From an uncultured delta proteobacterium (GTDB lineage Bacteria > Myxococcota_A > Polyangia > Polyangiales > CAVUEK01): a DNA stretch of 64,000 bases. The stretch covers positions 604,474 through 668,473 of the forward strand of contig CAVUEK010000006.1 of assembly GCA_963740495.1 (NCBI GenBank), given 5' to 3'. The notes beneath the pieces were generated by a model. That model saw only the letters and a program-made list of their open reading frames with translations. It had not been told where the DNA came from and did no database searches. A program made the position numbers and the translations under genes. Positions 1 through 64,000 of this stretch are shown in pieces (positions within the stretch are counted from its first letter, which is position 1; every line of letters begins with the position of its first letter).

Positions 1-1282
1 GCTCCGCGGACAGCTGGTCGACGGAGTCATCACGCGCGACCGCGTCGATCTCCTTCGCCGACGGGCGCAAGGCCGGCGCCTCATCCAGCGCGCCGAGACC
101 CTCCCGTCGCTCCTCGCGCGTGCCCGCCGCATCGCCGCGCGCACGTTCGTAGGGCTCGTCGGCGAAGAGCGGCTCGAGGTATGGCGCCGCGTGCTCGGGC
201 TCCCCTCGCCCGCGCCCGTGGACGTCGTCGACGCTCGCTCGTTCTCGCGCCCGGAGCCGCCGTCAGCCGTCCCGCTCGTCTACAAGCGCCTCTTCGTCGC
301 CGATACGCTCGAGGCTGCGGACGTTCTCACCGGTCGTGAAGCCGCGATCGAGCGCGCGAAGCGCGCATTGAGCGGAAAGACGGCGGGACGGCTTCGATCG
401 GTCGCGCTGGTCGGTCAGGACGGCGTGGGCAAAGGCGCGCTCTCGGCTGCGATCGTGCGCAGCCTCGGGTTCCGGGGCGTTCGACGCGTATCGTTCGACC
501 GGCCGGTCACTCGCGAGGCGATCGACGAAGCGTTCATCGACAGGCAGGACGGTCAGCTCTTCGTCGTCTCGGGCTTCCACTGGATCGTCGCGATGCGCAT
601 CGGCGGCTTCGAAGCTCTCAGCCACTTCGTCGACCGAGTGATCCGGGACGAGGGCCGAAACGCGTGGCTCGTGCACGCAGATCACCTGGTCTGGGACGTC
701 GCTTGTCAGGCCGCGCCCGTCGCCGACGCGTTCCCGGCGATCATCCGAGTCGAGACGCTCGGAGCGGCCGAGCTCGAGGCGGCCGTGCTCGCGCGCCACG
801 CGCTCAGCGGCTACGGGCTCAACTTCGAGCCTCGCACCGAGCGGACGCGGCTCGAAGAGATCTTCGCGCGCGGGGCGAGCCGCATCCGACGACCGTACGA
901 GAGCTTCTTCCGCTCGCTTCACACGGCGTCGGGGGGCCTGGTCCGCGACGCGCTCCGGCTCTGGCTCGCGTCCATCGACGAGGTCAACGAAGCAGCCGAC
1001 TTCGTGCGCGTCGGTGCCGTCCCGTCGTCGCCGCATGCGGCGCTCCGGCGTCTCCCCGAGGACGTGCTGCTCAATCTCTACCAGGTGGCCCGGCAGGGCT
1101 GGATGGACGCCACGGTGCAGGCGCAGCTCTATCGAGTCGACCCGACGACCGCCGAGGCGCAGCTCTCTCGCCTCGTCCACATGGGCTTGCTCGAGCCTCG
1201 CGAGCACGGGGCGTACCGGATCCCGGCGCACCTCCGCGGTCCGGTGTACCGCGTGCTATGCGAGAGAGGCTGGGTGCAATGA
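1..1282 (+). CDS. Hypothetical P-loop (GQDGVGKG) ATPase-like protein with C-terminal winged-helix-like region; 5' partial (frame open to window start)
   Basis: ORF 191..1282 is open upstream to nt 2 in the same frame. Walker-A-like VALVGQDGVGKGALSAAI. High GC3 codon usage. Confidence 0.45.
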   Translation, partial: LRGQLVDGVITRDRVDLLRRRAQGRRLIQRAETLPSLLARARRIAARTFVGLVGEERLEVWRRVLGLPSPAPVDVVDARSFSRPEPPSAVPLVYKRLFVADTLEAADVLTGREAAIERAKRALSGKTAGRLRSVALVGQDGVGKGALSAAIVRSLGFRGVRRVSFDRPVTREAIDEAFIDRQDGQLFVVSGFHWIVAMRIGGFEALSHFVDRVIRDEGRNAWLVHADHLVWDVACQAAPVADAFPAIIRVETLGAAELEAAVLARHALSGYGLNFEPRTERTRLEEIFARGASRIRRPYESFFRSLHTASGGLVRDALRLWLASIDEVNEAADFVRVGAVPSSPHAALRRLPEDVLLNLYQVARQGWMDATVQAQLYRVDPTTAEAQLSRLVHMGLLEPREHGAYRIPAHLRGPVYRVLCERGWVQ

Positions 1283-2440
1283 CGGCGCGATGCTCACGTA
1301 CGCTCGTGGACCGTGTCGCGCTCGCCCCGTTCGGCGCGGTCTCGACGCTCGCGCTCGCGCTCGCGCTCCACCCGGCGAGCGCCGCGGCCCAGGACGCGGG
1401 AACGATGGACGGCGGCGTCGTGAGCCCGGCCGACGCCGGCGCGCTCGACGGCGCGCCGCGCGACGCCGGCGGAATCCGATGCGGGCGACGCCATCCCCGA
1501 AGCAGGGGTCCCCCCCGACGCGATACCACTGACCGCTACCGACGCCGGGCCGCAGCGCGACGCGGGACCGAACGTCATCGTGGTCGTCACACCCGGACAG
1601 ACGCCTCCCGGCGCTTCCGAGCGAGAGCAGCCATCCGAGAACAGGAAGCCGCCGGGCGCAGGCAAGACGGACTTGGACTGGCTCGCGGGGCTCCCCGAGG
1701 GCCGATGGAGCGCGTTCGGTCTCGTCGTGCTCGTGCTCTTCGCGCTCGTGCTCGCTGGCGTCGCGCGGCGCGCGCGCGAAGCGCTCCCGTCCGAGGGTGC
1801 GCTGCCGACGCTCGTCGGCCTCGTCCACATCGGGTTTCAGCTCGTCGTCGTCCTCACGTCGCTCGCGATCGTCGCGCGGCTCCTGCCGGCATCGGTCGAG
1901 CCCGTGGTTCCGTGGGCGCTCGTCGCCGGAGCGGTCGCGGTCGGCTGGTCGGCGCGCGAGCTCTTGCCGGATCTCGTCGGGGCGCTCGTCATCGCGTTCG
2001 AGAGACGCGTCCGACCCGGAACGTGGGTGTCGGGTCTCGGATTCGCGGGACTCGTCGAGCGGCGCGGGCTCCGCGCCGTGTGGATCCGTGACGGGCACGG
2101 GAACCGGCTCGCCGTTCCGAATCGTCACGTCGTCGGGACGACGGTGACGATGCAGCTCGGCGGGGGTCCGGTGCACGAGGTCGCGCTGCGCCTTCGAACC
2201 GGACGGCCGGCGCGCGACGTTCGCAAGGCGCTGCGGGAGGCGACGTTGATCTCCCCATGGGTTCGCCCCGAAGCAGCTCCCCAGATCCGCCAAGATGGAA
2301 GCGACCCGGAGCTCTGGCACGTTCGCGCGCACCTGCTGGAGATGCGCTACGCCGCGGCGTTCGAGGGTGATTTGCTCGAGCGAGCCGAGGAGTCTCTCGC
2401 CGCGGCCGCGGCTCTCCGAGCGGCCGAGGACTGGGACTGA
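1279..2440 (+). CDS. MscS-family mechanosensitive channel with signal peptide and DAG-rich periplasmic N-terminus; apparent frameshift near 1465-1475
   Basis: ORF 1580..2440 has 3 TM helices followed by an MscS beta-domain (GTWVSGLGFAGLVERRGLRAVWIRDGHGNRLAVPNRHVVGTTVTM). ATG 1279 (ATGA overlap with upstream stop) encodes a signal peptide and DAG repeats in frame +1. The repeats continue in frame +2 after about nt 1470. Confidence 0.6.
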
Positions 2441-2442
2441 CG

Positions 2443-3465
2443 TTGCTGCTCACCGATCGGTGGCCCGACCTCGCGGGGCTCCCTCGCGTGTCGATCGCGA
2501 CCTTGCCGACGCGTGTCGTGCCGCTCGCCGCGACATCTCGTCGCGTCGGGTCGAACGTGACGTGCAAGCGCGACGACGAGACCGCGCTTCCGTACGGCGG
2601 CAACAAGGTCCGCAAGCTCGAGTGGCTCATCGGCGAGGCGTTGGCGCGCGACGCGCGCGCGATCGTCACCGTCGGCGCGGAGGGATCGCATCACGTCCTC
2701 GCGACCGCGCTATACGCGAAGCAGAACGGGCTCGCCGTCCACGCGGTGCTCTTTCCACAGCCGCGTACGCCGCACGTCGAAGAGGTGCTCCGCGCCGACG
2801 CACTCGCGGGCGCGACCCTCCATCGCGCGAGCAGCGCGATCACTGCAGCCGCCGTGATCGCACGGGTCGTCGCGAAGCTCCGCGTCGGCGGCGCGAGGCC
2901 GTACGTCGTCCCGCCGGGCGGCTCGTCGCCCGTCGGCGCCGTCGGGTACGTGGAGGCAGGCCTCGAGATCGGCAGCGCGATCGACGCGCGCGCGGTCGAG
3001 GAGCCCGACGCGATCTTCGTCGCGGCCGGAAGCGGCGGAACCGCGGTCGGCCTCGCGATCGGGCTCGCCGCGTTCGGTCTCGTCACCCGTGTCGTCGCGG
3101 TGCGGGTGACGAGCCGGCTCGCGATCCACCGCTCGCGTGTCGAACGGATGACGCGGGCGACGGTCGCGCGCCTCTGCGCGGTCGACCCGCGCTTCCCGTC
3201 CGTCGCCGACATCGCCGCGAGCCGGATCGCGATCGATGCATCGATGCGCGGCCCCGCCTACGGTGCTCCGGTCGCCGAGGGCACGATCGCCACGCGTCTC
3301 GCCGCGGAGGACGGCATCACGCTCGACCCCACCTACACGGCCAAGGCGTTCGCGGCCATGCTCGCCGCCGCGCGGCGCAAGGAAGCCGGCAAGCGCTGCA
3401 TGTTCCTCTCGACGCTGAGCTCGGCGGACATGGCCCCGCTTCTCCGCGAGCCGACCGACCGGTGA
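2443..3465 (+). CDS. PLP-dependent ACC deaminase / D-cysteine desulfhydrase family protein
   Basis: GGNKVRKLEWLIGEA motif and typical fold length (340 aa). TTG start 2 nt after the MscS stop. Confidence 0.75.
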   Translation: MLLTDRWPDLAGLPRVSIATLPTRVVPLAATSRRVGSNVTCKRDDETALPYGGNKVRKLEWLIGEALARDARAIVTVGAEGSHHVLATALYAKQNGLAVHAVLFPQPRTPHVEEVLRADALAGATLHRASSAITAAAVIARVVAKLRVGGARPYVVPPGGSSPVGAVGYVEAGLEIGSAIDARAVEEPDAIFVAAGSGGTAVGLAIGLAAFGLVTRVVAVRVTSRLAIHRSRVERMTRATVARLCAVDPRFPSVADIAASRIAIDASMRGPAYGAPVAEGTIATRLAAEDGITLDPTYTAKAFAAMLAAARRKEAGKRCMFLSTLSSADMAPLLREPTDR

Positions 3466-3481
3466 TCTTCCCGGGGGGCAC

Positions 3482-4539
3482 CTACTCGGACGCGTCCGGG
3501 CCCGTCCAGCGAGCGAGCTCGCCCGTGACGATGCGCGGCGCGCTCTGCAGATCCGCGACCGTACGGCTGCCCGTCAGCAGCATGACGGCCCGGAGCTGGG
3601 ACTCGACGCGGTCGAGGAACGCCGCGGCCGCGGCCTCGCCGCCGGCGGCGAGCGCCTTGTAGACGTTGCGCGCGATGCCGGCGCACGTGGCGCCGAGCGC
3701 GATCGCGCGGGCGACGTCGAGGCCGTGGCGGATCCCACCGGTGGCGATGACCTTCACGTCCTCGCGCACGGAAAGCACGACGGACGCCGCCGTCGGGATC
3801 CCCCAGTCCCAGAGCAGCGTGCCGAGCTCGCGCGCATCCCCGTCGGCTCGGAGCGTCTCGACGCCGACCCAGCTCGTCCCGCCGGCGCCGGAGACGTCGA
3901 TGACGCGAACGCCCACGGCGCGGAGCTTTCGCGCGGTCTCGCCGGAGACGCCGTTGCCCGTCTCCTTCGCGATCACGGGCACCGAGAGCTCGCTGCACAA
4001 GCGCGCGAACGTGTCGACGCCGCCGCGGAAGTCGCGGTCGCCGCCCGGCTGCACGAGCTCCATCGCCGGGTTCATGTGCACGCAGAGCGCGTCGGCCGAT
4101 ACCTCTCGGACGAGATCGTCGATCGCCGCGGTCGAGAGGTCGCGCGCCTGCACGACACCCACGTTCCCGAAGACGAGCGTCGTCGGCGCGTGCTCCCGCA
4201 CCGCGTACGTCCACGCGGACTCCGGGCGCTTCTGCATGGCGCGTTGGCTGCCGAGCCCGAAAGCATAGCCGCGCGCTTCGGCGAGCCGCGCGAGGGTCGT
4301 GTTGACCTCGGCGGCGCGGTCGGTCCCGCCGGTCATCCCCGCGATCACGATCGGGGCTCGGAGCTTCTTGCCGAGCAGGTGAACGCTCGTGTCGAGATCC
4401 TCGAGCGCGAGGTCGGGCAGCGACTGATGCACGAGGCGCACGTCCTCGAGGAGGGTCGTCCGATCCTTGAACGCGACCTCGTCGGTCGCGCACAGGTCGA
4501 GGTGGTCGACCTTGCGCTTCTCGAATCTCGCTCGTCATG
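3482..4539 (-). CDS. fni: Type 2 isopentenyl-diphosphate delta-isomerase (FMN-dependent IDI-2); frame discontinuity within first about 25 nt
   Basis: VHQSLPDLALEDLD...IAGMTGG...VIAKETGNGVS...ATGGIRHGLDVARAIALGA match IDI-2. Conserved N-terminus EKRKVDHLDL is in frame but lacks a start. The ATG at 4539 (MTSEIR) is offset by 1 nt. Confidence 0.8.
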
Positions 4540-4697
4540 CGCGGCGGAACGTACGCGGGAAGGCAGGGACCGGCAAACCCCGACGGGCCGGCGGGGAGAT
4601 GGCTCCGGCCCCCTTGACCGCCTCGGGCCGGTCGCCCATCTTCCCGCGTTCCCCGGCGGTTTCGTGCCGGCTCCACGGGGCACACGCACCACGAACG

Positions 4698-5714
4698 ATG
4701 ACACTCGGTTCGACGGACGAGCTACGCCTGATGGTCGAGAATCGACTGCGGTCGTTCCTCGCCGACAAGCGCAGCGAGGCCGAGCGCTCCTCGGCGGAGT
4801 CGATCGAGCTCGTCGATCAGGTAGCGACGCTCACGATGCGAGGCGGCAAGCGCTTGCGGCCGATCGTCATCGCCGCCGCCTATCGGGCCGTCCGCCCGGG
4901 CGGCGACCTGTCGGACGTCATCGACGCCGGCGCGAGCATCGAGCTCTTGCAGAGCTACCTCTTGATCCACGACGACTGGATGGATCTCGACGACGAGCGG
5001 CGCGGAGGGCCGTCGGTCTACGCCGCGCTGCGCGAGCTCCACGGACACGCGCACCTCGGCGCCTCGCTCGCGGTGCTCGCCGGCGACCTCGCCTCCGCGT
5101 ATGCGTCCGAGCTGATCACGCGCGCGCCGTTCCCCGTGGCGCGGCGTGAGATGGCCCTCGATTCGTTCTGGGAGATGCAGCGCGAGGTCTTCTTCGGACA
5201 GCAGCTCGACCTCGTCGCGAGCTCGGACGTCGAGCGCGTCTACGACCTCAAGACCGCGAGCTATACCGTCCGCGGTCCCGCCCGCATCGGCGCGTTCCTC
5301 GGCGGCGCGGACGAAGCGGCCCTCGACGTGCTCGCGCGGTGGTCTCGACCGATCGGGATCGCGTTCCAGCTCCGCGACGAGATCCTCGGCACGTTCGGCG
5401 ACCCCCGAACGACCGGAAAGCCCGCAGGCAACGATCTCCGCGCCGGCAAGCTCACGACTCTCGTCGTCGAGGCGCGCCGCGCGCTCTCGAACGGCGAGCG
5501 CGCCCCGCTCGAGGCCGTCTTCGGACAGGCCAGCGCGACGAGCGAAGACGTCGCGCGCGCGATCGAGCTGCTCGTTCGCGCGGGCGTGCGCGCGAAGGTC
5601 CAGACGCGGCTCGACGAGCTCGTCGCCGAGTCGAATGCTGCGCTCGCGGACGCCGCGTTCGACACTAGCGAGATCGGCGCGATCGGCGGGCTCCTCGTCG
5701 ATCGGAGCCACTGA
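4698..5714 (+). CDS. Polyprenyl diphosphate synthase (FPP/GGPP synthase family) with degenerate second Asp-rich motif
   Basis: FARM LIHDDWMDLDDERRGGPSVY present. SARM region reads FQLRDEILGTFGD instead of DDxxD. GKxxGxDLxxGKxT motif present. Divergent from idi-2. Confidence 0.8.
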   Translation: MTLGSTDELRLMVENRLRSFLADKRSEAERSSAESIELVDQVATLTMRGGKRLRPIVIAAAYRAVRPGGDLSDVIDAGASIELLQSYLLIHDDWMDLDDERRGGPSVYAALRELHGHAHLGASLAVLAGDLASAYASELITRAPFPVARREMALDSFWEMQREVFFGQQLDLVASSDVERVYDLKTASYTVRGPARIGAFLGGADEAALDVLARWSRPIGIAFQLRDEILGTFGDPRTTGKPAGNDLRAGKLTTLVVEARRALSNGERAPLEAVFGQASATSEDVARAIELLVRAGVRAKVQTRLDELVAESNAALADAAFDTSEIGAIGGLLVDRSH

Positions 5715-5724
5715 CGGTCGGCCC

Positions 5725-6630
5725 GTGGCGTTCGGGCGCGGCAAGCTGATCCTCCTCGGCGAGCACGCGGTCGTGCACGGCCGGCCTGCCCTCGCGTGCG
5801 GGATCGAGCGCGGCGCGCACGCGACGGCGGTCGCGGCGGATGCCCCTTCGCTCCTCGTCGAGCCTTGGGGAGTCGACGTCGCGCCCGATCCGTCGAGCGA
5901 CGTGGAGCTCGCGCGCGCGTTCGACGCGGCGCTCTCGAGCTACGACGAGAGGCCGAGCGTGCGCGTCTCGGTCGAGGTGGACCTCCCTGGAGGCGCGGGC
6001 CTCGGATGCTCGGCGGCGATCGGCGTGGCGGTGCTCTCGGCGATCGACGAGGCGATCGGAGCGACGCGCACGCCCGATGCGATCGCAGATGCGTCGATCG
6101 CATGGGAGCGGGTGTTCCACGGCAATCCGTCGGGAGTGGACGGCGCGATGGCGGCGTGCGGCGGCGTCGCCGTGTTTCGTCGCGGCGAGCCCCTCGAGCG
6201 CATCACGCCGAAGAAGGCGCTCACGCTCGTCGTCGGCCACAGCGGCGAGGCACCGAGCACGCGCGAGATGGTCGAGAGCGTCGCCCGGCAGCTCGCCCGC
6301 GCGCCGGAGCGCGTCGAAGAGGTGTTCGACGGGATCGCCGCGCTCGTGCAGAACGGCCGTTTCGCGGTCGTCGCGGGCGACCACGAGCACCTCGGCCAGC
6401 TCATGAACCTCGACCAGACGCTGCTCAACGCGCTCCTTCTGTCGACGGCGCGCCTCGAAGAGCTCTGCTCGGTCGCGCGCATCGCCGGCGCGCTCGGCGC
6501 GAAGCTCACCGGCGGCGGGGGCGGCGGATGCATGATCGCGCTCGTCGCGGATCGGGATGCCGCGGCGCCGGTCGTCGCGGCGCTCGAGGCGCTCGACGCG
6601 AGCCCGTTCGTCGCGGAGGTGCGGGGGTGA
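5725..6630 (+). CDS. mvk: Mevalonate kinase (GHMP kinase)
   Basis: GKLILLGEHAVV N-terminal motif. GHMP motif PGGAGLGCSAA. GTG start 5725. Stop overlaps next gene (GTGA). Confidence 0.85.
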   Translation: MAFGRGKLILLGEHAVVHGRPALACGIERGAHATAVAADAPSLLVEPWGVDVAPDPSSDVELARAFDAALSSYDERPSVRVSVEVDLPGGAGLGCSAAIGVAVLSAIDEAIGATRTPDAIADASIAWERVFHGNPSGVDGAMAACGGVAVFRRGEPLERITPKKALTLVVGHSGEAPSTREMVESVARQLARAPERVEEVFDGIAALVQNGRFAVVAGDHEHLGQLMNLDQTLLNALLLSTARLEELCSVARIAGALGAKLTGGGGGGCMIALVADRDAAAPVVAALEALDASPFVAEVRG

Positions 6631-7631
6631 AGGCGCAGAAGCGCCGGACCGCCGTCCCGGGAACAGGTCACGCCCGAGCGCGCGCCAACATCGCGCTCGC
6701 CAAGTACTGGGGCAAGCTCGACACGAAGCTCAACCTGCCCGCAGTACCGAGCATCTCGATGACGCTCGACCGGCTGGTCACCGACACGCGGGTGACGCTC
6801 GACGCGCGGCTAGCGACGGATCGCGTTCGCCTCGACGGACACACCGCGCGGGGCGAGACCGCGCGTCGCGCGATGGAGCTGCTCGATCGCGTACGGCGGC
6901 GCGCCGGGTCGGACGTTCACGCGCGCGTCGAGAGCGAGAACCGGTTTCCCACGGCGTCCGGTCTCGCATCGAGCGCATCCGGCTTCGCCGCTCTGGCCGC
7001 GGCGGCATGTCAGGCGTACGGGGTGCGCGCTGGAGACGCGGAGCTCAGCCGCATGGCACGCCAATCGAGCGCCTCGGCGGCGCGCTCGATCTTCGGCGGG
7101 TTCGCCGAGCTTCCGGCGGGGACGCGTGGCAACGACCGGCTCGCCGCACGCCGGCTCCACGACGAGGCCCACTGGGACGTGCGCCTCGTGGTCGCGCTCA
7201 CGACCCACGGGAAGAAGGCGGTCGGCTCGACCGAGGGCATGGAGCGCTCGCGTGCGACGTCGCCGCTCTACGACGCCTGGGTGGAGCGCGCGCCCGAGCT
7301 CGCCGCGCGCGTGCGGCGCGGCCTCGCGCGGCGCGACCTCGTCCTCGTCGGCGAGGCGATGGAACAGAGCACGATGGCGTTCCACGCGTGCGCGCTCTCC
7401 GCGCGCCCGGGCATCCTCTATTTCCTCCCGGCGACGATCGCCCTCCTCCACGAGGTGCGGGCCCTGCGGGATCGCGGAATCCCGGTCTACGCCACGATGG
7501 ACGCCGGCCCGCACGTGAAGGCGCTCTGTCACGCCCGCGACGCTTCGCGCGTGCAACGTGCGTTGCGCTCCGTCGCCGGGGTGACCGGCACGTTGCTCGC
7601 TCGGCCGGGGCGCGGCGTCGAGGTGACCTGA
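6627..7631 (+). CDS. mvaD: Diphosphomevalonate decarboxylase
   Basis: NIALAKYWGK, TASGLASSASGFAALA and YATMDAGPHVKALC motifs. GTG start overlapping the mvk stop. Confidence 0.85.
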   Translation: MKAQKRRTAVPGTGHARARANIALAKYWGKLDTKLNLPAVPSISMTLDRLVTDTRVTLDARLATDRVRLDGHTARGETARRAMELLDRVRRRAGSDVHARVESENRFPTASGLASSASGFAALAAAACQAYGVRAGDAELSRMARQSSASAARSIFGGFAELPAGTRGNDRLAARRLHDEAHWDVRLVVALTTHGKKAVGSTEGMERSRATSPLYDAWVERAPELAARVRRGLARRDLVLVGEAMEQSTMAFHACALSARPGILYFLPATIALLHEVRALRDRGIPVYATMDAGPHVKALCHARDASRVQRALRSVAGVTGTLLARPGRGVEVT

Positions 7632-7632
7632 C

Positions 7633-8610
7633 GTGATCGGCACCAGCGCGCCCGGAAAGCTGATGATCGCAGGCGAGTACTCGGTACTCTCGGGTGGCTG
7701 GGCGCTCGTGACCGCCGTTCCGCGGCGGGCGCGCGCAACGCTCCACCGCCCGGCCGCGGAAGGCGACGGCTCGACCGGGCCCGCGCACGGCTCGCCGGAT
7801 GAAGCGCGCCTGCCGCCCGAAGCCCTGCTAGCTCGAACGCTGGCCGAGCGAGCGCTCGGCGCGACGCGAGGCGCCATGACGATCGACGTGTCCGAGCTCC
7901 GAGGTGATGGGCGAAAGCTCGGCCTCGGCTCGTCGTCTGCGGCCGCCGCCGCATCCGCCGCGTTGGTCTTCGCCGCTCACGGGCGCGACCCGTCGCACGA
8001 CGGCGACCGGGGGCAGATCCTCGATCTCGCGCTCGAGGCGCATCGCTCGGTCTCGCCGCGTGGGAGCGGAGCCGATGTCGCCGCCGCCGTCCTCGGGGGG
8101 ACGGTCGCATGGAGGCGCACCGGCGCGCGTCACGAGTCGAGGCGGGTCGCGTGGCCCTCGAGCGTCGAGATGCGCGTCGTCTGGACCGGCGTCGAGGCGC
8201 GGACGAGCGCGCTCGTCGAGAAGGTCGATGCGTACGCGGTGCGGGATCCCGCCGCCCACGAGCGCGACGTGAGCGCGATCGATGCCGCTGCAGACGCGCT
8301 CGTCCACGCGCTCGACGAGGGAAACGTCTCCGCTCTCGCGGATGCAGTGCGCGAGCACGCTCACGCGATGGAAGCGCTCGGCCGCAACGCGGGCGCTCCG
8401 ATCGTCGAAGACCGCCTCGCGGAGATCGGACGAATCGCCGACGCACACGGCGGCGCCGCGAAGCCGTCGGGCGCGGGCGGTGGCGACGTAGCGATCGCGT
8501 TCTTCGGCGACATCACCGCCGCGCGAGACTTCGAGGCCGCATGCGCGGGCCGTGGTTTCGACCTACTCTCCCTTCCGCCCGGCGCGGACGGCGTCCGGCT
8601 CGGGCCCTGA
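7633..8610 (+). CDS. Phosphomevalonate kinase (GHMP family)
   Basis: APGKLMIAGEYSVL, GLGSSSAAAAASAA and SGAGGGDVAIAF motifs. Position between mvaD and HMGR. Confidence 0.8.
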   Translation: MIGTSAPGKLMIAGEYSVLSGGWALVTAVPRRARATLHRPAAEGDGSTGPAHGSPDEARLPPEALLARTLAERALGATRGAMTIDVSELRGDGRKLGLGSSSAAAAASAALVFAAHGRDPSHDGDRGQILDLALEAHRSVSPRGSGADVAAAVLGGTVAWRRTGARHESRRVAWPSSVEMRVVWTGVEARTSALVEKVDAYAVRDPAAHERDVSAIDAAADALVHALDEGNVSALADAVREHAHAMEALGRNAGAPIVEDRLAEIGRIADAHGGAAKPSGAGGGDVAIAFFGDITAARDFEAACAGRGFDLLSLPPGADGVRLGP

Positions 8611-8612
8611 CC

Positions 8613-9888
8613 ATGGCTACCTCGCGATTTCCAGGCTTCTACAAGCTCTCGCTCGCCGAGCGACGCGCGCTCGCCGCCGAGGCCCGGGGCATCTCCGCCG
8701 CCGAGATAGAGCGCACCTTCTCGGACGGCGGGCTCGACTGCGCGACGGCCGACAAGATGATCGAGAACGTGATCGGGACCTACGGGCTCCCGTTCGCGCT
8801 CGGGCTGAACGTGCGAATGAACGGTGACGACCACCTGGCACCGATGGTCGTGGAGGAGCCCTCTGTCGTCGCTGCGGCCGGCAACGCCGCGAAGATGATC
8901 CGCGAAGGCGGCGGCTTCACCGCCGAGGCCGACGAAGCGATCATGATCGCGCAGGTGCAGCTCGACGGCGTGCCCGATGCCGCCGCCGCGCGAGACGCGG
9001 TCGAGCGGGCGTGCGACGAGCTGCTCGCGCGCGCTGACGCGTCGGTCCCGAACCTCGTCGCGCGTGGCGGCGGAGCGCGCTCGCTCGAGGTGCGCGACGT
9101 CGGCGATGGGATCGTCGTCGTGCACATTCACGTGGATTGTCGCGATGCGATGGGCGCGAACCTCGTCAACACCGTCGCCGAAGCCGTCGCCGATCGCGTC
9201 GCCGAGCTCGCGCGCGGAACCGTGGGCCTGCGGATCGTCTCGAACCTGAGCGATCGCCGGCGCGTGCGCGTGCACGCGCGCGTGCCCGTCGCAGCGCTCG
9301 TCCATGCCGGAGAAAGCGGCGACGGTGTCCGCGACGCGATCGTGCGCGCCTCGCGCTTCGCGGAGCGCGACCCGTACCGCGCCGCGACGCACAACAAGGG
9401 CATCGATGAACGGCGTCGACGCGGTCGTCGTCGCCACCGGCAACGATTGGCGCGCCGTCGAGGCAGGTGCGCACGCGTACGCCGCGCGCAACGGCCGCTA
9501 CGAGCCGCTCTGCACGTTCCGAGTCGCCGAGGACGGAGCGCTCGCCGGCTCGCTCGAGATGCCGCTCGCGCTCGGAACCGTCGGCGGCCCCACGCGCGTC
9601 CACCCGGGCGCGCGCCTCGCGATCGAGCTCGCCGGCGTTACGAGCGCGCGCGAGCTAGCCATGCTCGCCGGCTGCGTCGGCCTCGCCTCGAGCCTCGCCG
9701 CCCTCCGCGCCCTCGCGACCGTCGGCATCCAGCGCGGCCACATGGCCCTCCACGCCCGCAGCGTCGCCAGCGCCGCCGGCGCCCGCGGCCCCCTCGTCGA
9801 GGTCGTCGCCGCGGCCATTCACCAAGCCGGCACCATCACCCTCGAAGCGGCGCAGGTCGTGCTCGCCGACATGCGGGTCTTGGGATGA
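8613..9888 (+). pseudogene. mvaA: Class II HMG-CoA reductase, interrupted by a 1-nt insertion at about 9405 (between ...ATHNKGI and [27 protein letters not shown])
   Basis: N-terminal 265 aa in frame 0 (MATSRFPGFYKLSLAERR...HNKGI). C-terminal 160 aa in frame +1 (MNGVDAVV...). DNA reads aag ggc atc g atg aac ggc. Confidence 0.8.
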
Positions 9889-9910
9889 TGCGATCCGCCG
9901 GTCGCGCTCT

Positions 9911-11849
9911 CTAGCTCTCGGTCCCCGGCTTCGTCTGCCAGAAGAAGAAGCCGAGCATGGCGATCGACGCGAGCAGTGTCACGACCGCGGGCGTCGCGAG
10001 GGCCTCGCCGATGTCGAGGTTCTGCCAGACGAGGAACGCGATGAGCACGCCGACGAGCGACTCGCCCGCGATGATGCCGGAGGAGAAGAGCACGCCACGG
10101 TGCATCGCCTTGTCGAGCGCGCGGTCGTCGTCGATGCCGCGTCCGTGAAAGTGCGCCATCAAGCCGCCGGCGAGGATCGGCACGGCGAGACCGAACGGCA
10201 GGTACATGCCGACAGCGACGGGCATGAGGTGAGTGCGGAAGCGCGACTTTCGTTTCGCGAGGTACGCGTCGAGCCCTTCGATGACGAGACCGAGCACGGC
10301 GCCGATCATCACCATCCCCCACGGCAGGTGCCCGTCGCCGAAGAACGCGTTCGCGAGGCTCGCGAAGAGCTGGGCCTGCGGCGCGGCCAGCTCCTGTGAC
10401 CCGATGCCGTAGCCCTTGTGCAGGACCTCGAGCACCGGCGCCATCACGAGCGACGCCACGGCGACGCCCATGATCTGCATGATCTGCTGGCGCCGCGGGC
10501 TCGCGCCGACGAGGCTCCCGGTCTTGAGGTCGTTGCAGACGTCGCCCGATGTGCACGCGGCGCAGCACACGACCGCCGCGACGCCGAGCGTCGCGAGCAT
10601 GCCCTCCATGCCGGTGAAGCCGAAGAGAGCGAGCAGGCCCCCGGTGAACAGCACCGCCGTGATCGTCATCCCGGAGACGGGGCTATTGCTGTTCCCGACG
10701 AGGCCGACGATGTAGCTCGCGACCGCGACGAAGAAGAACGACATCACGATCATGATCAGCGTCGTCGGGATCGTGATCGCGAGATCGCCCGTGAACGCGT
10801 AATAGATCCCGCCGATCAGCAGGATCGACGCGATCGAGAGGCCGATGATGGCGTTCGCCGAGATGTCGCGGTCGCGCTCGTCGATCTCGGCGTCGCCGTC
10901 GCGGCGGCTGGCGCTCTTCTTGAGCTCGACCACGGCCTGCACGAGACCGTGGCGCACGCGGACGATGGAGAAGATCCCCCGACGACCATCGCTCCGACGC
11001 CGACGTACCGGATCTCTCGCTCCAGATCTCCCACGCCCTGTCCACCGGCACGTCGGGCAGCGCGATCTGCACGCCGAGCCCCTCGACGCCGAGCGAGTGA
11101 CCGACGCTCGCGAGCATCGCGTCGAGATCCGGAACGAGCGGGAGGAGCACGACCCAGCTCAGCACGCCGCCGATGAACACGAGCACGGCGACGTTGAGCC
11201 GCACGATGTACCCGACACCGACGAGCGCCGGCGAGATGTCGCCACCGAAGTAGAGGATGCGACCCGCACCCACGCCGGTCGCGGCCTCGAGTGTTCCGAC
11301 GAAGACGTGCAGATACCCGGTCGCCGCCTTGAAGAGCGCGCCGACCCCGGCGCCGACGACGACGCTCCACGCGTCGCGCTTCGCGCCCGGGTGATTCGCG
11401 TCTCCCGTCTCGAGCACGGCCGCGCACGCGACGCCCTCGGGATACGGAAGCTCGGTGTTGTTCGCGACGAACACCTTGCGCATCGGGATCATGAACAAGA
11501 TCCCGAGCAGCCCTCCTGCGAACGCGATCAGCGTCGTCGTCCAGAAGTCGAAGTCCTGCCACGCGCCGATGAGCACGATCGCGGGCATCGTGAAGATGAT
11601 CCCGGCCGCGAGCGACTCGCCCGCCGACGCCGCGGTCTGGACCTGGTTCGCCTCGAGGATCGTCCCGTTCCGGAAGAGCCCGCGGAGGATCAGCATCCCG
11701 ACCACTGCCGCCGGGATCGACGCCGACACGGTCATCCCTGCCTTGAGCCCGAGATACACGTTCGCGGCGGCCATCACCACCGAGAGCACGAGGCCGATGA
11801 CCACGGCGCGTACGCTCAGCTCGCGAACCTGGGCCACCGGCATCGCCAT
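9911..11849 (-). pseudogene. OPT-family oligopeptide transporter, two 1-nt deletions (about 10978 and about 11012) splitting it over three frames
   Basis: N-terminal half in ORF 10683..11921 (GLKAGMTVSASIPAAV..). Short middle segment REIRYVGVGAMVVGG in a second frame. C-terminal half in ORF 9911..10957 (GLVQAVVELKKSAS...). Paralogous to the intact OPT at 14626..16452. Confidence 0.7.
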
Positions 11850-11926
11850 GGCTCGGTCGCGTACCCCGCCGGAGACCGCGTGGCAAGCTGCTTGAGCCGA
11901 TCCGCGCGTCCGGCCCATCATGCGCC

Positions 11927-12181
11927 GTGCTCGTGCACGTCTACCTAGGCGCCCTCGTCCTCGGCACGGTCCTCCTCGCGATGGCGCTCCTGCTCGGCCG
12001 CGGGGCGCCGAGACGCGTCCGCTGGTTCCGCTTGGTCGGCCTCTTCAGCTCGTTCTTCGGGCTCACCGCGATCTCGGTGCGCAGCCTCGGCGTCGTCCCC
12101 TCGATCCCGGCGACGCTCGCGCTCGCCATCCTCGCGGGTCTCGCCATCGCGAGCGGAGCTCGCGCGCTCGACCGAGGGTGA
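11927..12181 (+). CDS. Small hypothetical membrane protein (3 predicted TM helices)
   Basis: 84-aa ORF with very high GC3 and hydrophobic helices. GTG start. No homology recognised. Confidence 0.35.
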   Translation: MLVHVYLGALVLGTVLLAMALLLGRGAPRRVRWFRLVGLFSSFFGLTAISVRSLGVVPSIPATLALAILAGLAIASGARALDRG

Positions 12182-12182
12182 G

Positions 12183-13163
12183 CTACCGCGCTCCCCAGAG
12201 CCCCGCAGCTGCCGGCTCGACGAAGCCGCCGTCGTAGCGCACTCCGCCGTCGCGGTCGCGCTCGAGGAGCCACGCGCCGTCGAGATCGACGATGTCCGCG
12301 AACGAGGCGAGCAGTAGCGCGGGCGCCATCGACAACGACGTCGCCACCATGCAGCCGAGCTCGACGCCGACGCCGAGCCGCTTCGCTTCGAGCACGACGG
12401 CGAGCGCCTCGGTGAGCCCGCCGGCCTTGTCGAGCTTCACGTTGACGACGTCGTAGAGCTCGGCAGCGCGCGCGAGCGTGGCACGGTCGTGCACCGATTC
12501 GTCCGCGGCGATCGGCACGAGGTGCTCGATGTCGCGAAGCGACTCGTCGTCACCCGCGGGGAGCGGCTGCTCGAGGAGCGCGACCCGGAGCACGGCGAGC
12601 TCGGCGAGATCGCGCTCTAGCCGCGACGGCGTCCACGACTCGTTCGCGTCCGCGACGATGCGCGCCGACGGAGCCGCATCGCGAACGGCGCGGAGCCGCG
12701 CGAGGTCGAGAGCGTCCCCGGCGAGCTTCACCTTCAGCAGCGGCGCGCGCTCGTGCGCGAGAGCCCAGGCATGCGCGGCCTCCGGCGCCGCCACCGAGAG
12801 GGTCACGCACGTCGGCGTTCTCACGGGCCAGGGCACACCGAGGATCGCGTGCACGGTCGTCCCCGAACGGCGGGCCTCGAGGTCGAGCAACGCGCAGTCG
12901 AGCGCGTTTCTCGCCGCGCCGCGGGGGAGCTGCTCACCGAGCGAGCCCCTCTCGAGCGCCCTGCCGTCCACCGCCTCGATCGAGCGGACGACCGACTCCA
13001 CGCTCTCGCCGTAGCGCGCGTACGGCACGCACTCTCCGCGGCCGATCCAGGCTCCCTCCGAGAGCTCAGCCACGACGACGACCGCCTCGCGCTTCTCGCC
13101 CCGCGCGATCCGGAACGCGCCGCGGATCGGCCAACGCTCGACCCGCGCGGTCACGTTGGGCAC
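12183..13163 (-). CDS. Enolase-superfamily (mandelate racemase/muconate lactonizing enzyme) protein, dipeptide epimerase-like
   Basis: KVKLAGD...ADANESW...DESV...VNVKLDKAGG motif pattern typical of L-Ala-D/L-Glu epimerase/OSBS family. 326 aa. Confidence 0.75.
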   Translation of the reverse strand: MPNVTARVERWPIRGAFRIARGEKREAVVVVAELSEGAWIGRGECVPYARYGESVESVVRSIEAVDGRALERGSLGEQLPRGAARNALDCALLDLEARRSGTTVHAILGVPWPVRTPTCVTLSVAAPEAAHAWALAHERAPLLKVKLAGDALDLARLRAVRDAAPSARIVADANESWTPSRLERDLAELAVLRVALLEQPLPAGDDESLRDIEHLVPIAADESVHDRATLARAAELYDVVNVKLDKAGGLTEALAVVLEAKRLGVGVELGCMVATSLSMAPALLLASFADIVDLDGAWLLERDRDGGVRYDGGFVEPAAAGLWGAR

Positions 13164-13219
13164 GCTTCGATCATAGATCGGGTCCGGTTACCATGGGCGC
13201 CCATGAAGGGTCGGGGAGG

Positions 13220-14629
13220 ATGAGCACGACGATCGCCGTCACGGGCGCGATCGAGATCGGCGACGCGCCGCCCGGCATCGCGATCATGCGCGTCGAGCCC
13301 GCCGCGCTCGCAGAGAGCGGTGCGGCCGCCGCCCTGTTCGACGTGCGCGCGTTCGAGTCGAGCGACGCGATGGCGAAGGCGCGCAGCGCGTTCTTCGGCC
13401 GAGCGCTCGCGGTCGTCCGCGCCGACGGCGTCGAAGAGATCCTCCGCTGGCTCCGGCCGGAAGACGACGTCTGCACAACCGACGAGCCGGCGATCCTGGT
13501 CGCCCACCGACTCTTTCGGCTCGCCACCGTTCGCGACCCGCTCACGGGCCTCGGCTCGAGAGCCGCGCTCGAGGCCGTCCTCGCGCGGCGCCTCGCGCTC
13601 GCGAGCCGCGCCGAGCCGATCTCGCTCGCGGTGCTCGACATCGACCGTTTCAAGGCCGTCAACGACGAGCACGGCCACGCGAAGGGCGACGCGGTGCTCG
13701 CCGAGCTCGGGCGCCGCTTCCGACAACATGCCGCGGGCGCACCTGCGATCGGCCGGATCGGCGGCGAGGTCTTCGCCGTCGTCCTCGAAGCGGGTGAGCG
13801 CGACGCGTTGGAGCGCACCGAGGCGCTCCGGACCGCGCTCGTGGCGGAGCCGATCGCGGGTATCGCGCTCACGATGAGCGCCGGCGTCGCGACCGCGGAC
13901 CGCCCGTCCACGGCGAGCGCGCTCTCGCGGCGCGCCGAAGAGGCGCGCTACCACGCGAAGTCGCGAGGGCGCGACCGCACGATCCACGCCGACGCGCTCG
14001 AGCGCACGAACGAGCTCGGCGGTCTCGACCCACGCGTCGCGGGCTTCGAGGACTTCACGCGCGTGATCGCCGACCGCGTCGCGAACGCGATCGCCGGCCG
14101 CGGCCGCCGTCTCTTCGACGAGCTCCGCGAGCAAGCCGATGTCGACGTCCTCACCGAGCTCTTCTCGCGTCGTTACTTCGAGCGCCGCCTCCCGTTCGAG
14201 CTCGAGCACGCGACCGAGACCGGCGCGTCGCTCGTCCTCGCGCTGCTCGACATCGACCACTTCGGGCGCGTCAACAAGGAGCACGGCTGGCCGACGGGCG
14301 ATCGCGTGCTCGCCGAGGTCGCGCACGTCGTGCGTTCCACGATCCGGGCGACCGACTGGGTCGCGCGGTACGGGGGCGAGGAGCTGACCATCGTGCTCGC
14401 GGGCGCGACGTTGGATGACGCGAGCGGCGTGCTCGAGCGCGTCCGCGCGGCATTCGAGGCGCACTCCCTCCGCTCGATCGACGGCGCGCCCGTCTCGGTC
14501 ACCGTGAGCATCGGCGCCGCGCGCGCCGAGCCCGGCGACGAGCCGCTCGACCTCGTCGAGCGTGCGAGCAATCAGCTCCTCGTCGCGAAGCGAGAGGGAC
14601 GCAATCAGCTCCGCGCGGCCGCTCCATGA
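13220..14629 (+). CDS. Tandem GGDEF-domain protein (first domain degenerate GGEVF, second GGEEL), diguanylate cyclase
   Basis: Two RxxLTGLxxR...DxDxFKxxND...GGE(V/E)(F/L) modules. GGAGG Shine-Dalgarno 5 nt upstream of ATG 13220. Confidence 0.75.
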   Translation: MSTTIAVTGAIEIGDAPPGIAIMRVEPAALAESGAAAALFDVRAFESSDAMAKARSAFFGRALAVVRADGVEEILRWLRPEDDVCTTDEPAILVAHRLFRLATVRDPLTGLGSRAALEAVLARRLALASRAEPISLAVLDIDRFKAVNDEHGHAKGDAVLAELGRRFRQHAAGAPAIGRIGGEVFAVVLEAGERDALERTEALRTALVAEPIAGIALTMSAGVATADRPSTASALSRRAEEARYHAKSRGRDRTIHADALERTNELGGLDPRVAGFEDFTRVIADRVANAIAGRGRRLFDELREQADVDVLTELFSRRYFERRLPFELEHATETGASLVLALLDIDHFGRVNKEHGWPTGDRVLAEVAHVVRSTIRATDWVARYGGEELTIVLAGATLDDASGVLERVRAAFEAHSLRSIDGAPVSVTVSIGAARAEPGDEPLDLVERASNQLLVAKREGRNQLRAAAP

Positions 14630-16452
14630 GCGCGCCCGACGACGGACGCGCTCCTCCGGTCTACCCGCCCCTCGATCGCTCCTCGCCTCAGCTCACCGTC
14701 CGCGCCGTCCTCACGGGCATGGTGCTCGGCGGCGTGCTCTCGCTCTGCAACGTGTACGCGGGCCTCAAGGTCGGCTGGGGCTTCAACATGTCGATCACCG
14801 CCGCGCTCCTCGCGTTCGGCCTCTGGTCGGCGGCTCGCGCCGCTCGCGCGCCCGCGTTCGGCCTGCTCGAGAACAACATCAACCAGACCGCCGCGTCGTC
14901 CGCCGCGTCGATCAGCTCCGCCGGCCTGGTCGCGCCCATCCCGGCGCTCACGATCCTGACCGGCTATCAGTTCACGTGGACGACGCTCGTCATCTGGACG
15001 TTCTTCGTGTGCGTCTGTGGCATCGTCGTCGCCGTCGGCCTCCGCCGCCAGATGCTGATCACCGACGCGCTCCCGTTCCCGAGCGGCGTCGCCGCCGCCG
15101 AGACCCTCGAGCGCATGTACGCGCGCGGCAGTCAGGCGATGAGACAGGTCTGGACGCTGATGGGCGCCGGCCTCTTCTCGGCGGCGCTCAAGCTCGCGCT
15201 CGACCTCCTCGAGATCCCGAAGGCGGCCGTCCCGGGGAGCTTCGCCGCCGCGGGCGCGACACGCGTCGCCGGGCTCTCGAAGATCACGCTGAACAACCTC
15301 ACGTTCGCGTTCGATCCGTCGGTGCTGCTGTTCGCGGTCGGCGCGATTGTCGGGGTCCGCGCGGGAGCGTCGATGCTCCTCGGCGCCGTCGTGGCGTACG
15401 GATGGCTCGGCCCGCACGCGCTCGCGATGGGCTGGGCCGAAGCGGGCGCTCCCGACGTGGCGTGGTTCGGTTCGCTCAACAAGTGGCTGCTCTGGCCGGG
15501 CGTAGCGATGATGGTCACGGCCTCTCTCACCTCGTTCGCGTTCTCGTGGCGGTCGGTCGTCGCCGCCATTCGCGGCGTGCGGCACAGCGTCGCGACGGAC
15601 GAGCCGTCGACGGGCGAAGACGTCCCCCGTCGCGTGTTCGTCGGCGCGCTCGCGGTCGCGCTCGTCGCGACATCGATCGCGCAGGTCGTCCTCTTCGGCA
15701 TCGGGCTCGGGACCGCGGTTCTCGGCGTGCTCCTCACGTTCCTGCTCGCGATCGTCGCAGGCCGCGTCGCGGGCGAGACCGGCATCACGCCGGTCGGCGC
15801 GATGGGGAAGGTCTCGCAGCTCGCGTTCGGCGTGCTGTCGCCCGGCGACGCGACGTCGAACCTCATGACGGCGAACGTGACCGGCGGCGCGGCGAGCCAG
15901 TGCGCCGACCTCCTGCACGATCTGAAGACGGGCCTCATGGTTGGCGCGTCGCCGCGAAAGCAGTTCGTCGCGCAGCTCTTCGGCGCGCTCGCGGGCGCGC
16001 TCGCGGGGAGCGCTGGCTACCTCGCGATGATCCCCGACCCCGCGCACCAGCTCTTCGGTGACGAGTGGCCCGCGCCCGCGGTCGCTACCTGGAGGGCCGT
16101 CGCCGAGCTCTTCATGCGCGGCTTCGAGGCGATGCCCGCCGGCGCGCCCGAGGCGATCGTCGTCGCCGGCTCGCTCGGCATCCTCCTCGCGGTGCTCGAA
16201 AAGACGCTTCCGAATCGGGTGGCCGCGTGGCTGCCGAGCCCCTCCGCGGCGGGCCTCGCGTTCGTCATCCCCGCCTACAATTCGATGAGCATGTTCGCCG
16301 GCGGCCTGACGGCGTTCCTGCTCTTGCGCCACGTGCGCTCGTGGGCCGCGCGCTACGTCATCGTCATCGCCGCGGGCCTCATCGCCGGCGAGAGCCTCGC
16401 CGGCGTCGGTCTCGCGATCCAGAAAGTGCTCACCGACGTCGCCGGGGGCTGA
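14626..16452 (+). CDS. OPT-family oligopeptide transporter (intact, 608 aa)
   Basis: Polytopic membrane protein. Motifs NVYAGLKVGWGFNMSITAALL, DLKTGLMVGASPRKQF and IAGESLAGV shared with the disrupted paralog. Confidence 0.8.
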   Translation: MSAPDDGRAPPVYPPLDRSSPQLTVRAVLTGMVLGGVLSLCNVYAGLKVGWGFNMSITAALLAFGLWSAARAARAPAFGLLENNINQTAASSAASISSAGLVAPIPALTILTGYQFTWTTLVIWTFFVCVCGIVVAVGLRRQMLITDALPFPSGVAAAETLERMYARGSQAMRQVWTLMGAGLFSAALKLALDLLEIPKAAVPGSFAAAGATRVAGLSKITLNNLTFAFDPSVLLFAVGAIVGVRAGASMLLGAVVAYGWLGPHALAMGWAEAGAPDVAWFGSLNKWLLWPGVAMMVTASLTSFAFSWRSVVAAIRGVRHSVATDEPSTGEDVPRRVFVGALAVALVATSIAQVVLFGIGLGTAVLGVLLTFLLAIVAGRVAGETGITPVGAMGKVSQLAFGVLSPGDATSNLMTANVTGGAASQCADLLHDLKTGLMVGASPRKQFVAQLFGALAGALAGSAGYLAMIPDPAHQLFGDEWPAPAVATWRAVAELFMRGFEAMPAGAPEAIVVAGSLGILLAVLEKTLPNRVAAWLPSPSAAGLAFVIPAYNSMSMFAGGLTAFLLLRHVRSWAARYVIVIAAGLIAGESLAGVGLAIQKVLTDVAGG

Positions 16453-16539
16453 CGGAGTCCGATAGAGTACGCGAATGCGTCGTCGGATCCTCGCCTGGAC
16501 GCCGCTCGCATCGGACCGCGGGATGGTCGACCACACACC

Positions 16540-18384
16540 ATGAGCGTGTCGATGCCAGAGCTCTCCGGGCGGCTGATCGGGAGCCGCTACCGGCTCGACA
16601 AGAAGCTCGGCCAGGGCGGCATGGGCGTCGTGTACACGGCGACGCAGGAGAGCCTCGGCCGCGGCGTCGCGGTGAAGGTGCTCCTGCCGTTTCTCGCGGC
16701 CGATGCGGGCCTCGTCGCGCGCTTCAAGGCCGAGGCGGAGCGCGCCGGACGTCTTTCGCATCCGCACATCGTCCAGATCTTCGACTTCGGCGCGGATCCG
16801 GATGGCGTCGCGTGGATCGCGATGGAGCTGCTCGACGGTGAGCCGCTCGGCGACCGCATCGACCGGGGCGCGCTCTCCGAAGAGGACGTCGTGCGCATCG
16901 GGCGCGAGACGCTGTCCGCGCTCGAGGCCGCGCACGCGTCGCGGCTCGTCCACCGCGATCTCAAGCCCGACAACGTCTTTCTCGCGCGGGTTCCCGGCGT
17001 CGGCGAGTCGGTGAAGGTCCTCGACTTCGGCATCGCGAAGGCGCTCGACTCGGAAGGCGCGCAGAAGCTCACCGCGACCGGCATGCTGATCGGGACGCCG
17101 CTCTACATGGCGCCCGAGCAGGCCGCGGGCCGCGACGTGGACCCGCGTAGCGATCTCTACTCGCTCGGCGTCGTTCTATACGAGGCGCTGACGGGACGCG
17201 TCCCGTTCGAAGCGAACAACTACAGCGGCCTCGTCTACGCGGTGATCAGCGTGGAGCCTCAGCGCATCGAGGTCCTGCGGCCCGGCGTCACCCCGGAGCT
17301 CGCGCAGATCATCCACCGCGCGATGTCGAAGGATCCGGCGCAGCGATTTCAGAACGCGCGCGAGATGGCCGACGCGCTGGCGCGGATCACGCTCGTCGGA
17401 TCGGCGACTCCGGCGCGTTCGAGCGAGGACGCCTCCATCGGTGTCGCGCCCACGATGGCGACGCCGGTCGGGCCGGCGACGACGGGGCCCGCCGCCGTGG
17501 CGGCCGCCGCCGCGTACGCACCTTCGCCGGCCGCTGCGCGCGCTTCGCCTCCCGCGGTCGCTCCTGCCGGCTCACCCACGCCTGCGCCGAGCGGGCGACG
17601 CGGCATGGGTGTGTGGATCGGTCTCGCCGTCGTGTTGGCGCTCGGAGCGTTTGCCGGCGCGTACGCGCTCGGACGCGTGGGCTCGGACGCGACGCCCGCG
17701 CCACCGGTCGCGCCGGTCGCGACAATCGCTCCCATCGCGGTCGCGGTGGACCCGGCCGAGGTCGGCGCGGGACCCATGGTGCCGAGCGACACGGGCACGG
17801 GCACGGGCACGGATACGGGCACGGCGGCGGACACGGGCACGGATACGGACACGGCGGACACGGACCCGGGCACGGACACCGGGATGGGGTCGGCTAGCCG
17901 TGGAGGCTCCGAGGGCGCCGACCGCGGACCGAGGCGGCGCGGCGGATTGACGATGGCCGCGGTCGACGTGCCGGCGGCGCCCTTGCCGATCCCCGACGAG
18001 GGGCCGCCGCCCGCGATGCCGCCATTCCCGAATCGCGCACCGGGCGCGCGCGTGAGCTGCAGCTTCGTCTCGGCACCCGGGATGCCGTTTCGAGACATCC
18101 GGCCGGCGGTGAACTCGGCCGGCCCATGGGGGCGATGCTGGCCGCCGACGGTGCCGGTCCCCGACGTCAACCGAGGCCGCTGTTTCAACATCACCGTCTC
18201 GGGTGGCGGCCGTGTGCAGAACGTCGCGGAGAGCGGCACGGACAACGAGCCCGCCGCCTTTCAGGAGTGCGCGGTGCAGCACCTTCGCGCCGTCGTCTTC
18301 CCCGCGCCCGACGACCGCACGCCGCACACGTTCCAGATCTGCTTCGGGCTCGACGAGCTCCCCGCCGGCGGCGCGGGCGAGTAG
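16540..18384 (+). CDS. Ser/Thr protein kinase with TM segment, (TGTD)n repeat linker and C-terminal Cys-containing domain
   Basis: Kinase subdomains [32 protein letters not shown] and APE. Confidence 0.85.
17791..17880 (+). repeat. Tandem ACGGGC/ACGGAC hexanucleotide repeats encoding a (TG/TD)n linker inside the Ser/Thr kinase gene
   Basis: acgggcacgggcacgggcacggatacgggcacggcg... is visible directly in the sequence. Confidence 0.7.
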
Positions 18385-18391
18385 GGCGGCT

Positions 18392-19210
18392 CTACTTCGA
18401 CCGCATCCGATTCACGCGCGTGACGAGCGCCGTGAACGCAGACGGCGCGGTGCGCTTCACGCGCCACATCACCTGTCCGTCCATCATGGGCACCGCGTAG
18501 AGGCGATTCTTCGCGACCGCGGCGAGCGCCGCGCGAGCGACGTCGGGCGCCTGCACGCGGCTTCGGTCCATCATCTTGTGGACGAGGTCCTTCACCTTCG
18601 GGTCGTCGGTGCCACGCCCGCTCTCCGCGATGTTCGTCCGGAAGAACGTCGGGCAGAGCACCGTCGTGTGCACTCCGGTCCCGTCGAGCTCGGCGTGGAT
18701 CGTCTCGGTGAGCGCGACGACGCCCGCCTTCGTCACGTTGTACGGCGACATCTCGGGAAACGACATGAGGCCCGCGGCCGACGCCACGTTGATCACGTAG
18801 CCGCGGCCTCTCTCGATCATCTTCGGCACGACCACGTGGCACCCGTAGATCACGCCCCAGAGGTTGATGTCGACGATCCAGCGCCAGTCCTCGATCGAGA
18901 TGGCCTCGAACTTGCCGCCGACCGCGACGCCCGCGTTGTTGATCATCAGGTCCACGTCGCCGAACCAGCGCTCGGCCTCGCGGACGATCTCCTCGATGCG
19001 CCCGAGCGACGCGACGTCGCCGTGAAGCACGAGCGCCTCACCACCCCGGTCCCGGATGAGCGATGCCGTCTCTTCCGCGCCCTCGAGGCTCACGTCGACG
19101 ACCACTATCTTCGCGCCGAGCGCGCCGAGCTCGTTACAGAACGCTCGCCCGAGGCCGCTCCCTCCGCCCGTCACGATCGCGCGGGCGCCTCCGAATGCAT
19201 CGAGCTTCAT
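18392..19210 (-). CDS. Short-chain dehydrogenase/reductase (SDR) family oxidoreductase
   Basis: TGGGSGLGRA Rossmann motif, NNAG and YxxxK (YNVTK). Confidence 0.85.
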   Translation of the reverse strand: MKLDAFGGARAIVTGGGSGLGRAFCNELGALGAKIVVVDVSLEGAEETASLIRDRGGEALVLHGDVASLGRIEEIVREAERWFGDVDLMINNAGVAVGGKFEAISIEDWRWIVDINLWGVIYGCHVVVPKMIERGRGYVINVASAAGLMSFPEMSPYNVTKAGVVALTETIHAELDGTGVHTTVLCPTFFRTNIAESGRGTDDPKVKDLVHKMMDRSRVQAPDVARAALAAVAKNRLYAVPMMDGQVMWRVKRTAPSAFTALVTRVNRMRSK

Positions 19211-19229
19211 GCGTTCCCCTCTCGTTTGG

Positions 19230-20252
19230 TCAGTCGTCGAGCGCGCCCGCGCAGATCCACGTCTCGATCGCTCTCATCTGCGTCGGCGACAACGGGTCGA
19301 GCCCATACGGCATGCGGACGCCGTCGCAGATCCCGACGCCGCGAAGCTTGTTCACGAGGTAGCTCGCATCGGGATTGCCCGGCGTGATGTACACGGACCC
19401 GTCCTCGCAGAGCGTCTCGACGCCGATGAGCGACGTGCGGATCATGCCCGGCGACAGGTCGATCCCGGCCTCCGGCCGAAGCCCCGAGTCTTCGACGTGG
19501 CACCCGGAGACCGCGCATGCGCCCATCGTGGTCCCGAAGATCGGCTGAACGTCCTCCGCGAAGCCCACGCGCCCCGCGCACGGGACGCACGCGCCCGCGT
19601 CGCAGACCTGTCCCATCGGGCAGGCGGTGTCGCAATCACCGCAGTGCCGACGGTCGACCTGGGGGTCGACGCACTCGGTGCCGCAGAGCGTCAGCTGACA
19701 GCGCGGGGCCATGTAGTCGCCGATCGTGAGATCCGCGGTGGGGTCGATCGTCTCGACGACGGGCGCGCCGCACGCGAGCCAGTTGCGGAGGATCTCCTGG
19801 CCTGCGGGCGTGTCGATCTCCGGCAGCGCGGCGTCGGTGTCGTCGACGTAGCCCTGCCCGCGCGCGTTCTCGCCGGCCTCGCCGGGCGGCATCTTGCGCG
19901 AACGGACGTCGTCGAACATCGTGCCGGCGTTGTCGAGGACGTGGTCGTGGGCCCGCGCGAGGCGCACGGTATCGAACGCATCCCCGACGAGACCGACGCC
20001 GAAGTCGAGACCGAAGGGCGCCCCATGGCGGGAGATCGGCGCGATCCCCTCGGCATGACAACCGCTGCAGTGGCGGATGACGAGCGCCTGGCCCTCGTAG
20101 GCGGGAAGCCCATCGGAGTCGTCGGTGTAGACGACCCGCTTCGCGGCGTCGGTGTCGCACTCGCCGAGATCCGTCGAGCAGCCACCGAACAGGAGAGCGA
20201 CGGCGCACGCGCCCGCCCAAGACAAGAAAGAACCTCGCATCTCGCTCCCCAT
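19230..20252 (-). CDS. Lipoprotein with two CXXCH haem-binding-like motifs (putative secreted c-type cytochrome-like protein)
   Basis: Signal/lipobox LLFGGCS. CSGCHAEG and CAVSGCHVED motifs. Many additional Cys. Confidence 0.55.
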   Translation of the reverse strand: MGSEMRGSFLSWAGACAVALLFGGCSTDLGECDTDAAKRVVYTDDSDGLPAYEGQALVIRHCSGCHAEGIAPISRHGAPFGLDFGVGLVGDAFDTVRLARAHDHVLDNAGTMFDDVRSRKMPPGEAGENARGQGYVDDTDAALPEIDTPAGQEILRNWLACGAPVVETIDPTADLTIGDYMAPRCQLTLCGTECVDPQVDRRHCGDCDTACPMGQVCDAGACVPCAGRVGFAEDVQPIFGTTMGACAVSGCHVEDSGLRPEAGIDLSPGMIRTSLIGVETLCEDGSVYITPGNPDASYLVNKLRGVGICDGVRMPYGLDPLSPTQMRAIETWICAGALDD

Positions 20253-20330
20253 TTCGTCCGACGAAACCGCTCACGTCAATCCGATTGGCGAATTCCGAGC
20301 GCGATGGCCCGGTGATACTCTGTAGGGTCG

Positions 20331-20912
20331 ATGGGCGCCGCGCGTTACTCGGTCCGGGTCGACGAGGCGCTGGCCTTCGTCGCGGACGAGTTCCGGCAGA
20401 AGACCCGTAAGGGGACGGATGTGCCGTACCTCGCGCACCTCCTGCAGGTGATGGTGACCGTGGCCGAGCACGGAGGGGACGAGGAGCAGCTGCTCGCGGC
20501 GTTGCTCCACGACTATCTCGAGGACATCACCGACGCCTCCGCCGAGGTGCTCGAGCGGCGGTTCGGTGCCCGCGTGCGGCGGCTCGTCGAGGCGCTCAGC
20601 GACTCGACGAGCCAGCCCAAGCCCCCCTGGGAGGAGCGCAAGCAGGCCTACCTCGCGAGGCTCCGCACCGAGTCGCCGGACGTGAAGCTCGTCAGCGCCG
20701 CCGACAAGCTCCACAACGCGACGAGCGTGCGGCGCGACTACATCGCGGTGGGCGAAGCCGTGTTCGACCGGTTCACCGCCACGCGCGAACAGACCCTCTG
20801 GTACTACCGCGAGGTCGTGGACGCTCTCGGCGTGGGCTGGTCGCACCCGCTGCTCGACGAGCTCAGGATCGAGGTCGAGACGCTGCTCCGGGCGGTCGGC
20901 GAATCGCGCTGA
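20331..20912 (+). CDS. HD-domain protein (metal-dependent phosphohydrolase, RelA/SpoT-HD-like)
   Basis: HLLQV...LLHDYLED HD motif. 193 aa. Divergent from the preceding lipoprotein gene. Confidence 0.7.
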   Translation: MGAARYSVRVDEALAFVADEFRQKTRKGTDVPYLAHLLQVMVTVAEHGGDEEQLLAALLHDYLEDITDASAEVLERRFGARVRRLVEALSDSTSQPKPPWEERKQAYLARLRTESPDVKLVSAADKLHNATSVRRDYIAVGEAVFDRFTATREQTLWYYREVVDALGVGWSHPLLDELRIEVETLLRAVGESR

Positions 20913-20958
20913 TCCCGGCGGGGCGACCGGGGAGACCGCGAGCGCCCGACCAAGTATC

Positions 20959-23767
20959 ATGCCCGCCATGCGTAGTTCCTCGATGTCGGCGATCACGCTT
21001 TCCTTCTTTTTCCTGGTCGCGGCGTGTGGCGACGACGACGTGTCGAGCGGTGACGGCGGCCCGGACGCCGGCGTCGAGACCGACGGCGGCGGCTTTCGCT
21101 GCCGCGTCCCGGACGTCGTCTTCAGCGAGCCCGTGATTGGAATGACACCCGGCGTCGTGCGGCGCCCCAACGTCGAGCTCGCGCTCGATTTCTGCGAGGC
21201 GACGACGATCACACTCGAGTCGAGCGACCCTTCGGTCGCGACCGTGTCGCCGACGGCTTCGCTCGAAGCGCGCCACACGCGCGCGAGCATCGACGTCACC
21301 GGCGTCGCGCCCGGCACAGCAACCGTGACCGCGACGTTCGTCGCCTTTCCCGACGAGACGCGAACCGCGACGCTCGACGTGATCGTGACCGACGCCGCGA
21401 TCCCGCCATGCGACGGAACGGCGAGCGGTAACGTCGCACCGGGCGGCGAAGTGCGCGTCGAGTCCGGCTCGCTGACGGGGGCGTTCGCTGCGGTGGCCTC
21501 GGGCGCGGCGGCGGACAACGTCTACCACGTCGACCCGTTCACCGTGGACATCGGGTGCGCGGCGGATCAGGTGCCGGACGGCTTCATGGCGCTCGGGCCG
21601 GCGGTGAGCTTCGGGCCCGCGTACCAGCGCTTCGCGCGCGAGATCCAGCTCGGCCTGCCCTACCGGCCGTCGCTGCTACCCGAGAACGCGAACCGGGGGC
21701 ACCTCGAGGTCAGCTACACGGGGCCGGGCGTGACCGAGCCGCGAATCGTTCCGGTGGCCGTCACGAACATCCCGCTCGGCGGCGACGCAGTCTTCGAGAT
21801 GGAGGTGCCGCGCCTCGGCACGTACCAGGTCGTCGCGCGCTCCACGGCGGGCCAGACCCGCGAGCGCCAGATGACGTTCCGAGGGATCGTCGGCGCCTCC
21901 ATGGGCGGCATCGGCACGGGCGTCGTCGGGTTCCACAACCCGGAGGTGTGGGACTTCGTCGCACCGCTCGGCGCGGCGTGGGATTGGGCGTACCTGCTCG
22001 AGTACATCCACGACTATCACATGGGCGGCTTCTGCACCGACGAGGAGCGCGGCGATCGATCCGAGCGCGTGCAACGCCGCCGACGTGACGCGCACCCCGC
22101 CGACCCGGTGGGAGCACGAGGTCGCACAGGACTACGAGCACTGGTGGTACGACGAGGGCATCAGCGGCTCGGGCCAGGGCTCGCAGTTCGATCGCCGCGA
22201 GTACTCGAACATCTTCCGCGACCTCGCGTACATGTACGGCAACGCGAACACCGACCACGCCGACGACCCGCTCGCGCCGAACATCACGCCGCCGGGCGTC
22301 CCGGACAGCGAGCGGATGCGCACCGACGAGGACCGATGCGCCAACCCCGTGATCATCCCGCCGGCCGACGGAAGCCCCGGCACGGGCTTCTACGACGACG
22401 AGTACAACCCCGACGGCGCGTACCCCGTGATCACGTTCTGCGAAGGCGGCGAGGTCGTCGTCGACGGCGAGCGCGACATCGGCGTCTGGGACCCGAACGA
22501 CGTCAACGACTATCCGCTCGAAGTCGCGCTCGCCGTCGACATCAACGAGAACGGGATCCGCGATCCCGGCGAGCCGGTGATCCGCGACTTCCACGAGCCG
22601 TTCGACGACTGCGGCCTCGACCGCGAGTGCGATGCCGACGAAGCGGGCTACGACCCCGTGACCAACCCCGATCCCGCCGGCGATGACTACGACCCGCAGT
22701 ACAACGCGACCGGGACCGAAGGGAACTTCCTCCGCGACGGAGATGCCTGCGACGCGACCGGCGGCGAGGCGTTCCTCGACTTCGGGCTCGATGGGCTGCT
22801 CGGCACGCCACAGCTCTCGGACGGCGGCTTCGACCACGGCGAAGCCAACGGGTGCTACGACATCACCCGCGGCGCACAGCGCATGATCGACCGCGGCCCG
22901 AAGCACTTGGTGCTGCGCGCCGACGAGAACGATCTCCGCGACATCGACGTGTTCGGCGACGGCGGGATCCGGGACCTCTTCATGGCTGCTACCGCGGCGA
23001 ACCACACGTTCTCGGCGTTCCCCGCGCGCAACCGACCTCTTCGCTACCTCAACGGGCACTCGCGTTTTCATCTCGACGGGCGTCCGCAAGACGACGGCAT
23101 GTTCGATTTCGCCAGCGTCCACTGGTTCGAGACCGGGCCGGATGTGCTCGTCCGCTACGGCAACGTCGACGCCGACGCGGCGGACTACGAGGGCGGCGAC
23201 GGTGCGCACGTCGGCACGCTCATCCAGGCCGTCAACCGCATCCTCAGCCCGATGGTGTGGATGAGCGCGCGCTGGCCCGGCGGCGACCGGCAACGCGTGA
23301 CCGACATGCTCTGCCGGACGGGCTCGGGGTGCGAGAACCCAAACCAGGTCCTGTTCGACTTCACGGCGCCGACGACCGGACGCACGGGGCCGGTGTCGAT
23401 CATCCTGCCGCCGGGCTACTTCCAACCCGAGCACGCCGACGAGACGTACCCCGTGATCTATTTCCTGCACGGTTACGGTATGGAGCCGCAGCAGCTCATC
23501 GACGTCGCGATCCTCACCTGGAACTACATGATCGCGACGACGCTCCCGGAGGCCCGGCGTCTGCAGAAGATGATCTTCGTCTTCCCGGACGGCCGCTGCC
23601 GCACGACAGGTGGTCAGCTCGAGTGCTTGAAGGGCACGTTCTTCACCGACGCGCCCGAGAGCACCCCCGGCGGCGCGCAGATGGAGACGTTCCTCCTCGA
23701 TCTCGTCGACTACATCGACGAGACCTACCGCACGCGGACGGCCGAGACGGTCACCGTCATCGAGTGA
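20959..23767 (+). pseudogene. Large lipoprotein with Asp-rich (Ca-binding-like) repeats and C-terminal putative esterase (alpha/beta hydrolase) domain; 1-nt frame disruption at about 22050
   Basis: Lipobox FFFLVAAC. Frame +1 ORF 20959..22686 and frame +2 ORF 22085..23767 join (...CTDEERG / IDPSACNAADVTRTPP...). C-terminal VIYFLHGYGMEPQQ is esterase-like. Confidence 0.55.
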
Positions 23768-23773
23768 CACCGG

Positions 23774-24457
23774 TCAAACGCAGGAGCCGTACTCGCCCGC
23801 GAAGACCGGTCGCGTGAACGAGAAGTCGATGCACGTCTCGCCGGGCGCGCACGACACCGTCGGGCCGCAGAGGGGCTCGCATTGCCCGGGCGTGGTCGAC
23901 CCGACACACGTGAGCCCCACGCCGCAGTCCGTGAGCTGGGTGCAAGGATCGTGTCGGCGACCGGCCCCGGCGGTGCGGCACAGCGTGATCCCGACTCTCG
24001 AGCTGTAGTCGCACGCGGAGTCGGCACAGCGGTCGGCCGTATGCCCCGGATCACACGGAAGCGTGCACACCGTCCCTCCGAACACGAGCGCGAAGAGACA
24101 CTTGGAGGCCGCTGGGCAATCGCTGTCGTCCTCGCAGTACTGCGAACAGAACGCGTATGTGTTGTACGTCAGACACGTCGCCCCGATGCCGCAGTCACCC
24201 ATGCCGCTGCAGAGCTGCCCGACCGGCACGGCGCCGGCGCTGCCGCAGTAGCGGCCGGTGTCCGTCTGTCCGCAGCGCTCTCCCGGGGCGCAGCCGCACT
24301 GCGGCGGAGCGAGGCGGCACACCGATCCCGCCGGCGCGTCGGCCTCGAGCAGGCAAAGGTCACCCCCCACCCCCGCGACAGCCCGGCACCCGGACGAAGC
24401 CAGCCCGAGCGCCGCCAGTGCGAGCGCGAAGCCTCGACGTGATGCGAACGCGCTCAC
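23774..24457 (-). CDS. Cys-rich secreted/lipoprotein (26 Cys), hypothetical
   Basis: Signal peptide ALALAALGLASSGC. Last gene of a minus-strand operon. Confidence 0.55.
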   Translation of the reverse strand: MSAFASRRGFALALAALGLASSGCRAVAGVGGDLCLLEADAPAGSVCRLAPPQCGCAPGERCGQTDTGRYCGSAGAVPVGQLCSGMGDCGIGATCLTYNTYAFCSQYCEDDSDCPAASKCLFALVFGGTVCTLPCDPGHTADRCADSACDYSSRVGITLCRTAGAGRRHDPCTQLTDCGVGLTCVGSTTPGQCEPLCGPTVSCAPGETCIDFSFTRPVFAGEYGSCV

Positions 24458-24460
24458 GCG

Positions 24461-25414
24461 TCAGAACCTCAGCCCGAGCGTCGCACCGCCGGGGCCGGGC
24501 ACGACCTCGAGCGCCGAGCGCCGACTGTCCTCCGGCGGCTGCCCGTGCGACGTCGTCGCGGCGATGATCGCGAGCACCAGCGCCGCGACGCCGAGCGTCG
24601 CTCCGATCGATCCGGTCACCGTCGACGCGTCGGCGAGCGAGCGGGCGCTCTCGATGTCCTCCGCCGCAGAGCCCGGGCACACGTCGTCGATGCAGTTCGT
24701 CACGGCGGCGCCCGTCCCGATCGCCGCGATCCCGGTGCCGATGCCGATCGCCGTGAACACGACCGAGACGACACCCGACACGACCGAGACGACGCCCGCG
24801 GCGGAAACGCCTCCACCGCCGGAGTCGACGCCCACGTCAGCGCGTTCACCGGCCGTCCGCTGCGCGGTCCGCGGCGGCGCCGTCCGGGCCGGCGACGGCG
24901 TCGTCTCGACGGGCGGGTTGTGATGCTCGACGATGTCGATGTGGGTCGGGGCGGGCTCCGGTGGCGGCGGAGTCGTCGGCTCGGGCTCGTACTCGCGCAC
25001 GGGCTCGGCTGGTGGCGCGAGCGGCGTGCCGGCGGGCTGCGGCGTCCCCGCCGCGGTCGCCGCCGACATCTCTCGTAGGCGCGTCAGCCGCACGCGCAGC
25101 TCGGCCTCGTCCGGCGGATGAGCGGCGTCGAGGTAGCGCGAGAGCGCGTCAGCCGCGCGTCCCATCTCGAGCGCTCGCTCGTATGCCGTCGCGATGTTCT
25201 TCAGGATGAGCGGTCGCGGCGACAGCTCGTACGCGTGCTCGTACGCGCGTGCCGCGTCGGTGTACCGCCCCTCCGCGTAGAGGCGCGTACCCTCGTCGAA
25301 TGCATCGCGCGCGGCAGCGTCCGTTGGGCTCGGCTGTGCGTGCGCGACGCCGGCGGCGGCTACGAGTACGGCGGCGAGACCGAACGCCCCGACGCCCAGC
25401 GCATGTCTCGCCAT
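24461..25414 (-). CDS. Secreted TPR-like protein with Pro-rich linker and C-terminal TM/Gly-rich segment
   Basis: Signal peptide. YAEGRYTDAARAYEHAYELSP TPR-like motif. PEPEPTTPPPPEPAP linker. 4-nt gap to downstream gene. Confidence 0.5.
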   Translation of the reverse strand: MARHALGVGAFGLAAVLVAAAGVAHAQPSPTDAAARDAFDEGTRLYAEGRYTDAARAYEHAYELSPRPLILKNIATAYERALEMGRAADALSRYLDAAHPPDEAELRVRLTRLREMSAATAAGTPQPAGTPLAPPAEPVREYEPEPTTPPPPEPAPTHIDIVEHHNPPVETTPSPARTAPPRTAQRTAGERADVGVDSGGGGVSAAGVVSVVSGVVSVVFTAIGIGTGIAAIGTGAAVTNCIDDVCPGSAAEDIESARSLADASTVTGSIGATLGVAALVLAIIAATTSHGQPPEDSRRSALEVVPGPGGATLGLRF

Positions 25415-25509
25415 GTCGCCGCCATCATCTCCTAGGACGACTGAGCGGTAAAGACTTGCGCGTGTCTACGGCCTCGCCGCGACGGCGACGGCGACGGCGA
25501 CGTCGACGG

Positions 25510-26868
25510 CTAGCCGCCACCCCATGGGTCGTCGATGTCGGGATCGTGGGGCCGGACGTTCATGTGGGGCGGCGGCGGCTCCGGCTCGGTCGGCTCTCCC
25601 TCGTGCGTCGCCGGTCGAAGCGGGCGCGCATGCCCCGCATCGGTGCCCCCATCCGTTCCCGCGTCGGGCGCAGCGGGCGCGTCCGGCGCGTCGATCGCCG
25701 CATCGCGCGCGAGGACGCCGACGGGTATGACCGGCGTGCCGACCTCCGGAGCGTCGTCGGCCATCGCTCCGAGAACCAAGTAGACGCCCACCGCCGAGAC
25801 GACGAGCCCTGCGAGCCCGACGCCGATGGCGACCAGCAGGAGCGGCACGGAGGAGCGGGCAGCGTGCGCTCGCCGCTCGTCGAGCGGCGGGACCGGGCCG
25901 ACCGCGCTCCCGAGCGGCGGCGTCACGACGATGGACGGCGGAGCGACGTGCGCGGCCGGCGGTAGAAGGTGCTCGACGGGCGTCATCATGGTCGACACGA
26001 ACCCGAGGTCGTCGGCGCCATCGGAGTGCACGCGGGAGAGCGCGTTCGCGAGCGCGCGCATCGACTGCGGCCGCATCGTCGGGCTCTTCGCGAGGCACGT
26101 GCCGATGATCGTCGCGAGCTCCGCGGGCACCCTCGGATTGATCGAGTCCGCGCGAGGCGGTGTGTCGCTGAGGTGTTGGTAGATGATCGCGTTCAAGCTC
26201 TCGGCGAGGAACGGGGGGCGTCCCGCGATCATCTCGAAGAACATCGCGCCGAGGGCGTACACGTCGGTCCGCGCGTCGACCGCGATGCCGCGCCACTGCT
26301 CGGGTGCCATGTAGAGCGGTGTCCCGACGAGCTCGTTCGTCTGCGTGATCTGCTCCTTGCGACCTTCGACCTTCGCGACGCCGAAGTCGAGGATCTTCAC
26401 CATGTCGCGCGCACCGACGAGCACGTTGTCCGGCTTGACGTCGCGGTGGACCACGCCGCACTCGTGCGCGACTCCGAGCGCATCGCAGAGCTGCATCACG
26501 ATCCCGATGGCGCGCGCCACCGGGAGGCGGCCCTCGCGGGTCAAGACGTTGCCGAGCGACTCCCCCTCGAAGTGCTCCATGACGATGTACGCGCTGCCGT
26601 CGCGGAGACGCCCGAAGTCGTAGACGTGGATGATGTTCGGATGGCCGATCGCCGACGCGGCCCGCGCTTCGCGCCTGAAGCGCTGGACGAGCCGCTCGTC
26701 CGACGACAGCTCGGCGCGCAGCACCTTGAGCGCGACCCAGCGATCGAGATCGCGGTGGTACGCGAGGTACACGACACCCATCGCGCCGCCGCCGAGCCGG
26801 CGCGCCACCGCGTAGCGATCGTCGACGACTTCGCCGAGGAGCCAGTCGTTGCCGGTTCCCCCCTCCAA
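25510..26868 (-). CDS. Ser/Thr protein kinase with C-terminal TM segment
   Basis: GGGAMGVVY, VALKVL, HRDVKPDNVLV, DFGVAK, APEQ. Confidence 0.85.
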   Translation of the reverse strand: MEGGTGNDWLLGEVVDDRYAVARRLGGGAMGVVYLAYHRDLDRWVALKVLRAELSSDERLVQRFRREARAASAIGHPNIIHVYDFGRLRDGSAYIVMEHFEGESLGNVLTREGRLPVARAIGIVMQLCDALGVAHECGVVHRDVKPDNVLVGARDMVKILDFGVAKVEGRKEQITQTNELVGTPLYMAPEQWRGIAVDARTDVYALGAMFFEMIAGRPPFLAESLNAIIYQHLSDTPPRADSINPRVPAELATIIGTCLAKSPTMRPQSMRALANALSRVHSDGADDLGFVSTMMTPVEHLLPPAAHVAPPSIVVTPPLGSAVGPVPPLDERRAHAARSSVPLLLVAIGVGLAGLVVSAVGVYLVLGAMADDAPEVGTPVIPVGVLARDAAIDAPDAPAAPDAGTDGGTDAGHARPLRPATHEGEPTEPEPPPPHMNVRPHDPDIDDPWGGG

Positions 26869-26877
26869 GACGCCCGC

Positions 26878-28998
26878 CTAGTCCGCGACCGCCGGAGCTC
26901 GAGCGCGCGTGAAGACCATCACGCGATCGGTGGCGAGGAGCCAGACGCGATCCTGCCCGTCGACCTCGACGTCGACGAGCTGGTTCGTCGGCAGGCCGTT
27001 CGATTCGTCGAGCGTCTGCCAGGTGTGCCCGTCGTAGTACACGACCCCGCGTTGTCCCGCCGCCCAGAGGTTGCCGCGCGAGTCGATCGCGAGCGCGGTC
27101 GGCCGCGCGTGCTGCACGAGCGCCGGCAGCTGGAAGTCGAAGCCCGTCGCGCTCTCCCAGAACCCGACGCCCTCCGCGGCGGCGACCCACACGCGTCCGC
27201 CTTCGCCCACGGCGACGTCGGACACGACCTCGCCGCGCACGCCCCGCGCTTCCCCGAAGACCACCGCTTGATGGTTGCCGACGCGGATGGCTCCGGTGAG
27301 GCTCGGCATCCAGGCATATCCGGCCATGCCGAGGTCGATGTTGTCCACCTCGTCGGGCATCGAGAGCGCTTCGGGCCCGTCGGTCTCGGGCGTCGCCCCG
27401 CGGCGGTGGTAGACGACGGGGCCTTCCTCGCCGAACACCGCGACCCCGCGCATGCGGGTCCCTTCACCGAGCTCGTGCGTCACGCGGAGCCCCGCCCACA
27501 CGACGCGATCGTCGGTGATACCGAAGAACGGGATCGAGACGAGCGGCGGCTCGACCGCGAGCTGCCGCTCCATCTGCTGAGTGTACCCGTCGGTGCTGAC
27601 GCGGTAGATGCGCACCGTCGCCGCTTGTCCTTCGACGAGACCGAGCACGTACGCGCCGTCCGGCCCGTTCGCGAGCGCCTGGAGCTTGACGCCGTCGGGC
27701 GAGGGCACGCGCTGGATGCGGCCGTCGCGGTAGAGCCCGATCGTCCCGTCGGCCGCGCGGACCCAGGTGTTGTGCGAGGCGTCGATCGCGATCTGCTCGT
27801 CGGTCGCGTCGACGAGGTCGAGGCTCCGGAGCACGGTCGAGAAGCCACCCGGTGTGATCCGGGCGACACCGCGGTTCTGATCGGCGAGAAAGAGGTCGTC
27901 GCCGCGCGCGCGAACGAGATACGCGGCGTCCGGGCGGACGGGCAGCGTGACCGCGCGGGCCCGAAGCTCCGGCGACGGAACGGCGGGCCGATCCGCCGGC
28001 ACGGGGGCGAGCGGGCTCGGCCGACGGGCGACCTCGGCCGGCGGCTCCGCGGGCCGCGTCGCGTACACCATCGGCAGATCCGCCGCCGCGAGGATGCGTG
28101 CTCCGTAGCTGCGCACGCCGCGCGGCTCGCCACGCTCGAGGCCGACGAGCTGCACCGAGCCCTCGAGCGGGCCCTTCACGATCTGGATCGCGTCGGCCGG
28201 CGTCACGAGCAGCGTGCGATCCTGGAAGCGAACGAGCCCGAGCGCGGGCGCGTCGAGCCCGTCGAGCGTGTAGGACCACCACCGCGTCCCGTCCCAGTAC
28301 CCGATCTTGGAGTCCGACGGTCCCTCTACGAGCGCGAGCGCTTCGCCGTCATCGAGCGGAACGAGCGAGCGCACGTAGCCTTCCGGAATGCCGCGACCGA
28401 GCGCGTGCTCGCGCACGACGTCGCCTTCGATGCGCCACGCGCCGCGCGTCGTCCCGACCCAGAGCGCGTCGGCGGCCGGCGCGAGCAGCGTCACCGCGGC
28501 CGGCTCGCCGAAGCGCGCCCAGGCGCCTTCGCGAAAGCGCGCGAGCCCCTCGGCGCCCCCGGCCCACAGCGTGCCGTCGTCCGTGAACGCGAGCGACGTG
28601 ACGCGTCCGACGGGCGGCGGATCGCCGAACGGCGCGACGGCCGCTTCCGCGTCGACGTGCGCGAGACCGCCCGCTGTCGCGACGACCACCCCGCCCGTGC
28701 GGTCGACCGCGACCGCGAGCGTGTCGTCCGACGGAAGCCCATCCGATGCGCGCACGCGCACTGGACGCTCTTCGCCAGCGGACGCGTGTACGAGCAGGCC
28801 GAGGTCGGTGGCGACGAAGACGCGCTCGGCGCTCGCGGCGACGTCCCGCACGGTGTCGAGGTCGGTGAAGGTCTCGACGACGCGAGCGCCGCCCCCGACC
28901 GTGACGAGCGTCCCCGCGGGCCCGCGCGTCGCCAGCCCGGCGGGCCCGCACGCGAGGAGGAGGACGAGGGTGCTGGAAAGCTCGAGGAGCCGGCGCAT
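26878..28998 (-). CDS. Lipoprotein with two-component-regulator-propeller-like (beta-propeller) repeats
   Basis: Lipobox LLLACG. Repeated LW.GT..GL..F/..W motifs over 706 aa. Stop 10 nt upstream of the kinase start. Confidence 0.65.
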   Translation of the reverse strand: MRRLLELSSTLVLLLACGPAGLATRGPAGTLVTVGGGARVVETFTDLDTVRDVAASAERVFVATDLGLLVHASAGEERPVRVRASDGLPSDDTLAVAVDRTGGVVVATAGGLAHVDAEAAVAPFGDPPPVGRVTSLAFTDDGTLWAGGAEGLARFREGAWARFGEPAAVTLLAPAADALWVGTTRGAWRIEGDVVREHALGRGIPEGYVRSLVPLDDGEALALVEGPSDSKIGYWDGTRWWSYTLDGLDAPALGLVRFQDRTLLVTPADAIQIVKGPLEGSVQLVGLERGEPRGVRSYGARILAAADLPMVYATRPAEPPAEVARRPSPLAPVPADRPAVPSPELRARAVTLPVRPDAAYLVRARGDDLFLADQNRGVARITPGGFSTVLRSLDLVDATDEQIAIDASHNTWVRAADGTIGLYRDGRIQRVPSPDGVKLQALANGPDGAYVLGLVEGQAATVRIYRVSTDGYTQQMERQLAVEPPLVSIPFFGITDDRVVWAGLRVTHELGEGTRMRGVAVFGEEGPVVYHRRGATPETDGPEALSMPDEVDNIDLGMAGYAWMPSLTGAIRVGNHQAVVFGEARGVRGEVVSDVAVGEGGRVWVAAAEGVGFWESATGFDFQLPALVQHARPTALAIDSRGNLWAAGQRGVVYYDGHTWQTLDESNGLPTNQLVDVEVDGQDRVWLLATDRVMVFTRARAPAVAD

Positions 28999-29082
28999 CT
29001 CGCGTGGTTAGCCCCGGGGCGCACCGGGTGTCAATCCGGGCGCCCGGTGCTACAAGAACAGGCCGCGCAGGGGGCACGACGG

Positions 29083-30750
29083 GTGAAGCAGCTCGAAGAC
29101 AGCTACGACACGGTGGTGATCGGCGCCGGGATGGGCGGCCTCGTGAGCGCCGCCTTGCTCGCGAAGGCCGGAATGTCGGTGTGCGTCGTCGACATGGGGA
29201 GCCGGCCGGGCGGCTATCTGATGGGGTTCGAGCGCAAGGGGTTCGTGTTCGACACCTCGACGCACTGGCTCAACGAGTGCAACCCCGGCGGCTCGGTGCG
29301 CAACGCGCTCGACCTGATCGGCCCGGGAGCGCCCGACATGCCGCGCCTCGAGCGGATCCGGCGCTACAAGAGCCCGAGCTTCGACTACACGCTCACCAAC
29401 GAGCCCGACGCGATGCGCGACGAGCTCGTGCGCGACTTCCCGAAGGACGAGCTCGGCATCCGGCGTTTCTTCGCCGAGGGCAAGCGGCTCGGCGAGATCA
29501 TGCAGATGCTCTCTCGCAGACAGCGAACGCACCTGACGATGGGGCCGTTCGAGAAGGCGTGGTTCGCGCTCCAGTCGATCCGCGGGCTCGCGCTCGCGCG
29601 TCACGCTCGCTCCGGCATGGACGCGGCGCTCGCTCGCTACTTCTCGCCGGACGGGCCCGGCAAGATCTACAGCTCCGAGCAGAACATCCTGTCGTGCCTC
29701 ATTCCGATCGGCTGGGCATACACCGGCGACTACCAACGTCCGCCCGACGGAGGCGCGAAGAAGCTCCCGCTCTGGCTGAGCTCGGTCCTGAGACAGTGGG
29801 GAGCGCCGCTCCACCTCAACTGCCGCGTCGAGAAGATCCACGTCGAGGACGGGCGTGCGGTCGGCGTGACGATCGCACGGATCCGCAGCGGCAAGACCTA
29901 CGACGTGAAGTGCAAGTACGTCGTCGCGGCGTGCGACGTCGCGTCCTTGTACGAGCACGCGCTCCCGCCCGGCAGCGTCGACTTCAGCTGGAAGAAGCGC
30001 TTCGACGACGCCGACCTCTACACGTCCACGTTCGCGATCAGCATGGGCCTCGACGTTCCCGTCACGGAGCTCGGCTTGGGCGAAGAGGTCGTCTACGTCA
30101 CCGCGGACGGCGTCGACCGCAAGGACCACAACGAGACCGACCCGCACAAGGCCGGCATCAGCGTCGTCGCCGGCTCCGCGCGCGACGCCTCGCTCGCCCC
30201 GCCTGGCAAGGGGACGCTCTCCCTGCAGGTCATGGCCGACATGAATTGGGGCGACTGCTGGAAGACGGGCCCCGGCTTCGAGCGCGGTCGAGCTTACGAG
30301 GCGTTCAAGAAAGAGTACGCGGACGTCCTCCTCGACCGCATCGAGCGGGTGCTCGTTCCCGATCTACGCAAGCACATCACTCTCCTCGACATCGCGACGC
30401 CGATCACGCACTGGCGCTACACCAACAACTACCAGGGCAGCATCATGGGCGCGAAGGCCACCGCGAGGAACTTTCGCAACGGCGTCTCCGGCTACTACAC
30501 GCCGATAAAGAACATGATCGTCGGCGGCCAGTGGGCCGAGAACGGCGGCGGCGTCCCCATCGCCGTCCGCGCCGGCTTCAACAGCGCGCTCCTGATCCTG
30601 AAGCGCGAACGCCCCGCCGCATTTCGTCTGTTCAGCCGCGTCATCGACGGCAAGCTCGCTCCGTCCGACTGCGTCGCAGAAGAGCTCCGCACCCTCACCG
30701 AGATCCGCCCCCGCCGCCCGCAGGGTAGCGCCGTCGCCACCGCGAGTTGA
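29083..30750 (+). CDS. FAD-dependent oxidoreductase, phytoene desaturase (CrtI/CrtD)-family
   Basis: N-terminal dinucleotide fold VVIGAGMGGLVSAALLAKAG. Family-typical C-terminal ...GGQW...G.P...SA. GTG start. Real gene is the tail of the 1593-aa shadow ORF. Confidence 0.75.
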   Translation: MKQLEDSYDTVVIGAGMGGLVSAALLAKAGMSVCVVDMGSRPGGYLMGFERKGFVFDTSTHWLNECNPGGSVRNALDLIGPGAPDMPRLERIRRYKSPSFDYTLTNEPDAMRDELVRDFPKDELGIRRFFAEGKRLGEIMQMLSRRQRTHLTMGPFEKAWFALQSIRGLALARHARSGMDAALARYFSPDGPGKIYSSEQNILSCLIPIGWAYTGDYQRPPDGGAKKLPLWLSSVLRQWGAPLHLNCRVEKIHVEDGRAVGVTIARIRSGKTYDVKCKYVVAACDVASLYEHALPPGSVDFSWKKRFDDADLYTSTFAISMGLDVPVTELGLGEEVVYVTADGVDRKDHNETDPHKAGISVVAGSARDASLAPPGKGTLSLQVMADMNWGDCWKTGPGFERGRAYEAFKKEYADVLLDRIERVLVPDLRKHITLLDIATPITHWRYTNNYQGSIMGAKATARNFRNGVSGYYTPIKNMIVGGQWAENGGGVPIAVRAGFNSALLILKRERPAAFRLFSRVIDGKLAPSDCVAEELRTLTEIRPRRPQGSAVATAS

Positions 30751-30817
30751 GCCCGGGGGACTGGTTCTACGATCGCAGCTCGGCCGAGCGCCGCCGCGGC
30801 TCATGTGATGCGAGTGC

Positions 30818-30850
30818 TTGACGTGCAATCATTGCAATCATATCTTGGGG
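30818..30850 (+). promoter_or_regulatory. Putative sigma-70 promoter with overlapping 6-1-6 palindromic operator for vapBC
   Basis: TTGACG (30818-30823), 17-nt spacer, TATCTT (30841). Spacer contains perfect inverted repeat TGCAAT-C-ATTGCA (30824-30836). Confidence 0.45.
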
Positions 30851-30853
30851 CAG

Positions 30854-31102
30854 ATGGCGAGCATCACGATCCGCAACCTCGACGAGGCGCTGAAGCGCCT
30901 TCTGCGGATCCGAGCGGCGCAGCACGGTCGGTCGATGGAACAGGAGGCGCGCGACATCCTGCGCTCGGCCCTCTCGCGAGCCCCGACACCACCCCGAGAT
31001 CTCGCGGAGGCCGTTCGGAATCGTTTCGCCCCCTTCGGGGGAATCGAGCTGCCGGAGATCGAGCGAACACCGCCGCGACCGCCGCCGCCGTTCGAGCCCT
31101 GA
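30854..31102 (+). CDS. vapB: VapB/FitA-type antitoxin (plasmid-stability-protein-like DNA-binding antitoxin)
   Basis: MASITIRNLDEALKRLLRIRAAQHGRSMEQEARDILR is characteristic of FitA/VapB. Stop 10 nt upstream of the vapC start. Confidence 0.7.
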   Translation: MASITIRNLDEALKRLLRIRAAQHGRSMEQEARDILRSALSRAPTPPRDLAEAVRNRFAPFGGIELPEIERTPPRPPPPFEP

Positions 31103-31111
31103 GCGAGCCCG

Positions 31112-31531
31112 ATGATCGTGCTCGATACCAACGTCCTCTCGGAGCTCATGCGCCCTGCGCCCGACCCCAACGTGGTCCGATGGGTTTCCACAGAGCCCGC
31201 GACGGCGCTCTTCACGACCACCATCACGCACGCCGAGCTCCTCTTCGGCGTCATGCTCCTGCCCGCGGGTAAGCGTCGACGCTCGCTCGAGGGTGCGCTC
31301 GCTGCCCTCTTCGCGGAGGACCTCGTCGATCGCGTTCTGCCTTTCGACGAGATCGCCGTGCCCGAATTCGCGCGCATCGCGGCCGATCGGCAACTGTCCG
31401 GCCGACCGATCTCACATGCGGATGCGCAGATCGCCGCCATCTGCCGCTCTCGAGGCGCTGCCATCGCCACGCGCAACGTGGCCGACTTCGATGGCGCCGG
31501 CCTCACCGTCTTCGACCCTTTCGAAGCGTGA
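31112..31531 (+). CDS. vapC: VapC/FitB-type PIN-domain toxin
   Basis: MIVLDTNVLSELMRP...THAEL...ATRN..DF acidic PIN residues. 139 aa. Confidence 0.8.
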   Translation: MIVLDTNVLSELMRPAPDPNVVRWVSTEPATALFTTTITHAELLFGVMLLPAGKRRRSLEGALAALFAEDLVDRVLPFDEIAVPEFARIAADRQLSGRPISHADAQIAAICRSRGAAIATRNVADFDGAGLTVFDPFEA

Positions 31532-31562
31532 AGTGGCGAGGGTCGTGCTTCGCGCTCTCGCG

Positions 31563-32438
31563 ATGGGCGCGATCGCGGTTGCCGATCGTGTTCTCGCGGA
31601 CGCGTCCGCTCAGGTCCTCTATCCTCTCGGCGTGGGCTTTCGCGACGACGACCTGGCCACGCGGGCGCGTGCACACGCGCTCGAAGAGGAGCTCCGCGAC
31701 GCGCGCGCCGAGCTCGCGGCGCGCGACGCAGCGGGGAGGGCGACCACCAGGCCGAAGACGCCGGGCGGGGCGCACGGCGTCGTCGCGCTGTTCGCCGGAT
31801 CGATGCTCTCGTTCGGCGGAGCGCTCTACGCGGGCTTCGTCGTCAGCGGCCACGACGGGGAGACCGTAGGTGTTGGGCTCGGCCTGCTAGGCGCCGTCAT
31901 CGCTTGCCTCGCCGCGGCGATGCTCGTGATCTCGCAGTACGTCGTCGTGGTTCCTCCGAACGAGATCGCCATCCTCTCGGGCCGGCAGCGCCCGGGGCCG
32001 GACGGCTCGATGATCGGCTTCCGCGTGATCCGGGGCGGCCGCGCGGTCCGCATCCCGCTGCTCGAGCGGCTCGATTTCATGGCGCTGACGAACATGCCGC
32101 TCTCGATCGAAGTGCCGAGCTGCTACGCGAAGGGACCGTCGGTGCTGACTCTCCGCGGGTCGGCCAACGTGAAGATCGCCAGCGAGATGCCCTACGTCAT
32201 GCACGCCGTCGAGCGCTTCCTCGGGCAAGACCGGGCGCGGGTCGCCGAGGTGGCGCGCCAGACTCTCGAGGGCGCGCTCCGAGGCGTCGTCGCGCAGCTG
32301 ACGATCGAGGAGATCCGCGCGGATCTGATCCGGACGGCGACCGCGGTCACGCACGAGGTCGAGCACGACATGCGGCGGCTCGGGCTCGTGCTCGACACGT
32401 TCACGATCGACACCGTCGAGGGGGCGCGAACCGCCTGA
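31563..32438 (+). CDS. SPFH/band-7 (flotillin-like) domain membrane protein
   Basis: TM helix followed by VVVVPPNEIAILSGRQR...SIEVPSCYAKGPSVLTLRGSANVKIA. Start uncertain (GTG 31533/31545 or ATG 31563). Confidence 0.5.
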   Translation: MGAIAVADRVLADASAQVLYPLGVGFRDDDLATRARAHALEEELRDARAELAARDAAGRATTRPKTPGGAHGVVALFAGSMLSFGGALYAGFVVSGHDGETVGVGLGLLGAVIACLAAAMLVISQYVVVVPPNEIAILSGRQRPGPDGSMIGFRVIRGGRAVRIPLLERLDFMALTNMPLSIEVPSCYAKGPSVLTLRGSANVKIASEMPYVMHAVERFLGQDRARVAEVARQTLEGALRGVVAQLTIEEIRADLIRTATAVTHEVEHDMRRLGLVLDTFTIDTVEGARTA

Positions 32439-32442
32439 CGCT

Positions 32443-33285
32443 CTACGCCCGCCTTCGCGCGCGCCACACGCCCGGGGTCGTGCCGTGGGTGCTCCGAAAG
32501 TGGCTCACGAGGTGCGAGGCGGAGCTCAGGCCCACCTCGGCGGCGATCGCGTCGAGGTCGAGGTCCGTTCCGCCGAGGAAGTGCTCGATGCGCGCGGAGA
32601 GGTGACAATCGCGCTCGCCGCGGAGCGACGTAGCGTTCTCCTCGAGGCGTCGCTGGAGCGTTCGCTGCGAGATTCCGAGCCTGCTCGCCACCTCGGAGTT
32701 GCCGACGACGCCGTGCTCCCGGAAGACGTCGCGAACGCGGCGGACAATCTCGGGCGTGTCGGTCACCGACGCGCGCAACGCCTCGACCTCGGCGCGAAGG
32801 ATTGGGACGCCGCACCACTCGAATGCCGGCGCCGAGTCGTCCTGAAAGCACGCGAACGGGTGCGGCGGGCGGGCGACCTGCAACGCACCCGCGACGACCA
32901 CGCCGATGAACCCGCTCGGGTGGAGGATCGCTTGCCGCCCGACGTTCGGTCCCCATGCGTGGCGCCGCGCGACGAGGTACGCGAGGAGCTTTCCGAACGC
33001 GAGCACGTCGATCGCCTCGAGGTCGCGCCCATCGACGAACGAAGCATGGCCGGCGAAGCGCGGATCGACGCCCACCTCGAAGAACGGGATCATCTCGGCG
33101 ATGTCGCCTTCGAGCGGCCGGCCCCACATGATCGTGCCGAGCGCACGCGCCTCGTCCTGCCAGTAACAGAAGCAGCGGCCGACGAAGTAGCGACGGCCCG
33201 GCGGCCCTAGAAACGCTTTCGGCCCATACGTCTCGCGGAACGGCGGCCGATGCACAGACCGAGGATATACCAGGCTTCCCGTCAC
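32443..33285 (-). CDS. AraC-family transcriptional regulator
   Basis: C-terminal HTH VASRLGISQRTLQRRL...VGLSSASHLVSHFRSTHGTTP. Confidence 0.8.
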   Translation of the reverse strand: MTGSLVYPRSVHRPPFRETYGPKAFLGPPGRRYFVGRCFCYWQDEARALGTIMWGRPLEGDIAEMIPFFEVGVDPRFAGHASFVDGRDLEAIDVLAFGKLLAYLVARRHAWGPNVGRQAILHPSGFIGVVVAGALQVARPPHPFACFQDDSAPAFEWCGVPILRAEVEALRASVTDTPEIVRRVRDVFREHGVVGNSEVASRLGISQRTLQRRLEENATSLRGERDCHLSARIEHFLGGTDLDLDAIAAEVGLSSASHLVSHFRSTHGTTPGVWRARRRA

Positions 33286-33351
33286 CGCGCCAAGACGTTG
33301 TGGGAACGCGCCAACTCTGCGCAGCGGGCGTGCTCCCGGCTACGGTGGGGC

Positions 33352-34128
33352 ATGCGAACGTCACGCCCGTGCCTGGCTCTTCTCGCGCTCTGTGCTGCGT
33401 GTGGCGACGACACGGCGCCGCCGCCCGGCGACGGTGGGATGCCGACTCGCGACGGCGGGGGGACCCTCGACTGCATCGCCATCTTCGACTGCGCCGGCGG
33501 GTGCGCGGACGGGGACGACCCGTGCGTCAACGCGTGCCTCAATCGCGGCACGGCGGAATCGGTCGCGCAGGCGACCGCGCTCGCGGAGTGCGCGAACGAG
33601 GCCGGCTGCACCGACGAGGCCTGCCTCGCTTCGTCGTGCAGCGACGAGGTCCTCGCGTGCGCGGGGAGCACACCGGCAGACGGCGGCGTGCCCGATGCGG
33701 GTGGCGCATCCTGCACCTCGACCGCGGGCGTGCCCGAGCTCACGAGCGCGCTCACGGGCCTCGCGCCGTCGTACGCGAGCGGCGACGACATCACCGTCAG
33801 CTTCTCGGTCGACGGGGACACGCGGCGCGCGCGGCTCGCCGTGTACGACTACGGCTCGACGACGCTGCTCCTCCAGAACTGGGCCGAAGACGTCGCGCCG
33901 TCGTCGACCGTCACCGCGACCCTGACCGCGGGCGTGGTCGGCGGGCCGAGCGGTACCTACTACCTCACGGTCGAGCTCTGCTCGACGAGCGAGTGCAACA
34001 CCCCCGTCGTCCGCAACACGTACGCTCGGGCCGGAACGGACACGGCGTACTCGGAGACGCGCCTTCTGTCCCCCGGGACCGAAAGCTGCGCCGGCTCGAT
34101 TCCGATCGCACCGTTCACGATCGACTGA
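33352..34128 (+). CDS. Cys-rich lipoprotein, hypothetical
   Basis: Lipobox LALCAACG. Gly/Asp-rich with multiple Cys. Convergent with the radical SAM gene. Confidence 0.5.
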   Translation: MRTSRPCLALLALCAACGDDTAPPPGDGGMPTRDGGGTLDCIAIFDCAGGCADGDDPCVNACLNRGTAESVAQATALAECANEAGCTDEACLASSCSDEVLACAGSTPADGGVPDAGGASCTSTAGVPELTSALTGLAPSYASGDDITVSFSVDGDTRRARLAVYDYGSTTLLLQNWAEDVAPSSTVTATLTAGVVGGPSGTYYLTVELCSTSECNTPVVRNTYARAGTDTAYSETRLLSPGTESCAGSIPIAPFTID

Positions 34129-34167
34129 CGGTGCTCGCCGCGACTCGCGTCGGGCGTCACGTATCGC

Positions 34168-35409
34168 TCAGGAGCCGTCGCGGTCGCGCGGGAGCTGCAC
34201 GCCGATGCGCTCTTGGCGGACGCCGAGCTCGTCGGCCTTCTCGGCCTCCTTGCGGAGCTTGGCTTCGAAGAGGCGCCGGCCGCGGTCGGTGACGCGCCCG
34301 ACGGGTGGGGCGTCGGGCTCGCGCATCTCGGGGGGAGGCTCGTCGTCGTCGTGCTCGCCCGCTGCCCGCGACGCGGCGCGTGCCGCGGCGCGCGCGCGCG
34401 TCTCCTCCATCCGTACGGCGAAGTCCGCCCTCCAGGCGTCGAGCGAGCGGAAGCGATCGCGATAGGACGGATCGCTCGGGTCGTCGAGGATCGCGCGGAC
34501 GACCGCGTCGGGATCGATGAACACGGGCGCGAGCTCGCCCGGATCGTAGCCATTGCCGCGGTCGAAGAGGCCGCCGCAGATGTGCCGGAGCGAGCACGCG
34601 CCGCACGCGTCCGAGTAGACGTGCTCCCAATCGGTCTGGCGCACCGTCTGCTTCGCGTCGAGGAAGTGCACGATGCGCTCCTCGCCCTTGACGATCTTCC
34701 GCGTCTCGGTGCTCGCCCACGGGAAGTCGCTCATGTAACAGAGCGGCACCTTCTCGACGCGAAACGTGCGCCCGCTCTTGTGGAGGAAGCGCATCGCGCG
34801 CGCGAGCGACAGCTCGAAGTCGGCGAGCCGCGGAGTGAACTGGTCCTGGTTCACCTCGGCTCGCCCCATCGACGGGTCGAGGTTGTTCCAGACGAAGTGC
34901 CTGATGAACGGGTGGCGCGCCGTCAGCTCGCGCACGTTGTGGTCCAGATGATCCGCGTTGAGCTTGTTGATGACGCAGTTGACGTTCACGTCGATGCCGT
35001 TCGCGTGCGCGTTGTCGAGCGCCGCGTGCGCACGCTCGAGCGTCCCCTTCGCGCCCCGCAGGCGCTCCTCGATCTCGGGCTTCACCGAGTAGATCGACAC
35101 GTGCACGAGCTGCAGGCCCGCCTCCGCGAGGTCCCGGGCGAAGCCGGCATCCGCGAGCCGATGACCGTTCGTGATCATCCGAACGTGCAACCCCTTCTCA
35201 CGCGCGTAGCCCGCGATCCTCGGAAGCTCCGGATGGAGCGTCGGCTCGCCGCCGGTGAGGATCACGCCGAAGTACCCACGCCCGACGAAGTCGTCGACCA
35301 ACACCTTCATCGACTCGAAGTCGTGCGTGTAGGGCGTCGTCGGGTTCGAGCAGAACCCGCAGAAATGATTGCAGTGCCGAACCACCTGAATGTAGCCGAT
35401 GTTCGCCAC
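34168..35409 (-). CDS. Radical SAM enzyme with C-terminal SPASM/twitch-like Cys cluster and acidic/coiled tail
   Basis: CNHFCGFC (CxxxCxxC). GGEPTL. C-terminal CYMS...DACGACSLRHICGG. Confidence 0.8.
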   Translation of the reverse strand: MANIGYIQVVRHCNHFCGFCSNPTTPYTHDFESMKVLVDDFVGRGYFGVILTGGEPTLHPELPRIAGYAREKGLHVRMITNGHRLADAGFARDLAEAGLQLVHVSIYSVKPEIEERLRGAKGTLERAHAALDNAHANGIDVNVNCVINKLNADHLDHNVRELTARHPFIRHFVWNNLDPSMGRAEVNQDQFTPRLADFELSLARAMRFLHKSGRTFRVEKVPLCYMSDFPWASTETRKIVKGEERIVHFLDAKQTVRQTDWEHVYSDACGACSLRHICGGLFDRGNGYDPGELAPVFIDPDAVVRAILDDPSDPSYRDRFRSLDAWRADFAVRMEETRARAAARAASRAAGEHDDDEPPPEMREPDAPPVGRVTDRGRRLFEAKLRKEAEKADELGVRQERIGVQLPRDRDGS

Positions 35410-35465
35410 GCCTCTTCAGTGTAGCGCGGCACCAGAGACCGCGCGCTGCCGGGTCGCGCGACCGG

Positions 35466-36311
35466 CTACGACCCAGCCGCGACCGCGTCGCGCGCCGGCG
35501 CCTCGGCCACGGTTGGGCTCGCCTCACTCGCGAGAAGAAAGAGAGCCTCTTGGCCCCCCCAATCGGGCTGCGTCGCCTGGCCCGGGCGTAGTGCGACGAC
35601 GGCCGAGTCGGCGCCGTCCGGATGCGAGTCGTACCCGGCGAGATCAACGGCCAGGACCTCCGTTCGCGGCACCATGCGGTAGTCGTTCGAGCCCGCCCGG
35701 GCGAGCTCGGCAATCCGGTGAATGCGCGCGGTACGCCGCGCGACGAGCGCGTACCCCGCCACCCCTACGACGAACAAGAGGAGCGCCGCGCCTCGGCGAA
35801 GCCATCCGGTCGCACCGTCGCCGTCGAAGACGACGAGGGCGAGCACGCCGAGGACAATCCCCCGCGTGGCGAGCCCACGGAGGACCTTCGCGTGGCTCAT
35901 GACGTTCGCGTCGCGGCGCGCGGTACGCGCGCGAGAGATGGGGGTCGCCACGAGGAAGATGACGGCCATGGTCTTGAAGAAGCCGACGAAGAGCGCGCCC
36001 AAGAGGATCGAGCCGAGACCGGTGCCGCCATCGAGCACGATGAAGACAATCTCGAACGCCGCGGCCACACCCCACGCGGAGAGCCCACACGCGACGTCGG
36101 CCCGCTTGTCGTCACGAATCACGAGCGCTGCCCACACGGGGACGAGCGCCATGACGGCCCCTGCGAGCGCGCGAAGAGCATAGGCGCCGAGCTCCTGCGC
36201 AGAGCCAAGCCCGATCATCGCCACCGCACCGGCCAGGGCTGCCCCGGCCGTGGTCGCGACGACGACCGACCGCTTCAGCCCGTCGACGGTGTATCGCTTC
36301 TCGCCCCTCAT
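35466..36311 (-). CDS. Hypothetical polytopic membrane protein
   Basis: Multiple hydrophobic helices. High GC3. Immediately upstream and co-oriented with the radical SAM gene. Confidence 0.45.
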   Translation of the reverse strand: MRGEKRYTVDGLKRSVVVATTAGAALAGAVAMIGLGSAQELGAYALRALAGAVMALVPVWAALVIRDDKRADVACGLSAWGVAAAFEIVFIVLDGGTGLGSILLGALFVGFFKTMAVIFLVATPISRARTARRDANVMSHAKVLRGLATRGIVLGVLALVVFDGDGATGWLRRGAALLLFVVGVAGYALVARRTARIHRIAELARAGSNDYRMVPRTEVLAVDLAGYDSHPDGADSAVVALRPGQATQPDWGGQEALFLLASEASPTVAEAPARDAVAAGS

Positions 36312-36390
36312 CGAGCCTCCAACGCTCCCCGAACCTCACCACATTCCTGGTCGGAGTGACGTTCGCGCCTCACCGCGGCCCGAGCAGACG

Positions 36391-37551
36391 TCACGCGCTC
36401 GCGGGAGGCGTCGTGGACGGGTTGACCCGCGGCAGATCGATCGTGAACGACGTGCCGGTAGCCCCCGTCGAGACCGACACCTTGCCGCCGGCGCTCATCA
36501 CCATCTCGCGCACGATGGCGAGGCCGAGCCCGTCGCCGCCCGTCTTCGTCGTGAAGTGCGGGTCGAAGATGCGGCCGAGGTGCTCGGTCGGGATGCCGGG
36601 CCCGGAGTCGGTGACGCTGATCATCGCGCGATCGCCCATCTCGGCGACCTTGACCACGATCGACGCGACCTCCGGCCCCTGATCTTTCACCGCATGCGCG
36701 GCGTTGAGGAGGAGATTCATGACGACCTGCCCGAGGATCGACGCCTCCATGGGCACGCGGGGCGTTCCCTCGACGATGACCTGCAAGCGCGCGACCTTCT
36801 TGATCTCGGCGCGCAGGATGCGCGCGGTCGAATCGACGACCCGGTCGGCGGCGGAACGGGCAGGCGCAGAAGCGCGGATCTCGCCTTGCCTGAGCCGCTT
36901 CACCATGTCGATGAGCTGCTGCACGCCGGCCGCGCTGTCGGCGTGCGACTCGCGCGCCGACTCGAGCAGTGCGCGCGCGCGGGGCGCATCGCGCTCGACC
37001 GAATCGAGCGCCCCCTCGAGCGCGTGCGCGACCGAATGGACCGTCATCTCGAGCGCCTGTAGGAAGTTGCCCATCTCGTGCGCGATGCCGGCCTCGACGG
37101 TTCGCGCCGACGCGCCCTGCCCCGCCTGGAGCAGCCGCACCTCCATGTCGCGCACCGTGCGCTGGATGTGGACGAGCTCGACCCCCGTCCGCAGCACCTC
37201 GATCAACTCTTCGTTGCGGAACGGCTTCGTGACGTACCGCAGGACCTTGCCTCGATTGATCGCCTCGATCGCCGCATGCATGTCCGAGTGCGCGGTGATC
37301 AGGATGCGGATCGCTTCGGGGCGGATCTCCCGCGCCGCTTCGCAAACCTCGATGCCGGAGAGCCCGGGCATGCGCTGATCGCACATCAAGACGGCGATGT
37401 CCTCGCGCTCGTGGAGGATCCGCAGCGCCTCTTCGCCGTTCGTCGCAGTGATGAGCTCGAACGCGCGGTCGAGGATGTAGCGAACCGTGACGAGATTCCC
37501 CATCTCGTCGTCGACGTAGAGGATGGGGTAGTCCTTGTAGTCGATCGTCAT
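36391..37551 (-). CDS. Hybrid response-regulator receiver / histidine kinase (REC-HisKA-HATPase)
   Basis: REC: ILYVDDE..D..MPG..G...KPF. H-box IAHEMGNFLQ. N-box LLLNA. G-boxes DSGPGIP and GGDGLGL. Confidence 0.8.
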   Translation of the reverse strand: MTIDYKDYPILYVDDEMGNLVTVRYILDRAFELITATNGEEALRILHEREDIAVLMCDQRMPGLSGIEVCEAAREIRPEAIRILITAHSDMHAAIEAINRGKVLRYVTKPFRNEELIEVLRTGVELVHIQRTVRDMEVRLLQAGQGASARTVEAGIAHEMGNFLQALEMTVHSVAHALEGALDSVERDAPRARALLESARESHADSAAGVQQLIDMVKRLRQGEIRASAPARSAADRVVDSTARILRAEIKKVARLQVIVEGTPRVPMEASILGQVVMNLLLNAAHAVKDQGPEVASIVVKVAEMGDRAMISVTDSGPGIPTEHLGRIFDPHFTTKTGGDGLGLAIVREMVMSAGGKVSVSTGATGTSFTIDLPRVNPSTTPPASA

Positions 37552-37657
37552 ACCTCGCTCACACTCGACACCCCGGTAGCACAGGTTATCACGCCGGCGA
37601 TCCGAACGGCGTGTCCTCTTTGAGCTTCGGCGGCACCCAAGTACCCTGTAACGAGAG

Positions 37658-39940
37658 ATGGGTCGTTCGTCGCAGCTCGACCGAGCGGCGCGGGAGCTCG
37701 CGCCGGCCGTCGTCGACGCCGGCGGTCAGCAAGCGAGGCTCGAGACGTACGTCGCAGCGATTCGAGGACGCGGACGGAGCCGAGCGCTCGTCCTCGCCCC
37801 GATCGCCACCGAGGGTCTGCCCAAGGAGATCGAGTGGGCGAAGGTCGTCGTGCTCGCCGCTGACGGCTTCATCCTGCACGCAACCCGCATCGAGGTCGGA
37901 CGCGGAGAGGTCTCGGTGCCTCTCCACGGCGCTCGGCTCACCCCCGCACCGCCCACGCGCCGGCTCACGGTCCGGCGTGCGCCTCGCGATCCGCGCATCC
38001 TCGTCGTGCCGTACGGCGGCGACGAAGTCGACCTCTATGCGTTCCCCGTGCTCGACCTCTCGCGCGACGGCTGCGCCATCGAAGCGTCGCACCCACTGGT
38101 CGCGGGCGCTCAGCTCCAGGGGGTCGAGCTCTGGGGGGACCGGCGGCTGCTGCGTCGCGCCATGGCGACCGTGCTCGAGACGATCCCGTGGCGTACGCCC
38201 GACGGCGATCGCCGCTTTCGCATGCGCCTCTCACTCGCGGAGATGCCCGATTCGTCTCCGCGCGCGAGCGACCGAGTGACCGATCCGACTCGCGTGCGGC
38301 GCATCCTCGAGCTGGCGGCGCTCGTGAGCACACGCGTATCGCTCGAGCTCGTGGGCGGAGCGCGCCTCAGCGGGCACCTCATCTCCGCCGAGTCGGACAA
38401 GCTCAGCGTGCGCGTCGACGAGCCGACGCTCGCGGCGGCCAGGCTGCAACTCGACTTCGAGCTCTTCGGCGTCAGCTACGCGATGGATGTGCGTGTCGTT
38501 CGGTGGTCGAGCGAGCAACGTCTCGTCACGCTCGCGTTCCCGCTCCATCTTCACCGCCGCCAGCGGCGCTATCAGTTCCGGGCCAGCGTGCCGGAAGAGA
38601 TCGCGCTCACGCTCGTCACTCACAATCCCGCGACGGGCGAGGTCATCACCCGCTCGCTGCTCGACCTCTCGTTCGGCGGCGCGAGCTTCGCCGTGGATCC
38701 GGAGAAGGACGTGCTGTGGCCCGGGCTCGCTCTGGAGGCAGGAAAAATCCTCTGGGCCGAGAGGGCCGTCGCCGTCGGCGAGCTCGAGGTCCGGAGCGTC
38801 GACGAGCAACGGATCTGCCGCGTGGAGATGCGCGCACCGACGACGGTCGACTCGCCCGCGTTCGTCGATCTCATGGCACGGTTGCGCTATCCGACGATGG
38901 AAGTGCACGACGGCGCGGACTTCGACGGGATGGTGAAGCTCTACGAAGAGGTCGGGCTCTTCGGCGCGCACATGACGCGCAATCTCCCTCCCGTTCGCGA
39001 CGCCGCGCGCGTCACGTGGAAGCGCATGCATGCCAGCGACCTCTGCCGCACGCTCGTGCAGCGAGAGGAAGGCCGCCTCGTCGCCGCGGTCTCGGCCGTG
39101 CGGGCGTGGGACCAATCCTGGGTGATCCAACACATGGTCGCCTCACCCGACCGGCGCATCCGGAAGCCGAGCGTGCTTCACATGGCGTATCTCGACCACA
39201 TCTTGCCACGCCCCGACGGTCGCTACATGGTCGTCTTCGTCAACACCGCCAACCGGCGTATCACGAGCTTCCTCGAGCGCTTCTTCGCGCTCACCGGAAC
39301 GCCCGAAGCGATCGCGCGCCGCGACATGAGCCTCTGGGTCGTGCGGGGCGGTCGCAAGCGCTCCGGCATCCTTCCGACCATCGGACTGTCGATTCGCTCG
39401 ATGCGCCAGGCCGACGAGCGCGCCGTCGGCAACGCAGCGGAGCGAATGTTTGGCCGCCTCGGAGCGGCCGCCCTCGCCCTTCGTGAAGGTGACTTCGCCA
39501 TCGAGGACACCCGCGCTCAGCTGCGTCGCCTCGGAGTACATCGGCAGCGCCGGAGCTCCCTCATCACCGACCGCGGCTACCCAATCCTCGCGCTCATCGA
39601 GGAGCAATCCGACCCCGGCCTCAACCTCACGTGGCTCCTGAACGCCACGTGGGTCCTGCCCATGCACCCCGAGCGCCGCGGCGCCGACGCGCTCCACCTG
39701 GCCGCCGCGCACATCCTCGGGCAGCCCGCGCAGACCGCCACCGGCGACCGATTCGCCTTACTGCCCGCCGAGATCGAGACCACCGCGTTCGAGCGCGCTG
39801 GCTTCGAGCACGAGGCCGAGGTCAGCGTCCACAGCTACAACCGCGCCGGCCTCCACCGCTGGTACTACTTCATCCGCGAAAGGCGGGACCCGTCGGGCTC
39901 GAGCGCTGAGCCGTCGACGCTGATCGCTCACGCCGGATGA
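37658..39940 (+). CDS. Multi-domain protein with two PilZ-like (c-di-GMP-binding) domains and C-terminal uncharacterised region
   Basis: RxxxR...DLSRDGCAIE and RSLLDLSFGGASFAV PilZ-type motifs. 760 aa. Confidence 0.55.
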   Translation: MGRSSQLDRAARELAPAVVDAGGQQARLETYVAAIRGRGRSRALVLAPIATEGLPKEIEWAKVVVLAADGFILHATRIEVGRGEVSVPLHGARLTPAPPTRRLTVRRAPRDPRILVVPYGGDEVDLYAFPVLDLSRDGCAIEASHPLVAGAQLQGVELWGDRRLLRRAMATVLETIPWRTPDGDRRFRMRLSLAEMPDSSPRASDRVTDPTRVRRILELAALVSTRVSLELVGGARLSGHLISAESDKLSVRVDEPTLAAARLQLDFELFGVSYAMDVRVVRWSSEQRLVTLAFPLHLHRRQRRYQFRASVPEEIALTLVTHNPATGEVITRSLLDLSFGGASFAVDPEKDVLWPGLALEAGKILWAERAVAVGELEVRSVDEQRICRVEMRAPTTVDSPAFVDLMARLRYPTMEVHDGADFDGMVKLYEEVGLFGAHMTRNLPPVRDAARVTWKRMHASDLCRTLVQREEGRLVAAVSAVRAWDQSWVIQHMVASPDRRIRKPSVLHMAYLDHILPRPDGRYMVVFVNTANRRITSFLERFFALTGTPEAIARRDMSLWVVRGGRKRSGILPTIGLSIRSMRQADERAVGNAAERMFGRLGAAALALREGDFAIEDTRAQLRRLGVHRQRRSSLITDRGYPILALIEEQSDPGLNLTWLLNATWVLPMHPERRGADALHLAAAHILGQPAQTATGDRFALLPAEIETTAFERAGFEHEAEVSVHSYNRAGLHRWYYFIRERRDPSGSSAEPSTLIAHAG

Positions 39941-40018
39941 GCCCACGACCGGATGTTCGGCTCGCCTCGTTGCTACTGTCGAATTGTCAGCTATATGGAC
40001 GAGCCTCGCGGACATTCG

Positions 40019-40798
40019 ATGGACGAGCGTTACGACCGCAACATCGGAGTTTGGACCGAAGCCTTCCAGGAACGGCTGTGGCGAGCGCGGGTAGGCATCG
40101 CCGGCAGCGGCGCCGCGGGCGAAGGTCTCTCGGACCTCCTCGCTCGCATGGGTGTCGGCTCGATCAAGATTGCAGATCCGGATCGCTTCGAGCGCACGAA
40201 CATCAACCGTCAAATCGACGCGTCCGAGCAGACCCTCGGCCGCAAGAAGGTCGACGTCGCGGCGGAACGGATCCGGGGGATCAACCCCGACATCGAAGTG
40301 GTCACCTACGACGAGGGCGTGACCGCAGAGAACATCGGAGACTTCCTCGACGGCTGCGACTTCGTCCACGAGGCCATCGACTACTCGGCCCCCGCCGCGA
40401 GATCCTCCTGCATCGAGAGGCTCGAAAGCGAGGGATTATCGCGACGACCTCGGCCGTCGTGGGTACCGGTTCGGTGCTCTTCGTTTTTCTATCCCGACGA
40501 GATGACGTACGAGGAGTACTTCCAGTACCCAGGTGACACGAAGACCTGGAAGCCCCCGCCAAATCGGATCATCGGGATCGAGCCCCCTCTTACCTCGACA
40601 AAGAGCGATTCCTGGGGCGAGTTGCGGTGGGCACGGTGCCCACGACGGCGCCGGGAGCTTGCCTCGCCGGATATCTCGCTGCCGTCGCCTACGTCAGCAT
40701 ACTCCAGGGACAACGCGTGCCTGGAGCTCCGAAGATGGTCCGCGTGGACCTCTGGGGGATGATAGGCGTGACCGTTTTCGACGCGGACGCGGCCAAAT
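40019..40798 (+). pseudogene. ThiF/MoeB-family E1-like adenylyltransferase, at least 3 frame disruptions (about 40395, about 40485, 40560-40640)
   Basis: RNIGVW...GIAGSGAAGEG...DPDRFERTNINRQ in frame +2. ARKRGIIATTSAVVGTGSVLFV in frame +1. C-terminal LAGYLAAVAYVSILQG...DLWGMIGVTVFDADAAK in the third frame ends at 40798. Confidence 0.6.
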
Positions 40799-41628
40799 GA
40801 GTGGCGTCACGCCACTCCACGCCCTCAGCGGACACTCGGGTCGCAGGCTCCTGAAGCTCGAGGGGCCAAACCCCACCGGCTCCATCAAGGACCGGCTCGC
40901 CGAACATCTGCTCACGACGGCCCGCGCGCGTGGCGAGTTGCACGCCGGTCAACCAATCGTCGAGGTCACGACCGGAAACACGGGGGTCGCGCTCGCGAGG
41001 GTCGCCCAACGCTTCGGTAGCCCGCTGGAGCTGATCGTCCCTGAGGGTCTGCCGGATGGCATCTTGTCGCGCCTGGCCCCATATCGGGCAACCGTGACGG
41101 TCATCGACCGGGAGGCTGGCGTGGAGGCCGCGATGCGTCTCGCGCACGAGAGGCGATTCCATGGCTACTACTGGCCCGACCAGTATGGAAACGCGGAATC
41201 GTCGCGGTCGTACGTGGGGCTCGCGAACGAGCTGCGGGTCCATCCCCGTGATAGACGAACTGTTCGCAGCGGTCGGTACGGGCGGGACGATCATGGGTGT
41301 CGGCCTCCACGTGCGGCGCCGCGATCCGCACGTGCGCATCGTCGCCGTCGAGTCATCCGAGATGGACATCGAGGGAATGCGAAATACCCGCATTGCGCAT
41401 CGTGGGAGTAGTGATCTCTACCAACTCGACTTCCCTGACGAGACCGTGCGCGTCACGAGGACGCAAGCGCAGGCGGGGCTCGACGCTCTCCGACGGGAAG
41501 GGATCACCGCGGGCTTGAGCTCTGGCGCGGTATTCCACGCTGCAACGCAGACGATGGCGCACGGAACGACCTCGGTGCTCGTGTCTGCGGATGGACGAGC
41601 AGAGTTGCCCGATCCCACGCGGAGCTGA
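40797..41628 (+). pseudogene. Cysteine synthase (CysK/CysM)-fold PLP-dependent enzyme, frame disruption at about 41240
   Basis: GSIKDR, TTGNTGVALA in frame 0. IPVIDELFAAVGTGGTIMGVG in frame +1. ATGA start overlap with the ThiF-like gene. Confidence 0.65.
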
Positions 41629-41634
41629 TTACTG

Positions 41635-42315
41635 ATGACAGCAAGCGACAACATCTGGACACGGTTCGCCGTCTCCTATGACCGAGTGCTCGGCAACTGG
41701 AGCGAATATCAGCGTCTTAGCGAGGAGATGCGTCGTCACTTACCCAAGAACGGCAAGATCCTCGACGTCGGCTGTGGGACAGGACTGATCGCGATTCCTC
41801 TCACCAAAGACGGCTGCGAGGTCCACGGCATCGACAACAACGACGAGATGCTTGCGCGCGCGCGGCTGAATGCGGGGTCTGCCCTCGGGACGTCGATGCA
41901 CCTGGACAACGGAGATGCCGAGGAGCTTGCCTTCGCGGACTCCTCGTTCGACGGTGTGATCGCAAACAACGTCATATTCTACGTAGCCAGCCCGGCGCGC
42001 ATGATTTCCGAGGTACGCAGAGTCCTGAAGCCCTCGGGCGTCTTCGCTGTCTCGGGACCGACGCCGCACCTGGACATGAGAAAGCTCATCGACCAGATCA
42101 CCCGGGAATTTCGGGAGAGAAACATTTACGACGAGCTCAAAGACGACCTCGAGCACTTCGTCGCGTGCAGCGCGCAGTTGAAAGCGACGGGAATGCCGAA
42201 CGTCTACTGGGCCGCGCAGCTCGAGGCTCTGCTTCTGGAGGCCGGCTTCGACGAAGTGCTGACGTCGCGTGAGGATCTCTATCTCGGAGAGAGCTACCTC
42301 GTCGTCGTGCGTTAG
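41635..42315 (+). CDS. Class I SAM-dependent methyltransferase
   Basis: ILDVGCGTGLIA motif I, acidic loop GIDNNDEM, motif post-I DGVIANNV. Low GC. Confidence 0.75.
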   Translation: MTASDNIWTRFAVSYDRVLGNWSEYQRLSEEMRRHLPKNGKILDVGCGTGLIAIPLTKDGCEVHGIDNNDEMLARARLNAGSALGTSMHLDNGDAEELAFADSSFDGVIANNVIFYVASPARMISEVRRVLKPSGVFAVSGPTPHLDMRKLIDQITREFRERNIYDELKDDLEHFVACSAQLKATGMPNVYWAAQLEALLLEAGFDEVLTSREDLYLGESYLVVVR

Positions 42316-42317
42316 AC

Positions 42318-43973
42318 CTAGGTCGAGCCTTGCACGTGCTCGACGCTGGGTGACATCGACCGCAAATAGTCGTAGTGCTGAGGCATCGCGGAAGCGATCT
42401 CGGCGCTCCGGACCGCTAACTGGGCGAGGGCGCGCTCTCCCATCTCGAAGCCGAGGTGATCGAGCAGCGGGTATGGTCGGCGCGGCAAGCGGTCATACCC
42501 GTCCAAAATGCAGGTGTAGCTGAACGCCGGGAACACGCGCAGCCTCAGCTCGTCGAACACGGGCAATTCGACTCGAAGAGCTCCAGTTTCTCTTGGAGAG
42601 TCGGGGGTAGCTCCACGGAACGTGCTGCCGTCCAGAACTCCGAGTTCGTCCGCTGCGAGAGGACATAGTGCATCACGATGAAATCACGAATGTCTTCGTA
42701 CATCTCGCGCACCGTCTCGTTGTACTTTCGGATTCGTCCGGAGTCGAACGCGAGAGAAGGAAACAACGTCAGAAGAGTGGCCAGCCCGTATTCGATCAGA
42801 AAGATGCCGGTCGACTCGAGTGGCTCGAGGAACGAGGCCGACAAGCCAATGGCGACGCAGTTCTTGACCCACCGAATTTCCTCGTCCGCCCGATTCGCAT
42901 CGGGATGTGCCTCGCATCCGTGTCGGACGCGCGGGGTCCGAGGAACGCCCGCAGCTCTTGCTCCGCGCCTTCTCTTGAAAGCGCACCGCTGCTGTATACG
43001 TAGCCACAGCCGTTGCGGTGCATCAGGGAACGTCCCAGGCCCAGCCGGCGGTCAGAGCAGTGGACGTCGTGTACGGGGCGATCCCATCTCGGTCGGGGTC
43101 GTTCGTTGCTGGTAGCGCAACCGCGGCATCACACAACAGCACATTGCTGTCGCTCAGGAAGGGTTCTTGGAGCGTTCGCTGCAGCAGAGCACCGCGAAAC
43201 CCAGTGCAGTCGATGAAGAGGTCGCCTTCCACATTGGCGCCTCCTTTAGTGTGCAGCGCCTTGATGAAACCCCGCTCATCGAGCTCCACGGAAGTGACAT
43301 CGTCCACCACGTGACTGACACCGCGCTCGATCGCGAGCCCGCGGAGCAACCGCGCCAGGGCGACCGCATCGAAATGATATGCGGTGCTCTGATTCATGTC
43401 CGGATTGCTCGGATGAATGGGCGACTTTCGCGCCATGCAGAGTGCGACGTTCGGCGCGATCATCTCGGCCAGCGATTGCGACGCGCCTTCGAGCCGGCGA
43501 CGATGAGCATAGTGAAGAAGCGAAACGCGCGTACCGATCTGCTGGAAGTACGGACGCTCGAATGGAAGTACCGCAGGCTCGGGGCGTTGCGTGAACGGAT
43601 GCCAGAAGTGGTCGTCGGTCTTTCGGGCGGGATCGACCCAATCCACGAACTTGATCGCTGCCTTATATGTCGCACCCACCTTTGGCATCCACTCCGCGTC
43701 CGCGAGGCCGATGAAGCCGAGCGTCGTCCTGAGAGTCGGGATCGTCGCCTCCCCCACCCCCACTCCTGGAATGTCCTTAGACTCGACTAACGTGATCGCG
43801 ATCGACTCGCCCAGGGCCCTTTGCAGATAGGTCGCCGATAGCCAGCCCGCGGTTCCGCCGCCGACTATCACGATTCGCTCGATCCGACCGTCCATCACTC
43901 GCGGATAGCCGACAACATGTGCGTTCGCAAGGGCGCTGAGTACGCGTAGGGTTGCAGAGGCTTCGTACGGCAC
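42318..43973 (-). pseudogene. Flavin-dependent tryptophan-halogenase-family protein, at least 3 frame disruptions (about 43015, about 42850, about 42555)
   Basis: GGGTAGW and GEATIP in ORF 43023..43973. GYVYSSGALSREGAEQEL in ORF 42796..43023. SFLEPLESTGIF in ORF 42545..42844. C-terminus in ORF 42318..42566. Confidence 0.7.
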
Positions 43974-44029
43974 ATGCCTTTTCGACGTGTGCTTGGAGTA
44001 TCTTCATCGAGCGATATCGCGAGTCTAGG

Positions 44030-46819
44030 ATGGCCCCGCCCGCGACCGAAGACGTGCTTCAACCTCAGCTTCACAGCTACGCTGTGGGAAGCGTCTTGGA
44101 TGTCGCCGAGGAGGCCTTTGGTAAGTCCTGGGTCGATGGATGGCTCGATGAGTGGGGCGTGGACCTGCGGAGCTTGATCTCGTCGCAGGGATGGATCTCC
44201 TGGGAGTTCGGCGAGCGGGTGCTCGCGCGCCTGGCGGCGGAGAGCAGCCCCGAACAGATCACGCGTATCGGGAGTCTCATCATGTCGCCCAAGCACATGG
44301 GGGCGATCTACCCGTTCCTCAGGAGCTTCGGCACGCCGCTTTTCACGTATCGAAGAATCGTCGCTTCGACACCTCGCTTCAACAAGGTCCAGACGTGGGA
44401 GCTCGAGGAGCGCGGCCGAACGACACTGAGAATCGCGGCGCGCAGGCTGCTCGACATCGAGCGAACCGACACCGCCCACATGTGCGAAGTCGCTCGCGCG
44501 CAGATGGCCGCGGTCCCCGTGCTCTTCGATTTGCCGCCGGCGAAGGTCGTGCACACGAGCTGCTACCACCGTGGGGACGAGCAGTGCATCTACGACATCG
44601 AGTGGCAGGAGCCGTCGTCGCGGCTGTCGCTCTGGCTGCTGTTGTTCGGTGGCGCCGCGGCGGGCGTCGGGCTCGGGTGGGCGCTCGGGGCGGCGCTTCC
44701 GCTGCTCGTCACGCTGAGCGTTTGCAGCGGGCTCGCGACGTGGGCGACCGTGCTCGCGTATCGACAGCGGCTCGACATCGCGGACCGAGTGGCGGACATC
44801 CAGGACCATCACGACGCGCTGTCGCGCAGCGTGCGCGACAACGAGAAACGCTTCGAGGAGCTGATCGCGGCGAAGCGCGAGGTGGACCAGAAGGTGGAGG
44901 AGCGCACGCTCGAGCTCGCGCAGACGCTCGACGAGGTTCGCGCGCTCGACGAAGCGAAGACAGAATTCTTCTCGAACGTGTCGCACGAGCTGCGGACGCC
45001 ACTGACTCTCTTGATCGCGCCGCTCGAGGACATCACCTCCGGTCGCGAGCCACCGGGAGGGCGCGACGCGGCGTTGGCGTCGATGAAGCGCAACGCGGCG
45101 CGTCTGCTCACGATGATCAACCAGCTGCTCGAGCTGGCGAAGATCGACGCGGGCAGCGCGACCCTCGACAGGCGGGCCGTGGTACCGGGCACCGTCGCGC
45201 GACGCGTCGCGGACGCGTTCCACTCGTCCGCGGCCCGCCGGGGGATCGAGCTCTCGGTCGTCGCTCCCGAGCACGGCAACCCGGTCGCTCTCGACCCGGA
45301 CCGGGTCGACTCGGCGCTCACGAATCTCGTGGCGAACGCGCTTCGCTTCACGCCGAGCGGCGGCCACGTCGTGATTCGCGTGACGGACCAAGGCGGCGAG
45401 GTCGTGTTCGCCGTCGAGGACGACGGCAGCGGGGTGCCGGCGGAGGATCTGCCGCGTCTGTTCGAGCGCTTCTCGCAGTCGGGCTCGAGCACGGAGCGGC
45501 GCGGGGGCACCGGTCTCGGCCTCGCCCTCGTGCGCGAGACCGCGCGGCTCCACGGCGGAGAGGTCACGGCACAGAGCGACCCTGGCAAGCGAACCGTGTT
45601 CGAGCTCCGAATGCCGCGGGTCGTCGCAACCGGCGCGATTGCGCCTGACGAGCCTACCGACCACGCCCCGGACGTCGGCGAGCAGTTGCCCACCAGCCGC
45701 GACCCGAGCGAGTTGACGCGCAGCGGTCCGAGGCCATCGGCGCCCATCGCGCTCGTCGTCGAGGACAACGCGGATCTGCGCGCTCTGCTCGCGGACGTAT
45801 TGGCCGCACGGTTTCGCGTCACGGGTGTCGCCGATGCAGAGAGCGCGCTCGCGAAGGCGAAGCTGCTCCAGCCGGACGTGATCGTGTCCGACATCGCGAT
45901 GGAGCGAATGACGGGAATCGAGCTCACGCGTGCCTTGCGCAAGCTCGACGCGACGAGGACGACGCCGATCATTCTCGTGACCGCCCGCGGAGACACCCAG
46001 ACCGTGCTCGAAGGGTTCGACGCGGGTGCAGACGACTATCTGACGAAGCCGTTCCACGGCCGCGAGCTCCTCGCCCGCGTGGACGTCCAACTGCGCGTGC
46101 GGCAGATGCTGCAGCACCTCGCGCACCAGGAACGCCTCGCCGCGCTCGGCATGGTCGCGGCCTCGGTCGCGCACAACGTGAGAAACGCGCTGATCCCCCT
46201 GACCAGCGGTCTGCCGGCTGTGCGCGCTCGGATCACCGCCAAGCTCGACGCACCGACGGAGGAGATGTTCGACGTGATGCAGGAGAGCGCGGCCCGTATC
46301 GAGAGGCTCTCGACAGACTTGCTCGACCTGTCGCGCATCGACCGCGTGTCGTTCGGGCGCTTCGAGCCAGGCCGCGGTCTCACGGCGTCCGTCCGGCTCG
46401 TGGCCGCGAAGCTACCGGCCAGTGTCCGCGTGTCGACCGACGTCGACGAGACCTCGGTGATCTGGGGCCGCGCCGGCGACATGAACCACGTGTTCCTCAA
46501 CCTGATCGACAACGCCGCGCGAGCGGTAGGCGCAAAAGGGGAGATCCGTGTGCTCGGCCGCCGCCTCGACGGGGAGTACGTCGTCGACGTGTCGGACTCG
46601 GGCGAGGGCGTCGACCCCGCGCTGGTCGAGCGGATCTTCGATCCGTTCGTGACGACGCGCGCCATCGGCGAGGGAACCGGCCTGGGCCTCGCGATCGCGC
46701 GCGACGTCGTCGAGCAGCACAAGGGCACGATCGCGATCAGCCGGTCCGAGCTCGGCGGCGCGCAGTTCACGATCCGGCTGCCGGTCAGCACAGCGGCGGG
46801 AGACGAAGCGCGCAGCTGA
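44030..46819 (+). CDS. Large hybrid sensor histidine kinase (sensor-HisKA-HATPase-REC-HisKA-HATPase)
   Basis: H-boxes SHELRTPL and VAHNVRNAL. Two G-box sets. Central REC (IALVVEDNADLR...DIAMERMTG..KPF). Confidence 0.8.
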   Translation: MAPPATEDVLQPQLHSYAVGSVLDVAEEAFGKSWVDGWLDEWGVDLRSLISSQGWISWEFGERVLARLAAESSPEQITRIGSLIMSPKHMGAIYPFLRSFGTPLFTYRRIVASTPRFNKVQTWELEERGRTTLRIAARRLLDIERTDTAHMCEVARAQMAAVPVLFDLPPAKVVHTSCYHRGDEQCIYDIEWQEPSSRLSLWLLLFGGAAAGVGLGWALGAALPLLVTLSVCSGLATWATVLAYRQRLDIADRVADIQDHHDALSRSVRDNEKRFEELIAAKREVDQKVEERTLELAQTLDEVRALDEAKTEFFSNVSHELRTPLTLLIAPLEDITSGREPPGGRDAALASMKRNAARLLTMINQLLELAKIDAGSATLDRRAVVPGTVARRVADAFHSSAARRGIELSVVAPEHGNPVALDPDRVDSALTNLVANALRFTPSGGHVVIRVTDQGGEVVFAVEDDGSGVPAEDLPRLFERFSQSGSSTERRGGTGLGLALVRETARLHGGEVTAQSDPGKRTVFELRMPRVVATGAIAPDEPTDHAPDVGEQLPTSRDPSELTRSGPRPSAPIALVVEDNADLRALLADVLAARFRVTGVADAESALAKAKLLQPDVIVSDIAMERMTGIELTRALRKLDATRTTPIILVTARGDTQTVLEGFDAGADDYLTKPFHGRELLARVDVQLRVRQMLQHLAHQERLAALGMVAASVAHNVRNALIPLTSGLPAVRARITAKLDAPTEEMFDVMQESAARIERLSTDLLDLSRIDRVSFGRFEPGRGLTASVRLVAAKLPASVRVSTDVDETSVIWGRAGDMNHVFLNLIDNAARAVGAKGEIRVLGRRLDGEYVVDVSDSGEGVDPALVERIFDPFVTTRAIGEGTGLGLAIARDVVEQHKGTIAISRSELGGAQFTIRLPVSTAAGDEARS

Positions 46820-46991
46820 GCCGTGCCTGCGCACATGCCCACGTGCGCGCACATCACACCATGCATCGCGCGGGCGAACACGAGACGATCGTGCGCTTCG
46901 CACCAATGTGAAGTTCCTGCGCTGCAGCACTTGCAGGTCACCGAGATGAATTCCGGCGACGCGTGTGTTCGCGCTATTCTAGTCGAGTCGC

Positions 46992-48146
46992 ATGATCGAC
47001 TATCGCGCTTACCCCGTTCTGTACGTCGACGATGAGCGCGCCAATCTCGTAGCCGTACGCTACGCGCTCGACGGAATGTTCGAGCTGCTCACGGCTTCGA
47101 ACGGAGAGGAAGCGCTGCGGCTCCTCGCCGAGAACTCCGCGATCGCCGTGCTCCTCTGCGACCAGCGCATGCCGGGGATGGACGGCGTCTCCGTGTGCGA
47201 GGCAGCCCGCCGCGTTCGGCCGGACGCGATTCGGATCATGATCTCGGCTTACGCAGATCTTCACGCCGCGATCGATGCCATCAACCGCGGTCAGGTGTCG
47301 CGCTACGTTCGCAAGCCGTTTCAGAACGAGGACCTCGTCGAGATCCTGCGCACCGCGATCGAGCTCGTGCACATCCAGCGAACGCTCCAAGACATGGAGG
47401 TTCGCCTGCTGCGTGTCGGCCAGAATCCGAGCGGCGCAGCTGTCGAAGCCGATGTGACCGACGAGCTCGCGCGTCTCGTCGGAGAGCTCCGGCTGAAGGC
47501 GGAGCGTTCGTCCGCTCTCGCGGGCGCCGCCGCGCTGAGCCTCGACGAGAGCCCCCCGCGCCCTCGGGAGATCCTCGACGAGATCGCCGAAGTGGCCAAC
47601 GACACGAGCTCGTTGGCTCGTCAGCTCGAGGACTTGGTCGAGCGCCTACGCCAAGCAGAGGCGGAAAGCTCACCCGATGCGTACTGCTTCGTCGACCGCG
47701 TCGTCGAGTCGACGACCGGCATCCTCCGGCCGGAGGTCCAGCGCGTGGCCCGCCTCCGCGTGATCTCCGAGAGCTCACCCCGCGTTCGGATGGACCCGTC
47801 GGTGCTCGGCCAGGTCCTCACGAACCTCTTGCTCAACGCGGCGCAGGCGCTTCACGGACGCTCTCGCGACGACGCCAGCATCACCGTTCACGTCGCCGAG
47901 CAGAACGGCCGTGCCCTTCTCACCGTGAGCGACGATGGGCCGAGCGTCCCACCCGAGCTCGCCGCTCTCGTGCTCGACTCGTCCGTCTCTGGAACGGACG
48001 GCGGAAGCGGCCTCGGCCTGACGGTCGTCCGGGAGATGGTGGCCCGTGCCGGCGGGACGGTGAACGTCGCGTCGAGCGCCGGCGGGACGACGTTCACGGT
48101 GGACCTGCCGCTCCGGCAATCGACGAGCCCCCCGCCGCCCCGGTGA
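46992..48146 (+). CDS. Hybrid REC / histidine-kinase-like ATPase protein, paralog of 36391..37551
   Basis: N-terminus MIDYRAYPVLYVDDE... about 65% identical over 140 aa to the 36391..37551 protein. HATPase motifs LLLNAAQA, DDGPSVP, GGSGLGL. Confidence 0.8.
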   Translation: MIDYRAYPVLYVDDERANLVAVRYALDGMFELLTASNGEEALRLLAENSAIAVLLCDQRMPGMDGVSVCEAARRVRPDAIRIMISAYADLHAAIDAINRGQVSRYVRKPFQNEDLVEILRTAIELVHIQRTLQDMEVRLLRVGQNPSGAAVEADVTDELARLVGELRLKAERSSALAGAAALSLDESPPRPREILDEIAEVANDTSSLARQLEDLVERLRQAEAESSPDAYCFVDRVVESTTGILRPEVQRVARLRVISESSPRVRMDPSVLGQVLTNLLLNAAQALHGRSRDDASITVHVAEQNGRALLTVSDDGPSVPPELAALVLDSSVSGTDGGSGLGLTVVREMVARAGGTVNVASSAGGTTFTVDLPLRQSTSPPPPR

Positions 48147-48164
48147 TCGATCGGGCGCCGAGGC

Positions 48165-49643
48165 TCACGGGCACGCGAACGCACCGGCCGTCCCACCGCG
48201 CTCGTCTGCGACGCGGGCAGGCGAGCCCGAGAGTGGCCACGCGCCCTCGGGTTGGAGCGACGCCAGCTCGGGGTCCGCCTCGAGCGAGCTCGCGTCGGAG
48301 CCCGTCGTCTGCCAGGCCGTGAAGCTGCTCAGGTTGCCGAACCGCGCCGCGCCGCCCGGCGAGTGATACACGTCGAAGTCGAAGTCGACGTCGTAGGGCT
48401 CTGCGCCGTCGGTGAGCTCGAGGATCTCGGCGCTCGTCGACCAGACGATGCTGTTCCGCATGGTCAGACGCCCGGACGTCGCATCGCCCCGTACGAGCAG
48501 CGCTGCGTCGATGCCGCGGTGAAGGATCGTGACGTGATCCAGCACCTCGTCCGACTCGGCCTCGATGTCGAGTGGCGCCGGCCCGTCGAGCACGACGTGT
48601 GAGACCACGTTACCCCCGCCGAGGCTCGAAGAGAGCGGCGCTCCGATGCGCGTCGTGAGCACCGAGTCGGTGAGCTCGTTGCCCTTTGCGTCGTAGATGA
48701 CGACAGCCGCGCCGTCCGGGTGGTCGGTTCGCACCGTCAGTCTCTCGAAGCGATTGCGTGTGGAGCTTCCCGTCAACACGATGCCCGTCGCCTCGGCGGT
48801 CGATCGGATCGAGACGTTCCGAAACACGTTGTCGGTCACGCATCGAACGTAGAGCGCCTCGTCGTGGTCGCTCGGGTCGGCTGCGTCGGAGACGATCTCG
48901 TTGTCGGTGAACGTGTGTCCCGTCGAGACGGGACACGCAATCCCGTAGGGCGGATCACCGCTGTACACGTCGACGAGCGGCGCGGCGCTCCCGCGGATCT
49001 CGTTGTGCTCGACCAACGCGCGCTCGGCGACGTTGCCGTTCCAGAAGCCCCAGAGCACCAGACCCCCGAGGCGGTTGTAGCGAACCACCACGTCGTCGGG
49101 GCCATACACCCCGAGCCAACCGAGCTCCGAGTCCTCCACCAGTGCGCCGCTCGCGTCGCCGCCGACCTGCGCGATCTCGACCCCTTGTGCCGAGCGCACG
49201 TGCCGCACCACGAGCCCCGCGTGATCGGTCACGACGATCGCGTGCCCGCCCGCGGTGATGAGGTGACCGGCGCCTTCAATCACGACCCCCGCGGCCCGAA
49301 CCACGAGGCAGTCGTCACCGGGAGCCGAGACGAGGTCACCGACGAGACGTCCGCTCTCCCAAACGTCTCCGCAAGCCTCAATCGTCGGAAGCGACTCGTC
49401 GGTCGCGAACGCGCGCGGACCGACTTCACCGACAGTGGCGCCGACGACACCGCACCCAGCACCACCGTCGACGCCACCGTCCGGGCTGCTCGATGGGCCC
49501 CCGTCCTCGAGCTCGAGGATCGTCCCGTCCGCGGCGCCGCCATCGGCGAGGGTCACGGGCGACCGCTCGTAGCCGAGCCGTCCGCACGCGGACGAGGCGA
49601 GCAAGAGGGCGTAGACGAAGTACGAACGGGTGTTGCCTGGCAT
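48165..49643 (-). CDS. Secreted right-handed beta-helix (pectin-lyase-fold) lipoprotein, hypothetical
   Basis: Lipobox LLLASSACG. Repetitive V.N/D..I..S motif pattern. Confidence 0.55.
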   Translation of the reverse strand: MPGNTRSYFVYALLLASSACGRLGYERSPVTLADGGAADGTILELEDGGPSSSPDGGVDGGAGCGVVGATVGEVGPRAFATDESLPTIEACGDVWESGRLVGDLVSAPGDDCLVVRAAGVVIEGAGHLITAGGHAIVVTDHAGLVVRHVRSAQGVEIAQVGGDASGALVEDSELGWLGVYGPDDVVVRYNRLGGLVLWGFWNGNVAERALVEHNEIRGSAAPLVDVYSGDPPYGIACPVSTGHTFTDNEIVSDAADPSDHDEALYVRCVTDNVFRNVSIRSTAEATGIVLTGSSTRNRFERLTVRTDHPDGAAVVIYDAKGNELTDSVLTTRIGAPLSSSLGGGNVVSHVVLDGPAPLDIEAESDEVLDHVTILHRGIDAALLVRGDATSGRLTMRNSIVWSTSAEILELTDGAEPYDVDFDFDVYHSPGGAARFGNLSSFTAWQTTGSDASSLEADPELASLQPEGAWPLSGSPARVADERGGTAGAFACP

Positions 49644-49799
49644 CGCCGCCTCCACGCACATCGCCAGAGCGAAACGGGGGCCATGGCAAATAAAGCCTGT
49701 GATTCCAGCGAGGCGGCCCCCAATCCAGCGGGCAACAACTGCGCGATGCGCAACGCTTGCTCGGGCGCCGCGACAATCAACGCGGTTCGATCGACCCCC

Positions 49800-50893
49800 T
49801 CAAGATCGGCTGCGCGCGGTCCGATCGATCGCGTGGAGGATCCCGAGGAGCGCACGGAGCTCTCCGGCGAGAAGACGCAGCTTGCCCAGCCACGCGCGCA
49901 GCCCCGTCGTTCCGGTGTGCGCATAGAGACCGGTGACGCGGACCTCGGCGTCGACGTGGGCTGGGAGCGCGGCCCGGAGCCGCTCGGCCTGCGTGTACGG
50001 GATGACGTCGTCGTCCCGGCCGTGGACGACGTGGACGGGACACCGCAGCCCGTCGAGGTGAGGCCGCGGATCGAGCGTCGCGAGAAACTCGTGCGACCCG
50101 TCGAGCGCTTCGAGCGCGATCGCGTCGGCATCGTCGCCGATGCCGCAGCCCACGAGGAAGCTCTCCCGCTCGTCGTCGGGGAGCGCACGGGCGAGCTCGC
50201 GCGCGATCGGCTCGAAGCGCGAGCGCTCTTTCAGCTCCGGGTGGCCCCACGTGCGACGGACGTACGCGTCCCACTGTGCGAGGACGCGGGTGGGATCGGG
50301 TGGCAGGCCGCGCACGCGATCGAGCAGGTTGATGAAGACCACGGGGCGATTCAACGGATCGTGCGCGAAGCCCGGCTCGCCCACGATGCAGAAACGGATC
50401 GTCTCCACGATGTCCGCATAGCCGCCGAACACGACGAGACCCGCGACGCGCTCGCGGTGGCTCTCGGACGCGGCCACGCGCAGCGCAGGGAACGACCCGA
50501 ACGAGATGCTGAAATCCCGAGCTTGCCCGCGGGCCGCCCCGCGCGCGATTCGAGGAAGTCGAACGCGCGCGCGGTGTCGCGCACGAGCGTCGTCGCGACG
50601 CGGAGCTTCGCGAAATCGGGCAAGAAGGGCGCGCACACGAGCACGCCCGACGCGGCGAGGATCGCGGCGAAGCGGTCCATGCGCGGGTCGTCCGCGCCCG
50701 CGTAGTGGAGGCCCTGGACGAGCAGGAGCGCTCCGGTCGGGGCCCGCCCCCGGGGGCTGTACATGCGCGCTCGCATCGGCCGGTCGTCCACCCGCTCGAC
50801 CGGAACCTCGACGTCCTCGCGGTCGACGCCGTCGGGCACCTTGCCCGACGAGGTCCACGGACCCAGCCAGAGCGCGAGCCGCGTCAGGGACAT
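49800..50893 (-). pseudogene. Alpha/beta hydrolase (dienelactone-hydrolase-like), 1-nt deletion in a G run at about 50517
   Basis: N-terminal part in ORF 50351..50959 (GALLLVQGLHYAGADDPR). C-terminal part in ORF 49800..50858 (VVFGGYAD...HVVHGRDDDVIPY). Confidence 0.55.
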
Positions 50894-51141
50894 GGCGTCG
50901 TAACGTATCCCAGGTACCGCGCGGGGCGGGAAGAGTGTTTCTTCCGGCAAGACCGTCAACGGCCTAACATCATTGAGAAAATCCAGCTGCGGGGACGGGG
51001 GCCGGTTTACAGTCGATTACAAGTCCCGACGAACGGCAACGAAAGATGACGATGAAGTGCTACCTCCCCACGGAGCGCAGGCGCAGCCTTGATGCGAACA
51101 CGGGGCCGGAGCGCCCCGCTCCGGAAACAACGAGGTTCCAC

Positions 51142-51384
51142 ATGAAGACCCTTTCCACCCTGTTCCTCAGCATCATCACGGCGCTGGTTCTCACGGCATG
51201 CGGCGGCTCGAGCGCCGAGCCCGAGGGCACCGAGTCTCAGAGCTCCGGCTCCGAGATGACCGAGCCGGCCGGCGACACCGGCATGGACGCCACCGACGAC
51301 TCGATGGGCACCGACGACTCGATGGGCACCGACGACGCCACTGGCGACGACACCGGCGCCGAGGGCGGCGAAGGCGACATCTGA
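51142..51384 (+). CDS. Small acidic Asp/Thr/Gly-rich lipoprotein
   Basis: MKTLSTLFLSIITALVLTACGGSS lipobox. 80 aa. Followed by an intrinsic terminator. Confidence 0.45.
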   Translation: MKTLSTLFLSIITALVLTACGGSSAEPEGTESQSSGSEMTEPAGDTGMDATDDSMGTDDSMGTDDATGDDTGAEGGEGDI

Positions 51385-51408
51385 GCCTTTCCGCTTGATG
51401 CACGAGAC

Positions 51409-51444
51409 GGCACCGGGGCTCGCTCCGGTGCCGTTTTCGTTTCG
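51409..51444 (+). terminator. Rho-independent terminator
   Basis: GGCACCGG-ggctcgct-CCGGTGCC hairpin followed by GTTTTCGTTTCG. Confidence 0.55.
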
Positions 51445-51458
51445 GGCGCGCGCCGCGT

Positions 51459-52087
51459 CTACATGCTCTCGAGGATCCGCTTCACGACGTCGTAGTCGTG
51501 GGCGCGCACCGCGCCGGTCCGCGCGCAGCGGACCTTGCCGTGCGCGTCGACGAGCAGATGGATGGGCAGCGTCGCGCCTGCGTCCAGACCGACCGTAGGC
51601 GCCCACTCGCCGAATCGTCGATGCGATCGGCGACGCGGAGCGACTCGGGCACGGTCGGGTGCTCGCGGCGAAACCCGGCGACGTCGTCGTCGGTCTCGTC
51701 CGCGGACACGAACAGCAGCTCGACGTCGATGCCATCGCCGCGAAGGCGGTCCTTCCACTCGACGAGCATCGGCATCTCCTCCACGCAAGGCCGGCACCAC
51801 GTCGCCCACACGTTGACCCAGCGCCTCACGTGGCTCGGCTCGAGCGAGCCCGCCGCGAGCGCGGGCAAGCCCAGCGGAGGGCCGCCGCGGCAGCCGGGGC
51901 GGCCTCGCAGAACTCGTCCGCAGGATCGGCCTCCGGCCGAGCGGCCACAGCGATGACGCGGCTCGGCGGCGCGCCGGTGCTCGGGGTGTCGTCGCAGCCT
52001 GGGACGAGCCGCTACGCCGAGCCCGAGGGTGAGCGCCACGGCGCGAGCGAGCGGCGCGCGCGACCTCAGAGCCGGCAATCGATCCAT
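51459..52087 (-). pseudogene. TlpA/ResA-like thioredoxin-fold thiol:disulfide oxidoreductase (WCRPC), at least 1 frame disruption near 51600
   Basis: VNVWATWCRPCVEEMP in ORF 51482..52087. C-terminal GEWAPTVGLDAGATLPIHLLVDAHGKV in the ORF ending 51459. Confidence 0.5.
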
Positions 52088-52089
52088 GC

Positions 52090-52766
52090 GATGAACGCGC
52101 TCCGGTTGAGGTCGTCGGGCCGCAGCTGCGGCCGCTGCCGCTGCGGCGCCAGTCGCAGAAGCTCTGATCGAGCTGGGCGAACTCCTCGCCGAGCCAGAGC
52201 AGGCCGACCTGTTGCTGCGAGGTCCGGGTCGTTGAAGGTCTCGCTGCGAGGTGGGCCATCACGGCCTCGGCGCGCTGCGTGCTGAGCTCGCGGTTGGCTC
52301 GGCCGAGCCCTCGGGCGACGCGCGCGACACGACGAAGAAGTAGCTCGCGCCGCGCTGATCGGCGAAGACGCGATCGACGAGCTGTCGCGTCGGCCGCGTC
52401 GAGCTCGGCGGACGCTTGCTCGAACTGGATGATCGCGCCGCGGTCCTTCATCGGGAGGAACAGCGCGTTGAAGTCGGCGCCGCTCCATCGTGGCGACGTT
52501 GCTGCGCCTCGACCGGCTGGCAGCCGCGCCCGCCCTCGCCGCCGATGAGCCCGCAGCTCTGAGCACGCGGCGCAGGATGCGCTTGAGCTCCGGCGTGCAA
52601 TACGACTCGTTCGCTTCCTGGGCCACACCCGCCTGGGGGCGCTCGCTCGCGGTCGCTTCTTGCTCGTCGAGCCGCGCCGACGCGGCGCCGGTCCACGAGA
52701 CGACGGCGACCACCGGAAACGCGAGGACGACGATCGCCACGATGGCGGCGACGATGAGGTTGCGGG

Positions 52767-52770
<4 letters not shown>
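52090..52770 (-). pseudogene. Hypothetical N-terminally membrane-anchored protein, frame-disrupted; possibly the N-terminal part of the downstream thioredoxin protein
   Basis: TM anchor MTRNLIVAAIVAIVVLAFPVVAVV. Plausible segments in two frames. Boundaries uncertain. Confidence 0.25.
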
Positions 52771-54440
<1,670 letters not shown>

Positions 54441-54498
54441 CGGTTCCTCCTCCGCACACCGCGCGGTGCCCTGATGGACGGGCTACCCTACCAGGTCC

Positions 54499-55450
54499 TC
54501 AGGCTTCGCTGCCATCCCGACGTCGCTCGAGCCAATCGAGCACCCGCGCCTCGACGTTGATTCCCGTGAGACGGGACATCTGCTGTATTCCCGTAGGGCT
54601 CGTGACGTTCACCTCGGTCAGGTAGCGGCCGATGACGTCGATGCCGGCGAACCACAGACCGTCGGCTCGCAGGCGCGGCGCGATGTGGGCGCAGATCTCG
54701 CGATCGCGGTCGGAGAGCTCGCACGCCACCACTCTGCCGCCGACGTGGATGTTGCTCCTCACGTCGCCTCCGCTCGGGATCCGCAGGATGATCCCGATCG
54801 GCTCGCCGTCGACCAGGAGAATGCGCTTGTCGCCCTCGGCGACCTCCGGGAACGAGCTCCTGAAGCACCGCGACCCGCGTCCCGTTCCGCGTGACGGTCT
54901 CGACGATCGCGTTGAAGTTCCCGTCGTTCGCACGAAGCGCGAAGACGCTCTGCCCGCCGTGACCGTCGACCGGCTTCAGGATCGCCTGTCCGCCCATCTC
55001 GCCGACCAGCGAGCGGATCCGCTTCTTGTCCGAGGTGACCACCGTGCGCGGCATCAGCTCGGGGAACCAATGCGTGTAGAGCTTCTCGTTCGCCTCGCGC
55101 AGCCCGCGAGGGTCGTTCACGACGAGGGTCTTGCCGCGCAGATGCTCGAGGACGAGCGTCAACCAGAGGTATTCGTCGTCGAACGGCGGATCCTTGCGCA
55201 CGAAGACGACATCGACCTCGGAGAGGTCCACCTCGACCGCGTCGCCGAGCGCAATCGGGTCGCGCGCGTCGCGCTTCATCGTCGCTCGGCGGACGACCGC
55301 CTTCGGTCGGTCGACGTCGAGCAAGACATCGCGCAAGAGACAGTGATCGACGCGATGACCTCGCGCCTGTGCTTCGAGCATCAGCGCGAACGACGTGTCC
55401 TCGTCGACGGCCACGGTCGAGGGCGGGTCCATGACGAACACGATGTGCAT
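54499..55450 (-). pseudogene. gshB: Glutathione synthetase (ATP-grasp), 1-nt insertion at about 54848
   Basis: N-terminus MHIVFVMDP..SSFALMLEAQARGH. C-terminal ORF 54499..54933 [13 protein letters not shown]...[11 protein letters not shown] in a shifted frame. Confidence 0.75.
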
Positions 55451-55460
55451 GCGGTCAATC

Positions 55461-56067
55461 TCAGTGGGCCCAGGTGCTTCCGTCGGTCCGGTCGAGCCCG
55501 AGCTCGGCGCGCACGGCCTCCAAGAATCTCGTCCCGCGTGGACGCGTCGTCCACTGCGCGGGCGAGCAGGAGAGCGCCGGTCCACGATGCGAACGTCACC
55601 AGTACCCTGCGACGCGCCGCCGCCGGGTCTCCGCCGAAGCGCGCGACGTGCGCGTCGACGAGCCGGAGGAAGCGTTCGCGGAACGCGGCGCGGACGCCTC
55701 TGGGCGCGCGTGCAATCTCGCCGCCGAGAGACGGGATCGCGCACCCCGCTTGCGGGTGCTCGACGTGCGACACGCTCAGGTAGCGCTCGCTCGCCGCGCG
55801 CAGGACCTCTTCGCCCTCCATCCCATCGAGGCCACCGAGGAGGTTCTGCTCCGCTTCGTCGAACGCGCTCCGCAGGGCTTCGGCCATGAGCGACCACTTG
55901 TCGCGGAAGTGCGCGTAGAAACCGCCGTGCGTCAGCCCCGCGGCCGCCATCACGCGATCCACGCCGGCGCCCGCGAACCCCTTCGATCGCGCGATCTTCG
56001 CGGCCGCCGCGACGATGCGCGCTCGGCTCCGGGCTTTCCGTTCTGCGACGGTCACGAGTCCACACAT
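55461..56067 (-). pseudogene. TetR-family transcriptional regulator, 1-nt insertion at about 55525
   Basis: HTH AKIARSKGFAGAGVDRVMAAAGLTHGGFYAHF. Plausible C-terminus LEAVRAELGLDRTDGSTWAH-stop only in the +1 frame. Confidence 0.6.
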
Positions 56068-56117
56068 GGTAGCAAAACTCCCGCTGCGCCACCTCCCGGA
56101 GGCAGCAAGCGGGTAGG

Positions 56118-57254
56118 ATGGCGCCACGCGTGGGAACGACGAAGCTTCGGAAGGGCGTGCTCGTCGGCGAGCGGTTCCGCATCGAGGGAATGCTCGGCGA
56201 GGGCGGGATGGGCGCGGTCGCGTCCGCGGTCGACCTCGAGTCCGGACAGCGCGTCGCGCTCAAGCTGATGAGGACCTCCGCGTCCGACGACGCGAGCCTC
56301 GTCGAACGGTTTCGCCGGGAGGCGGCCGTGCTCCGCGCGATCAATCATCCGGCGGTCGTCGGGGTGAAGGACGCCGGCGCGCTCCCCGACGGAACGCTCT
56401 TCATCGCGCTCGAGCTGCTCGAGGGCGAGACGCTCAAGCGCTACCTGCGTCGTGAGGGCCGCATGCGGCACGAGCTCCTCTTGCCCGTGATCCGCGGGCT
56501 CTGCTCCGCGCTCGGCGCGGCGCACGACGCCGGGATCGTGCACCGCGACATCAAGCCGTCGAACATTTTCCTTCCGCTCACCGAGAACGTGCACGAGCTC
56601 AGCGGGCCGGGTGGCGAGTCTCTCGTCAAGCTCGTCGACTTCGGCGTGGCCAAAGTCGCGGGCGGGCGCCGGCTCACAATCACCGGCGGCACGGTCGGAA
56701 CCTATCGGTACATGGCGCCGGAGCAGCTCACCGGCGCGCCCGACCTCGACGCCCGCGCCGACATCTACGCTCTCGGCGTGGTCGCGTACGAAGCGCTGAC
56801 GGGGGAGCTTCCGTTCGCAGGCAAGACGCTCGACGAGATCGTCGGCAACATCCTCAAGGGGCGCCACCGACCCATCCGCGAGGTTGCACCCGACGTGCCG
56901 AAGGAGGTCGCCTCGGTGGTCGCCAAGGCGATGGCGCTCCTGCCCGAATCGCGGTTCGACACGACGAGCGAGCTCGCCGACGCGTTCGCGCGCGCCGCCA
57001 GCACGATCGCGCCCGCGGTGCGCCTCGTGGGACCGTCAATCCCGCCTCTGTCGTCCGACCGCCCGACCGCGCCCGAGATCAAGAAGATCGGCCTCGAGTC
57101 GACGCTTCCCGAGGTGGCGATCCAGCTCGACTCCAGGGCGTCGACGATCCCGGCTCCACCCGTCCGGTCGCGCGCGCTCGCGATCACCATCGCCGTCCTC
57201 GTCGTGCTGGCCGCCGCGGGCGGGCTTCTCTTGGTATCGTCCTCCACATGGTGA
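56118..57254 (+). CDS. Ser/Thr protein kinase with C-terminal TM anchor
   Basis: GEGGMGAV, VALKLM, HRDIKPSNIFL, DFGVAK, APEQ. Confidence 0.8.
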   Translation: MAPRVGTTKLRKGVLVGERFRIEGMLGEGGMGAVASAVDLESGQRVALKLMRTSASDDASLVERFRREAAVLRAINHPAVVGVKDAGALPDGTLFIALELLEGETLKRYLRREGRMRHELLLPVIRGLCSALGAAHDAGIVHRDIKPSNIFLPLTENVHELSGPGGESLVKLVDFGVAKVAGGRRLTITGGTVGTYRYMAPEQLTGAPDLDARADIYALGVVAYEALTGELPFAGKTLDEIVGNILKGRHRPIREVAPDVPKEVASVVAKAMALLPESRFDTTSELADAFARAASTIAPAVRLVGPSIPPLSSDRPTAPEIKKIGLESTLPEVAIQLDSRASTIPAPPVRSRALAITIAVLVVLAAAGGLLLVSSSTW

Positions 57255-58990
57255 GGTGCACCGAGAGAGCGATCGCATCGCTGGCGATGCTCGCCCTCGC
57301 GCTCGTCCTCGTCGCGGTCGCGCCCGGCCAACGCCCGGGCCGAGGCGCGTACGAGCACTTCGCGGTCGCTGCGGATCACGCGCTCGCGTCCGAGGCGGGC
57401 GCGGAGATCCTGCGCGCCGGCGGCAACGCGGCCGACGCGGCCGCCGCGACGATGCTCGCCCTCGGCGTGGTCAACCCGCAGTCGAGCGGGATGGGCGGTG
57501 GCGGCTTCGCGCTCTACTACGACGCGAGCGACGGATCGCTCACGTTCCTCGATTTCCGAGAGCGCGCACCGGCCGCCGCGACTCCGGACATGTTCGCGGA
57601 GAACGAGCCCACCGGTGGGCACGCGAGCCGGCCGTCGCAGCTCGGCGGGCTCGCGACCGGCGTGCCTGGCGAGCCCGCGGGGATCGCGGAGCTGGTCGCG
57701 CGGTTCGGGAGCAAGCCTCTCTCCGAGATCGCAGCGCCGGCCGTACAGCTCGCGGCCGACGGGTTTCCGGTCGGCGCCGCGCTCGCCGAGGCGAGCGGCG
57801 ACAACATCGATCACATGAGGCGCGACCGCGTTCTGCGCACGTGGGTCGAGCCGGGAGCCGACGGCTTGCGCGCAGGGCAGACGCTTCGGCAGCCCGAGCT
57901 CGCGCGGACGCTCCGCGCGTTCGGTCGAGGCGGGGCGACGGCCATCTATCGCGGCGCGATCGCGCGCGCGATCGTACGCGCGAACCGCGAGCATCACGGT
58001 GAGATGACGCTCGCCGATCTCGCCGACTACCGAGTGGCCGAGCGGCAGCCGCTCTCGGCAGAGCTGCTCGGCTACCGTTGGGTCACCGCCCCGCCGCCGA
58101 GCGCAGGCGGGTACACGATGCTGGCGAGCCTCGCGATCCTCGACCGCATCGTCCCGCGCGCGCGCCGAGCCGCGAGCGGAGCCGGGCTCATGCACGCGTT
58201 CGCCGAGTCGTGGAAAGGCCCGTTCTGGGACCGAGCGAGCTACTTCGGCGATCCGGACTACGTCGATGTGCCCATCGCGGCACTGCTCGATCCGGCGCGG
58301 ATCGAGCGCCGCGCGGCGATCTTCCGCCGCCAGGTCGCGACGGCGCCTGCGCTCTACGCGCTGCCCCTGCCCGACCGGCACGCGAGCACGCCGAGGCCGA
58401 TCGAGGAGCACGGCACGTCGCACCTCTGCGTCGTCGATGCGGAGGGGAACGTCGCGGCGGTGACCACGACGGTGAACCTGTCGTTCGGTGCGCGGTACAC
58501 CGCAGCGGGCATCGTGATGAACGACGAGATGGACGACTTCGCGAGCGCGGTCGGCGAGGCGAACGCGTTCGGTCTGCCGGGAGGCGAGGCGAACCTTCCG
58601 GGGCCGGGGAGAAGGCCCGTGTCCACCATGTCGCCGACGATCGTCCTCGACGACCACGGCGCGGTGCTCTGCATCGGCGCCGCGGGCGGCAGCCGCATCG
58701 TGACCGCGTCCGAGCAGGTCGCGTGGCACACGCTCGTCCGCGGGCTCGATCCGGAGGACGCGCTGCTCGAGCCGCGAGTCCATCACCAGGGCTCGCCCAA
58801 CGTCCTCCTCACCGAGACATCGAACCCGATGCCGGACGGCGTGCTCGAAGCGCTCACGGTACGCGGCCACGTCGTCGGTACACAGCCGCACTCGGCGGTC
58901 GTCCAAGCGATCCGCATCCGTCGCGGAGAGTCGCCTCGGCTGGTCGCGGTGAGCGACCCCCGAAAGGGAGGCGCGCCGGCCGGCGAATGA
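57248..58990 (+). CDS. ggt: Gamma-glutamyltranspeptidase
   Basis: GGNAADAAAATMLALGVVNPQSSGMGGGGF. Autocleavage-site Thr in HGTSHLCVVD. 580 aa. Start overlaps the kinase stop. Confidence 0.85.
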   Translation: MVRCTERAIASLAMLALALVLVAVAPGQRPGRGAYEHFAVAADHALASEAGAEILRAGGNAADAAAATMLALGVVNPQSSGMGGGGFALYYDASDGSLTFLDFRERAPAAATPDMFAENEPTGGHASRPSQLGGLATGVPGEPAGIAELVARFGSKPLSEIAAPAVQLAADGFPVGAALAEASGDNIDHMRRDRVLRTWVEPGADGLRAGQTLRQPELARTLRAFGRGGATAIYRGAIARAIVRANREHHGEMTLADLADYRVAERQPLSAELLGYRWVTAPPPSAGGYTMLASLAILDRIVPRARRAASGAGLMHAFAESWKGPFWDRASYFGDPDYVDVPIAALLDPARIERRAAIFRRQVATAPALYALPLPDRHASTPRPIEEHGTSHLCVVDAEGNVAAVTTTVNLSFGARYTAAGIVMNDEMDDFASAVGEANAFGLPGGEANLPGPGRRPVSTMSPTIVLDDHGAVLCIGAAGGSRIVTASEQVAWHTLVRGLDPEDALLEPRVHHQGSPNVLLTETSNPMPDGVLEALTVRGHVVGTQPHSAVVQAIRIRRGESPRLVAVSDPRKGGAPAGE

Positions 58991-59033
58991 GCCGCGCCGG
59001 CGGTGATAGGATGGCGCGGCAGGGGGACCCACC

Positions 59034-59819
59034 ATGCGGCTCATCGTGCTCGTGATCACCGTCGCGCTCGCAGCCACCGCGTGCGAGAGCCAAAGAGAGA
59101 AATGCGCCGCCGCGCGCACCGCCGCGACGAGCGCGCTGCAGCCGATCGCGGACCAGGCCGTGGACGCGCAGCGCGAGGCGTATCAGGCGCGCGAGGCGGC
59201 GATGCACGAGGCCGCGGTCGCCGCGATCGATCTCGGCAACGTCCGCAGCGACGCCGTCGTGTCGCAGTTCTCGTCGCACAGCGACGCACCGGTCGGAGTG
59301 GAAGTCGCGGTGGGTGCGCTGATCGCGGCGATGCTCGCGGTCGAAGAGCTCGCGACGACCGACGCGGCGACCGCCGATCGGGTAACCGCGGCGGTGAACG
59401 AAGAGCTGGCTGGACGATTCGCCGAGCTGATGACGCTCGATCCGACGGGCCATGACGCAGAGGAGCAGCTCACGCAGGCCGGCGATCAATCCTCGACCCG
59501 GCTGCAGCTCCTCGTTCGCGAGCTACCCGAACGAGTACGCGCGCGCGTGCTCGACACCTTCGCGACGATGCAGACCCAAGAGGGCGATCCGCCGGAGGGG
59601 ACGAGCCTCGAGCGCCTGCGCGATCGGTGGGCCGCGTTCCAGACCGCACGCTCCGCGGCGGCCGATGCGCAATCGCGCTCGCGCGCGCTCGCGGCAGCGC
59701 TCGATGGGGTGTCGGACGATGCCGCCGGCGCGCGCGCCGCGGCCGAGGCCCTGCCGACCGACCTCGGGGAGCCGCGGGCCGCCGCTCTGGCCGCCGTGGA
59801 GGCCTGCAGCGGGCTCTGA
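59034..59819 (+). CDS. Hypothetical Ala-rich lipoprotein
   Basis: Lipobox LAATAC. Helical Ala/Glu-rich. Confidence 0.45.
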   Translation: MRLIVLVITVALAATACESQREKCAAARTAATSALQPIADQAVDAQREAYQAREAAMHEAAVAAIDLGNVRSDAVVSQFSSHSDAPVGVEVAVGALIAAMLAVEELATTDAATADRVTAAVNEELAGRFAELMTLDPTGHDAEEQLTQAGDQSSTRLQLLVRELPERVRARVLDTFATMQTQEGDPPEGTSLERLRDRWAAFQTARSAAADAQSRSRALAAALDGVSDDAAGARAAAEALPTDLGEPRAAALAAVEACSGL

Positions 59820-59971
59820 GCGAGCTCGGCGGCGTGTGAGGGCGCCGAACCTCCAATAATTACAGGCGGTCCTCCGTTCGCGCCAGAAAGGGTGCGACGA
59901 GGTGGGTGCGGGTGCGTCCTCGGTGCGAGCTGCTCCGTGTCGGAGCGGCATCGCGAAAGAGGAGAACCCGA

Positions 59972-60691
59972 ATGTTCCGCGACCCGACTCTCGTTTGCAC
60001 CTGCTTCGCGCTCGCTCTCGCGAGCTTCGCTTGTTCCTCCCATCGCGGAGGTGACGAGGGGCGCCCGCTGCCTGGTAGCGACGGCGCCATACCGCCCGGA
60101 TCCGATGGAGGCAGGCTCCCCAGCCGCGACGCTGGGCCGACCGCACCGGGCGAGTACGGCACGTGCTGCATCGACGACGCGCTCTACTCGTGCCCGAGCG
60201 CGGACGCGTTCGACGCGTGCGCAGGCCACTTCGACGTGGACAGCTGCATCTCGGGTTGCTCACCGTCGGACTTCGGTTGCGTCGACGACTGCTTCTCGAT
60301 GCTCGACGCCGCGTTGATGAGCGCGGACCCGAGCGGATGCGCGCGACAGCCCACGCGCGACGGCGAGTGTGCGACCGCGACGTGCAGCGAGAGCAGCGCC
60401 GCACCGGCGTGCGAGCTCGACGGAGATTGCGTGAGCGACAACTGCTTCAACGGTCACTGTTACGCCAACACCGAGGGCAGCCCGTGTGACCTCGACGGCG
60501 ACTGCCAGAGCGACAACTGCTTCCAGAACTGCTGTCAGAGCCGGGATGTCGGCGCCGGCTGCGATCTCGACGGCGACTGCGACAGCGACAATTGCTACGC
60601 GAACCGCTGCGAGGGTCGGGGGTTCGGCAGCAACTGCGACCTCGACGGCGACTGCGACAGCGGAAACTGCACCGACAACGTGTGCCGGTGA
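59972..60691 (+). CDS. Cys-rich repeat lipoprotein (4x C-D/E-LDGDC-x-SDNC-x4-6-C modules)
   Basis: Lipobox ALASFACSS. Repeats CELDGDCVSDNCFNGHC, CDLDGDCQSDNCFQNCC, CDLDGDCDSDNCYANRC, CDLDGDCDSGNCTDNVC. Confidence 0.6.
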   Translation: MFRDPTLVCTCFALALASFACSSHRGGDEGRPLPGSDGAIPPGSDGGRLPSRDAGPTAPGEYGTCCIDDALYSCPSADAFDACAGHFDVDSCISGCSPSDFGCVDDCFSMLDAALMSADPSGCARQPTRDGECATATCSESSAAPACELDGDCVSDNCFNGHCYANTEGSPCDLDGDCQSDNCFQNCCQSRDVGAGCDLDGDCDSDNCYANRCEGRGFGSNCDLDGDCDSGNCTDNVCR

Positions 60692-60702
60692 AGGAGACGA
60701 CC

Positions 60703-62067
60703 ATGAAGACCAACATCCTCCTCGTCATCGCGCTCGCCGGCTCGCTCTCCGCGTGCGGCGGCAGACAAGTTCCCGTCGGCCCGCCGGCCGGCGGAATGAT
60801 CACGCAGACGGCGGACCCCGCTGCGATCCGCGACGCGCTCGCGCGCGCGCTGCAGGATCAGCGGTTCACCGTCGAGCACGAAGAACCGGGCGCCGTGTAC
60901 GCGCGGCTCGACAACCGCGGCGTCCAGCTCCGCCTCGCGATCCGCTACACCGACCGCGAGTACCAGATCCAGTACGTCGACAGCGTGGGGCTCGGCTACC
61001 GAATCGATCCGCGGACGAACCAGCCGATGATCTCGCGCCACTATCCGAGGTACGTGACGCGCCTCGACCGCACGATCCGCGACGAGCTCGCGAGACCGGC
61101 GCGCGAAGCGCAAGAAGCGGCCGAGGAGCGAGCGCGGGCGCAACGAGAAGCGATCGAACAGCAGCGTGAGCACGAGCTCGCTCTCGCGCGCGCCGAGTCG
61201 GAACGAGTCGTCGGTGTGGAGCGCGAGCGCCATCGCGCCGAGATCGAGCGCGAGCGGCTTCGCGCGCAGGCCGCGCAGTCCGAGGCGGACCGAGAACGCG
61301 CCCGGGCCGACGCGGAGTACGCGCGGAGGCTTCCTCCGCCCGTGATCGCAGGGCACGAGCCGGTCGTCGTCGACCGCTTCGCGTTCGAGCCTCGACGCCA
61401 CCGCCGCGGGTCGGTCGCGCTGTCGCAGGGCTTCATGCCCAATCCGTTCGTGGTCGAGGGACGCGCCTCGGGACGCATCTCGTCGGCGAGCCTCGGCATG
61501 CCCTCGGTCTGCGCAGGGTACTGGGAGTCGTCGCCCGAGCAGGTCCTCGAGCTCCCGGACGGCTTCGGCTACCTGCGCGTCGACGCGCTCGCCGACGACG
61601 ACGTCACGCTCGCGATCGTCACGCCGGACGGGCAGGTCTGGTGCGACGACGACGGCGCGGGCGGCACCGACTCGCGCCTCGAGGGTCAGTTCCCGGCCGG
61701 CACGTACGCGATCTACGTCGGCACGTACGAGGCGGGCCACCGCACCGCGTACACGCTCGAGATGAGCGAGTACCGTGCGGGCGGCGCGCCGCGTGCGACC
61801 TACACGGCGTCGAGCCGCCGCGGTACGCGAAGCGAGGCCCCGCCCCCGCCGCCCGACTGCCGGCAAGCCGTGCTCCGCGCCGGCCACCCCGCAGCGTCTC
61901 TCATTCACTGCGGGCCCGACGTCGAGCCGTACTGCGCGGCGGCCCTGATCGCCGCCGGCCACAACCCGGCAGCGCTCATCCACTGTCGGGGTGTCGACCC
62001 TCAGTGCGCAGTCACCCTGCTCCAGAGCGGCCGCAACCCCGCCGAGCTCATCCACTGCGGAAGATGA
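60703..62067 (+). CDS. Hypothetical lipoprotein with coiled-coil middle region and C-terminal triple HxAA-LIHCG repeat
   Basis: Lipobox LAGSLSACGG. ERARAQREAIEQQREHELALARAESER coiled coil. Repeats at the C-terminus. Confidence 0.5.
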   Translation: MKTNILLVIALAGSLSACGGRQVPVGPPAGGMITQTADPAAIRDALARALQDQRFTVEHEEPGAVYARLDNRGVQLRLAIRYTDREYQIQYVDSVGLGYRIDPRTNQPMISRHYPRYVTRLDRTIRDELARPAREAQEAAEERARAQREAIEQQREHELALARAESERVVGVERERHRAEIERERLRAQAAQSEADRERARADAEYARRLPPPVIAGHEPVVVDRFAFEPRRHRRGSVALSQGFMPNPFVVEGRASGRISSASLGMPSVCAGYWESSPEQVLELPDGFGYLRVDALADDDVTLAIVTPDGQVWCDDDGAGGTDSRLEGQFPAGTYAIYVGTYEAGHRTAYTLEMSEYRAGGAPRATYTASSRRGTRSEAPPPPPDCRQAVLRAGHPAASLIHCGPDVEPYCAAALIAAGHNPAALIHCRGVDPQCAVTLLQSGRNPAELIHCGR

Positions 62068-62084
62068 GCCCTGCCGAGGGGGGC

Positions 62085-62182
62085 GACGGGGGGCAAAGCC
62101 CCCCGAAACGCGCGAGCGGAGCGAGCCCGGGCCGAAGGCCCGAGGGGGGCGCACGAGGAGACGACGCCAACGGCGTCGTCTA
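62085..62182. repeat. 98-bp hairpin-rich intergenic repeat, copy 1
   Basis: Identical to 62221..62318. Contains stem-loops GGGGGGC-aaa-GCCCCCC and GACGACGCC-aa-GGCGTCGTC. Confidence 0.8.
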
Positions 62183-62220
62183 CGAGGCGAGCGCGGGCCG
62201 CGCGCCAGCGCGGCCCAAGC

Positions 62221-62318
62221 GACGGGGGGCAAAGCCCCCCGAAACGCGCGAGCGGAGCGAGCCCGGGCCGAAGGCCCGAGGGGGGCGCACGAGGAGACGA
62301 CGCCAACGGCGTCGTCTA
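62221..62318. repeat. 98-bp hairpin-rich intergenic repeat, copy 2
   Basis: Perfect 98/98 identity with copy 1, 38-bp spacer containing palindrome GGGCCGCGC-gcca-GCGCGGCCC. Confidence 0.8.
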
Positions 62319-62320
62319 GC

Positions 62321-63834
62321 TCAGAACATGGGCGCGATGGCGCCCACGCGATCGGTGGGGTTTGGCACCTCCCCAGGCGCGGCGGCGCCGACCCCGACCG
62401 CGTCGAGCGCCGCCGCGAAGACGGGATCGTTCGCGGCGGCCGCGCCTCGACGCTCAATCCCGGTGTCCCACGCGCCGGTCGCGACGGGAGCGAGCCGGCC
62501 ACTGGCATCGAGGCTACCGGCAATCGCGCCGAGCCCGTCCGCCGTCGAGTCGACCGTCACCCCCGTGAAGGTCGGTCCGACCGCCTCGCCGGCGAGGTCG
62601 AGCACGATGCCCGCCCTTTCGTTCGCCACCAGATCGCACCGCTCGAACAGACCGCTCGTCGAGCCCATCAGATGAATCCCGTCTCCAATCCGGATCGCAC
62701 CGATGCCGCCCACCGCGCGAAGCGACTCGCGCGTCCCTTCGATGCGCGCGTCGCTCACCGACACGTCGTTCGCATCCACGGCCACGATCGACGCGAACGC
62801 GTTGTCGGCGAAGTGCGTCGCGGCTCCCGACAGGGAGAGCTCGCCTTCGCCGACCCAGACCGCCGCGTCTCCGTTGCCCGTCGCGTCGAGATCCTCCAGC
62901 ACCGCGCTCGAATCCGAGCACGAGCACGCCGTACCTGTCGTTGTCGTGAACGCCGACGGCTCGGCCCGTGAGCGTCGCGCCGTCGGTCGCGATGACTCCA
63001 TAGACCGGCTCGCCCCGGACGCCTTGATGCGTATCCGCGACGTCGACGAACTCGAGGTCGACGCTGCCACCGATCTGCCGGATGGCGACGCCCAACGTGT
63101 CGCGCACGCTCCCCCGGCTCCACGTGCCGTCGACGTCGCGAAGCACGACGCCGAAGCTCGCGAACCCGTGGACCTCGAGGTCCGTCGCGTCAATCGTGGT
63201 GCGCTCGGCATAGAGGCCGTACGCCGCCGTCACGACTGCCCATTTACCCGCTGCGTCGCAGACGCGTCCATCCGCGCCGGTGTCGCCGGGCGTGCAGTCG
63301 CAGGCCGTTCCGTCCGGACACTCGCCGGGCGGCGGGGCCGCCGGCGCGACGCGGAGCCAGCTCGTGTCGTCCGCATTGCCGGCTGTGACCGGACCACCGA
63401 GAATCCACGCTCGAGAGCGACAACGCACCCACGTCTTGCACCGCGAGCGCCACCCCCCGCGTCGCCGTCACGCTCACGTCCTCGACGACGGCGCCGCCAC
63501 CGGCCAAGACCAGGACGCCAATCCGGCCGTCGGCGCGCACGTCGAGCTCTCGGACGCGCGTGGCGGGCTCGCCGGCGCGCAGAACGACGCCGACCGACCC
63601 TTCGGCGGCCAGGACGGTCGTGCCCGAGCGGCCGGCGAGCGTCACACCGCTCGGCACCACCAGCGGGCCCGCAATCTCGCAGGCGCCGAGGGCGACGGTT
63701 TCGCCGGGCGCGGCCGCGTCGAGGGCGCTCTGCGCCGCCTCCGCATCACAGAACGGCCCGTCCGACGCGCACCCGGCCGACGCGCTCAGCGCCGCCAACG
63801 CGGCCACGAACCGTACGCGCCCGGTCCTGGACAT
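62321..63834 (-). pseudogene. Secreted right-handed beta-helix lipoprotein, 2 frame disruptions (about 63410 and about 62910)
   Basis: Lipobox ALSASAGCAS in ORF 63244..63990. Middle in ORF 62514..63428. C-terminal in ORF 62321..63211. Repeat-rich beta-helix pattern. Confidence 0.5.
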
Positions 63835-63906
63835 GCGGAGACATAGCACGGGGCCCCGCGCGGACCAGAGGCGCGGGCGGCGCGCGCTGCTACGCTCGTC
63901 CCGGCC

Positions 63907-64000
63907 GTGGGCTGCCTCGATCCCAGCGAAGTGCGAGACCTCGTGCGGGGCGCGGTCGCCCCGGCGCGGCTCGCCGCCATCGACCTCCACCTCGACGGTT
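63907..64000 (+). CDS. 5' fragment of a gene encoding the zinc-finger-like VGCLDPSEVRDLVRG...HLD N-terminal motif typical of myxobacterial anti-sigma/kinase-associated proteins (partial)
   Basis: GTG start. Motif CLDxxxLxxLxxGxxxPxxxAxIDxHLxxC. Runs off the window end. Confidence 0.25.
   Translation, partial: MGCLDPSEVRDLVRGAVAPARLAAIDLHLDG

Follow-up and report, generated by a model that had tools for sequence, protein, structure and literature searches.

The frame breaks that interrupt conserved genes in the window, the whole 64,000-nucleotide stretch of DNA that was analysed, are best read as single-base errors in the consensus of a long-read metagenome assembly rather than as pseudogenes (probability about 0.9). 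Every lesion is a 1-nt indel, and a one-base edit at each site yields a full-length, orthologue-like protein. The repaired proteins are 48–78% similar to their orthologues, on a par with unbroken neighbouring genes, and a search for in-frame stops or larger deletions found none in any repaired gene. The preliminary description of this DNA had left two alternatives, assembly indel errors or many recent pseudogenes that include the mevalonate pathway. The first is strongly supported by the exclusively 1-nt lesions, their one-base restoration, their clustering, their association with a sequence motif and the recurrence of that motif in other long-read MAGs; the second is not supported, as set out below. 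A search for independent sequence from the same species returned none, with the closest relatives being 63–75% identical at the protein level. Because neither reads nor an independent same-species assembly were found, we infer the artefact rather than observe it.

Extent and distribution of the frame breaks

Reading frames were called with a codon-usage Viterbi path over six frames, using homology alignments and Pfam as support. The path switches frame at every one of the 19 sites that had been listed previously, and all 19 exist within 0–20 nt of the positions first given. The earlier total of about 20 was too low, however, as two more breaks lie in the TlpA-like gene and eight in a 234-aa ORF. 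The window therefore holds a minimum of 29 one-base indels (15 insertions and 14 deletions), which is a lower bound made up of the 19 sites and at least 10 hidden ones, and 14 of its ~55 genes, about a quarter, are affected. At HMGR, OPT, halogenase, TlpA-like, hydrolase and esterase genes, orthologues align in two or more frame pieces; homologues that run continuously in one frame across the sites, which would have spoken for mis-registered translations, are not what the alignments showed. The orthologues of relatives are full-length and single-frame where examined.

The breaks are distributed non-uniformly, as had been proposed. Seven of the 19 listed sites fall within 3 kb (p = 0.002), and 11 of all 29 fall within 1 kb, which was reached in 0 of 20000 simulations. 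There are two dense clusters, one with 7 breaks at 40.39–43.03 kb and the other with 10 breaks at 51.87–52.56 kb. Indel rates inside these stretches are up to 0.3–1.4%, near raw-read quality, and the sequence contexts are chiefly short homopolymer runs or have no obvious motif. The isolated breaks number 12, about 8 of which are at or adjoin GATC. Only a minority of breaks occur in homopolymers of at least 4 bases. Local clustering and context bias, as expected of a long-read indel artefact, are both present.

Mevalonate-pathway genes and the OPT transporter

Core metabolism is hit at HMGR, idi-2 and gshB, which we take to be essential in this lineage and which have full-length orthologues in the relatives examined. 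HMG-CoA reductase (+ strand) carries an extra G at 9405..9405 (GGC ATC g ATG AAC). The orthologue matches up to 9404 with residues 1–264 and resumes at 9406 with residue 265, leaving 9405 as one surplus base. The Pfam PF00368 match is split before repair (2–251 and 253–368), and the repaired HMGR of 424 aa shares 75% identity, across 99% of its length, with HMGRs of 430–440 aa. The idi-2 gene (FMN_dh; – strand) has one extra base at codon 5/6, at 4523..4527, where the + strand reads GAATC (coding GAG-AT[T]C-GAG). The orthologue from the relative L025 aligns from residue 6 at 4522, and the N-terminus, MTSEI before the break and EKRK after it, compares with MSSEIEKRK in L025.

Two bases are missing from the OPT transporter gene (– strand). 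One was lost at 10976..10980, where coding GGGGGG-ATC reads GGGGG-ATC, and the other just before ATC at 11012..11016, where coding GAG AGn ATC CGG reads GAGAGATCCGG. The 37 nt between 10975 and 11013 match 13 orthologue residues, which corresponds to two 1-nt losses, and the repaired protein gives a single Pfam hit (2–623 of 623, 360 bits). Identity to L025 is 77% for idi-2, 73–78% for HMGR and 66–74% for OPT, equal to or above that of the intact neighbours polyprenyl synthase (64%), MK (63%), MDD (64%) and PMK (53%).

Hidden indels in a conserved VKOR/234-aa/TlpA operon

The densest run of breaks lies in a conserved operon of normal GC on the – strand, which also contains the intact gene first described as ggt; its product is instead a VKOR-family protein. 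The TlpA/Redoxin-like gene has lost one base at 51612..51616, where the + strand reads GAATC (coding GAT[C]TC is plausible). Its orthologues align in two frames, 51471–51608 and 51626–52117, and the Redoxin hit extends from 33–82 to 33–137 after repair. The N-terminal part of the gene carries two breaks absent from the original list: one base lost at 51871..51888, located by three-frame comparison with orthologues from L020, L022 and L024, and one extra base at 51994..52012. The repaired protein is 51–56% identical to these orthologues.

Downstream of VKOR, the conserved 234-aa ORF (52066–52770) looks intact and yet holds eight mutually compensating indels within ~450 bp, with each segment still matching orthologues. 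Single bases are lost at 52111..52127, 52238..52254, 52288..52305 and 52553..52566, and extra bases are present at 52206..52221 (where frames were compared with three orthologues), 52380..52392, 52473..52488 and 52495..52507, all on the – strand. The raw ORF is 33–35% identical to orthologues (93–99 bits); repair of four of the eight sites raises this to 58–59% identity (249–259 bits). Intact-looking ORFs can thus conceal compensating indels.

The ThiF/PALP/halogenase island

The other cluster begins with a ThiF-like gene (+ strand) that has three breaks: one base lost at 40387..40400 (in a C5 run, or the G before AGATC), one extra T at 40484..40488 (TTTTT where TTTT is expected) and one base lost at 40580..40611 (in the C5 run at 40583, or in GATTC at 40607). 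These three repairs extend Pfam ThiF coverage from 1–120 to 1–225 of 238. The PALP (CysK-like) gene (+ strand) has one extra base at 41241..41247, probably in a CCCC run, and its split Pfam match (6–150 and 156–281) becomes a single hit (6–281, 152.6 bits) upon repair. In the Trp-halogenase gene (– strand), one base is lost at 42564..42574 (coding GAGTCGAATTG), a –1 slip at 42869..42879 (coding AAATTCGGTGG) reflects either one base lost or two extra, and one base is lost in a C run at 43026..43028 (coding GTT CCC[C] TG ATG, giving DVPLMH). The orthologue from the relative L002 aligns in four frame pieces, with 56–58% identity in the first three and 43% in the short last piece, and the repaired halogenase gives a single Pfam hit (1–455 of 458, 455.8 bits).

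We considered a mixed explanation, in which artefacts account for the majority of breaks and real inactivation of a decaying, horizontally acquired cluster for some of these seven. The genes look dispensable, GC falls to 0.61–0.64 in a 70%-GC genome, and break density is ~10-fold above the isolated-site rate. L001, the closest relative, has ~2.6 kb rather than 4 kb between its PilZ and kinase genes, with no island genes matched there, and the halogenase that follows the PilZ gene in L002 is on the PilZ strand, whereas it is on the opposite strand here. Against this, the island has no stops or larger deletions, the methyltransferase in its middle is intact, and the repaired halogenase matches its whole Pfam model and its L002 orthologue as given above. 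Moreover, the denser cluster at 51.87–52.56 kb sits in the conserved operon, so that clustering is explicable without decay. Genuine decay of part of the island is very unlikely, though marginally less so than the other alternatives to an entirely artefactual origin.

Other isolated breaks

An MscS-like gene (+ strand) has one extra base at 1472..1476, where the site reads GAATC and GGATCC is expected; the frame moves from +0 to +1, and removal of A1473 gives a 379-aa ORF, a call that comes from the codon model together with the ORF gained on repair. The Big_2/esterase lipoprotein gene (+ strand) has one extra base in GCGGCGATCGATCC at 22049..22057. Proteins from five relatives (920–966 aa) fit frame 1 to 22050 and frame 2 from 22049–22070, depending on the relative; the two frames meet at 22050–22058, and the repaired product is 935 aa. 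On the – strand, an alpha/beta hydrolase gene has lost one base at 50511..50516, where coding GGG AT[C] TTC AGC reads GGGATTTCAGC. Sequences from ten relatives align in two frames with the junction at 50513, and repair restores the conserved FSISFGS motif; this alignment places the loss in GGGAT[C]TTC, not in the CCC run suggested initially. The gshB gene (– strand) has one extra base, C or G, in coding TTCCCGGAGG at 54846..54856. Its GSH-S_ATP match is split (1–84 and 78–174), and the repaired ORF has 314 residues followed by a stop.

The last ~21 codons of a TetR regulator gene (– strand) are shifted by one extra base at 55524..55528, where the + strand reads GAATC (coding GAG AT[T]C TTG GAG); support for this break comes from the codon model and from the stop regained on repair. 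Extra G residues had been proposed at several sites. This holds for HMGR, but in TetR a change of GATC to GATTC gives the same protein, and in the esterase and gshB genes it is ambiguous which base is extra. Finally, a beta-helix lipoprotein gene (– strand) carries one extra base at each of 62910..62914 and 63401..63405, both GAATC on the + strand. The repaired protein aligns with P0241 without gaps across both sites, and the Beta_helix hit grows from 30–141 to 2–142. The public gene call P0242 (NCBI/ENA), made from the window's own 1,069,227-bp contig, is this very gene, and its wrong-frame tail begins exactly at 63401..63405.

A GATC-linked signature and its recurrence

The GATC-linked breaks take three forms: GATC turned into GAATC or GATTC, GATCT turned into GATT, and loss of a G immediately ahead of ATC. 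Six breaks fall on GAATC/GATTC, compared with a 1% background (p = 4e-7), and 5 of the 15 insertions create this pentamer (p = 6e-6 even if insertions merely duplicate a neighbouring base). Both OPT deletions remove the base directly before ATC. Judged by codon score alone, the extra base is ambiguous at several GAATC sites; at idi-2 and the hydrolase, orthologues and codon usage point to an original GATC, with Ile encoded by ATC 247 times and by ATT 13 times in the window.

This signature also disrupts conserved motifs in a further two MAG loci, L001 (MFD05684, contig_45020) at 13828 and at 16940, within the GD/L motif of a GGDEF domain, and L022 (contig_6130) at 3665 (CxxCH), 8544 (ThiF GxGxxG) and 18040. 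The long-read platform of both is deduced from contig names and the description of the MFD MAGs (PMC12313526). A scan of ~290 kb from other, mostly short-read, relatives turned up only five candidates for a sharp frame switch, with the pentamer at none of them, and L013, a fourth long-read MAG locus, has candidate frame breaks without the GATC motif. In this small sample, the signature is present in other long-read assemblies and absent among the mostly short-read relatives.

This pattern bears on the possibility that the breaks are genuine recent pseudogenes, acquired under relaxed selection, in a mutator deficient in mismatch repair or by genome decay. The deposited public record does carry the frameshifts, several coincide with short homopolymers, at which replication can slip in living cells as well, and the listed sites are most crowded in an island of lower GC that holds accessory genes (ThiF-like, PALP, methyltransferase and halogenase). 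But 29 frameshifts are accompanied by no nonsense codons and no larger deletions in the repaired genes, and the broken genes are conserved normally, diverging no more than intact ones. Genuine decay also leaves nonsense codons, deletions and raised divergence, and it spares essential pathways. In this 70%-GC genome, which has large multidomain genes, the breaks reach HMGR, idi-2 and gshB. They affect about a quarter of the window's genes, orthologues are intact in all relatives, and one 700-bp gene has eight compensating indels with every segment still orthologue-like. The identical GATC-linked signature in two unrelated long-read MAG loci, and its absence from the remaining, mostly short-read, relatives, also argue against this explanation, which we consider very unlikely.

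Slightly more improbable still is an in vivo, GATC-targeted mutational process in Sandaracinaceae, such as error-prone nick or modified-base processing, that would generate genuine recent frameshifts in several lineages. In a milder variant, the artefact would report an unusual GATC-specific DNA modification common to these bacteria. Programmed recoding, in which ribosomal frameshifting or transcriptional slippage bypasses the shifts, has nothing specific in its favour beyond the fact that single-base shifts in functional genes are recodable in principle, and it is opposed by the lack of slippery heptamers or long A/T runs at the sites and by the presence of both +1 and –1 shifts, with up to eight per gene; the single-frame orthologues at every site examined effectively refute it.

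Discussion

Consensus errors thus remain the preferred explanation, in which the assembly would retain uncorrected single-base insertions and deletions from two processes. Stochastic errors may have accumulated in the two poorly supported stretches, the lower-GC accessory island (40.39–43.03 kb) and 51.87–52.56 kb, presumably through low local coverage or strain heterogeneity. Systematic errors at or beside GATC would persist outside the clusters, plausibly caused by Dam-type m6A at GATC or by a k-mer-specific bias of the basecaller or polisher. The link to GATC methylation is possible, given the sequence association. The platform was probably Nanopore, and the source most likely a Nanopore-only MAG of a Sandaracinaceae/Polyangiales myxobacterium. 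HMGR, idi-2, gshB, OPT and the other broken genes are presumably intact in the organism.

Read literally, the sequence would describe a free-living myxobacterium that has lost the mevalonate pathway, the ability to make glutathione and a quarter of its genes, a picture that would be mistaken. In this part of a public assembly, about 25% of gene calls are truncated, fused or in the wrong frame, and P0242, with its wrong-frame tail, is already in protein databases. The biological interest is low, and the value lies in a quality-control warning. Three or more public long-read MAG loci from Myxococcota carry the signature, which could serve to detect or correct errors of this kind and which hints at modified GATC in these organisms.

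The window resembles genome-decay pseudogenes, as in Mycobacterium leprae and host-restricted Salmonella, in its many frameshifted genes with recognisable homologues, but nonsense codons, deletions and raised divergence are missing here, and essential-looking pathways are not spared. The closer parallel is with consensus indels of long-read assemblies (Nanopore and PacBio CLR), which are likewise single-base and in part in homopolymers (PMC9262707, PMC12007338), restored by one-base edits, denser in presumably low-coverage stretches and visible as truncated or fused public gene calls, as in P0242. Nanopore consensus indels lead to frameshifted gene calls, and bins below ~40x require polishing (PMC9262707); MFD MAGs were assembled with Flye from Nanopore data only and passed through Medaka once (PMC12313526). 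Unlike the usual long-read indels, the isolated errors here are dominated by a non-homopolymer GATC context. Residual Nanopore assembly errors have been linked to GATC methylation, low coverage and high GC (PMC12392509, PMC11610603), and errors at the Dam motif share with the window a short palindromic, classic m6A target, survival through polishing and recurrence across assemblies (PMC12392509, PMC11610603). Published methylation-linked errors are mostly substitutions (PMC11610603), mainly C-to-T and G-to-A, whereas the motif in this window is tied to 1-nt indels and its methylation is putative.

Confirmation of the frame breaks

The preliminary description listed 19 positions at which conserved reading frames are interrupted. 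A codon log-odds model, with long intact ORFs as the training set, was run as a Viterbi search over six frames and a non-coding state, and it returned a frame change without an intervening stop at each of these positions. Homology, Pfam matches or ORF restoration then bore out all 19 breaks, which lie 0-20 nt from where they had been placed. In the mevalonate-pathway gene HMGR, orthologue residues 1-264 align up to 9404 and residues 265 onward from 9406, and the conserved HNKGIMNG motif is broken at 9405 as GGC ATC g ATG. The OPT transporter gene has 37 nt for 13 orthologue residues between 10975 and 11013, which indicates two 1-nt losses (10976 and 11014). In idi-2, from the same pathway as HMGR, the window encodes MTSEI before and EKRKVDHL after the break at 4523, compared to MSSEIEKRKVDHL in L025, a locus fetched from a relative. 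The glutathione-synthesis gene gshB (54850) and the CysK-like PALP gene (41244) each gave complementary Pfam half-matches in two frames. Alignment of the halogenase gene to its L002 orthologue was split over pieces from four frames (42569, 42873 and 43026), and that of the TlpA-like gene fell into two frame pieces (51613). The hydrolase gene switches frame at 50513 relative to ten metagenomic relatives, and repair by a single base recovers the invariant FSISFGS motif; the esterase gene switches at 22050-22058 relative to five relatives of 920-966 aa. The repaired beta-helix lipoprotein aligned with P0241 without gaps across either site (62911 and 63402), and repair of the three ThiF breaks extended Pfam coverage from 1-120 to 1-225 of 238. 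For MscS (1472) and TetR (55524), the basis is the codon model together with ORF restoration.

At low penalty, the frame model also flagged a FitA/PIN toxin-antitoxin junction (31062-31101) and a second region of the halogenase gene (43492-43529), and inspection rejected both as false positives. The FitA-like RHH antitoxin and PIN toxin genes form an intact pair at 30854-31531 (+ strand).

Number and distribution of the indels

The gene initially taken for ggt encodes instead a membrane protein of the VKOR family (PF07884). Together with genes for a 234-aa protein and a TlpA/Redoxin-like protein, it makes up a triad (51462-54440, - strand) whose order is conserved in the Sandaracinaceae relatives L020-L024. 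Orthologues from these loci revealed two extra breaks in the N-terminal part of the TlpA-like gene, at ~52002 and ~51881. The start and stop of the 234-aa ORF (52066-52770, - strand) share a frame, yet eight compensating 1-nt indels lie inside it, so that translation of its middle part is mostly in the wrong frame. Identity to orthologues is 33-35% for the raw sequence and reaches 58-59% once just four of the eight edits are made. In this assembly, an ORF that looks intact may therefore still have an incorrect sequence. Over the last ~80-110 codons of the VKOR ORF (52770-53102, - strand), codon statistics resemble those of non-coding sequence and similarity to orthologues is absent; this stretch may be a variable tail or may contain more hidden indels.

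With the triad comparison, the original estimate of about 20 disruptions rises to at least 29 one-base indels, of which 15 are insertions and 14 are deletions, affecting 14 of ~55 genes. Their spread is non-uniform, as had been suggested: 7 of the 19 original sites fall within 3 kb (p = 0.002), and 11 of all 29 fall within 1 kb (0 of 20000 simulations). One cluster at 40.39-43.03 kb contains seven sites (indel rate ~0.27%), another at 51.87-52.56 kb contains ten (~1.4%), and 12 isolated sites are scattered over the other ~61 kb (~0.02%). The long genes described as intact, including those for the kinase and the PilZ protein, do align with orthologues in a single frame, as do the four mevalonate-operon genes between idi-2 and HMGR.

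Sequence context of the breaks

GATC occurs 565 times in the window, so mere nearness to this sequence means little, and we used a rare-pentamer test instead. Six breaks (1472, 4523, 51612, 55524, 62910 and 63401) fall exactly on GAATC/GATTC, which has 59 copies in the window and lies within 5 nt of 1% of positions (binomial p = 4e-7). The pentamer is created by 5 of the 15 insertions (p = 6e-6 even if insertions simply duplicate an adjacent base). All five read GAATC on the + strand, a bias that is not significant (chance of 1 in 16). GAATC is not always an error, because natural copies occur in frame at 31018 and 31041 within the FitA/PIN pair.

The extra base is ambiguous by codon score alone at several pentamer sites. 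For idi-2, the orthologue requires Glu-Ile-Glu at the break. Among Ile codons in the intact genes of the window, ATC outnumbers ATT by 247 to 13, and GAG ATC GAG was therefore almost certainly the starting sequence, with GATC read as GATTC. In the hydrolase gene, the conserved (V/L)FSISFGS motif requires ATC TTC, and GATCTTC was read as GATTTC. Each OPT deletion loses the base directly ahead of ATC: GGGGGG-ATC is read as GGGGG-ATC, and AGn-ATC, where the lost base is possibly G, is read as AG-ATC. By this reckoning, about 8 of the 12 isolated breaks lie at or adjoining GATC.

Other contexts also occur. The HMGR break is of another type, in which CAT(G) is read as CGAT(G): at 9402-9407 a G inserted between C and AT generates ATCGAT, and CATCATG is read as CATCGATG. 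The extra base in the esterase gene (22051-22060) is ambiguous, and one possible reading, GGCATC to GGCGATC, is the same change as in HMGR. C-G-AT insertion may therefore be a second recurrent miscall context, with at most two cases including the ambiguous esterase site. The gshB break is an extra C or G within CCCGG, and breaks in the two dense clusters fall in short C/G/T runs or show no obvious motif.

Recurrence in other assemblies

The same frame model was applied to loci from relatives, with long-read MAG loci recognized by Flye-style contig names. Inspection of two other long-read Myxococcota MAG loci, L001 and L022, identified sharp frame switches that share the signature seen in the window, with GATC appearing as GA(A/T)TC and GATCTC as GATTC. 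In L001 (MFD05684, contig_45020), GGC GAT CTC became GGCGATTCTC at 16940, which breaks a GGDEF domain between GD and L, and GGG ATC GAC became GGGATTCGAC at 13828. In L022 (contig_6130), CAG ATC GGC TGC became CAGAATCGGCTGC at 3665 immediately before CxxCH, GAT GGA TCG became GATGGAATCG at 8544 immediately before the ThiF GxGxxG loop, and GAT CTC CTC became GATTCCTC at 18040. The automated scan of other loci is noisy; it found five sharp candidates in ~290 kb of other high-GC relatives, for which most assemblies are short-read (k141/NODE contigs, JGI records and a single isolate scaffold), and the pentamer was absent from all five. Eight candidate sharp switches, all of them away from GAATC/GATTC, were flagged within 22 kb of L013, from the Acidimicrobiaceae MAG MFD05521, and could reflect another error context or codon-model misfit. 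The argument for a GATC-linked error rests on the statistics, two orthologue-resolved sites and this recurrence.

Assembly error or biology

Assembly indel errors and recent pseudogenes, the latter extending to the mevalonate pathway, had both been proposed for these breaks. Repaired HMGR (424 aa) aligns across 99% of its length with HMGRs of 430-440 aa, at 75% identity. Repaired OPT, halogenase, PALP and ThiF each give one contiguous Pfam match to essentially the whole model, scoring approximately the sum of the fragments. Single-base edits thus restore complete, conserved proteins, which supports assembly errors. Pseudogenes would add nonsense codons, deletions and substitutions, and the repaired genes contain no in-frame stops or larger lesions. 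Nor is conservation reduced: compared to L025, the broken genes show 77% (idi-2), 73-78% (HMGR) and 66-74% (OPT) identity, and their intact operon neighbors fall below them at 53-64%. An eight-indel gene in which every frame segment still matches orthologues is not the product of decay, and loss of HMGR, idi-2 and gshB would be unexpected in an organism of a free-living type with a large genome. Genuine pseudogenes are therefore not supported.

The 40-43 kb cluster was considered separately. GC content is 68-73% nearly everywhere in the window and 61-64% at 40-44 kb, where a four-gene island (39953-43940; GC 0.61-0.64) separates the PilZ-domain gene from the 955-aa kinase gene. It encodes ThiF-like, PALP (CysK-like), SAM-methyltransferase (intact) and Trp-halogenase-family proteins and looks like a small accessory biosynthetic cluster. 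In the closest relative, L001, the equivalent interval is shorter and no island gene was matched within it. Genuine decay of some island genes is very improbable. Two divergently oriented paralogues, each with a response-regulator receiver and HATPase_c (36391-37551, - strand, and 46992-48146, + strand; 53% identity), flank the PilZ gene, island and kinase gene.

A biological process that targets indels to GATC and is common to these lineages is formally possible, and we consider it more doubtful still. Programmed recoding is excluded, because every site examined is single-frame in the orthologues and slippery sequences are absent. We do not regard the one-base lesions as a real biological feature of the organism, and we put the probability that the breaks are an assembly artifact overall at about 0.9.

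Relatives and the public record

The nearest protein matches come from Sandaracinaceae/Polyangiales (Myxococcota) MAGs at only 63-75% identity, with the kinase 63% identical to that of MAG MFD05684.bin.2.251 and best matches of at most 67% for VKOR and 75% for HMGR. With VKOR, the kinase and the repaired HMGR and beta-helix proteins as queries for near-identical proteins, we found no same-species sequence in searchable collections; the sole 100% match was the assembly's own mis-framed gene call. This protein, P0242, is present in both NCBI and ENA on a single 1,069,227-bp contig and represents the gene prediction made on the deposited sequence for the window's beta-helix lipoprotein. It is a 445-aa chimera covering ~63250-64000 and beyond: a spurious, out-of-frame extension precedes the true N-terminus of the beta-helix protein, and the tail, which follows ...SLSSVD and starts at precisely the 63401 break, is in the wrong frame. 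The public record therefore contains the frame breaks, which are already spreading to protein databases.

Discussion

Our results show that the one-base consensus errors fall into two kinds: a dense, context-poor kind found in two stretches and a sparse, GATC-linked kind found elsewhere. In the dense stretches, the consensus may rest on very few or heterogeneous reads, and the 40-43 kb island is perhaps carried by only part of the population. The GATC errors would be systematic miscalls that survive polishing, caused by modified GATC or by k-mer bias of the basecaller or polisher; we regard a link to methylation as an even bet. We infer that the window's own assembly comes from a long-read platform. 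The analysis has some technical value in that it documents an indel signature linked to GATC in public long-read MAGs.

The MFD MAGs are Nanopore-only Flye assemblies with one round of Medaka polishing (PMC12313526). Nanopore consensus indels give rise to frameshifted gene calls, and bins below ~40x need further polishing (PMC9262707). Leftover errors in Nanopore assemblies have been linked to methylation of GATC, to low coverage and to high GC (PMC12392509, PMC11610603). Most published errors of the methylation-linked type are substitutions, whereas those in the window are 1-nt indels.

What the first reader, a model, noticed from the sequence alone, without database searches (positions are those of the whole stretch)
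34168..36311. Radical SAM/SPASM-twitch enzyme co-transcribed with an unknown polytopic membrane protein, convergent with a Cys-rich lipoprotein
A CxxxCxxC radical SAM core is followed by an auxiliary Cys cluster (CYMS...DACGACSLRHICGG) and a long acidic/helical tail. This architecture is typical of peptide/protein-modifying maturases (SPASM/twitch). There is no obvious precursor peptide, but neighbours are a 281-aa membrane protein upstream (same strand) and a 258-aa Cys-rich lipoprotein ending 40 nt away on the other strand. An AraC regulator and a REC-histidine kinase flank the locus. This is a candidate uncharacterised modification system.
Basis: partly seen in the sequence, partly recalled or inferred. 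Interest (0 to 1): 0.55.

Follow-up and report, generated by a model that had tools for sequence, protein, structure and literature searches.

The report
Orphan HxsC-like radical SAM maturase
The gene is a real radical SAM enzyme from an uncurated, highly conserved myxobacterial (Polyangia) subfamily whose orthologues elsewhere often sit in His-Xaa-Ser peptide-maturation clusters, but here it stands alone and its neighbouring membrane protein and lipoprotein show no conserved link to it.

Summary
The ORFs and motifs are as described. The 413-aa protein (34168-35409, minus strand) has CxxxCxxC plus four more invariant Cys (C224, C269, C272, C278). That fits one auxiliary cluster (twitch-like). 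No SPASM model matches, even at E<=10.

The proposed local system is not supported. The 281-aa membrane protein found only itself among 5.8 billion proteins. None of the window's neighbours occurs in 85 orthologue loci. The intergenic gaps (39, 56 and 79 nt) hold no precursor ORF.

The enzyme belongs to one orthologous group, 66-84% identical across Polyangia. Its nearest named family is HxsC of the His-Xaa-Ser (HXS) system, but it scores far below the cut-off (101 vs 268 bits). Of 42 distinct orthologue loci with at least 6 kb on both sides, 21 carry HXS-type genes within 8 kb, and 15 carry core genes:
- HxsA4 precursors: a leader, then (His-Gly-Ser)7-38, ending in Trp.
- HxsB and HxsD-like proteins.

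Other nearby genes include paralogous radical SAM enzymes, an HExxH peptide hydroxylase and a methyltransferase.

Best reading: an accessory maturase of an HxsA4-type peptide encoded elsewhere in this genome. The window has no HxS-repeat ORF and no second radical SAM gene. This is inferred from family context, not shown for this genome.

The parts
34168..35409 (-). Radical SAM enzyme, 413 aa. Member of a Polyangia-wide orthologous group in the HxsC-like clade.
   Evidence: Pfam Radical_SAM 86 bits. Best NCBIfam hit is HxsC at 101 bits, below its 268-bit cut-off. More than 120 homologues are at least 69% identical over the full length. GC3 is 0.92.
35350..35373 (-). Codons for C13-x3-C17-x2-C20, the SAM-binding [4Fe-4S] motif.
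   Evidence: Invariant in alignments A1 and A2.
34576..34740 (-). Auxiliary-cluster region: C224 and C269-x2-C272-x5-C278, around a predicted beta-hairpin (residues 245-258) and a short helix (267-271).
   Evidence: The four Cys are invariant down to 34% identity. Secondary structure comes from the AF2 model. No SPASM hit.
34171..34512 (-). C-terminal extension (residues ~300-413), charged and helical. Found in the Polyangia orthologues and absent from the ~310-aa relatives.
   Evidence: Alignment A1. Moderate conservation per block. Helices 323-349 and 375-395. In P0121 it links to a second radical SAM domain.
35466..36311 (-). 281-aa polytopic membrane protein upstream on the same strand. 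A lineage-specific ORFan; no evidence of a functional link.
   Evidence: GC3 0.85 and about six hydrophobic segments. No Pfam or NCBIfam family. Only itself found among 5.8e9 proteins. Absent from 85 orthologue loci.
33352..34128 (+). 258-aa Cys-rich putative lipoprotein, convergent with the radical SAM gene. No evidence of a functional link.
   Evidence: GC3 0.90 and a signal/lipobox-like N-terminus. No family hit. Absent from 85 orthologue loci. No His-Xaa-Ser repeats.

Best explanation
The gene encodes a radical SAM enzyme with the SAM-binding cluster and one auxiliary [4Fe-4S] cluster. It belongs to a vertically inherited Polyangia orthologous group within the HxsC-like clade.

Most likely it is one of several radical SAM maturases that act on a His-Xaa-Ser repeat precursor of the HxsA4 type: a leader of about 50-65 aa, then H(C/G)S-(HGS)n, ending in Trp. 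In this genome that precursor and its core partners (HxsB, HxsD-like) would be encoded elsewhere.

Inferred mechanism:
- Reductive cleavage of SAM gives a 5'-deoxyadenosyl radical.
- The radical abstracts a hydrogen atom from a residue of the repeat.
- The auxiliary cluster binds the substrate or handles the electron.

The enzyme has no N-terminal recognition domain, so the C-terminal helical extension may dock a partner enzyme.

Shown: the domain and Cys architecture, the orthology, and the strong genomic linkage of orthologues to HXS genes. Inferred: the substrate, the chemistry, and that this particular genome has the partners. The adjacent membrane protein and lipoprotein are taken to be unrelated neighbours.
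For: 1. HxsC is the best-scoring curated family, for the query and for each of 10 more distant relatives tested.
2. Seventeen of 85 fetched orthologue loci, and two loci of a 47%-identical non-myxobacterial relative (L086/L087), carry an ORF with 7-38 His-Gly-Ser repeats within 8 kb. These ORFs pass the NCBIfam HxsA4 cut-off (107.8 and 99.5 bits vs 55).
3. In L043 the orthologue lies in a same-strand run: radical SAM 303 aa, HExxH peptide hydroxylase (94 vs 40 bits), orthologue, HxsD-like (70 vs 41), HxsB (528 vs 370), HxsA4.
4. In L039 an HxsA4 gene starts 66 nt from the orthologue; in L036 two copies start 224 nt away.
5. In L004 the Pfam-annotated gene list shows no other radical SAM gene within 8 kb of HxsA4 and the orthologue, and L011 shows the same arrangement by similarity. 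Linkage is therefore not only a trace of tandem paralogy.
6. Of 42 distinct loci with at least 6 kb on both flanks, 21 have HXS-type genes and 15 have the core genes HxsA4, HxsB or HxsD-like. By my estimate, chance co-location in a genome of about 10 Mb would be roughly 0.2% per locus.
7. Linked and unlinked loci are interspersed in the orthologue tree, so this is one orthologous group.
8. L086 pairs a true HxsD, an HxsD-like protein and HxsB with a run of six HxsC-like radical SAM enzymes. One of them is the counterpart of the query type (47% identity) and another is the counterpart of the Polyangia 575-602-aa type (43%).
9. Fusion proteins carry 2-3 tandem radical SAM domains of this clade. 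P0121 is the query type, including its tail, fused to a second domain.
10. Genetic and mass-spectrometric work on E. coli HXS shows that HxsB, HxsC and HxsD are needed to process HxsA, and that both Cys clusters of HxsC matter (PMC13128918).
Against: - The 64-kb window has no HxS-repeat ORF, no HxsA4 leader match and no second radical SAM gene.
- The rest of the genome could not be examined.
- Half of the well-flanked orthologue loci, including every member of the window's own sub-clade, show no HXS neighbour.
- The scores against HxsC and HxsC4 are far below the cut-offs.
- The very high conservation (66-84% identity) is unusual for a peptide-maturase or defence gene and could point to a different, housekeeping substrate.
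- No biochemical data exist for this subfamily or for HxsA4 systems.
Confidence: 0.55

Rival explanations
1. A housekeeping radical SAM enzyme with a substrate unrelated to His-Xaa-Ser peptides, such as a conserved protein, RNA, lipid or cofactor. On this view its frequent position near HXS genes only reflects descent from a tandem array of paralogues.
For: - It is 66-84% identical across Polyangia and each fetched locus holds a single copy.
- In half of the well-flanked loci, in the window and in the window's whole sub-clade it stands alone among unrelated genes.
- The 43%-identical relative P0130 sits among housekeeping genes with no HXS neighbour.
Against: - It is directly adjacent to HxsA4 in loci that show no other radical SAM gene (L004 by its Pfam gene list; L011 by similarity).
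- In L043 it lies inside a same-strand run, between a peptide hydroxylase and the HxsD-like and HxsB genes.
- The same pairing is seen in the distant L086 cluster.
- No curated cofactor or RNA-modification family is approached.
Confidence: 0.25
2. Part of an HXS-type antiphage defence, like E. coli HxsABCD. The matured His-Xaa-Ser protein would block phage DNA entry in the periplasm.
For: - The parts are homologous to the E. coli system: HxsB, HxsD-like, HxsC-like enzymes and HxS repeats.
- That system has been shown to defend against phage (PMC13128918).
Against: - The orthologue is near-universal and strongly conserved in the Polyangia loci examined, which is unlike patchy defence genes.
- HxsA4 is a short leader-plus-repeat peptide, and no peptidoglycan-binding domain was seen in it, unlike HxsA.
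- The canonical system is 99.7% in Pseudomonadota, with a fixed four-gene order.
- The only PADLOC matches are generic viperin hits over the N-terminal half.
- The window shows no obvious defence-island features around the gene.
Confidence: 0.1
3. One reading: a local modification system in which the radical SAM enzyme acts with, or on, the co-transcribed membrane protein and/or the convergent Cys-rich lipoprotein.
For: - The REC-kinase, membrane protein and radical SAM genes lie on the same strand with gaps of 79 and 56 nt, and no terminator-like site lies between them.
- Secreted, Cys-containing proteins also lie near orthologues in some other loci: a lipoprotein in L004, a 985-aa Cys-repeat protein in L035, and TAT-signal proteins in L012-L016.
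Against: - The membrane protein is an ORFan.
- Neither neighbour, nor the AraC or PilZ genes, occurs in any of 85 orthologue loci.
- Relatives at 76-82% identity have other neighbours.
- A protein this strongly conserved is unlikely to depend on partners found only in this genome.
- Secreted Cys-rich proteins are, to my knowledge, very common in myxobacteria, and those found near orthologues are not homologous to one another.
Confidence: 0.05

Closest known systems
HxsC, the radical SAM maturase of the His-Xaa-Ser (HXS) system (NCBIfam TIGR03977; E. coli system studied in PMC13128918)
   Same: - It is the best-scoring curated family, aligned over residues 7-232.
- Both have a radical SAM core plus a second Cys cluster containing CxxC about 235-255 residues downstream.
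- Orthologues are linked to HxsB, HxsD-like and HxS-repeat genes.
   Different: - It scores 101 bits against a cut-off of 268.
- It has no N-terminal domain: the first Cys is residue 13, against C105 in E. coli HxsC.
- It carries an extra ~100-aa C-terminal extension.
- In this genome it is not adjacent to HxsB, HxsA or HxsD.
- Orthologues belong to clusters with several radical SAM enzymes, not to the four-gene HxsD-B-C-A unit.
The type-4 His-Xaa-Ser set curated in NCBIfam: HxsA4 (NF038313), HxsC4 (NF038332) and HxsD-like (NF038315)
   Same: The precursors and small proteins next to orthologues pass the HxsA4 and HxsD-like cut-offs.
   Different: - The query scores only 64 bits against the HxsC4 cut-off of 500, so it is another, uncurated paralogue line.
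- No paper in the searched library mentions HxsA4 or HxsC4.
Twitch-domain radical SAM enzymes (BlsE, SkfB, MoaA) and SPASM enzymes (anSME, PqqE)
   Same: - The auxiliary Cys lie after the barrel, around a beta-hairpin and a helix.
   Different: - Sequence identity is only 13-20%.
- There is no SPASM model hit and no seven-Cys motif.
- Scores against all these families are far below the cut-offs.

Membership tests
Radical SAM superfamily (PF04055) | CxxxCxxC motif within a partial TIM barrel, with a score above the Pfam gathering threshold | tested here: met
   [not shown]
SPASM domain (PF13186 / TIGR04085) | C-terminal seven-Cys motif that binds two auxiliary [4Fe-4S] clusters, with a model hit | tested here: not met
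   No SPASM hit in Pfam, even at E<=10. Only four conserved Cys lie beyond the SAM cluster.
Twitch-type radical SAM | A single auxiliary cluster held by about 3-4 Cys on a shortened beta-hairpin-plus-helix domain after the barrel | tested here: inconclusive
   Four invariant Cys (224, 269, 272, 278) and a predicted hairpin (245-258) plus helix (267-271) fit. However, model confidence there is low (pLDDT 42-55), and cluster binding cannot be tested in silico.
HxsC (TIGR03977) | Score at or above the curated equivalog cut-off of 267.9 bits | tested here: not met
   101.2 bits.
HxsC (TIGR03977) | Encoded next to HxsB, HxsD and an HxS-repeat protein | tested here: not met
   None of these is present in the 64-kb window. 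The feature is met for orthologues in 15 of 42 well-flanked loci.
HxsC4 (NF038332) | Score at or above 500 bits | tested here: not met
   64.4 bits.
Anaerobic sulfatase maturase (TIGR03942) | Equivalog-level score, a SPASM domain and a sulfatase gene nearby | tested here: not met
   [not shown]
Cofactor or antiviral radical SAM enzymes (MoaA, heme b synthase AhbD, NirJ, PqqE, viperin) | Score at or above the curated cut-off | tested here: not met
   MoaA 69.8 vs 284; AhbD 76.6 vs 500; NirJ 63.2 vs 515; PqqE 59.3 vs 381; prokaryotic viperin 58.6 vs 180.

The most novel reading that the evidence does not exclude
Polyangia may carry an ancient, vertically inherited pathway with several radical SAM enzymes. 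It would include the query type, a 575-602-aa type, 300-aa types, HxsB, an HExxH hydroxylase and a methyltransferase. Together they would convert a (His-Gly-Ser)n-Trp precursor into a heavily modified peptide or protein of a class not yet described, possibly a metal-binding or envelope component and not a phage-defence effector. The strongly conserved query-type enzyme would carry out one dedicated step and would work in trans even where its gene has left the cluster, as it has here.
Probability: 0.35. Interest if true: 0.65.

Novelty: new variant of a known kind. Interest (0 to 1): 0.4.

Why it matters
The first experimental account of an HXS system found in the searched library dates from 2026 (antiphage defence in E. 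coli), and the chemistry of HxsB and HxsC remains unsolved.

A separate HxsC-like subfamily that is conserved across the Polyangia loci examined and linked to (HGS)n-Trp precursors and several further radical SAM enzymes would have three consequences:
- It extends the HXS theme beyond Pseudomonadota.
- It suggests a role that may not be defence.
- It offers a defined precursor and enzyme set for working out the chemistry.

For genome annotation, the result gives a testable functional context to a gene now labelled only 'radical SAM protein'. It also shows that the apparent operon partners in this window are incidental.

Tried and rejected
- Hidden precursor ORFs: the gaps next to the gene are 39, 56 and 79 nt. 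All 20-100-codon ORFs overlapping 34100-34200 or 35400-36420 have non-coding GC3 patterns and lie inside or antisense to real genes.
- Rfam, whole window: no match.
- Promoter and terminator consensus scans, 33000-37800: nothing found, which is uninformative for a myxobacterium. Inverted repeats gave only weak GC-rich hairpins.
- PDB sequence search: best E about 1e-8, covering the N-terminal half only.
- PADLOC: only generic viperin hits to the radical SAM core.
- Window neighbours in related loci: no hit for the membrane protein, lipoprotein, AraC, PilZ protein, SPFH protein or PIN/antitoxin pair. The REC-kinase gave one weak receiver-domain hit.
- HxsA4 leaders, HxsB, HxsD and all cluster radical SAM enzymes searched against the window: only the query gene itself is hit.
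- Identifying the source genome: the exact-protein look-up found no contig and the cluster look-up gave no names.
- The third large protein search was deliberately not spent. Finding this genome's own HxsB among the best 120 hits looked unlikely.
- L004's 512-aa upstream protein as a possible conserved partner: it occurs only in L004, L005 and L011.

Full report
**1. What is at the locus**

ORF 34168-35409 (minus strand, 413 aa) is a real gene.
- Its third-position GC is 0.92, against 0.68 for the overlapping antisense ORF.
- It matches Pfam Radical_SAM at 86 bits.
- Its start cannot lie further upstream, and homologues begin with the same MANIGYIQ.

I aligned 20 sequences reaching down to 34% identity. 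The invariant cysteines are C13, C17 and C20 (CxxxCxxC) and four more: C224, C269, C272 and C278. Four extra Cys fit one auxiliary [4Fe-4S] cluster.

No SPASM model matches, even at E<=10, so the SPASM label is not supported. 'Twitch-like' is the better description. It is consistent with a predicted beta-hairpin (245-258) and a short helix (267-271) in an AlphaFold2 model (mean pLDDT 74.7, pTM 0.79). Confidence around the cluster loops is low, however.

Residues ~300-413 form a charged extension with two long predicted helices. It is moderately conserved.

The neighbours are also as described:
- A 281-aa protein with about six hydrophobic segments lies 56 nt upstream on the same strand.
- A 258-aa Cys-rich putative lipoprotein converges on the gene, 39 nt from its stop codon.
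- An AraC-type regulator and a REC-HATPase kinase flank the locus.

**2. The neighbours do not form a conserved system**

- The membrane protein has no Pfam or NCBIfam family and retrieved only itself from 5.8 billion proteins.
- The radical SAM enzyme, in contrast, has more than 120 homologues at 69-84% identity over its full length.
- A genome scan returned 80 orthologue loci at 66-78% identity. Most record titles name Polyangia-type myxobacteria: Polyangiales, Nannocystaceae, Sandaracinaceae, Minicystis, Plesiocystis, Enhygromyxa, Labilithrix, Byssovorax.
- tblastn with the membrane protein, lipoprotein, AraC, PilZ protein, SPFH protein and the PIN/antitoxin pair found nothing in 85 loci. 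The REC-kinase gave one weak receiver-domain hit.
- Called genes around orthologues differ from genome to genome, and this holds even for relatives at 82% and 76% identity.
- The intergenic gaps are 39, 56 and 79 nt, and no small ORF there looks coding.

**3. What the enzyme is related to**

No curated family is reached. The best is HxsC, the radical SAM maturase of the His-Xaa-Ser system, at 101 bits against a cut-off of 268. Scores for HxsC4, MoaA, heme b synthase AhbD, NirJ, PqqE and viperin are all far below their cut-offs.

A search of cluster representatives showed that the conserved core is residues 1-310. Many ~310-aa relatives are 35-48% identical, and many 600-1400-aa proteins carry two or three tandem copies of this domain. 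HxsC was again the top curated family for each of 10 relatives tested.

**4. The informative context is in other genomes**

The 47%-identical relative P0128 lies in a cluster (L086) with these genes:
- a true HxsD (55 vs 50 bits);
- an HxsD-like protein (74.5 vs 41);
- HxsB (482 vs 370);
- a 176-aa protein ending in HCS(HGS)n;
- six HxsC-like radical SAM genes.

A six-frame scan of the Polyangia loci found ORFs with 7-38 consecutive His-Gly-Ser repeats within 8 kb of the orthologue in 17 of 85 loci. It found none in the window. These ORFs have a leader of about 50-65 aa, then H(C/G)S-(HGS)n, and end in Trp. They pass the NCBIfam HxsA4 cut-off (107.8 and 99.5 bits vs 55).

In L043 the orthologue sits in a same-strand run:
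- radical SAM enzyme, 303 aa;
- aKG-HExxH peptide beta-hydroxylase (94 vs 40 bits);
- the orthologue;
- HxsD-like protein (70 vs 41);
- HxsB (528 vs 370);
- HxsA4.

Other loci show equally close linkage.
- In L039 an HxsA4 gene begins 66 nt from the orthologue.
- In L036 two HxsA4 copies lie 224 nt away.
- In L004 the Pfam-annotated gene list shows no other radical SAM gene within 8 kb of HxsA4 and the orthologue, and L011 looks the same by similarity.

Counting distinct loci with at least 6 kb on both flanks, 21 of 42 have some HXS-type gene within 8 kb, and 15 of 42 have HxsA4, HxsB or HxsD-like. By my own estimate, chance co-location in a genome of about 10 Mb would be roughly 0.2% per locus.

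In a neighbour-joining tree of the orthologues, linked and unlinked loci are interspersed, so this is one orthologous group. The window falls in a sub-clade (L003, L006, L007, L009, L010, L027) whose members are all unlinked, next to linked sister groups.

Pairwise comparison shows that two paralogue lines are shared between Polyangia and the distant L086 cluster: the query type (47%) and the 575-602-aa type (43%). The multi-enzyme set is therefore old.

**5. How it most likely works**

E. coli HXS needs HxsB, HxsC and HxsD to process the HxS-repeat protein HxsA. Mutating either Cys cluster of HxsC impairs processing. The chemistry itself is unresolved (PMC13128918).

By homology and linkage, the window's enzyme is most likely an accessory radical SAM maturase acting on an HxsA4-type repeat peptide encoded elsewhere in the genome.
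- It lacks the N-terminal region of HxsC.
- It has a C-terminal helical extension instead.
- In the fusion protein P0121 that extension connects to a second radical SAM domain.

A role for the extension in docking partner enzymes is plausible but inferred. The substrate, the reaction and the presence of partners in this genome are also inferences. I put this reading at about 0.55.

**6. Rival readings**

- *An unrelated housekeeping substrate (0.25).* The very high conservation and the many isolated loci favour it. The HxsA4 adjacency in loci with no other radical SAM gene, and the position inside the L043 run, weigh against it.
- *An antiphage role like E. coli HXS (0.1).* This is possible, but it does not sit well with near-universal vertical conservation in the loci examined or with the different form of the precursor. 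The canonical system is 99.7% in Pseudomonadota.

**7. Novelty**

HXS systems and the HxsA4, HxsC4 and HxsD-like models are known and curated. No paper in the searched library mentions the type-4 set, and no curated model captures this subfamily. I rate it a new variant of a known kind, of moderate interest. The window itself holds only the isolated enzyme.

Noticed in passing
window 39953-43973: A lower-GC stretch (0.61-0.65, against about 0.70 around it) holds fragmented genes. These are the N-terminal half of a ThiF-family enzyme, a fragment of a PLP-dependent enzyme, an intact SAM methyltransferase, and a tryptophan halogenase split into at least two pieces on the minus strand (profile positions 1-267 and 328-419). 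It is either a decayed small biosynthetic island or a run of indel errors in the assembly.
   Followed up: partly
window 30818-31531: A FitA-like ribbon-helix-helix antitoxin (30818-31102, +) is followed 9 nt later by a PIN-domain toxin (31112-31531, +). This is a VapBC/FitAB-type toxin-antitoxin pair.
   Followed up: partly
window 46992-48146 and 36391-37551: Two paralogous REC-plus-HATPase proteins of about 385 aa have near-identical N-termini (MIDYRAYPVLYVDDE / MTIDYKDYPILYVDDE). They lie on opposite strands about 10 kb apart.
   Followed up: no
L004, L011, L013, L014, L029, L035, L036, L043, L051, L061, L062 (HxsA4 ORFs): The HxsA4 precursors of Polyangia share a leader motif (LP-x-F/L..., EQREISD-like). 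They end in H(C/G)S-(HGS)n-W with n from 7 to 38. Several contigs (L012, L016, L019) break inside the repeat, so such genes are probably under-assembled in MAGs.
   Followed up: partly
L012 9572-10354, L014 9572-10255, L016 7954-8664: A conserved protein of about 230-260 aa with a twin-arginine-like signal (WNRRQFLSGLL...) lies directly downstream of the orthologue in five or six loci, between it and the 600-aa radical SAM gene. Its function is unknown.
   Followed up: no
L001 9586-10001 (Minicystis rosea): Two small ORFs (47 and 91 aa) overlap at stop and start and lie immediately upstream of the orthologue, after a radical SAM gene, a methyltransferase and a second radical SAM gene. The 91-aa ORF recurs only in L036 (58% identity).
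   Followed up: partly
window 35466-36311: The 281-aa membrane protein has coding-type codon usage but no detectable homologue in 5.8 billion proteins. It is a genuine lineage-specific ORFan.
   Followed up: yes

Follow-up and report, generated by a model that had tools for sequence, protein, structure and literature searches.

A lower-GC island filling a variable slot in a Myxococcota-type chromosome carries a rare ThiF-PALP-methyltransferase cassette and a convergent tryptophan-halogenase gene

The window, a stretch of DNA of 64 kb analysed here as a whole, contains four enzyme genes between a gene for a PilZ-PilZ-tandem-GNAT protein and a gene for a hybrid histidine kinase (Table 1). The tandem GNAT fold forms the C-terminal half of the left-flank protein, and both PilZ domains retain their c-di-GMP motifs (RRAPR...DLSRDG and RRQRR...DLSFGG). 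The reading frame of the kinase is also open from a TTG at 43952. The island has a GC content of 62.3%, against 70.8% across the remaining window (z = -7.1), and lies below every other 4.1 kb window of the stretch (non-overlapping windows, mean 0.708, sd 0.012, minimum 0.682). GC3 is 0.69-0.85 in the island genes versus 0.86-0.88 in both flanking genes, so the abrupt fall in GC with A/T-ending codons described in the original prediction is borne out. No flanking repeats, tRNA or integrase were found for the island.

Table 1. Coordinates of the genes, sites and frame breaks in the window
Feature	Position	Strand	Frame change	Remarks
PilZ-PilZ-tandem-GNAT protein (conserved left flank)	37658..39940	+		760 aa; two PilZ domains, then tandem GNAT-fold acyltransferase domain
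Lower-GC island in variable slot	39941..44029	.		GC 0.623 vs 0.708; slot content varies across relatives
TTGCTA-16-TATATG motif	39970..39997	+		present in sequence; promoter function unsupported
ThiF-like (E1-superfamily) adenylating enzyme	40016..40800	+		about 255-260 aa once repaired; Pfam ThiF; 3 frame breaks
ThiF break, C5 run	40389-40393	+	-1
ThiF break, T5 run	40484-40488	+	+1
ThiF break, C5 run	40583-40587	+	-1
CysK/CysM-like fold-type II PLP beta-replacement enzyme	40797..41628	+		about 276 aa once repaired; Pfam PALP; 1 frame break
PALP break, C4 run	41244-41247	+
Class I SAM-dependent methyltransferase	41635..42315	+		226 aa, intact; Pfam Methyltransf_11/25/31
Flavin-dependent tryptophan-halogenase family gene	42318..43895	-		526 aa once repaired; Pfam Trp_halogenase; 3 frame breaks
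Halogenase break	43026-43028	-	-1
Halogenase break	42868-42873	-	-1 or +2
Halogenase break	42565-42568	-	-1
Divergent intergenic region, halogenase start to kinase start	43896..44029	.		sequence reading
Hybrid histidine kinase (conserved right flank)	44030..46819	+		Pfam HisKA, HATPase, receiver, HisKA, HATPase

The genes are as tightly packed as originally described. On reading the sequence, the ThiF-like and CysK-like genes overlap by ATGA (40797-40800), which indicates translational coupling, and a gap of 6 nt (41629-41634) precedes the methyltransferase gene, whose stop codon converges with that of the halogenase gene at a distance of 2 nt (42315, 42318). The putative promoter TTGCTA-16-TATATG does exist, at 39970-39997 rather than at the proposed 39975-40003; it is absent from the output of a consensus promoter scan, whose number of sites does not exceed that in shuffled sequence. 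The intergenic region between the halogenase and kinase genes has no Rfam match.

All four enzyme assignments proposed earlier are correct by Pfam. The ThiF-like gene matches ThiF (PF00899, 1.6e-32) and has PRK08223 as its top NCBIfam match (full length, 175 bits); the repaired protein aligns end to end with its relatives (alignment A2) and has a predicted structure of pLDDT 80. The CysK-like gene matches PALP in two pieces (3.9e-26 and 7.6e-13). Its product has CysK and CysM as top PDB matches (E about 1e-30 to 1e-28), retains the PLP lysine motif GSIKDR together with TTGNTG and GTGGT, and scores 148 bits against NCBIfam cysKM, short of the cutoff of 344. The methyltransferase (Methyltransf_11, 3.2e-26) is present as an exact copy in a public protein collection. 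The halogenase gene matches Trp_halogenase in three scoring pieces (3.2e-77, 1.3e-05 and 3.6e-28) and a further C-terminal piece. Once repaired, the protein matches the tryptophan 5-halogenase 8fov at E=6.6e-118, and PrnA, PyrH and Thal as well. The motifs GGGTAGW, GEATIP and SFLEPLESTGI are all found in it as predicted, and GxGxxG and WxWx(I/V)P are kept on full alignment.

Both flanking genes are syntenic in related Myxococcota MAGs, with kinase orthologs of 43-63% identity in loci L001-L005. The content of the slot between them differs in L001/L004, L002, L003 and L005 despite the conserved flanks, and includes halogenases, fatty-acid desaturases, a P450 and an O-methyltransferase. These slot genes are co-directional with the PilZ-GNAT gene and tightly coupled to it (4-nt overlap in L003, gaps of 59 nt in L002 and 106 nt in L001). 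Neither the ThiF-like nor the CysK-like gene stands in this slot in any of the four related genomes. Foreign composition, syntenic flanks and different slot genes in relatives together indicate an acquired or exchangeable segment rather than housekeeping cysteine or molybdopterin metabolism, as had been proposed, and the comparison with related genomes, of the kind suggested earlier, finds the same slot filled by other genes. The island is best read as exchangeable DNA that occupies a variable slot on a chromosome of Myxococcota type, directly downstream of the PilZ-PilZ-tandem-GNAT gene and upstream of the kinase gene.

The Pfam names, given at family level, would also suit ordinary cysteine, molybdopterin or thiamine genes with the halogenase as a chance neighbour. 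That reading is already contradicted by the absence from the slot in relatives, by composition, by rarity (fewer than ten close relatives in 5.8 billion proteins) and by NCBIfam scores far under the equivalog cutoffs (ThiF 87 vs 275, MoeB 66 vs 377, CysK 117 vs 351, CysM 137 vs 413), and its probability is negligible.

The ThiF-PALP-MT trio recurs as a unit at about ten other loci, none with a halogenase, and is found unbroken in a small number of metagenomic bacteria and archaea. Among 5.8 billion proteins, close relatives (51-57% identity) form no more than six clusters, the next tier reaching at most 42%, and the methyltransferase is 37-46% identical to those of the cassette loci. The cassette is rare and uncharacterised. 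L006 has ThiF-PALP-MT, four loci (L007, L011, L012 and L013) have GNAT-ThiF-PALP-MT, and four others (L008, L015, L016 and L017) have GNAT-ThiF-MT with no adjacent cassette-type PALP gene. In the archaeal cassette loci a tandem GNAT lies directly upstream, and five archaeal-type loci show an overlap of 4-23 nt between the GNAT gene and ThiF; in L010 a GNAT follows ThiF. Wider relatives of the ThiF-like protein pair with N-acyl amino acid synthases, much as in the oxazolone pathways OxzAB, TyzABC and TrzAS: in two Firmicutes the gene for a FeeM-like N-acyl amino acid synthase shares 1 nt with the ThiF gene. A Rhodococcus plasmid encodes both a GNAT N-acyltransferase and a ThiF protein. L006 has the trio with no GNAT nearby, so a link to GNAT is not indispensable. 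The nearest homolog of the halogenase (P0002, 57% identity) sits in the corresponding slot of a further Myxococcota MAG, alongside a P450, an O-methyltransferase and a cupin. Because the cassette is found elsewhere with neither halogenase nor ThiS-like carrier, and its ThiF kin are paired with N-acyl amino acid synthases, the island is two independent modules and not one thio/halo pathway; the single route to a halogenated, thio-modified product that had been envisaged for the four genes is not supported.

The original prediction noted the lack of an adjacent ThiS/CysO-like carrier, and indeed neither the 64 kb window nor any of eight cassette loci contains a GG-terminated beta-grasp carrier. 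Its thio reading, which rests on an analogy with E1 and CysK, can be spelled out as a model in which the E1-like enzyme makes a protein thiocarboxylate in the manner of CysO/CysM/MoeZ or HcyS/HcyF, the CysK-like enzyme uses it to build a sulfur amino acid, and methylation and halogenation follow within one acquired cassette. Mycobacterial CysM is thiocarboxylate-dependent, and the ATGA overlap of the two genes and the presence of CysM among the PLP enzyme's top hits in PDB and NCBIfam agree with this model. The defining features of such a system are nevertheless lacking: besides the carrier, no JAMM protease was found, and the ThiF clade (alignment A2) has no CxxC zinc motifs, no conserved catalytic cysteine loop and no rhodanese domain. 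With, in addition, the four ThiF-MT loci that have no cassette-type PALP gene adjacent, the equivalog shortfall of both enzymes and the different company of the halogenase elsewhere, the model is unlikely. A small-molecule carboxylate is a likelier target for activation by the E1-like enzyme than a sulfur carrier.

Another carrier-free possibility is an enzyme of TcdA type, which would carry out ATP-dependent cyclodehydration of a modified tRNA base, with the methyltransferase, GNAT and PLP enzyme also serving RNA modification. TcdA is likewise a small stand-alone ThiF-family cyclodehydratase. However, it is no nearer to the ThiF-like enzyme, by sequence or by fold, than ThiF, MoeB or E1 are, the very sparse and patchy distribution of the cassette is not that of a tRNA-modification system, and the wider clade is paired with FeeM-type N-acyl amino acid synthases, which are small-molecule enzymes; this possibility is very improbable.

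In the preferred scheme, the first module is the operon of the ThiF-like enzyme, the CysK-like PLP enzyme and the SAM methyltransferase, and the second is the convergent halogenase gene. The ThiF-like enzyme would adenylate a small-molecule carboxylate, most plausibly an N-acylated amino acid from a neighbouring GNAT-type acyltransferase, and the outcome would be cyclisation or transfer, as for TyzB, OxzB and TrzS. There are published examples of an N-acyltransferase partnered by a ThiF cyclase, with N-acyl-Tyr, -Phe or -Trp as substrates (PMC12596934, PMC10404671, PMC12856293, bioRxiv 10.1101/2020.06.11.147165). The CysK-like enzyme may supply or modify a beta-substituted alanine-type amino acid, the methyltransferase may methylate the cassette product, and the halogenase probably works separately, on tryptophan or an indole. 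In the window itself the adjacency of PilZ-GNAT and ThiF could be coincidental: the flanking gene is conserved also in relatives with no ThiF gene, and by hhalign its GNAT domain shows no sequence similarity to the archaeal GNAT or to FeeM.

Exactly seven single-base frame breaks (three in ThiF, one in PALP, three in the halogenase) were located by tblastn against intact orthologs (L006/P0124 for ThiF), where at least seven in about 4 kb had been predicted. Their density, 1.7 per kb in the island versus 0.07-0.17 per kb elsewhere (10-25 times), at equal homopolymer density in island and flanks, and their spread over the three genes roughly in proportion to gene length would suit genuine decay, in which function was lost after acquisition and seven independent indels were fixed in three of the four genes. 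Variable slots are sites of frequent gene turnover, and the ThiF of the window is the most divergent clade member at otherwise invariant positions (66 of 88 columns kept, against 66 of 71 in the other high-GC ortholog), which could reflect relaxed constraint. Such decay is a serious possibility, at rather less than even odds. It could not be established as proposed, since frameshifts also occur outside the island in the same assembly, in HMG-CoA reductase within a mevalonate operon, glutathione synthetase and an OPT transporter (twice), which points to consensus errors, and since the repaired halogenase has not lost conserved residues (113 of 115 columns kept, typical of intact homologs). PALP and the methyltransferase likewise fall within the range of intact orthologs, a conservation that would be unexpected in these three proteins had there been neutral time enough for seven indels. 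The island genes contain no further in-frame stops, nonsense mutations, deletions of more than 2 nt or insertion sequences. Apart from the breaks, the genes look as if they are under selection. The breaks are a little better than evenly likely to be local errors in the consensus of a long-read assembly prone to indels, a reading somewhat more likely than very recent pseudogenisation. For the whole explanation, comprising the slot insert, the two modules, the small-molecule mechanism of ThiF and this reading of the breaks, we estimate a probability of about 0.45.

Several known systems resemble parts of the island. The halogenase aligns full-length with PrnA, RebH, PyrH, Thal and 8fov (E about 1e-118 to 1e-94) and shares GxGxxG, WxWx(I/V)P, the catalytic Lys (KAAIKF) and Glu (EPLES); it differs in the three frame breaks of the assembled gene, and neither a flavin reductase nor a known indole-alkaloid cluster adjoins it. 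Microcin C clusters combine the same four superfamilies (MccB ThiF-like, MccD methyltransferase-fold, MccE PLP decarboxylase and GNAT), but the ThiF-like protein here has no N-terminal peptide-clamp domain, the PLP enzyme is of fold-type II and not a decarboxylase, and no precursor peptide was found. CysO-CysM-MoeZ (Mec+) cysteine synthesis and the HcyS/HcyF/MetY methionine route also have an E1-family gene next to that of a PLP beta-replacement enzyme of fold-type II (or a related one); they differ in their carrier, JAMM protease, rhodanese domain and zinc and cysteine motifs, and several cassette loci do without the PLP gene. The tandem-GNAT proteins differ from FeeM in having no detectable sequence similarity to it. 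The closest known systems are the oxazolone (azlactone) lipid pathways, OxzA/OxzB of Pseudoalteromonas rubra and TyzA/TyzB/TyzC and TrzA/TrzS of Mycobacterium tuberculosis. By analogy, the likeness would lie in a ThiF-family gene beside a GNAT-type amino-acid N-acyltransferase with no ubiquitin-like carrier; TyzB is, like the ThiF of the window, a stand-alone homolog, the tyz cluster is flanked by cysK1 and cysE (PMC10404671), and the known substrates N-acyl-Tyr, -Phe and -Trp may be set beside the tryptophan halogenase of the island. The nitroreductase or flavin-dependent oxidase partner of these pathways is absent from the island and from all cassette loci, whereas the cassette of the window has a CysK-like PLP enzyme and a methyltransferase as integral members, unlike oxz, tyz and trz.

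The tract between two conserved signalling genes (39941-44029), referred to here as the island, is best interpreted as a pair of modules in an exchangeable slot, a ThiF-like/PLP-enzyme/methyltransferase cassette and a convergent halogenase gene, rather than as a single pathway. The abrupt compositional drop noticed from the sequence is borne out, as GC content is 62.3% in 39941-44026 against 70.8% in the remainder of the 64 kb window (z = -7.1), all other 4.1 kb segments have at least 68.2%, and GC3 is 0.69-0.85 in the coding pieces of the island compared with 0.86-0.88 in the two flanking genes. All four gene assignments of the original prediction (ThiF-like, CysK-like, methyltransferase and Trp halogenase) were confirmed by Pfam. 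The ATGA overlap at 40797-40800, the 6-nt gap ahead of the methyltransferase gene, and the halogenase motifs GGGTAGW, GEATIP and SFLEPLESTGI can all be seen in the sequence. The predicted promoter TTGCTA-16-TATATG exists as a motif, but lies at 39970-39997 instead of 39975-40003 and is missed by a consensus scan. Promoter and terminator scans gave counts at chance level, promoter-like sites being no commoner than in shuffled sequence. Mobile-element signatures around the island amount to short chance-level repeats, with no flanking repeats, integrase, tRNA or Rfam family. At the 5' end of the histidine kinase gene (44030-44400) GC is 0.61-0.65, below that of the rest of the gene, and the exchanged tract may reach slightly into the right flank.

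Features of the window and of related loci (L001-L005, related Myxococcota loci sharing the flanks; L006-L008, L011-L013 and L015-L017, loci with a cassette of ThiF-like, PLP enzyme (PALP) and methyltransferase (MT) type)
Feature	Locus	Position	Strand	Remark
HMG-CoA reductase	window	8650-9888	+	split over two frames; break ~9395-9405
OPT oligopeptide transporter	window	9911-11921	-	two frame changes ~40 nt apart, ~10975 and ~11010; one at G5 run
Receiver-HATPase protein	window	36391-37551	-	
PilZ-PilZ-tandem-GNAT protein	window	37658-39940	+	left flank
ThiF-like protein	window	40016-40800	+	ThiF domain
Frame break, ThiF-like	window	40389-40393		C5 run; -1
Frame break, ThiF-like	window	40484-40488		T5 run; +1
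Frame break, ThiF-like	window	40583-40587		C5 run; -1
PALP (fold-type II PLP) enzyme	window	40797-41628	+	two pieces
Frame break, PLP enzyme	window	41244-41247		C4 run; +1 or -2
Class I methyltransferase	window	41635-42315	+	226 aa, intact
Trp_halogenase	window	42318-43895	-	in pieces
Frame break, halogenase	window	43026-43028		GGG; -1
Frame break, halogenase	window	42868-42873		short runs; -1 or +2
Frame break, halogenase	window	42565-42568		short runs; -1
Hybrid histidine kinase	window	44030-46819	+	right flank
Second receiver-HATPase paralog	window	46992-48146	+	
Glutathione synthetase	window	~54500-55450	-	one frame change ~54845, N-terminal part against rest of ATP-grasp domain
Slot	L001/L004	L001 10001-15003		Trp halogenase (57% identical to that of the island), P450, Methyltransf_2 ASMT-like O-methyltransferase, JmjC cupin
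Desaturase after kinase	L001	18165-19169		
Slot	L002	12327-15085		second-type flavin halogenase (PF04820, GWFWYIP), fatty-acid desaturase
Slot	L003	12274-14006		desaturase, 252-aa protein
Slot	L005			empty
ThiF-PALP-MT	L006			69% GC bacterium; no GNAT
GNAT-ThiF-PALP-MT, convergent V4R gene	L007, L011, L012, L013			39% GC contigs
GNAT-ThiF-MT, V4R, KaiC-like ATPase, 99-aa gene	L008, L015, L016, L017			archaeal contigs
V4R-side region	L008	7423-9083		
V4R-side region	L015	8456-10129		
V4R-side region	L016	5428-7100		
V4R-side region	L007	7840-8481		
V4R-side region	L011	4605-5252		

Both flanking genes have orthologs in four Myxococcota-type MAGs, where left-flank identities range from 35 to 56% and right-flank identities from 43 to 63%, and they belong to a conserved signalling module of four genes (located within 36391-48146, on either side of the island) whose parts recur in these MAGs. 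The content of the slot is different in each relative, and the slot genes of the relatives are co-directional with the left-flank gene and tightly coupled to it. Occupants include Trp halogenases, fatty-acid desaturases, a P450 and an ASMT-like O-methyltransferase, and here the ThiF-like, CysK-like and methyltransferase genes. None of the relatives' slot genes for a desaturase, P450, O-methyltransferase, cupin or second halogenase type was present in the window by tblastn. Halogenases and lipid desaturases are recurrent behind the PilZ-GNAT gene. Farther from the island lie signalling genes, a radical-SAM gene and an AraC regulator gene, and this wider neighbourhood has neither PKS nor NRPS genes. 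The tandem-GNAT domain of the left-flank protein is recognised by fold only, being invisible to Pfam and NCBIfam, and hhalign comparisons of the PilZ-GNAT family with archaeal GNAT (A4) and with FeeM (A5) found no similarity (probability <1%).

Exactly seven frame changes, where "seven or more" had been predicted, were placed in the island by tblastn with intact orthologs, three of them interrupting the halogenase reading frame (about 520 aa expected for the family). Nonsense codons, larger deletions and insertion elements are all absent from the island genes. When the breaks are conceptually mended, all of the proteins can be aligned with their homologs over the full length. Of 115 columns with at least 90% conservation in a set of 39 homologs, the repaired halogenase retains 113, which is mid-range for intact proteins, and the repaired PLP enzyme (75/88 conserved columns) and the methyltransferase (40/43) likewise lie inside the intact-ortholog range. 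Divergence is greater in the ThiF-like protein, with 66/88 conserved columns kept against 66/71 in the other high-GC ortholog.

The proposal that the island is decaying rested on these breaks, which are present in the assembled sequence; however, Pfam also detects domains divided between frames in window genes outside the island, namely HMG-CoA reductase, the OPT transporter and glutathione synthetase. The HMG-CoA reductase break lies between NKGI and MNGVD, with an extra G in ATCGATG, and because this gene closes a mevalonate-pathway operon (about 4.5-9.9 kb, with GHMP kinases and diphosphomevalonate decarboxylase), its frameshift suggests an assembly error. GC-frame segmentation gave about six further candidates (near 22055, 50513, 51614, 52951, 62903 and 63376), clumped at about 50.5-53.0 kb and 62.9-63.4 kb; each is a same-strand change of GC-periodicity frame with the old frame open for more than 130 nt, and they rest on GC periodicity, not homology. 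The GC-frame HMM labelled the island non-coding and made some false segment calls, and its use was limited to nominating such candidates. From the split genes and the candidates together, the source assembly is indel-prone. The window comes from a 1.07 Mb contig, a size that suggests a long-read MAG, and a close relative is a Microflora Danica-type MAG. Very recent decay, to which we give somewhat less than an even chance, would fit a break density of 1.7 per kb inside the island against 0.07-0.17 per kb outside, despite equal homopolymer density in both, but conserved positions of the repaired proteins show no excess of substitutions, and for this reason a locally poor consensus is slightly preferred. 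Such a poor consensus may have arisen, for instance, from strain heterogeneity at a variable locus. Frame breaks in this assembly should not be read as pseudogenisation without inspection of the reads.

Two further calls in the window concern gene prediction. A 1593-aa plus-strand ORF (25969-30750) was rejected as an intact gene and is at least partly a shadow ORF: Pfam supports residues 1046-1541 only, and GC periodicity favours genes on the minus strand at about 25.5-29.0 kb and an amine-oxidase gene on the plus strand at about 29.0-30.7 kb. ARAGORN reported a 92-nt tRNA-Thr(CGT) at 6536-6627 (+), within coding sequence of the mevalonate operon; the call is probably a false positive.

The ThiF-like protein of the island possesses a ThiF-type ATP-binding Rossmann domain, and an E1 enzyme beside a cysteine synthase could be taken for a thiocarboxylate pathway, in line with the thio-modified product originally envisaged. 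This reading fails the tests to which it could be put. The window and loci L006-L008, L011, L013, L015 and L016 hold no credible ThiS/MoaD/CysO-like carrier among their ORFs of 50-130 aa that end in GG, as had been noted for the island itself. The ThiF-clade alignment (A2) contains no CxxC zinc motif, conserved loop cysteine or rhodanese domain, its members being about 255 aa long with no extra domain, and its single invariant Cys lies in GCDF. NCBIfam equivalog cutoffs are not reached (ThiF, 87 bits against 275; MoeB, 66 against 377; MoeZ, 52 against 647), nor is that of the Rv1355c (TrzS) family (62 against 476), and in NCBIfam the protein best matches PRK08223, PRK14851 and PRK14852, all uncharacterised. 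RiPP adenylyltransferases of the MccB type carry an N-terminal peptide-clamp (RRE-like) domain and have an adjacent precursor peptide, a combination not found here; the island protein starts straight at the RYDRNIG Rossmann segment and is matched by MccB over the core only. AclA, MoeB, PaaA, MccB and E1 enzymes match the structural model (pLDDT 80) almost equally, so that the fold does not decide the mechanism.

The PLP enzyme forms a short divergent branch of the CysK/CysM/SbnA group, about 276 aa long with a shorter C-terminus, and the top PDB hits have E values of about 1e-30. Its NCBIfam scores lie below the cutoffs (cysKM, 148 against 344; CysM, 137 against 413; CysK, 117 against 351; SbnA, 124 against 350). 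The repaired protein keeps GSIKDR, TTGNTG, GTGGT and SSGA, and with them the Schiff-base lysine, the Asn loop and the Gly-rich phosphate loop. Judged by its sequence, the halogenase is a close relative of the solved tryptophan halogenases (PF04820; PrnA/RebH/PyrH type), the best match being the Trp 5-halogenase 8fov (E = 6.6e-118), followed by PrnA, PyrH, Thal and RebH. Both signature motifs are present on alignment: GxGxxG for FAD as IVIVGGGTAGW at the start of the 43895-43023 piece, and WxWxIP as GWAWDVP, with a conservative Ile-to-Val change, opposite GWIWTIP in 8fov and GWTWNIP in the Myxococcota locus L001. In alignments with solved Trp halogenases, ATYKAAIKF and SFLEPLESTGI correspond to the segments bearing the catalytic Lys and Glu (K79 and E346 in PrnA).

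Close relatives of the repaired ThiF-like protein number only six (51-57% identity, 255-265 aa) in a collection of 5.8 billion proteins, and the next tier shows at most 42% identity. The loci of these six, together with six from a metagenome scan, made up the cassette survey. Contigs of L008, L015, L016 and L017 were called archaeal from their genes for aIF2-alpha, TrmB and Hjc. Without exception, a convergent V4R-domain gene lies after the GNAT-ThiF-(PALP)-MT operon in the archaeal-type loci, and in three of them this gene is followed in turn by genes for a KaiC-like ATPase and for a protein of 99 aa that is conserved. A halogenase is absent from all surveyed cassette loci, which, with the failed thiocarboxylate tests, argues against a single pathway to a halogenated, thio-modified product built from all four genes. 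The searched literature contains no description of a cassette of ThiF, CysK-like and methyltransferase genes; to our knowledge neither this cassette nor the PilZ-GNAT variable slot has been described. All of the domains are already known.

In the wider ThiF tier, N-acyltransferase partners are encountered repeatedly. The gene for a FeeM-type N-acyl amino acid synthase overlaps the ThiF gene by one base in two Firmicutes, a GNAT gene lies directly 3' of the ThiF gene in L010, and on a Rhodococcus plasmid just an IS256 element separates a GNAT N-acyltransferase gene from the ThiF gene. In Halalkalibacter (L009 6396-7765) and Alkalibacterium (L019 3396-4759), such a one-base-overlapping pair of FeeM-like and 252-254-aa ThiF-like genes forms a two-gene unit that adjoins an HD-domain gene. 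Since the clade is recurrently and translationally coupled with GNAT or N-acyl amino acid synthase genes, and the tandem-GNAT gene of the window lies 75 nt upstream of the ThiF-like gene, we suggest that the carboxylate activated by the ThiF-like enzyme would belong to a small molecule, probably an N-acyl amino acid; the CysK-like enzyme may supply or alter the amino-acid part, and the methyltransferase may perform a final step on the product. Against an N-acyl amino acid substrate stand the lack of a GNAT gene in L006 and of any nitroreductase-family flavin oxidase, fused or adjacent, in the island or the cassette loci, and the GNAT-ThiF adjacency in the window may be fortuitous.

Oxazolone pathways offer the nearest precedents. 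According to a 2025 review, OxzB, an oxazolone synthetase acting on the N-acyl-tyrosine made by OxzA, stands alone among known ThiF-like enzymes in having a small-molecule substrate (PMC12596934). Acyl-tyrazolones of M. tuberculosis require the N-acyltransferase TyzA, the stand-alone ThiF homolog and ATP-dependent cyclase TyzB and the flavin oxidase TyzC, and the tyz cluster is flanked by cysK1 and cysE (PMC10404671). TrzA and TrzS produce N-acyl tryptazolones from tryptophan (PMC12856293). The Halalkalibacter and Alkalibacterium pairs resemble the OxzA/TyzB pairing, but without a nitroreductase partner. For the Myxococcota locus, the gene order suggests a putative second-messenger-binding acyltransferase followed by exchangeable tailoring genes. 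It is conceivable, though we consider it unlikely, that the PilZ-PilZ-tandem-GNAT protein is a c-di-GMP-gated amino-acid N-acyltransferase, that enzymes tailoring an N-acyl aromatic amino acid lipid or signal are plugged into the slot behind its gene, and that the ThiF-PALP-MT cassette, which archaea and bacteria share, carries out a ThiF chemistry on small molecules that is new, akin to oxazolone formation yet lacking the flavin oxidase. If true, the exchangeable slot would tie c-di-GMP signalling to specialised lipid or signal synthesis. The cassette, usually GNAT-coupled and carrier-less, presents a defined target for enzymology and would be a second candidate for small-molecule ThiF chemistry after oxazolone formation.

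Follow-up and report, generated by a model that had tools for sequence, protein, structure and literature searches.

Features of the locus

We analysed a 253-nt gap between two genes in a 64-kb stretch of DNA from a GC-rich myxobacterium (the window, meaning the whole stretch that was analysed). The open reading frames of a predicted lipoprotein on the + strand and a right-handed β-helix lipoprotein on the - strand converge on this gap with opposed stop codons, and third-position GC (GC3) backs both frames, in agreement with the convergent placement given by the initial annotation. The features, in order, are listed below, with hp1, hp2 and hp3 denoting hairpins.

60703..62067, + strand: upstream lipoprotein gene, predicted, 454 aa (MKTNILLVIALAGSLSACGG...), with a TGA stop at 62065-62067 and a GC3 frame signal to ~62050.
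62068..62082, + strand: spacer leader, in which the first 12-mer CCGAGGGGGGCG starts (62074-62085), overlapping copy 1 by 3 nt.
62083..62182, + strand: repeat copy 1, 100 nt, with hp1 at 62087-62105, hp2 at 62126-62145, the 12-mer at 62140-62151 and hp3 at 62159-62181.
62183..62218, + strand: unique spacer S, 36 nt, with its own perfect 9-bp hairpin at 62195-62216.
62219..62318, + strand: repeat copy 2, 100 nt, with hp1 at 62223-62241, hp2 at 62262-62281, the 12-mer at 62276-62287 and hp3 at 62295-62317.
62321..63834, - strand: downstream right-handed β-helix lipoprotein gene (MSRTGRVRFVAALAALSASAGC...), PF13229 Beta_helix, with its stop codon at 62321-62323.

The 454-aa lipoprotein carries three Cys-containing repeats at its C terminus; an identical protein (P0001) was found, together with homologues in Sandaracinaceae/Myxococcota. 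The β-helix coding signal crosses three frames (ORFs 63244-63990, 62514-63428 and 62321-63211), which implies two frameshifts. Within the gap, GC is flat over the three codon phases, and the gap is thus non-coding. Elsewhere in the window, five further gene pairs converge; their members lie only 4-22 nt apart and lack comparable hairpin structure. The 253-nt spacer is therefore an outlier, which marks it as an insertion or expansion.

A perfect direct repeat packed with hairpins

The two copies form a perfect direct repeat with a maximal length of 100 nt and a start-to-start distance of 136 nt, since the bases that flank them mismatch on both sides (g at 62082 versus a at 62218; c at 62183 versus g at 62319). 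The pair had been described as 98 bp long and identical; the identity of 100% stood, whereas the length was 2 nt short on the left. Identity over 100 of 100 positions cannot arise by chance, which upholds the earlier view of a recent duplication or gene conversion. With S between the copies the layout is A-S-A, with a period of 136 nt and 1.74 units, the second S being absent, and copy 2 ends 2 nt short of the downstream stop codon. The window was confirmed to contain three occurrences of the 12-mer and no more (62074, 62140 and 62276); beyond the one in each copy, the third sits just outside copy 1. The start of the S hairpin is similar to that of hp2 (GCGAGC-C/G-CGGGCCG). For modules of ~25 nt the similarity is far above chance, with none of 100 shuffles producing any match. 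TRF also reported a looser 66-nt period in the repeat region. Higher-order sub-units of 66-74 nt were rejected, as the similarity was not significant once the 12-mer was removed (1420 of 2000 shuffles scored equally).

Each copy carries three hairpins and S a further one, and the whole gap between the two stop codons is filled by eight hairpins. hp1 (CGGGGGGC-AAA-GCCCCCCG) is the GGGGGGC-aaa-GCCCCCC hairpin noted previously and is present in both copies; hp2 (CCCGGGCC-GAA-GGCCCG(A)GG) corresponds to the imperfect hairpin with a gaa loop, its imperfection being a bulged A. The palindrome with a gcca loop was likewise recovered in the spacer as GGGCCGCGC-GCCA-GCGCGGCCC, a perfect 9-bp stem. The remaining hairpin had been read as a 9-bp stem with an aa loop and required correction: hp3 (AGACGACGCC-AAC-GGCGTCGTCT) has a 10-bp stem and an AAC triloop.

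Folding, suggested as a check by the initial annotation, gave an energy of -164.7 kcal/mol for the 271-nt region compared to -129 ± 5 kcal/mol for shuffles (z = -6.9), so that the region is far more stable than expected from the shuffles. Copy 1 alone has an MFE of -59.1 kcal/mol (z = -4.4). Perfect stems of 7 bp or more reach their window maximum here, with six within 300 nt. The element is strand-asymmetric: unpaired positions of the + strand include 42 A and a single T, the complementary - strand counts being C 56, U 42, G 32 and A 1, and the gap holds 7 T in 253 nt. No G-quadruplex motif was found in the repeat region.

Searches for further copies and comparison with relatives

We searched for the element in the window and in public collections. 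No further copies of the modules lie elsewhere in the 64-kb window, and a covariance model built on the three-hairpin unit recovered only the two copies from the window and the relatives' loci combined. A 23-mer of hp1 revealed no second locus of the element among 185,579 species-representative genomes, a set that does not include the source genome, and matched only WOR-3 and Nonomuraea. The hp1 hairpin ACGGGGGGCAAAGCCCCCCGAAA recurs independently in other phyla. The WOR-3 copy is flanked by A/T tracts and reads as a canonical terminator, and the Nonomuraea copy lies, by eye, in a multi-hairpin stretch adjoining an apparent tRNA 3′ end. A 21-mer of hp3 gave no second locus in the JGI metagenomes. 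Its 15 matches were dismissed as chance, none extending beyond 49 aligned columns into the rest of the element; judged from the flanks, the majority appear to lie in coding sequence, where the 21-mer translates as DDANGVV, and a few are isolated hairpins. Plasmids, phages and viral contigs yielded nothing meaningful. A six-frame translation of the element, aimed at spurious ORFs lying over other copies, found nothing at E ≤ 10 among 5.8 billion predicted proteins. The window is ~0.6% of a ~10-Mb genome, an assumed size based on the Sandaracinus amylolyticus contig of 10.75 Mb, and in a window of this size the second copy of a dispersed family of up to ~100 copies would often be missed. The initial annotation had held that an element unique to this locus would be a simple local duplication, and in all of the sequence searched (window, relatives' loci and public collections) the element is indeed confined to this locus.

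Orthologues of the lipoprotein in relatives share at most 57% identity and have different downstream genes. At the three loci with DNA, the gap downstream of the orthologue is 18-200 nt and there is no hairpin cluster; the one orthologue gap that was read contains a single hairpin. With other genes downstream and the cluster missing, comparison of these loci indicates that the hairpin-packed structure is not ancestral. At one locus (L022) a β-helix gene also sits beside the lipoprotein orthologue, and it was rejected as a counterpart, being not homologous to the β-helix gene here.

Comparison with known repeat and RNA elements

The proposal of a REP/MITE-like element gained no positive support. 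Terminal inverted repeats and target-site duplications, the hallmarks of MITEs, are absent at the ends of the 100-mer, the 136-nt unit and the 253-nt spacer, the copies are direct, and no second locus was found. The sole inverted repeat in the region is that of hp3 with hp3, and no transposase was detected among the ~20 window ORFs scanned against Pfam. Two 100-nt repeats and one 36-nt spacer do not make a CRISPR array (at least three repeats of ~23-50 nt, with unique spacers of similar length), and copies that lie outside ORFs and are 100% identical do not resemble a diversity-generating retroelement (VR in the 3′ end of a gene, with adenine differences). Integron attC core sites (RYYYAAC / GTTRRRY) were not seen by eye at the element ends.

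It is possible, though rather unlikely, that the locus belongs to a low-copy, lineage-specific family of mosaic repeats, like REP/BIME-2 or BOX, whose modules (hp1, hp2, hp3, S and the 12-mer) spread extragenically and were amplified locally here. The modular build, with its threefold 12-mer and the likeness of S to hp2 at their starts, is consistent with such a family, as are the location at the 3′ ends of convergent genes and a spacer unusually long for the genome; the strand asymmetry would suit elements processed as single strands, and a missing second copy has low power when the window covers <1% of a likely ~10-Mb genome. The enterobacterial REP/BIME-2 elements are similarly GC-rich imperfect extragenic palindromes that follow the 3′ ends of genes, frequently where two genes converge, and form mosaics of hairpins and linkers with a composite unit amplified locally in tandem. 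REPs shield upstream mRNA against 3′ exonucleases; they have hundreds of dispersed copies, alternating orientation in BIMEs, a conserved 5′ GTAG and RAYT transposases. Here, by contrast, one locus is known after every search, the copies are direct with no inverted pairs, and the 5′ motif is inconsistent: GTAG precedes hp3 (- strand) in copy 1 only, taking its G from the spacer, and copy 2 has CTAG. The lack of terminal inverted repeats or target duplication, and of significant 66-74-nt sub-unit similarity after removal of the 12-mer, also argues against a mosaic family. BOX elements of Streptococcus pneumoniae (boxA-boxB(n)-boxC) provide a further parallel, as modular intergenic elements made of short, hairpin-forming boxes in which a single module occurs in a variable number of tandem copies. 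BOX occurs at >100 loci per genome with conserved module sequences, whereas the searches here gave neither a second locus nor any similarity in sequence. As far as we know, also after a literature search, extragenic repeat families have barely been described in Myxococcota.

Readings at the level of RNA encounter other difficulties. A bidirectional terminator array, as first suggested, lacks positive support: none of the hairpins has a U-tract behind it on the + or the - strand, and no canonical terminator-like site was found on either strand in 61000-63500. The U-tract-less terminator candidates of GC-rich bacteria share stable G+C stems, 3-4-nt loops and a position right after stop codons, but eight serial hairpins and a perfect duplication exceed what termination needs, and the neighbouring convergent genes have no hairpins; termination by U-less hairpins is itself disputed. 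We consider it highly improbable that the region is one of Rho-dependent termination or pausing for the - strand β-helix transcript, with the C/U-rich unpaired linkers being rut-like. The linkers between hairpins are pyrimidine-rich on the - strand (the counts given above), and an intrinsic terminator is absent, but half of the region is held in very stable G+C stems, whereas rut sites tend to lack structure and to be poor in G. The β-helix gene that would be served also looks like a pseudogene, and no such region was found at other genes of the window. A structured RNA transcribed from the + strand, as part of the lipoprotein mRNA (its 3′ UTR) or as an sRNA processed from that, and present as two tandem paralogues (compare Pxr of Cystobacter), is improbable too, and the small structured RNA of the initial annotation found no positive support. 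Three stable stem-loops per ~100-nt unit and unpaired + strand positions that are A/G-rich and nearly U-free would fit, A/G-rich and U-poor unpaired positions being common in structured RNAs, and the strand asymmetry does suit a strand-specific role. However, the recommended Rfam check produced no family of Rfam 15 at its gathering threshold in the window; on 61950-62450 the best match scored 19 bits versus a threshold of 55, and nothing rose above noise even at E ≤ 10. No sigma-70-like or sigma-54-like promoter precedes either copy, the 36 nt of spacer leave no room for one, and no homologue appeared in any collection searched; the two copies amount to a single distinct sequence. Tandem sRNA paralogues do exist in myxobacteria (PMC5568312). 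The likeness to Pxr, three stem-loops in ~100 nt plus tandem paralogues, is limited to shape and does not extend to any demonstrated homology in sequence. The Pxr paralogues each have their own sigma-54 promoter (PMC5568312), differ by 14-23% in Cystobacter and are confined to Cystobacterineae (PMC5568312, PMC5684412), whereas here identical copies lie 36 nt apart in a Sandaracinaceae-like host. No sigma-54 site (TGGCAC-N5-TTGC, ≤2 mismatches) was found on either strand from 61647 to 63437, which ruled out a sigma-54/Pxr-like organisation.

At least three window genes are broken by frameshifts (β-helix, PALP enzyme and tryptophan halogenase); thus the window assembly is indel-prone or rich in pseudogenes, and base-level features of the assembly call for caution. 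GGATTC was rejected as a systematic mark of frameshift errors: the two β-helix shifts lie at this motif, and four other occurrences in the window are unshifted. There is only a small probability that the second copy, or the copy number, is an artefact of error-prone assembly. The three frameshifted genes indicate consensus indel trouble and strong palindromes may upset sequencing and assembly. Nevertheless, any assembler that builds A-S-A needs S-to-A junctions in the reads, and reads that give a contig of 1.07 Mb would cross a 236-nt structure. The identity of the two copies and the perfect complementarity of every stem, G6/C6 runs included, likewise speak for a good local consensus.

A proposed locally copied 3′ spacer

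Weighing these readings, we propose, with about even confidence, that a lineage-specific 3′ spacer packed with hairpins occupies the gap, and that recent local copying of one of its blocks, 100 nt long with three hairpins, gave A-S-A. No known family of mobile elements or RNAs appears to include the element. The second copy may have arisen by replication slippage, template switching or unequal recombination, events that strong hairpins would favour; alternatively, gene conversion could have homogenised both copies. Because close direct repeats of 100 nt are unstable, the duplication is taken to be recent, and copy number at the locus probably varies. Both converging mRNAs would run into the gap, and the GC-rich hairpins would therefore probably serve as their 3′-end structures, stopping 3′-to-5′ exonucleases and slowing RNA polymerase from both sides. 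Since the hairpins have no U-tract and the neighbouring convergent pairs have no hairpins, this terminating or stabilising role is one that we infer. The duplication itself is probably neutral.

Some further observations stand against local copying of a 3′ spacer. A-S-A, with 1.74 units, the second S missing and no detectable source for S, is not a plain tandem duplication, so a more complex event is needed. The near-absence of T at unpaired positions suggests a constraint acting on one strand, for which neutral duplication gives no account. We regard as unlikely, on present evidence, an undescribed strand-specific modular hairpin element of a Sandaracinaceae lineage, which would be either a REP/BOX-like low-copy family spreading as ssDNA or a freshly tandem-duplicated, three-stem-loop sRNA derived from a 3′ UTR.

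If local duplication is all that occurred, the finding has little import beyond illustrating slippage-driven growth of hairpin-rich spacers in GC-rich genomes, and the locus is a probable copy-number-variable marker. It would gain importance should its modules turn out to be scattered through the source genome, where a strand-asymmetric hairpin element could point to a new mobilisation or RNA-stability system in the large genomes of Myxococcota.

A perfect repeat pair between convergent genes

Self-comparison of the sequence revealed a 100-nt block present twice in direct orientation, identical throughout and with a start-to-start distance of 136 nt, in the 253-nt gap between two convergent genes. 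The initial annotation had placed the pair at 98 bp; the maximal repeat extends 2 nt further left, and the bases immediately beyond both repeat ends are not alike between the copies.

Features of the gap and its surroundings
60703-62067, + strand: upstream lipoprotein gene, 454 aa
62083-62182: copy 1 of the repeat
62195-62216: S hairpin, a perfect 9-bp stem inside the unique 36-nt spacer (S)
62219-62318: copy 2 of the repeat
62321-62323, - strand: end of the downstream right-handed beta-helix lipoprotein gene, 2 nt from copy 2
Each copy, hairpin hp1: CGGGGGGC-AAA-GCCCCCCG
Each copy, hairpin hp2: CCCGGGCC-GAA-GGCCCG(A)GG, with the A bulged
Each copy, hairpin hp3: AGACGACGCC-AAC-GGCGTCGTCT, 10-bp stem with an AAC loop
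3465/3482, 9888/9911, 18384/18392, 32438/32443 and 48146/48165: facing stops of other convergent pairs

The third stem-loop, first described with 9 bp and an aa loop, is present with the slightly different dimensions listed here. The palindrome noted in the spacer is the perfect S hairpin, and the element said to recur three times is the 12-mer CCGAGGGGGGCG; the window has exactly three of these, one in each copy and a third lying across the start of copy 1. RNA folding, proposed as a check, returned three local hairpins per copy, and the 271-nt region folds better than shuffled sequences by 35 kcal/mol on the + strand (z = -6.9) and by ~30 kcal/mol on the - strand (z = -5.8). Modules of ~25 nt never found a match in shuffled sequence, and no comparable cluster of perfect hairpins occurs elsewhere in the window. 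The repeat and hairpin structure is not a product of chance.

The layout, repeat-spacer-repeat (A-S-A), amounts to 1.74 units with the second S missing and is other than a plain tandem duplication. A looser 66-nt period from TRF was not significant after removal of the shared 12-mer.

The hairpin region is also the longest T-depleted stretch of the window. Only 7 of the 253 nt of the gap are T and, since six of these are imposed by pairing in the hp3 stems, the unpaired positions hold 42 A against a single T; counting distinct sequence only, by eye, the ratio is still extreme (~24 to 1). The element is therefore strand-asymmetric, which neither a pure DNA palindrome array nor a symmetric bidirectional terminator would predict.

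Genomic setting of the hairpins

The window has a G+C content of 71%. Third-position GC backs both flanking gene frames and is flat over the gap, which is thus noncoding. The hairpins take up all of it. The stops of the five other convergent pairs of the window lie 4-22 nt apart, without hairpins and too tight for terminator hairpins. Judged by these pairs, the 253-nt spacer is an outlier within its own genome, which evidently needs no such structure between convergent genes.

The C-terminal end of the lipoprotein carries three 24-25-aa Cys-containing repeats (...NPAALIHC..., 61846-62057), a motif type kept in its 57%-identical homologue. The ORF just upstream (59906-60691, + strand) contains four 75-nt (25-aa) cysteine-rich repeats at 60401-60679, of the type C-x-L-D-G-D-C-x-S-D-N-C, and has no Pfam match.

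Comparison with relatives and search for further copies

All homologues of the lipoprotein come from Myxococcota, Sandaracinaceae among them. A 1.07-Mb contig encodes an identical protein; the closest homologue after that shows just 57% identity. Gene order 3' of the orthologue differs among relatives. At the three loci represented by DNA, the gap after the orthologue measures 18-200 nt and no hairpin cluster occurs; the sole relative gap read, at the locus of the 57%-identical homologue, has a single ordinary hairpin. The structure is thus not an ancestral one, and the element is represented by a single distinct sequence.

BLASTN (word size 7), pattern searches allowing three mismatches and a three-hairpin covariance model found no more than these two copies across the window and five relatives' loci. 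The hp1 23-mer is absent from all Myxococcota species representatives and matched one WOR-3 and two Nonomuraea genomes, nothing else, so this collection does not include the source genome. The WOR-3 hairpin has A/T tracts on its flanks, like a canonical terminator; the Nonomuraea matches lie within multi-hairpin stretches adjoining sequence that, judged by eye, resembles a tRNA 3' end. The two Nonomuraea loci (L003, 7836-7866; L004, 1548-1578) share with the element 31/32 nt of GGGGGGC(G)ACGGGGGGCAAAGCCCCCCGAAA, 8 nt beyond the searched pattern. The match is probably a convergence of simple G6/C6 hairpins, with the extra 8 nt unaccounted for. The hp3 21-mer had 15 metagenome matches, none aligned over more than 49 columns (hp3 and immediate flanks). 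Judged by the flanking sequence shown with them, the majority appear to be coding and a few are isolated hairpins. No meaningful match came from plasmids, phages or viral contigs, and six-frame translation of the element against 5.8 billion predicted proteins gave none at E <= 10.

Preferred reading and alternative explanations

These negatives rule out a very high-copy or widespread family. They are compatible with a low-copy family confined to the source genome, since the window is probably <1% of that genome (~10 Mb, assumed from the 10.75-Mb Sandaracinus amylolyticus contig). Such a REP/BOX-like family is nevertheless unlikely, as the copies are direct, no consistent GTAG was found and no other copy was found in the sequences searched. 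Terminal inverted repeats and target duplication are also absent from the element, so the traits that define MITEs, REP and REPIN elements are missing and the initial REP/MITE-like proposal gained no support; the layout is likewise unlike that of a CRISPR or of a DGR TR/VR pair. The suggested tandem bidirectional terminator array fared no better: neither strand has a U-tract after a hairpin, and the asymmetry is unlike a symmetric terminator. A Rho-type termination region serving the - strand is very improbable.

A structured RNA from the + strand, also raised initially, is doubtful. In shape the element resembles the Cystobacterineae sRNA Pxr, likewise built of three stem-loops and present as tandem paralogues, each with a sigma-54 promoter (PMC5568312, PMC5684412). 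It is set apart from Pxr by the absence of a sigma-54 site near either copy; no sigma-70-like promoter was found at the element, and the Rfam search gave no family match.

Improbable to a similar degree is an assembly artefact, for which the broken genes of the window speak. The beta-helix gene (62321-63834, - strand) has two frameshifts and is readable only across three frames, as ORFs 63244-63990, 62514-63428 and 62321-63211; a PALP (pyridoxal-phosphate) enzyme gene is split across two frames (40533-41411 and 41161-41628); and a tryptophan halogenase gene is broken into two or more pieces (43023-43973, profile positions 1-267; 42545-42844, 328-419). This suggests that the stretch is either indel-prone in assembly or rich in pseudogenes. 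However, the A-S-A junctions must occur in reads and every stem is perfectly complementary, G6/C6 runs included. We therefore regard the duplication as real, with its copy number to be confirmed in reads.

Both beta-helix shift points fall at GGATTC (~62913, ~63404), a motif that the window contains only nine times; at four further sites it goes with no frameshift. The PALP and halogenase genes, with ThiF-family and SAM-methyltransferase genes, lie in a low-GC island (40000-44000; 61-64% versus 68-73% elsewhere) that may represent a small biosynthetic cluster, either gained by horizontal transfer or in decay. Hexamer microsatellite-like arrays of ~15 units each, (CACGGG)n and (CGGGGT)n, occur at 17788-17879 and 52860-52952, with coding signal there. 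An ARAGORN tRNA-Thr(CGT) call at 6536-6627, unusually long (92 nt) and within coding-type GC3 signal, is probably a false positive; the Rfam tRNA model was silent there at the gathering threshold.

The likeliest reading, to which we give about an even chance, is a recent local duplication or gene conversion within a lineage-specific hairpin-rich 3' spacer. Recent duplication or conversion had been proposed from the identity of the copies, and it agrees with a perfect, non-chance 100-nt match without a further copy in the window or the relatives' loci. A plausible role of the hairpins is to structure the 3' ends of the converging transcripts. The duplication as such is probably unstable and neutral.
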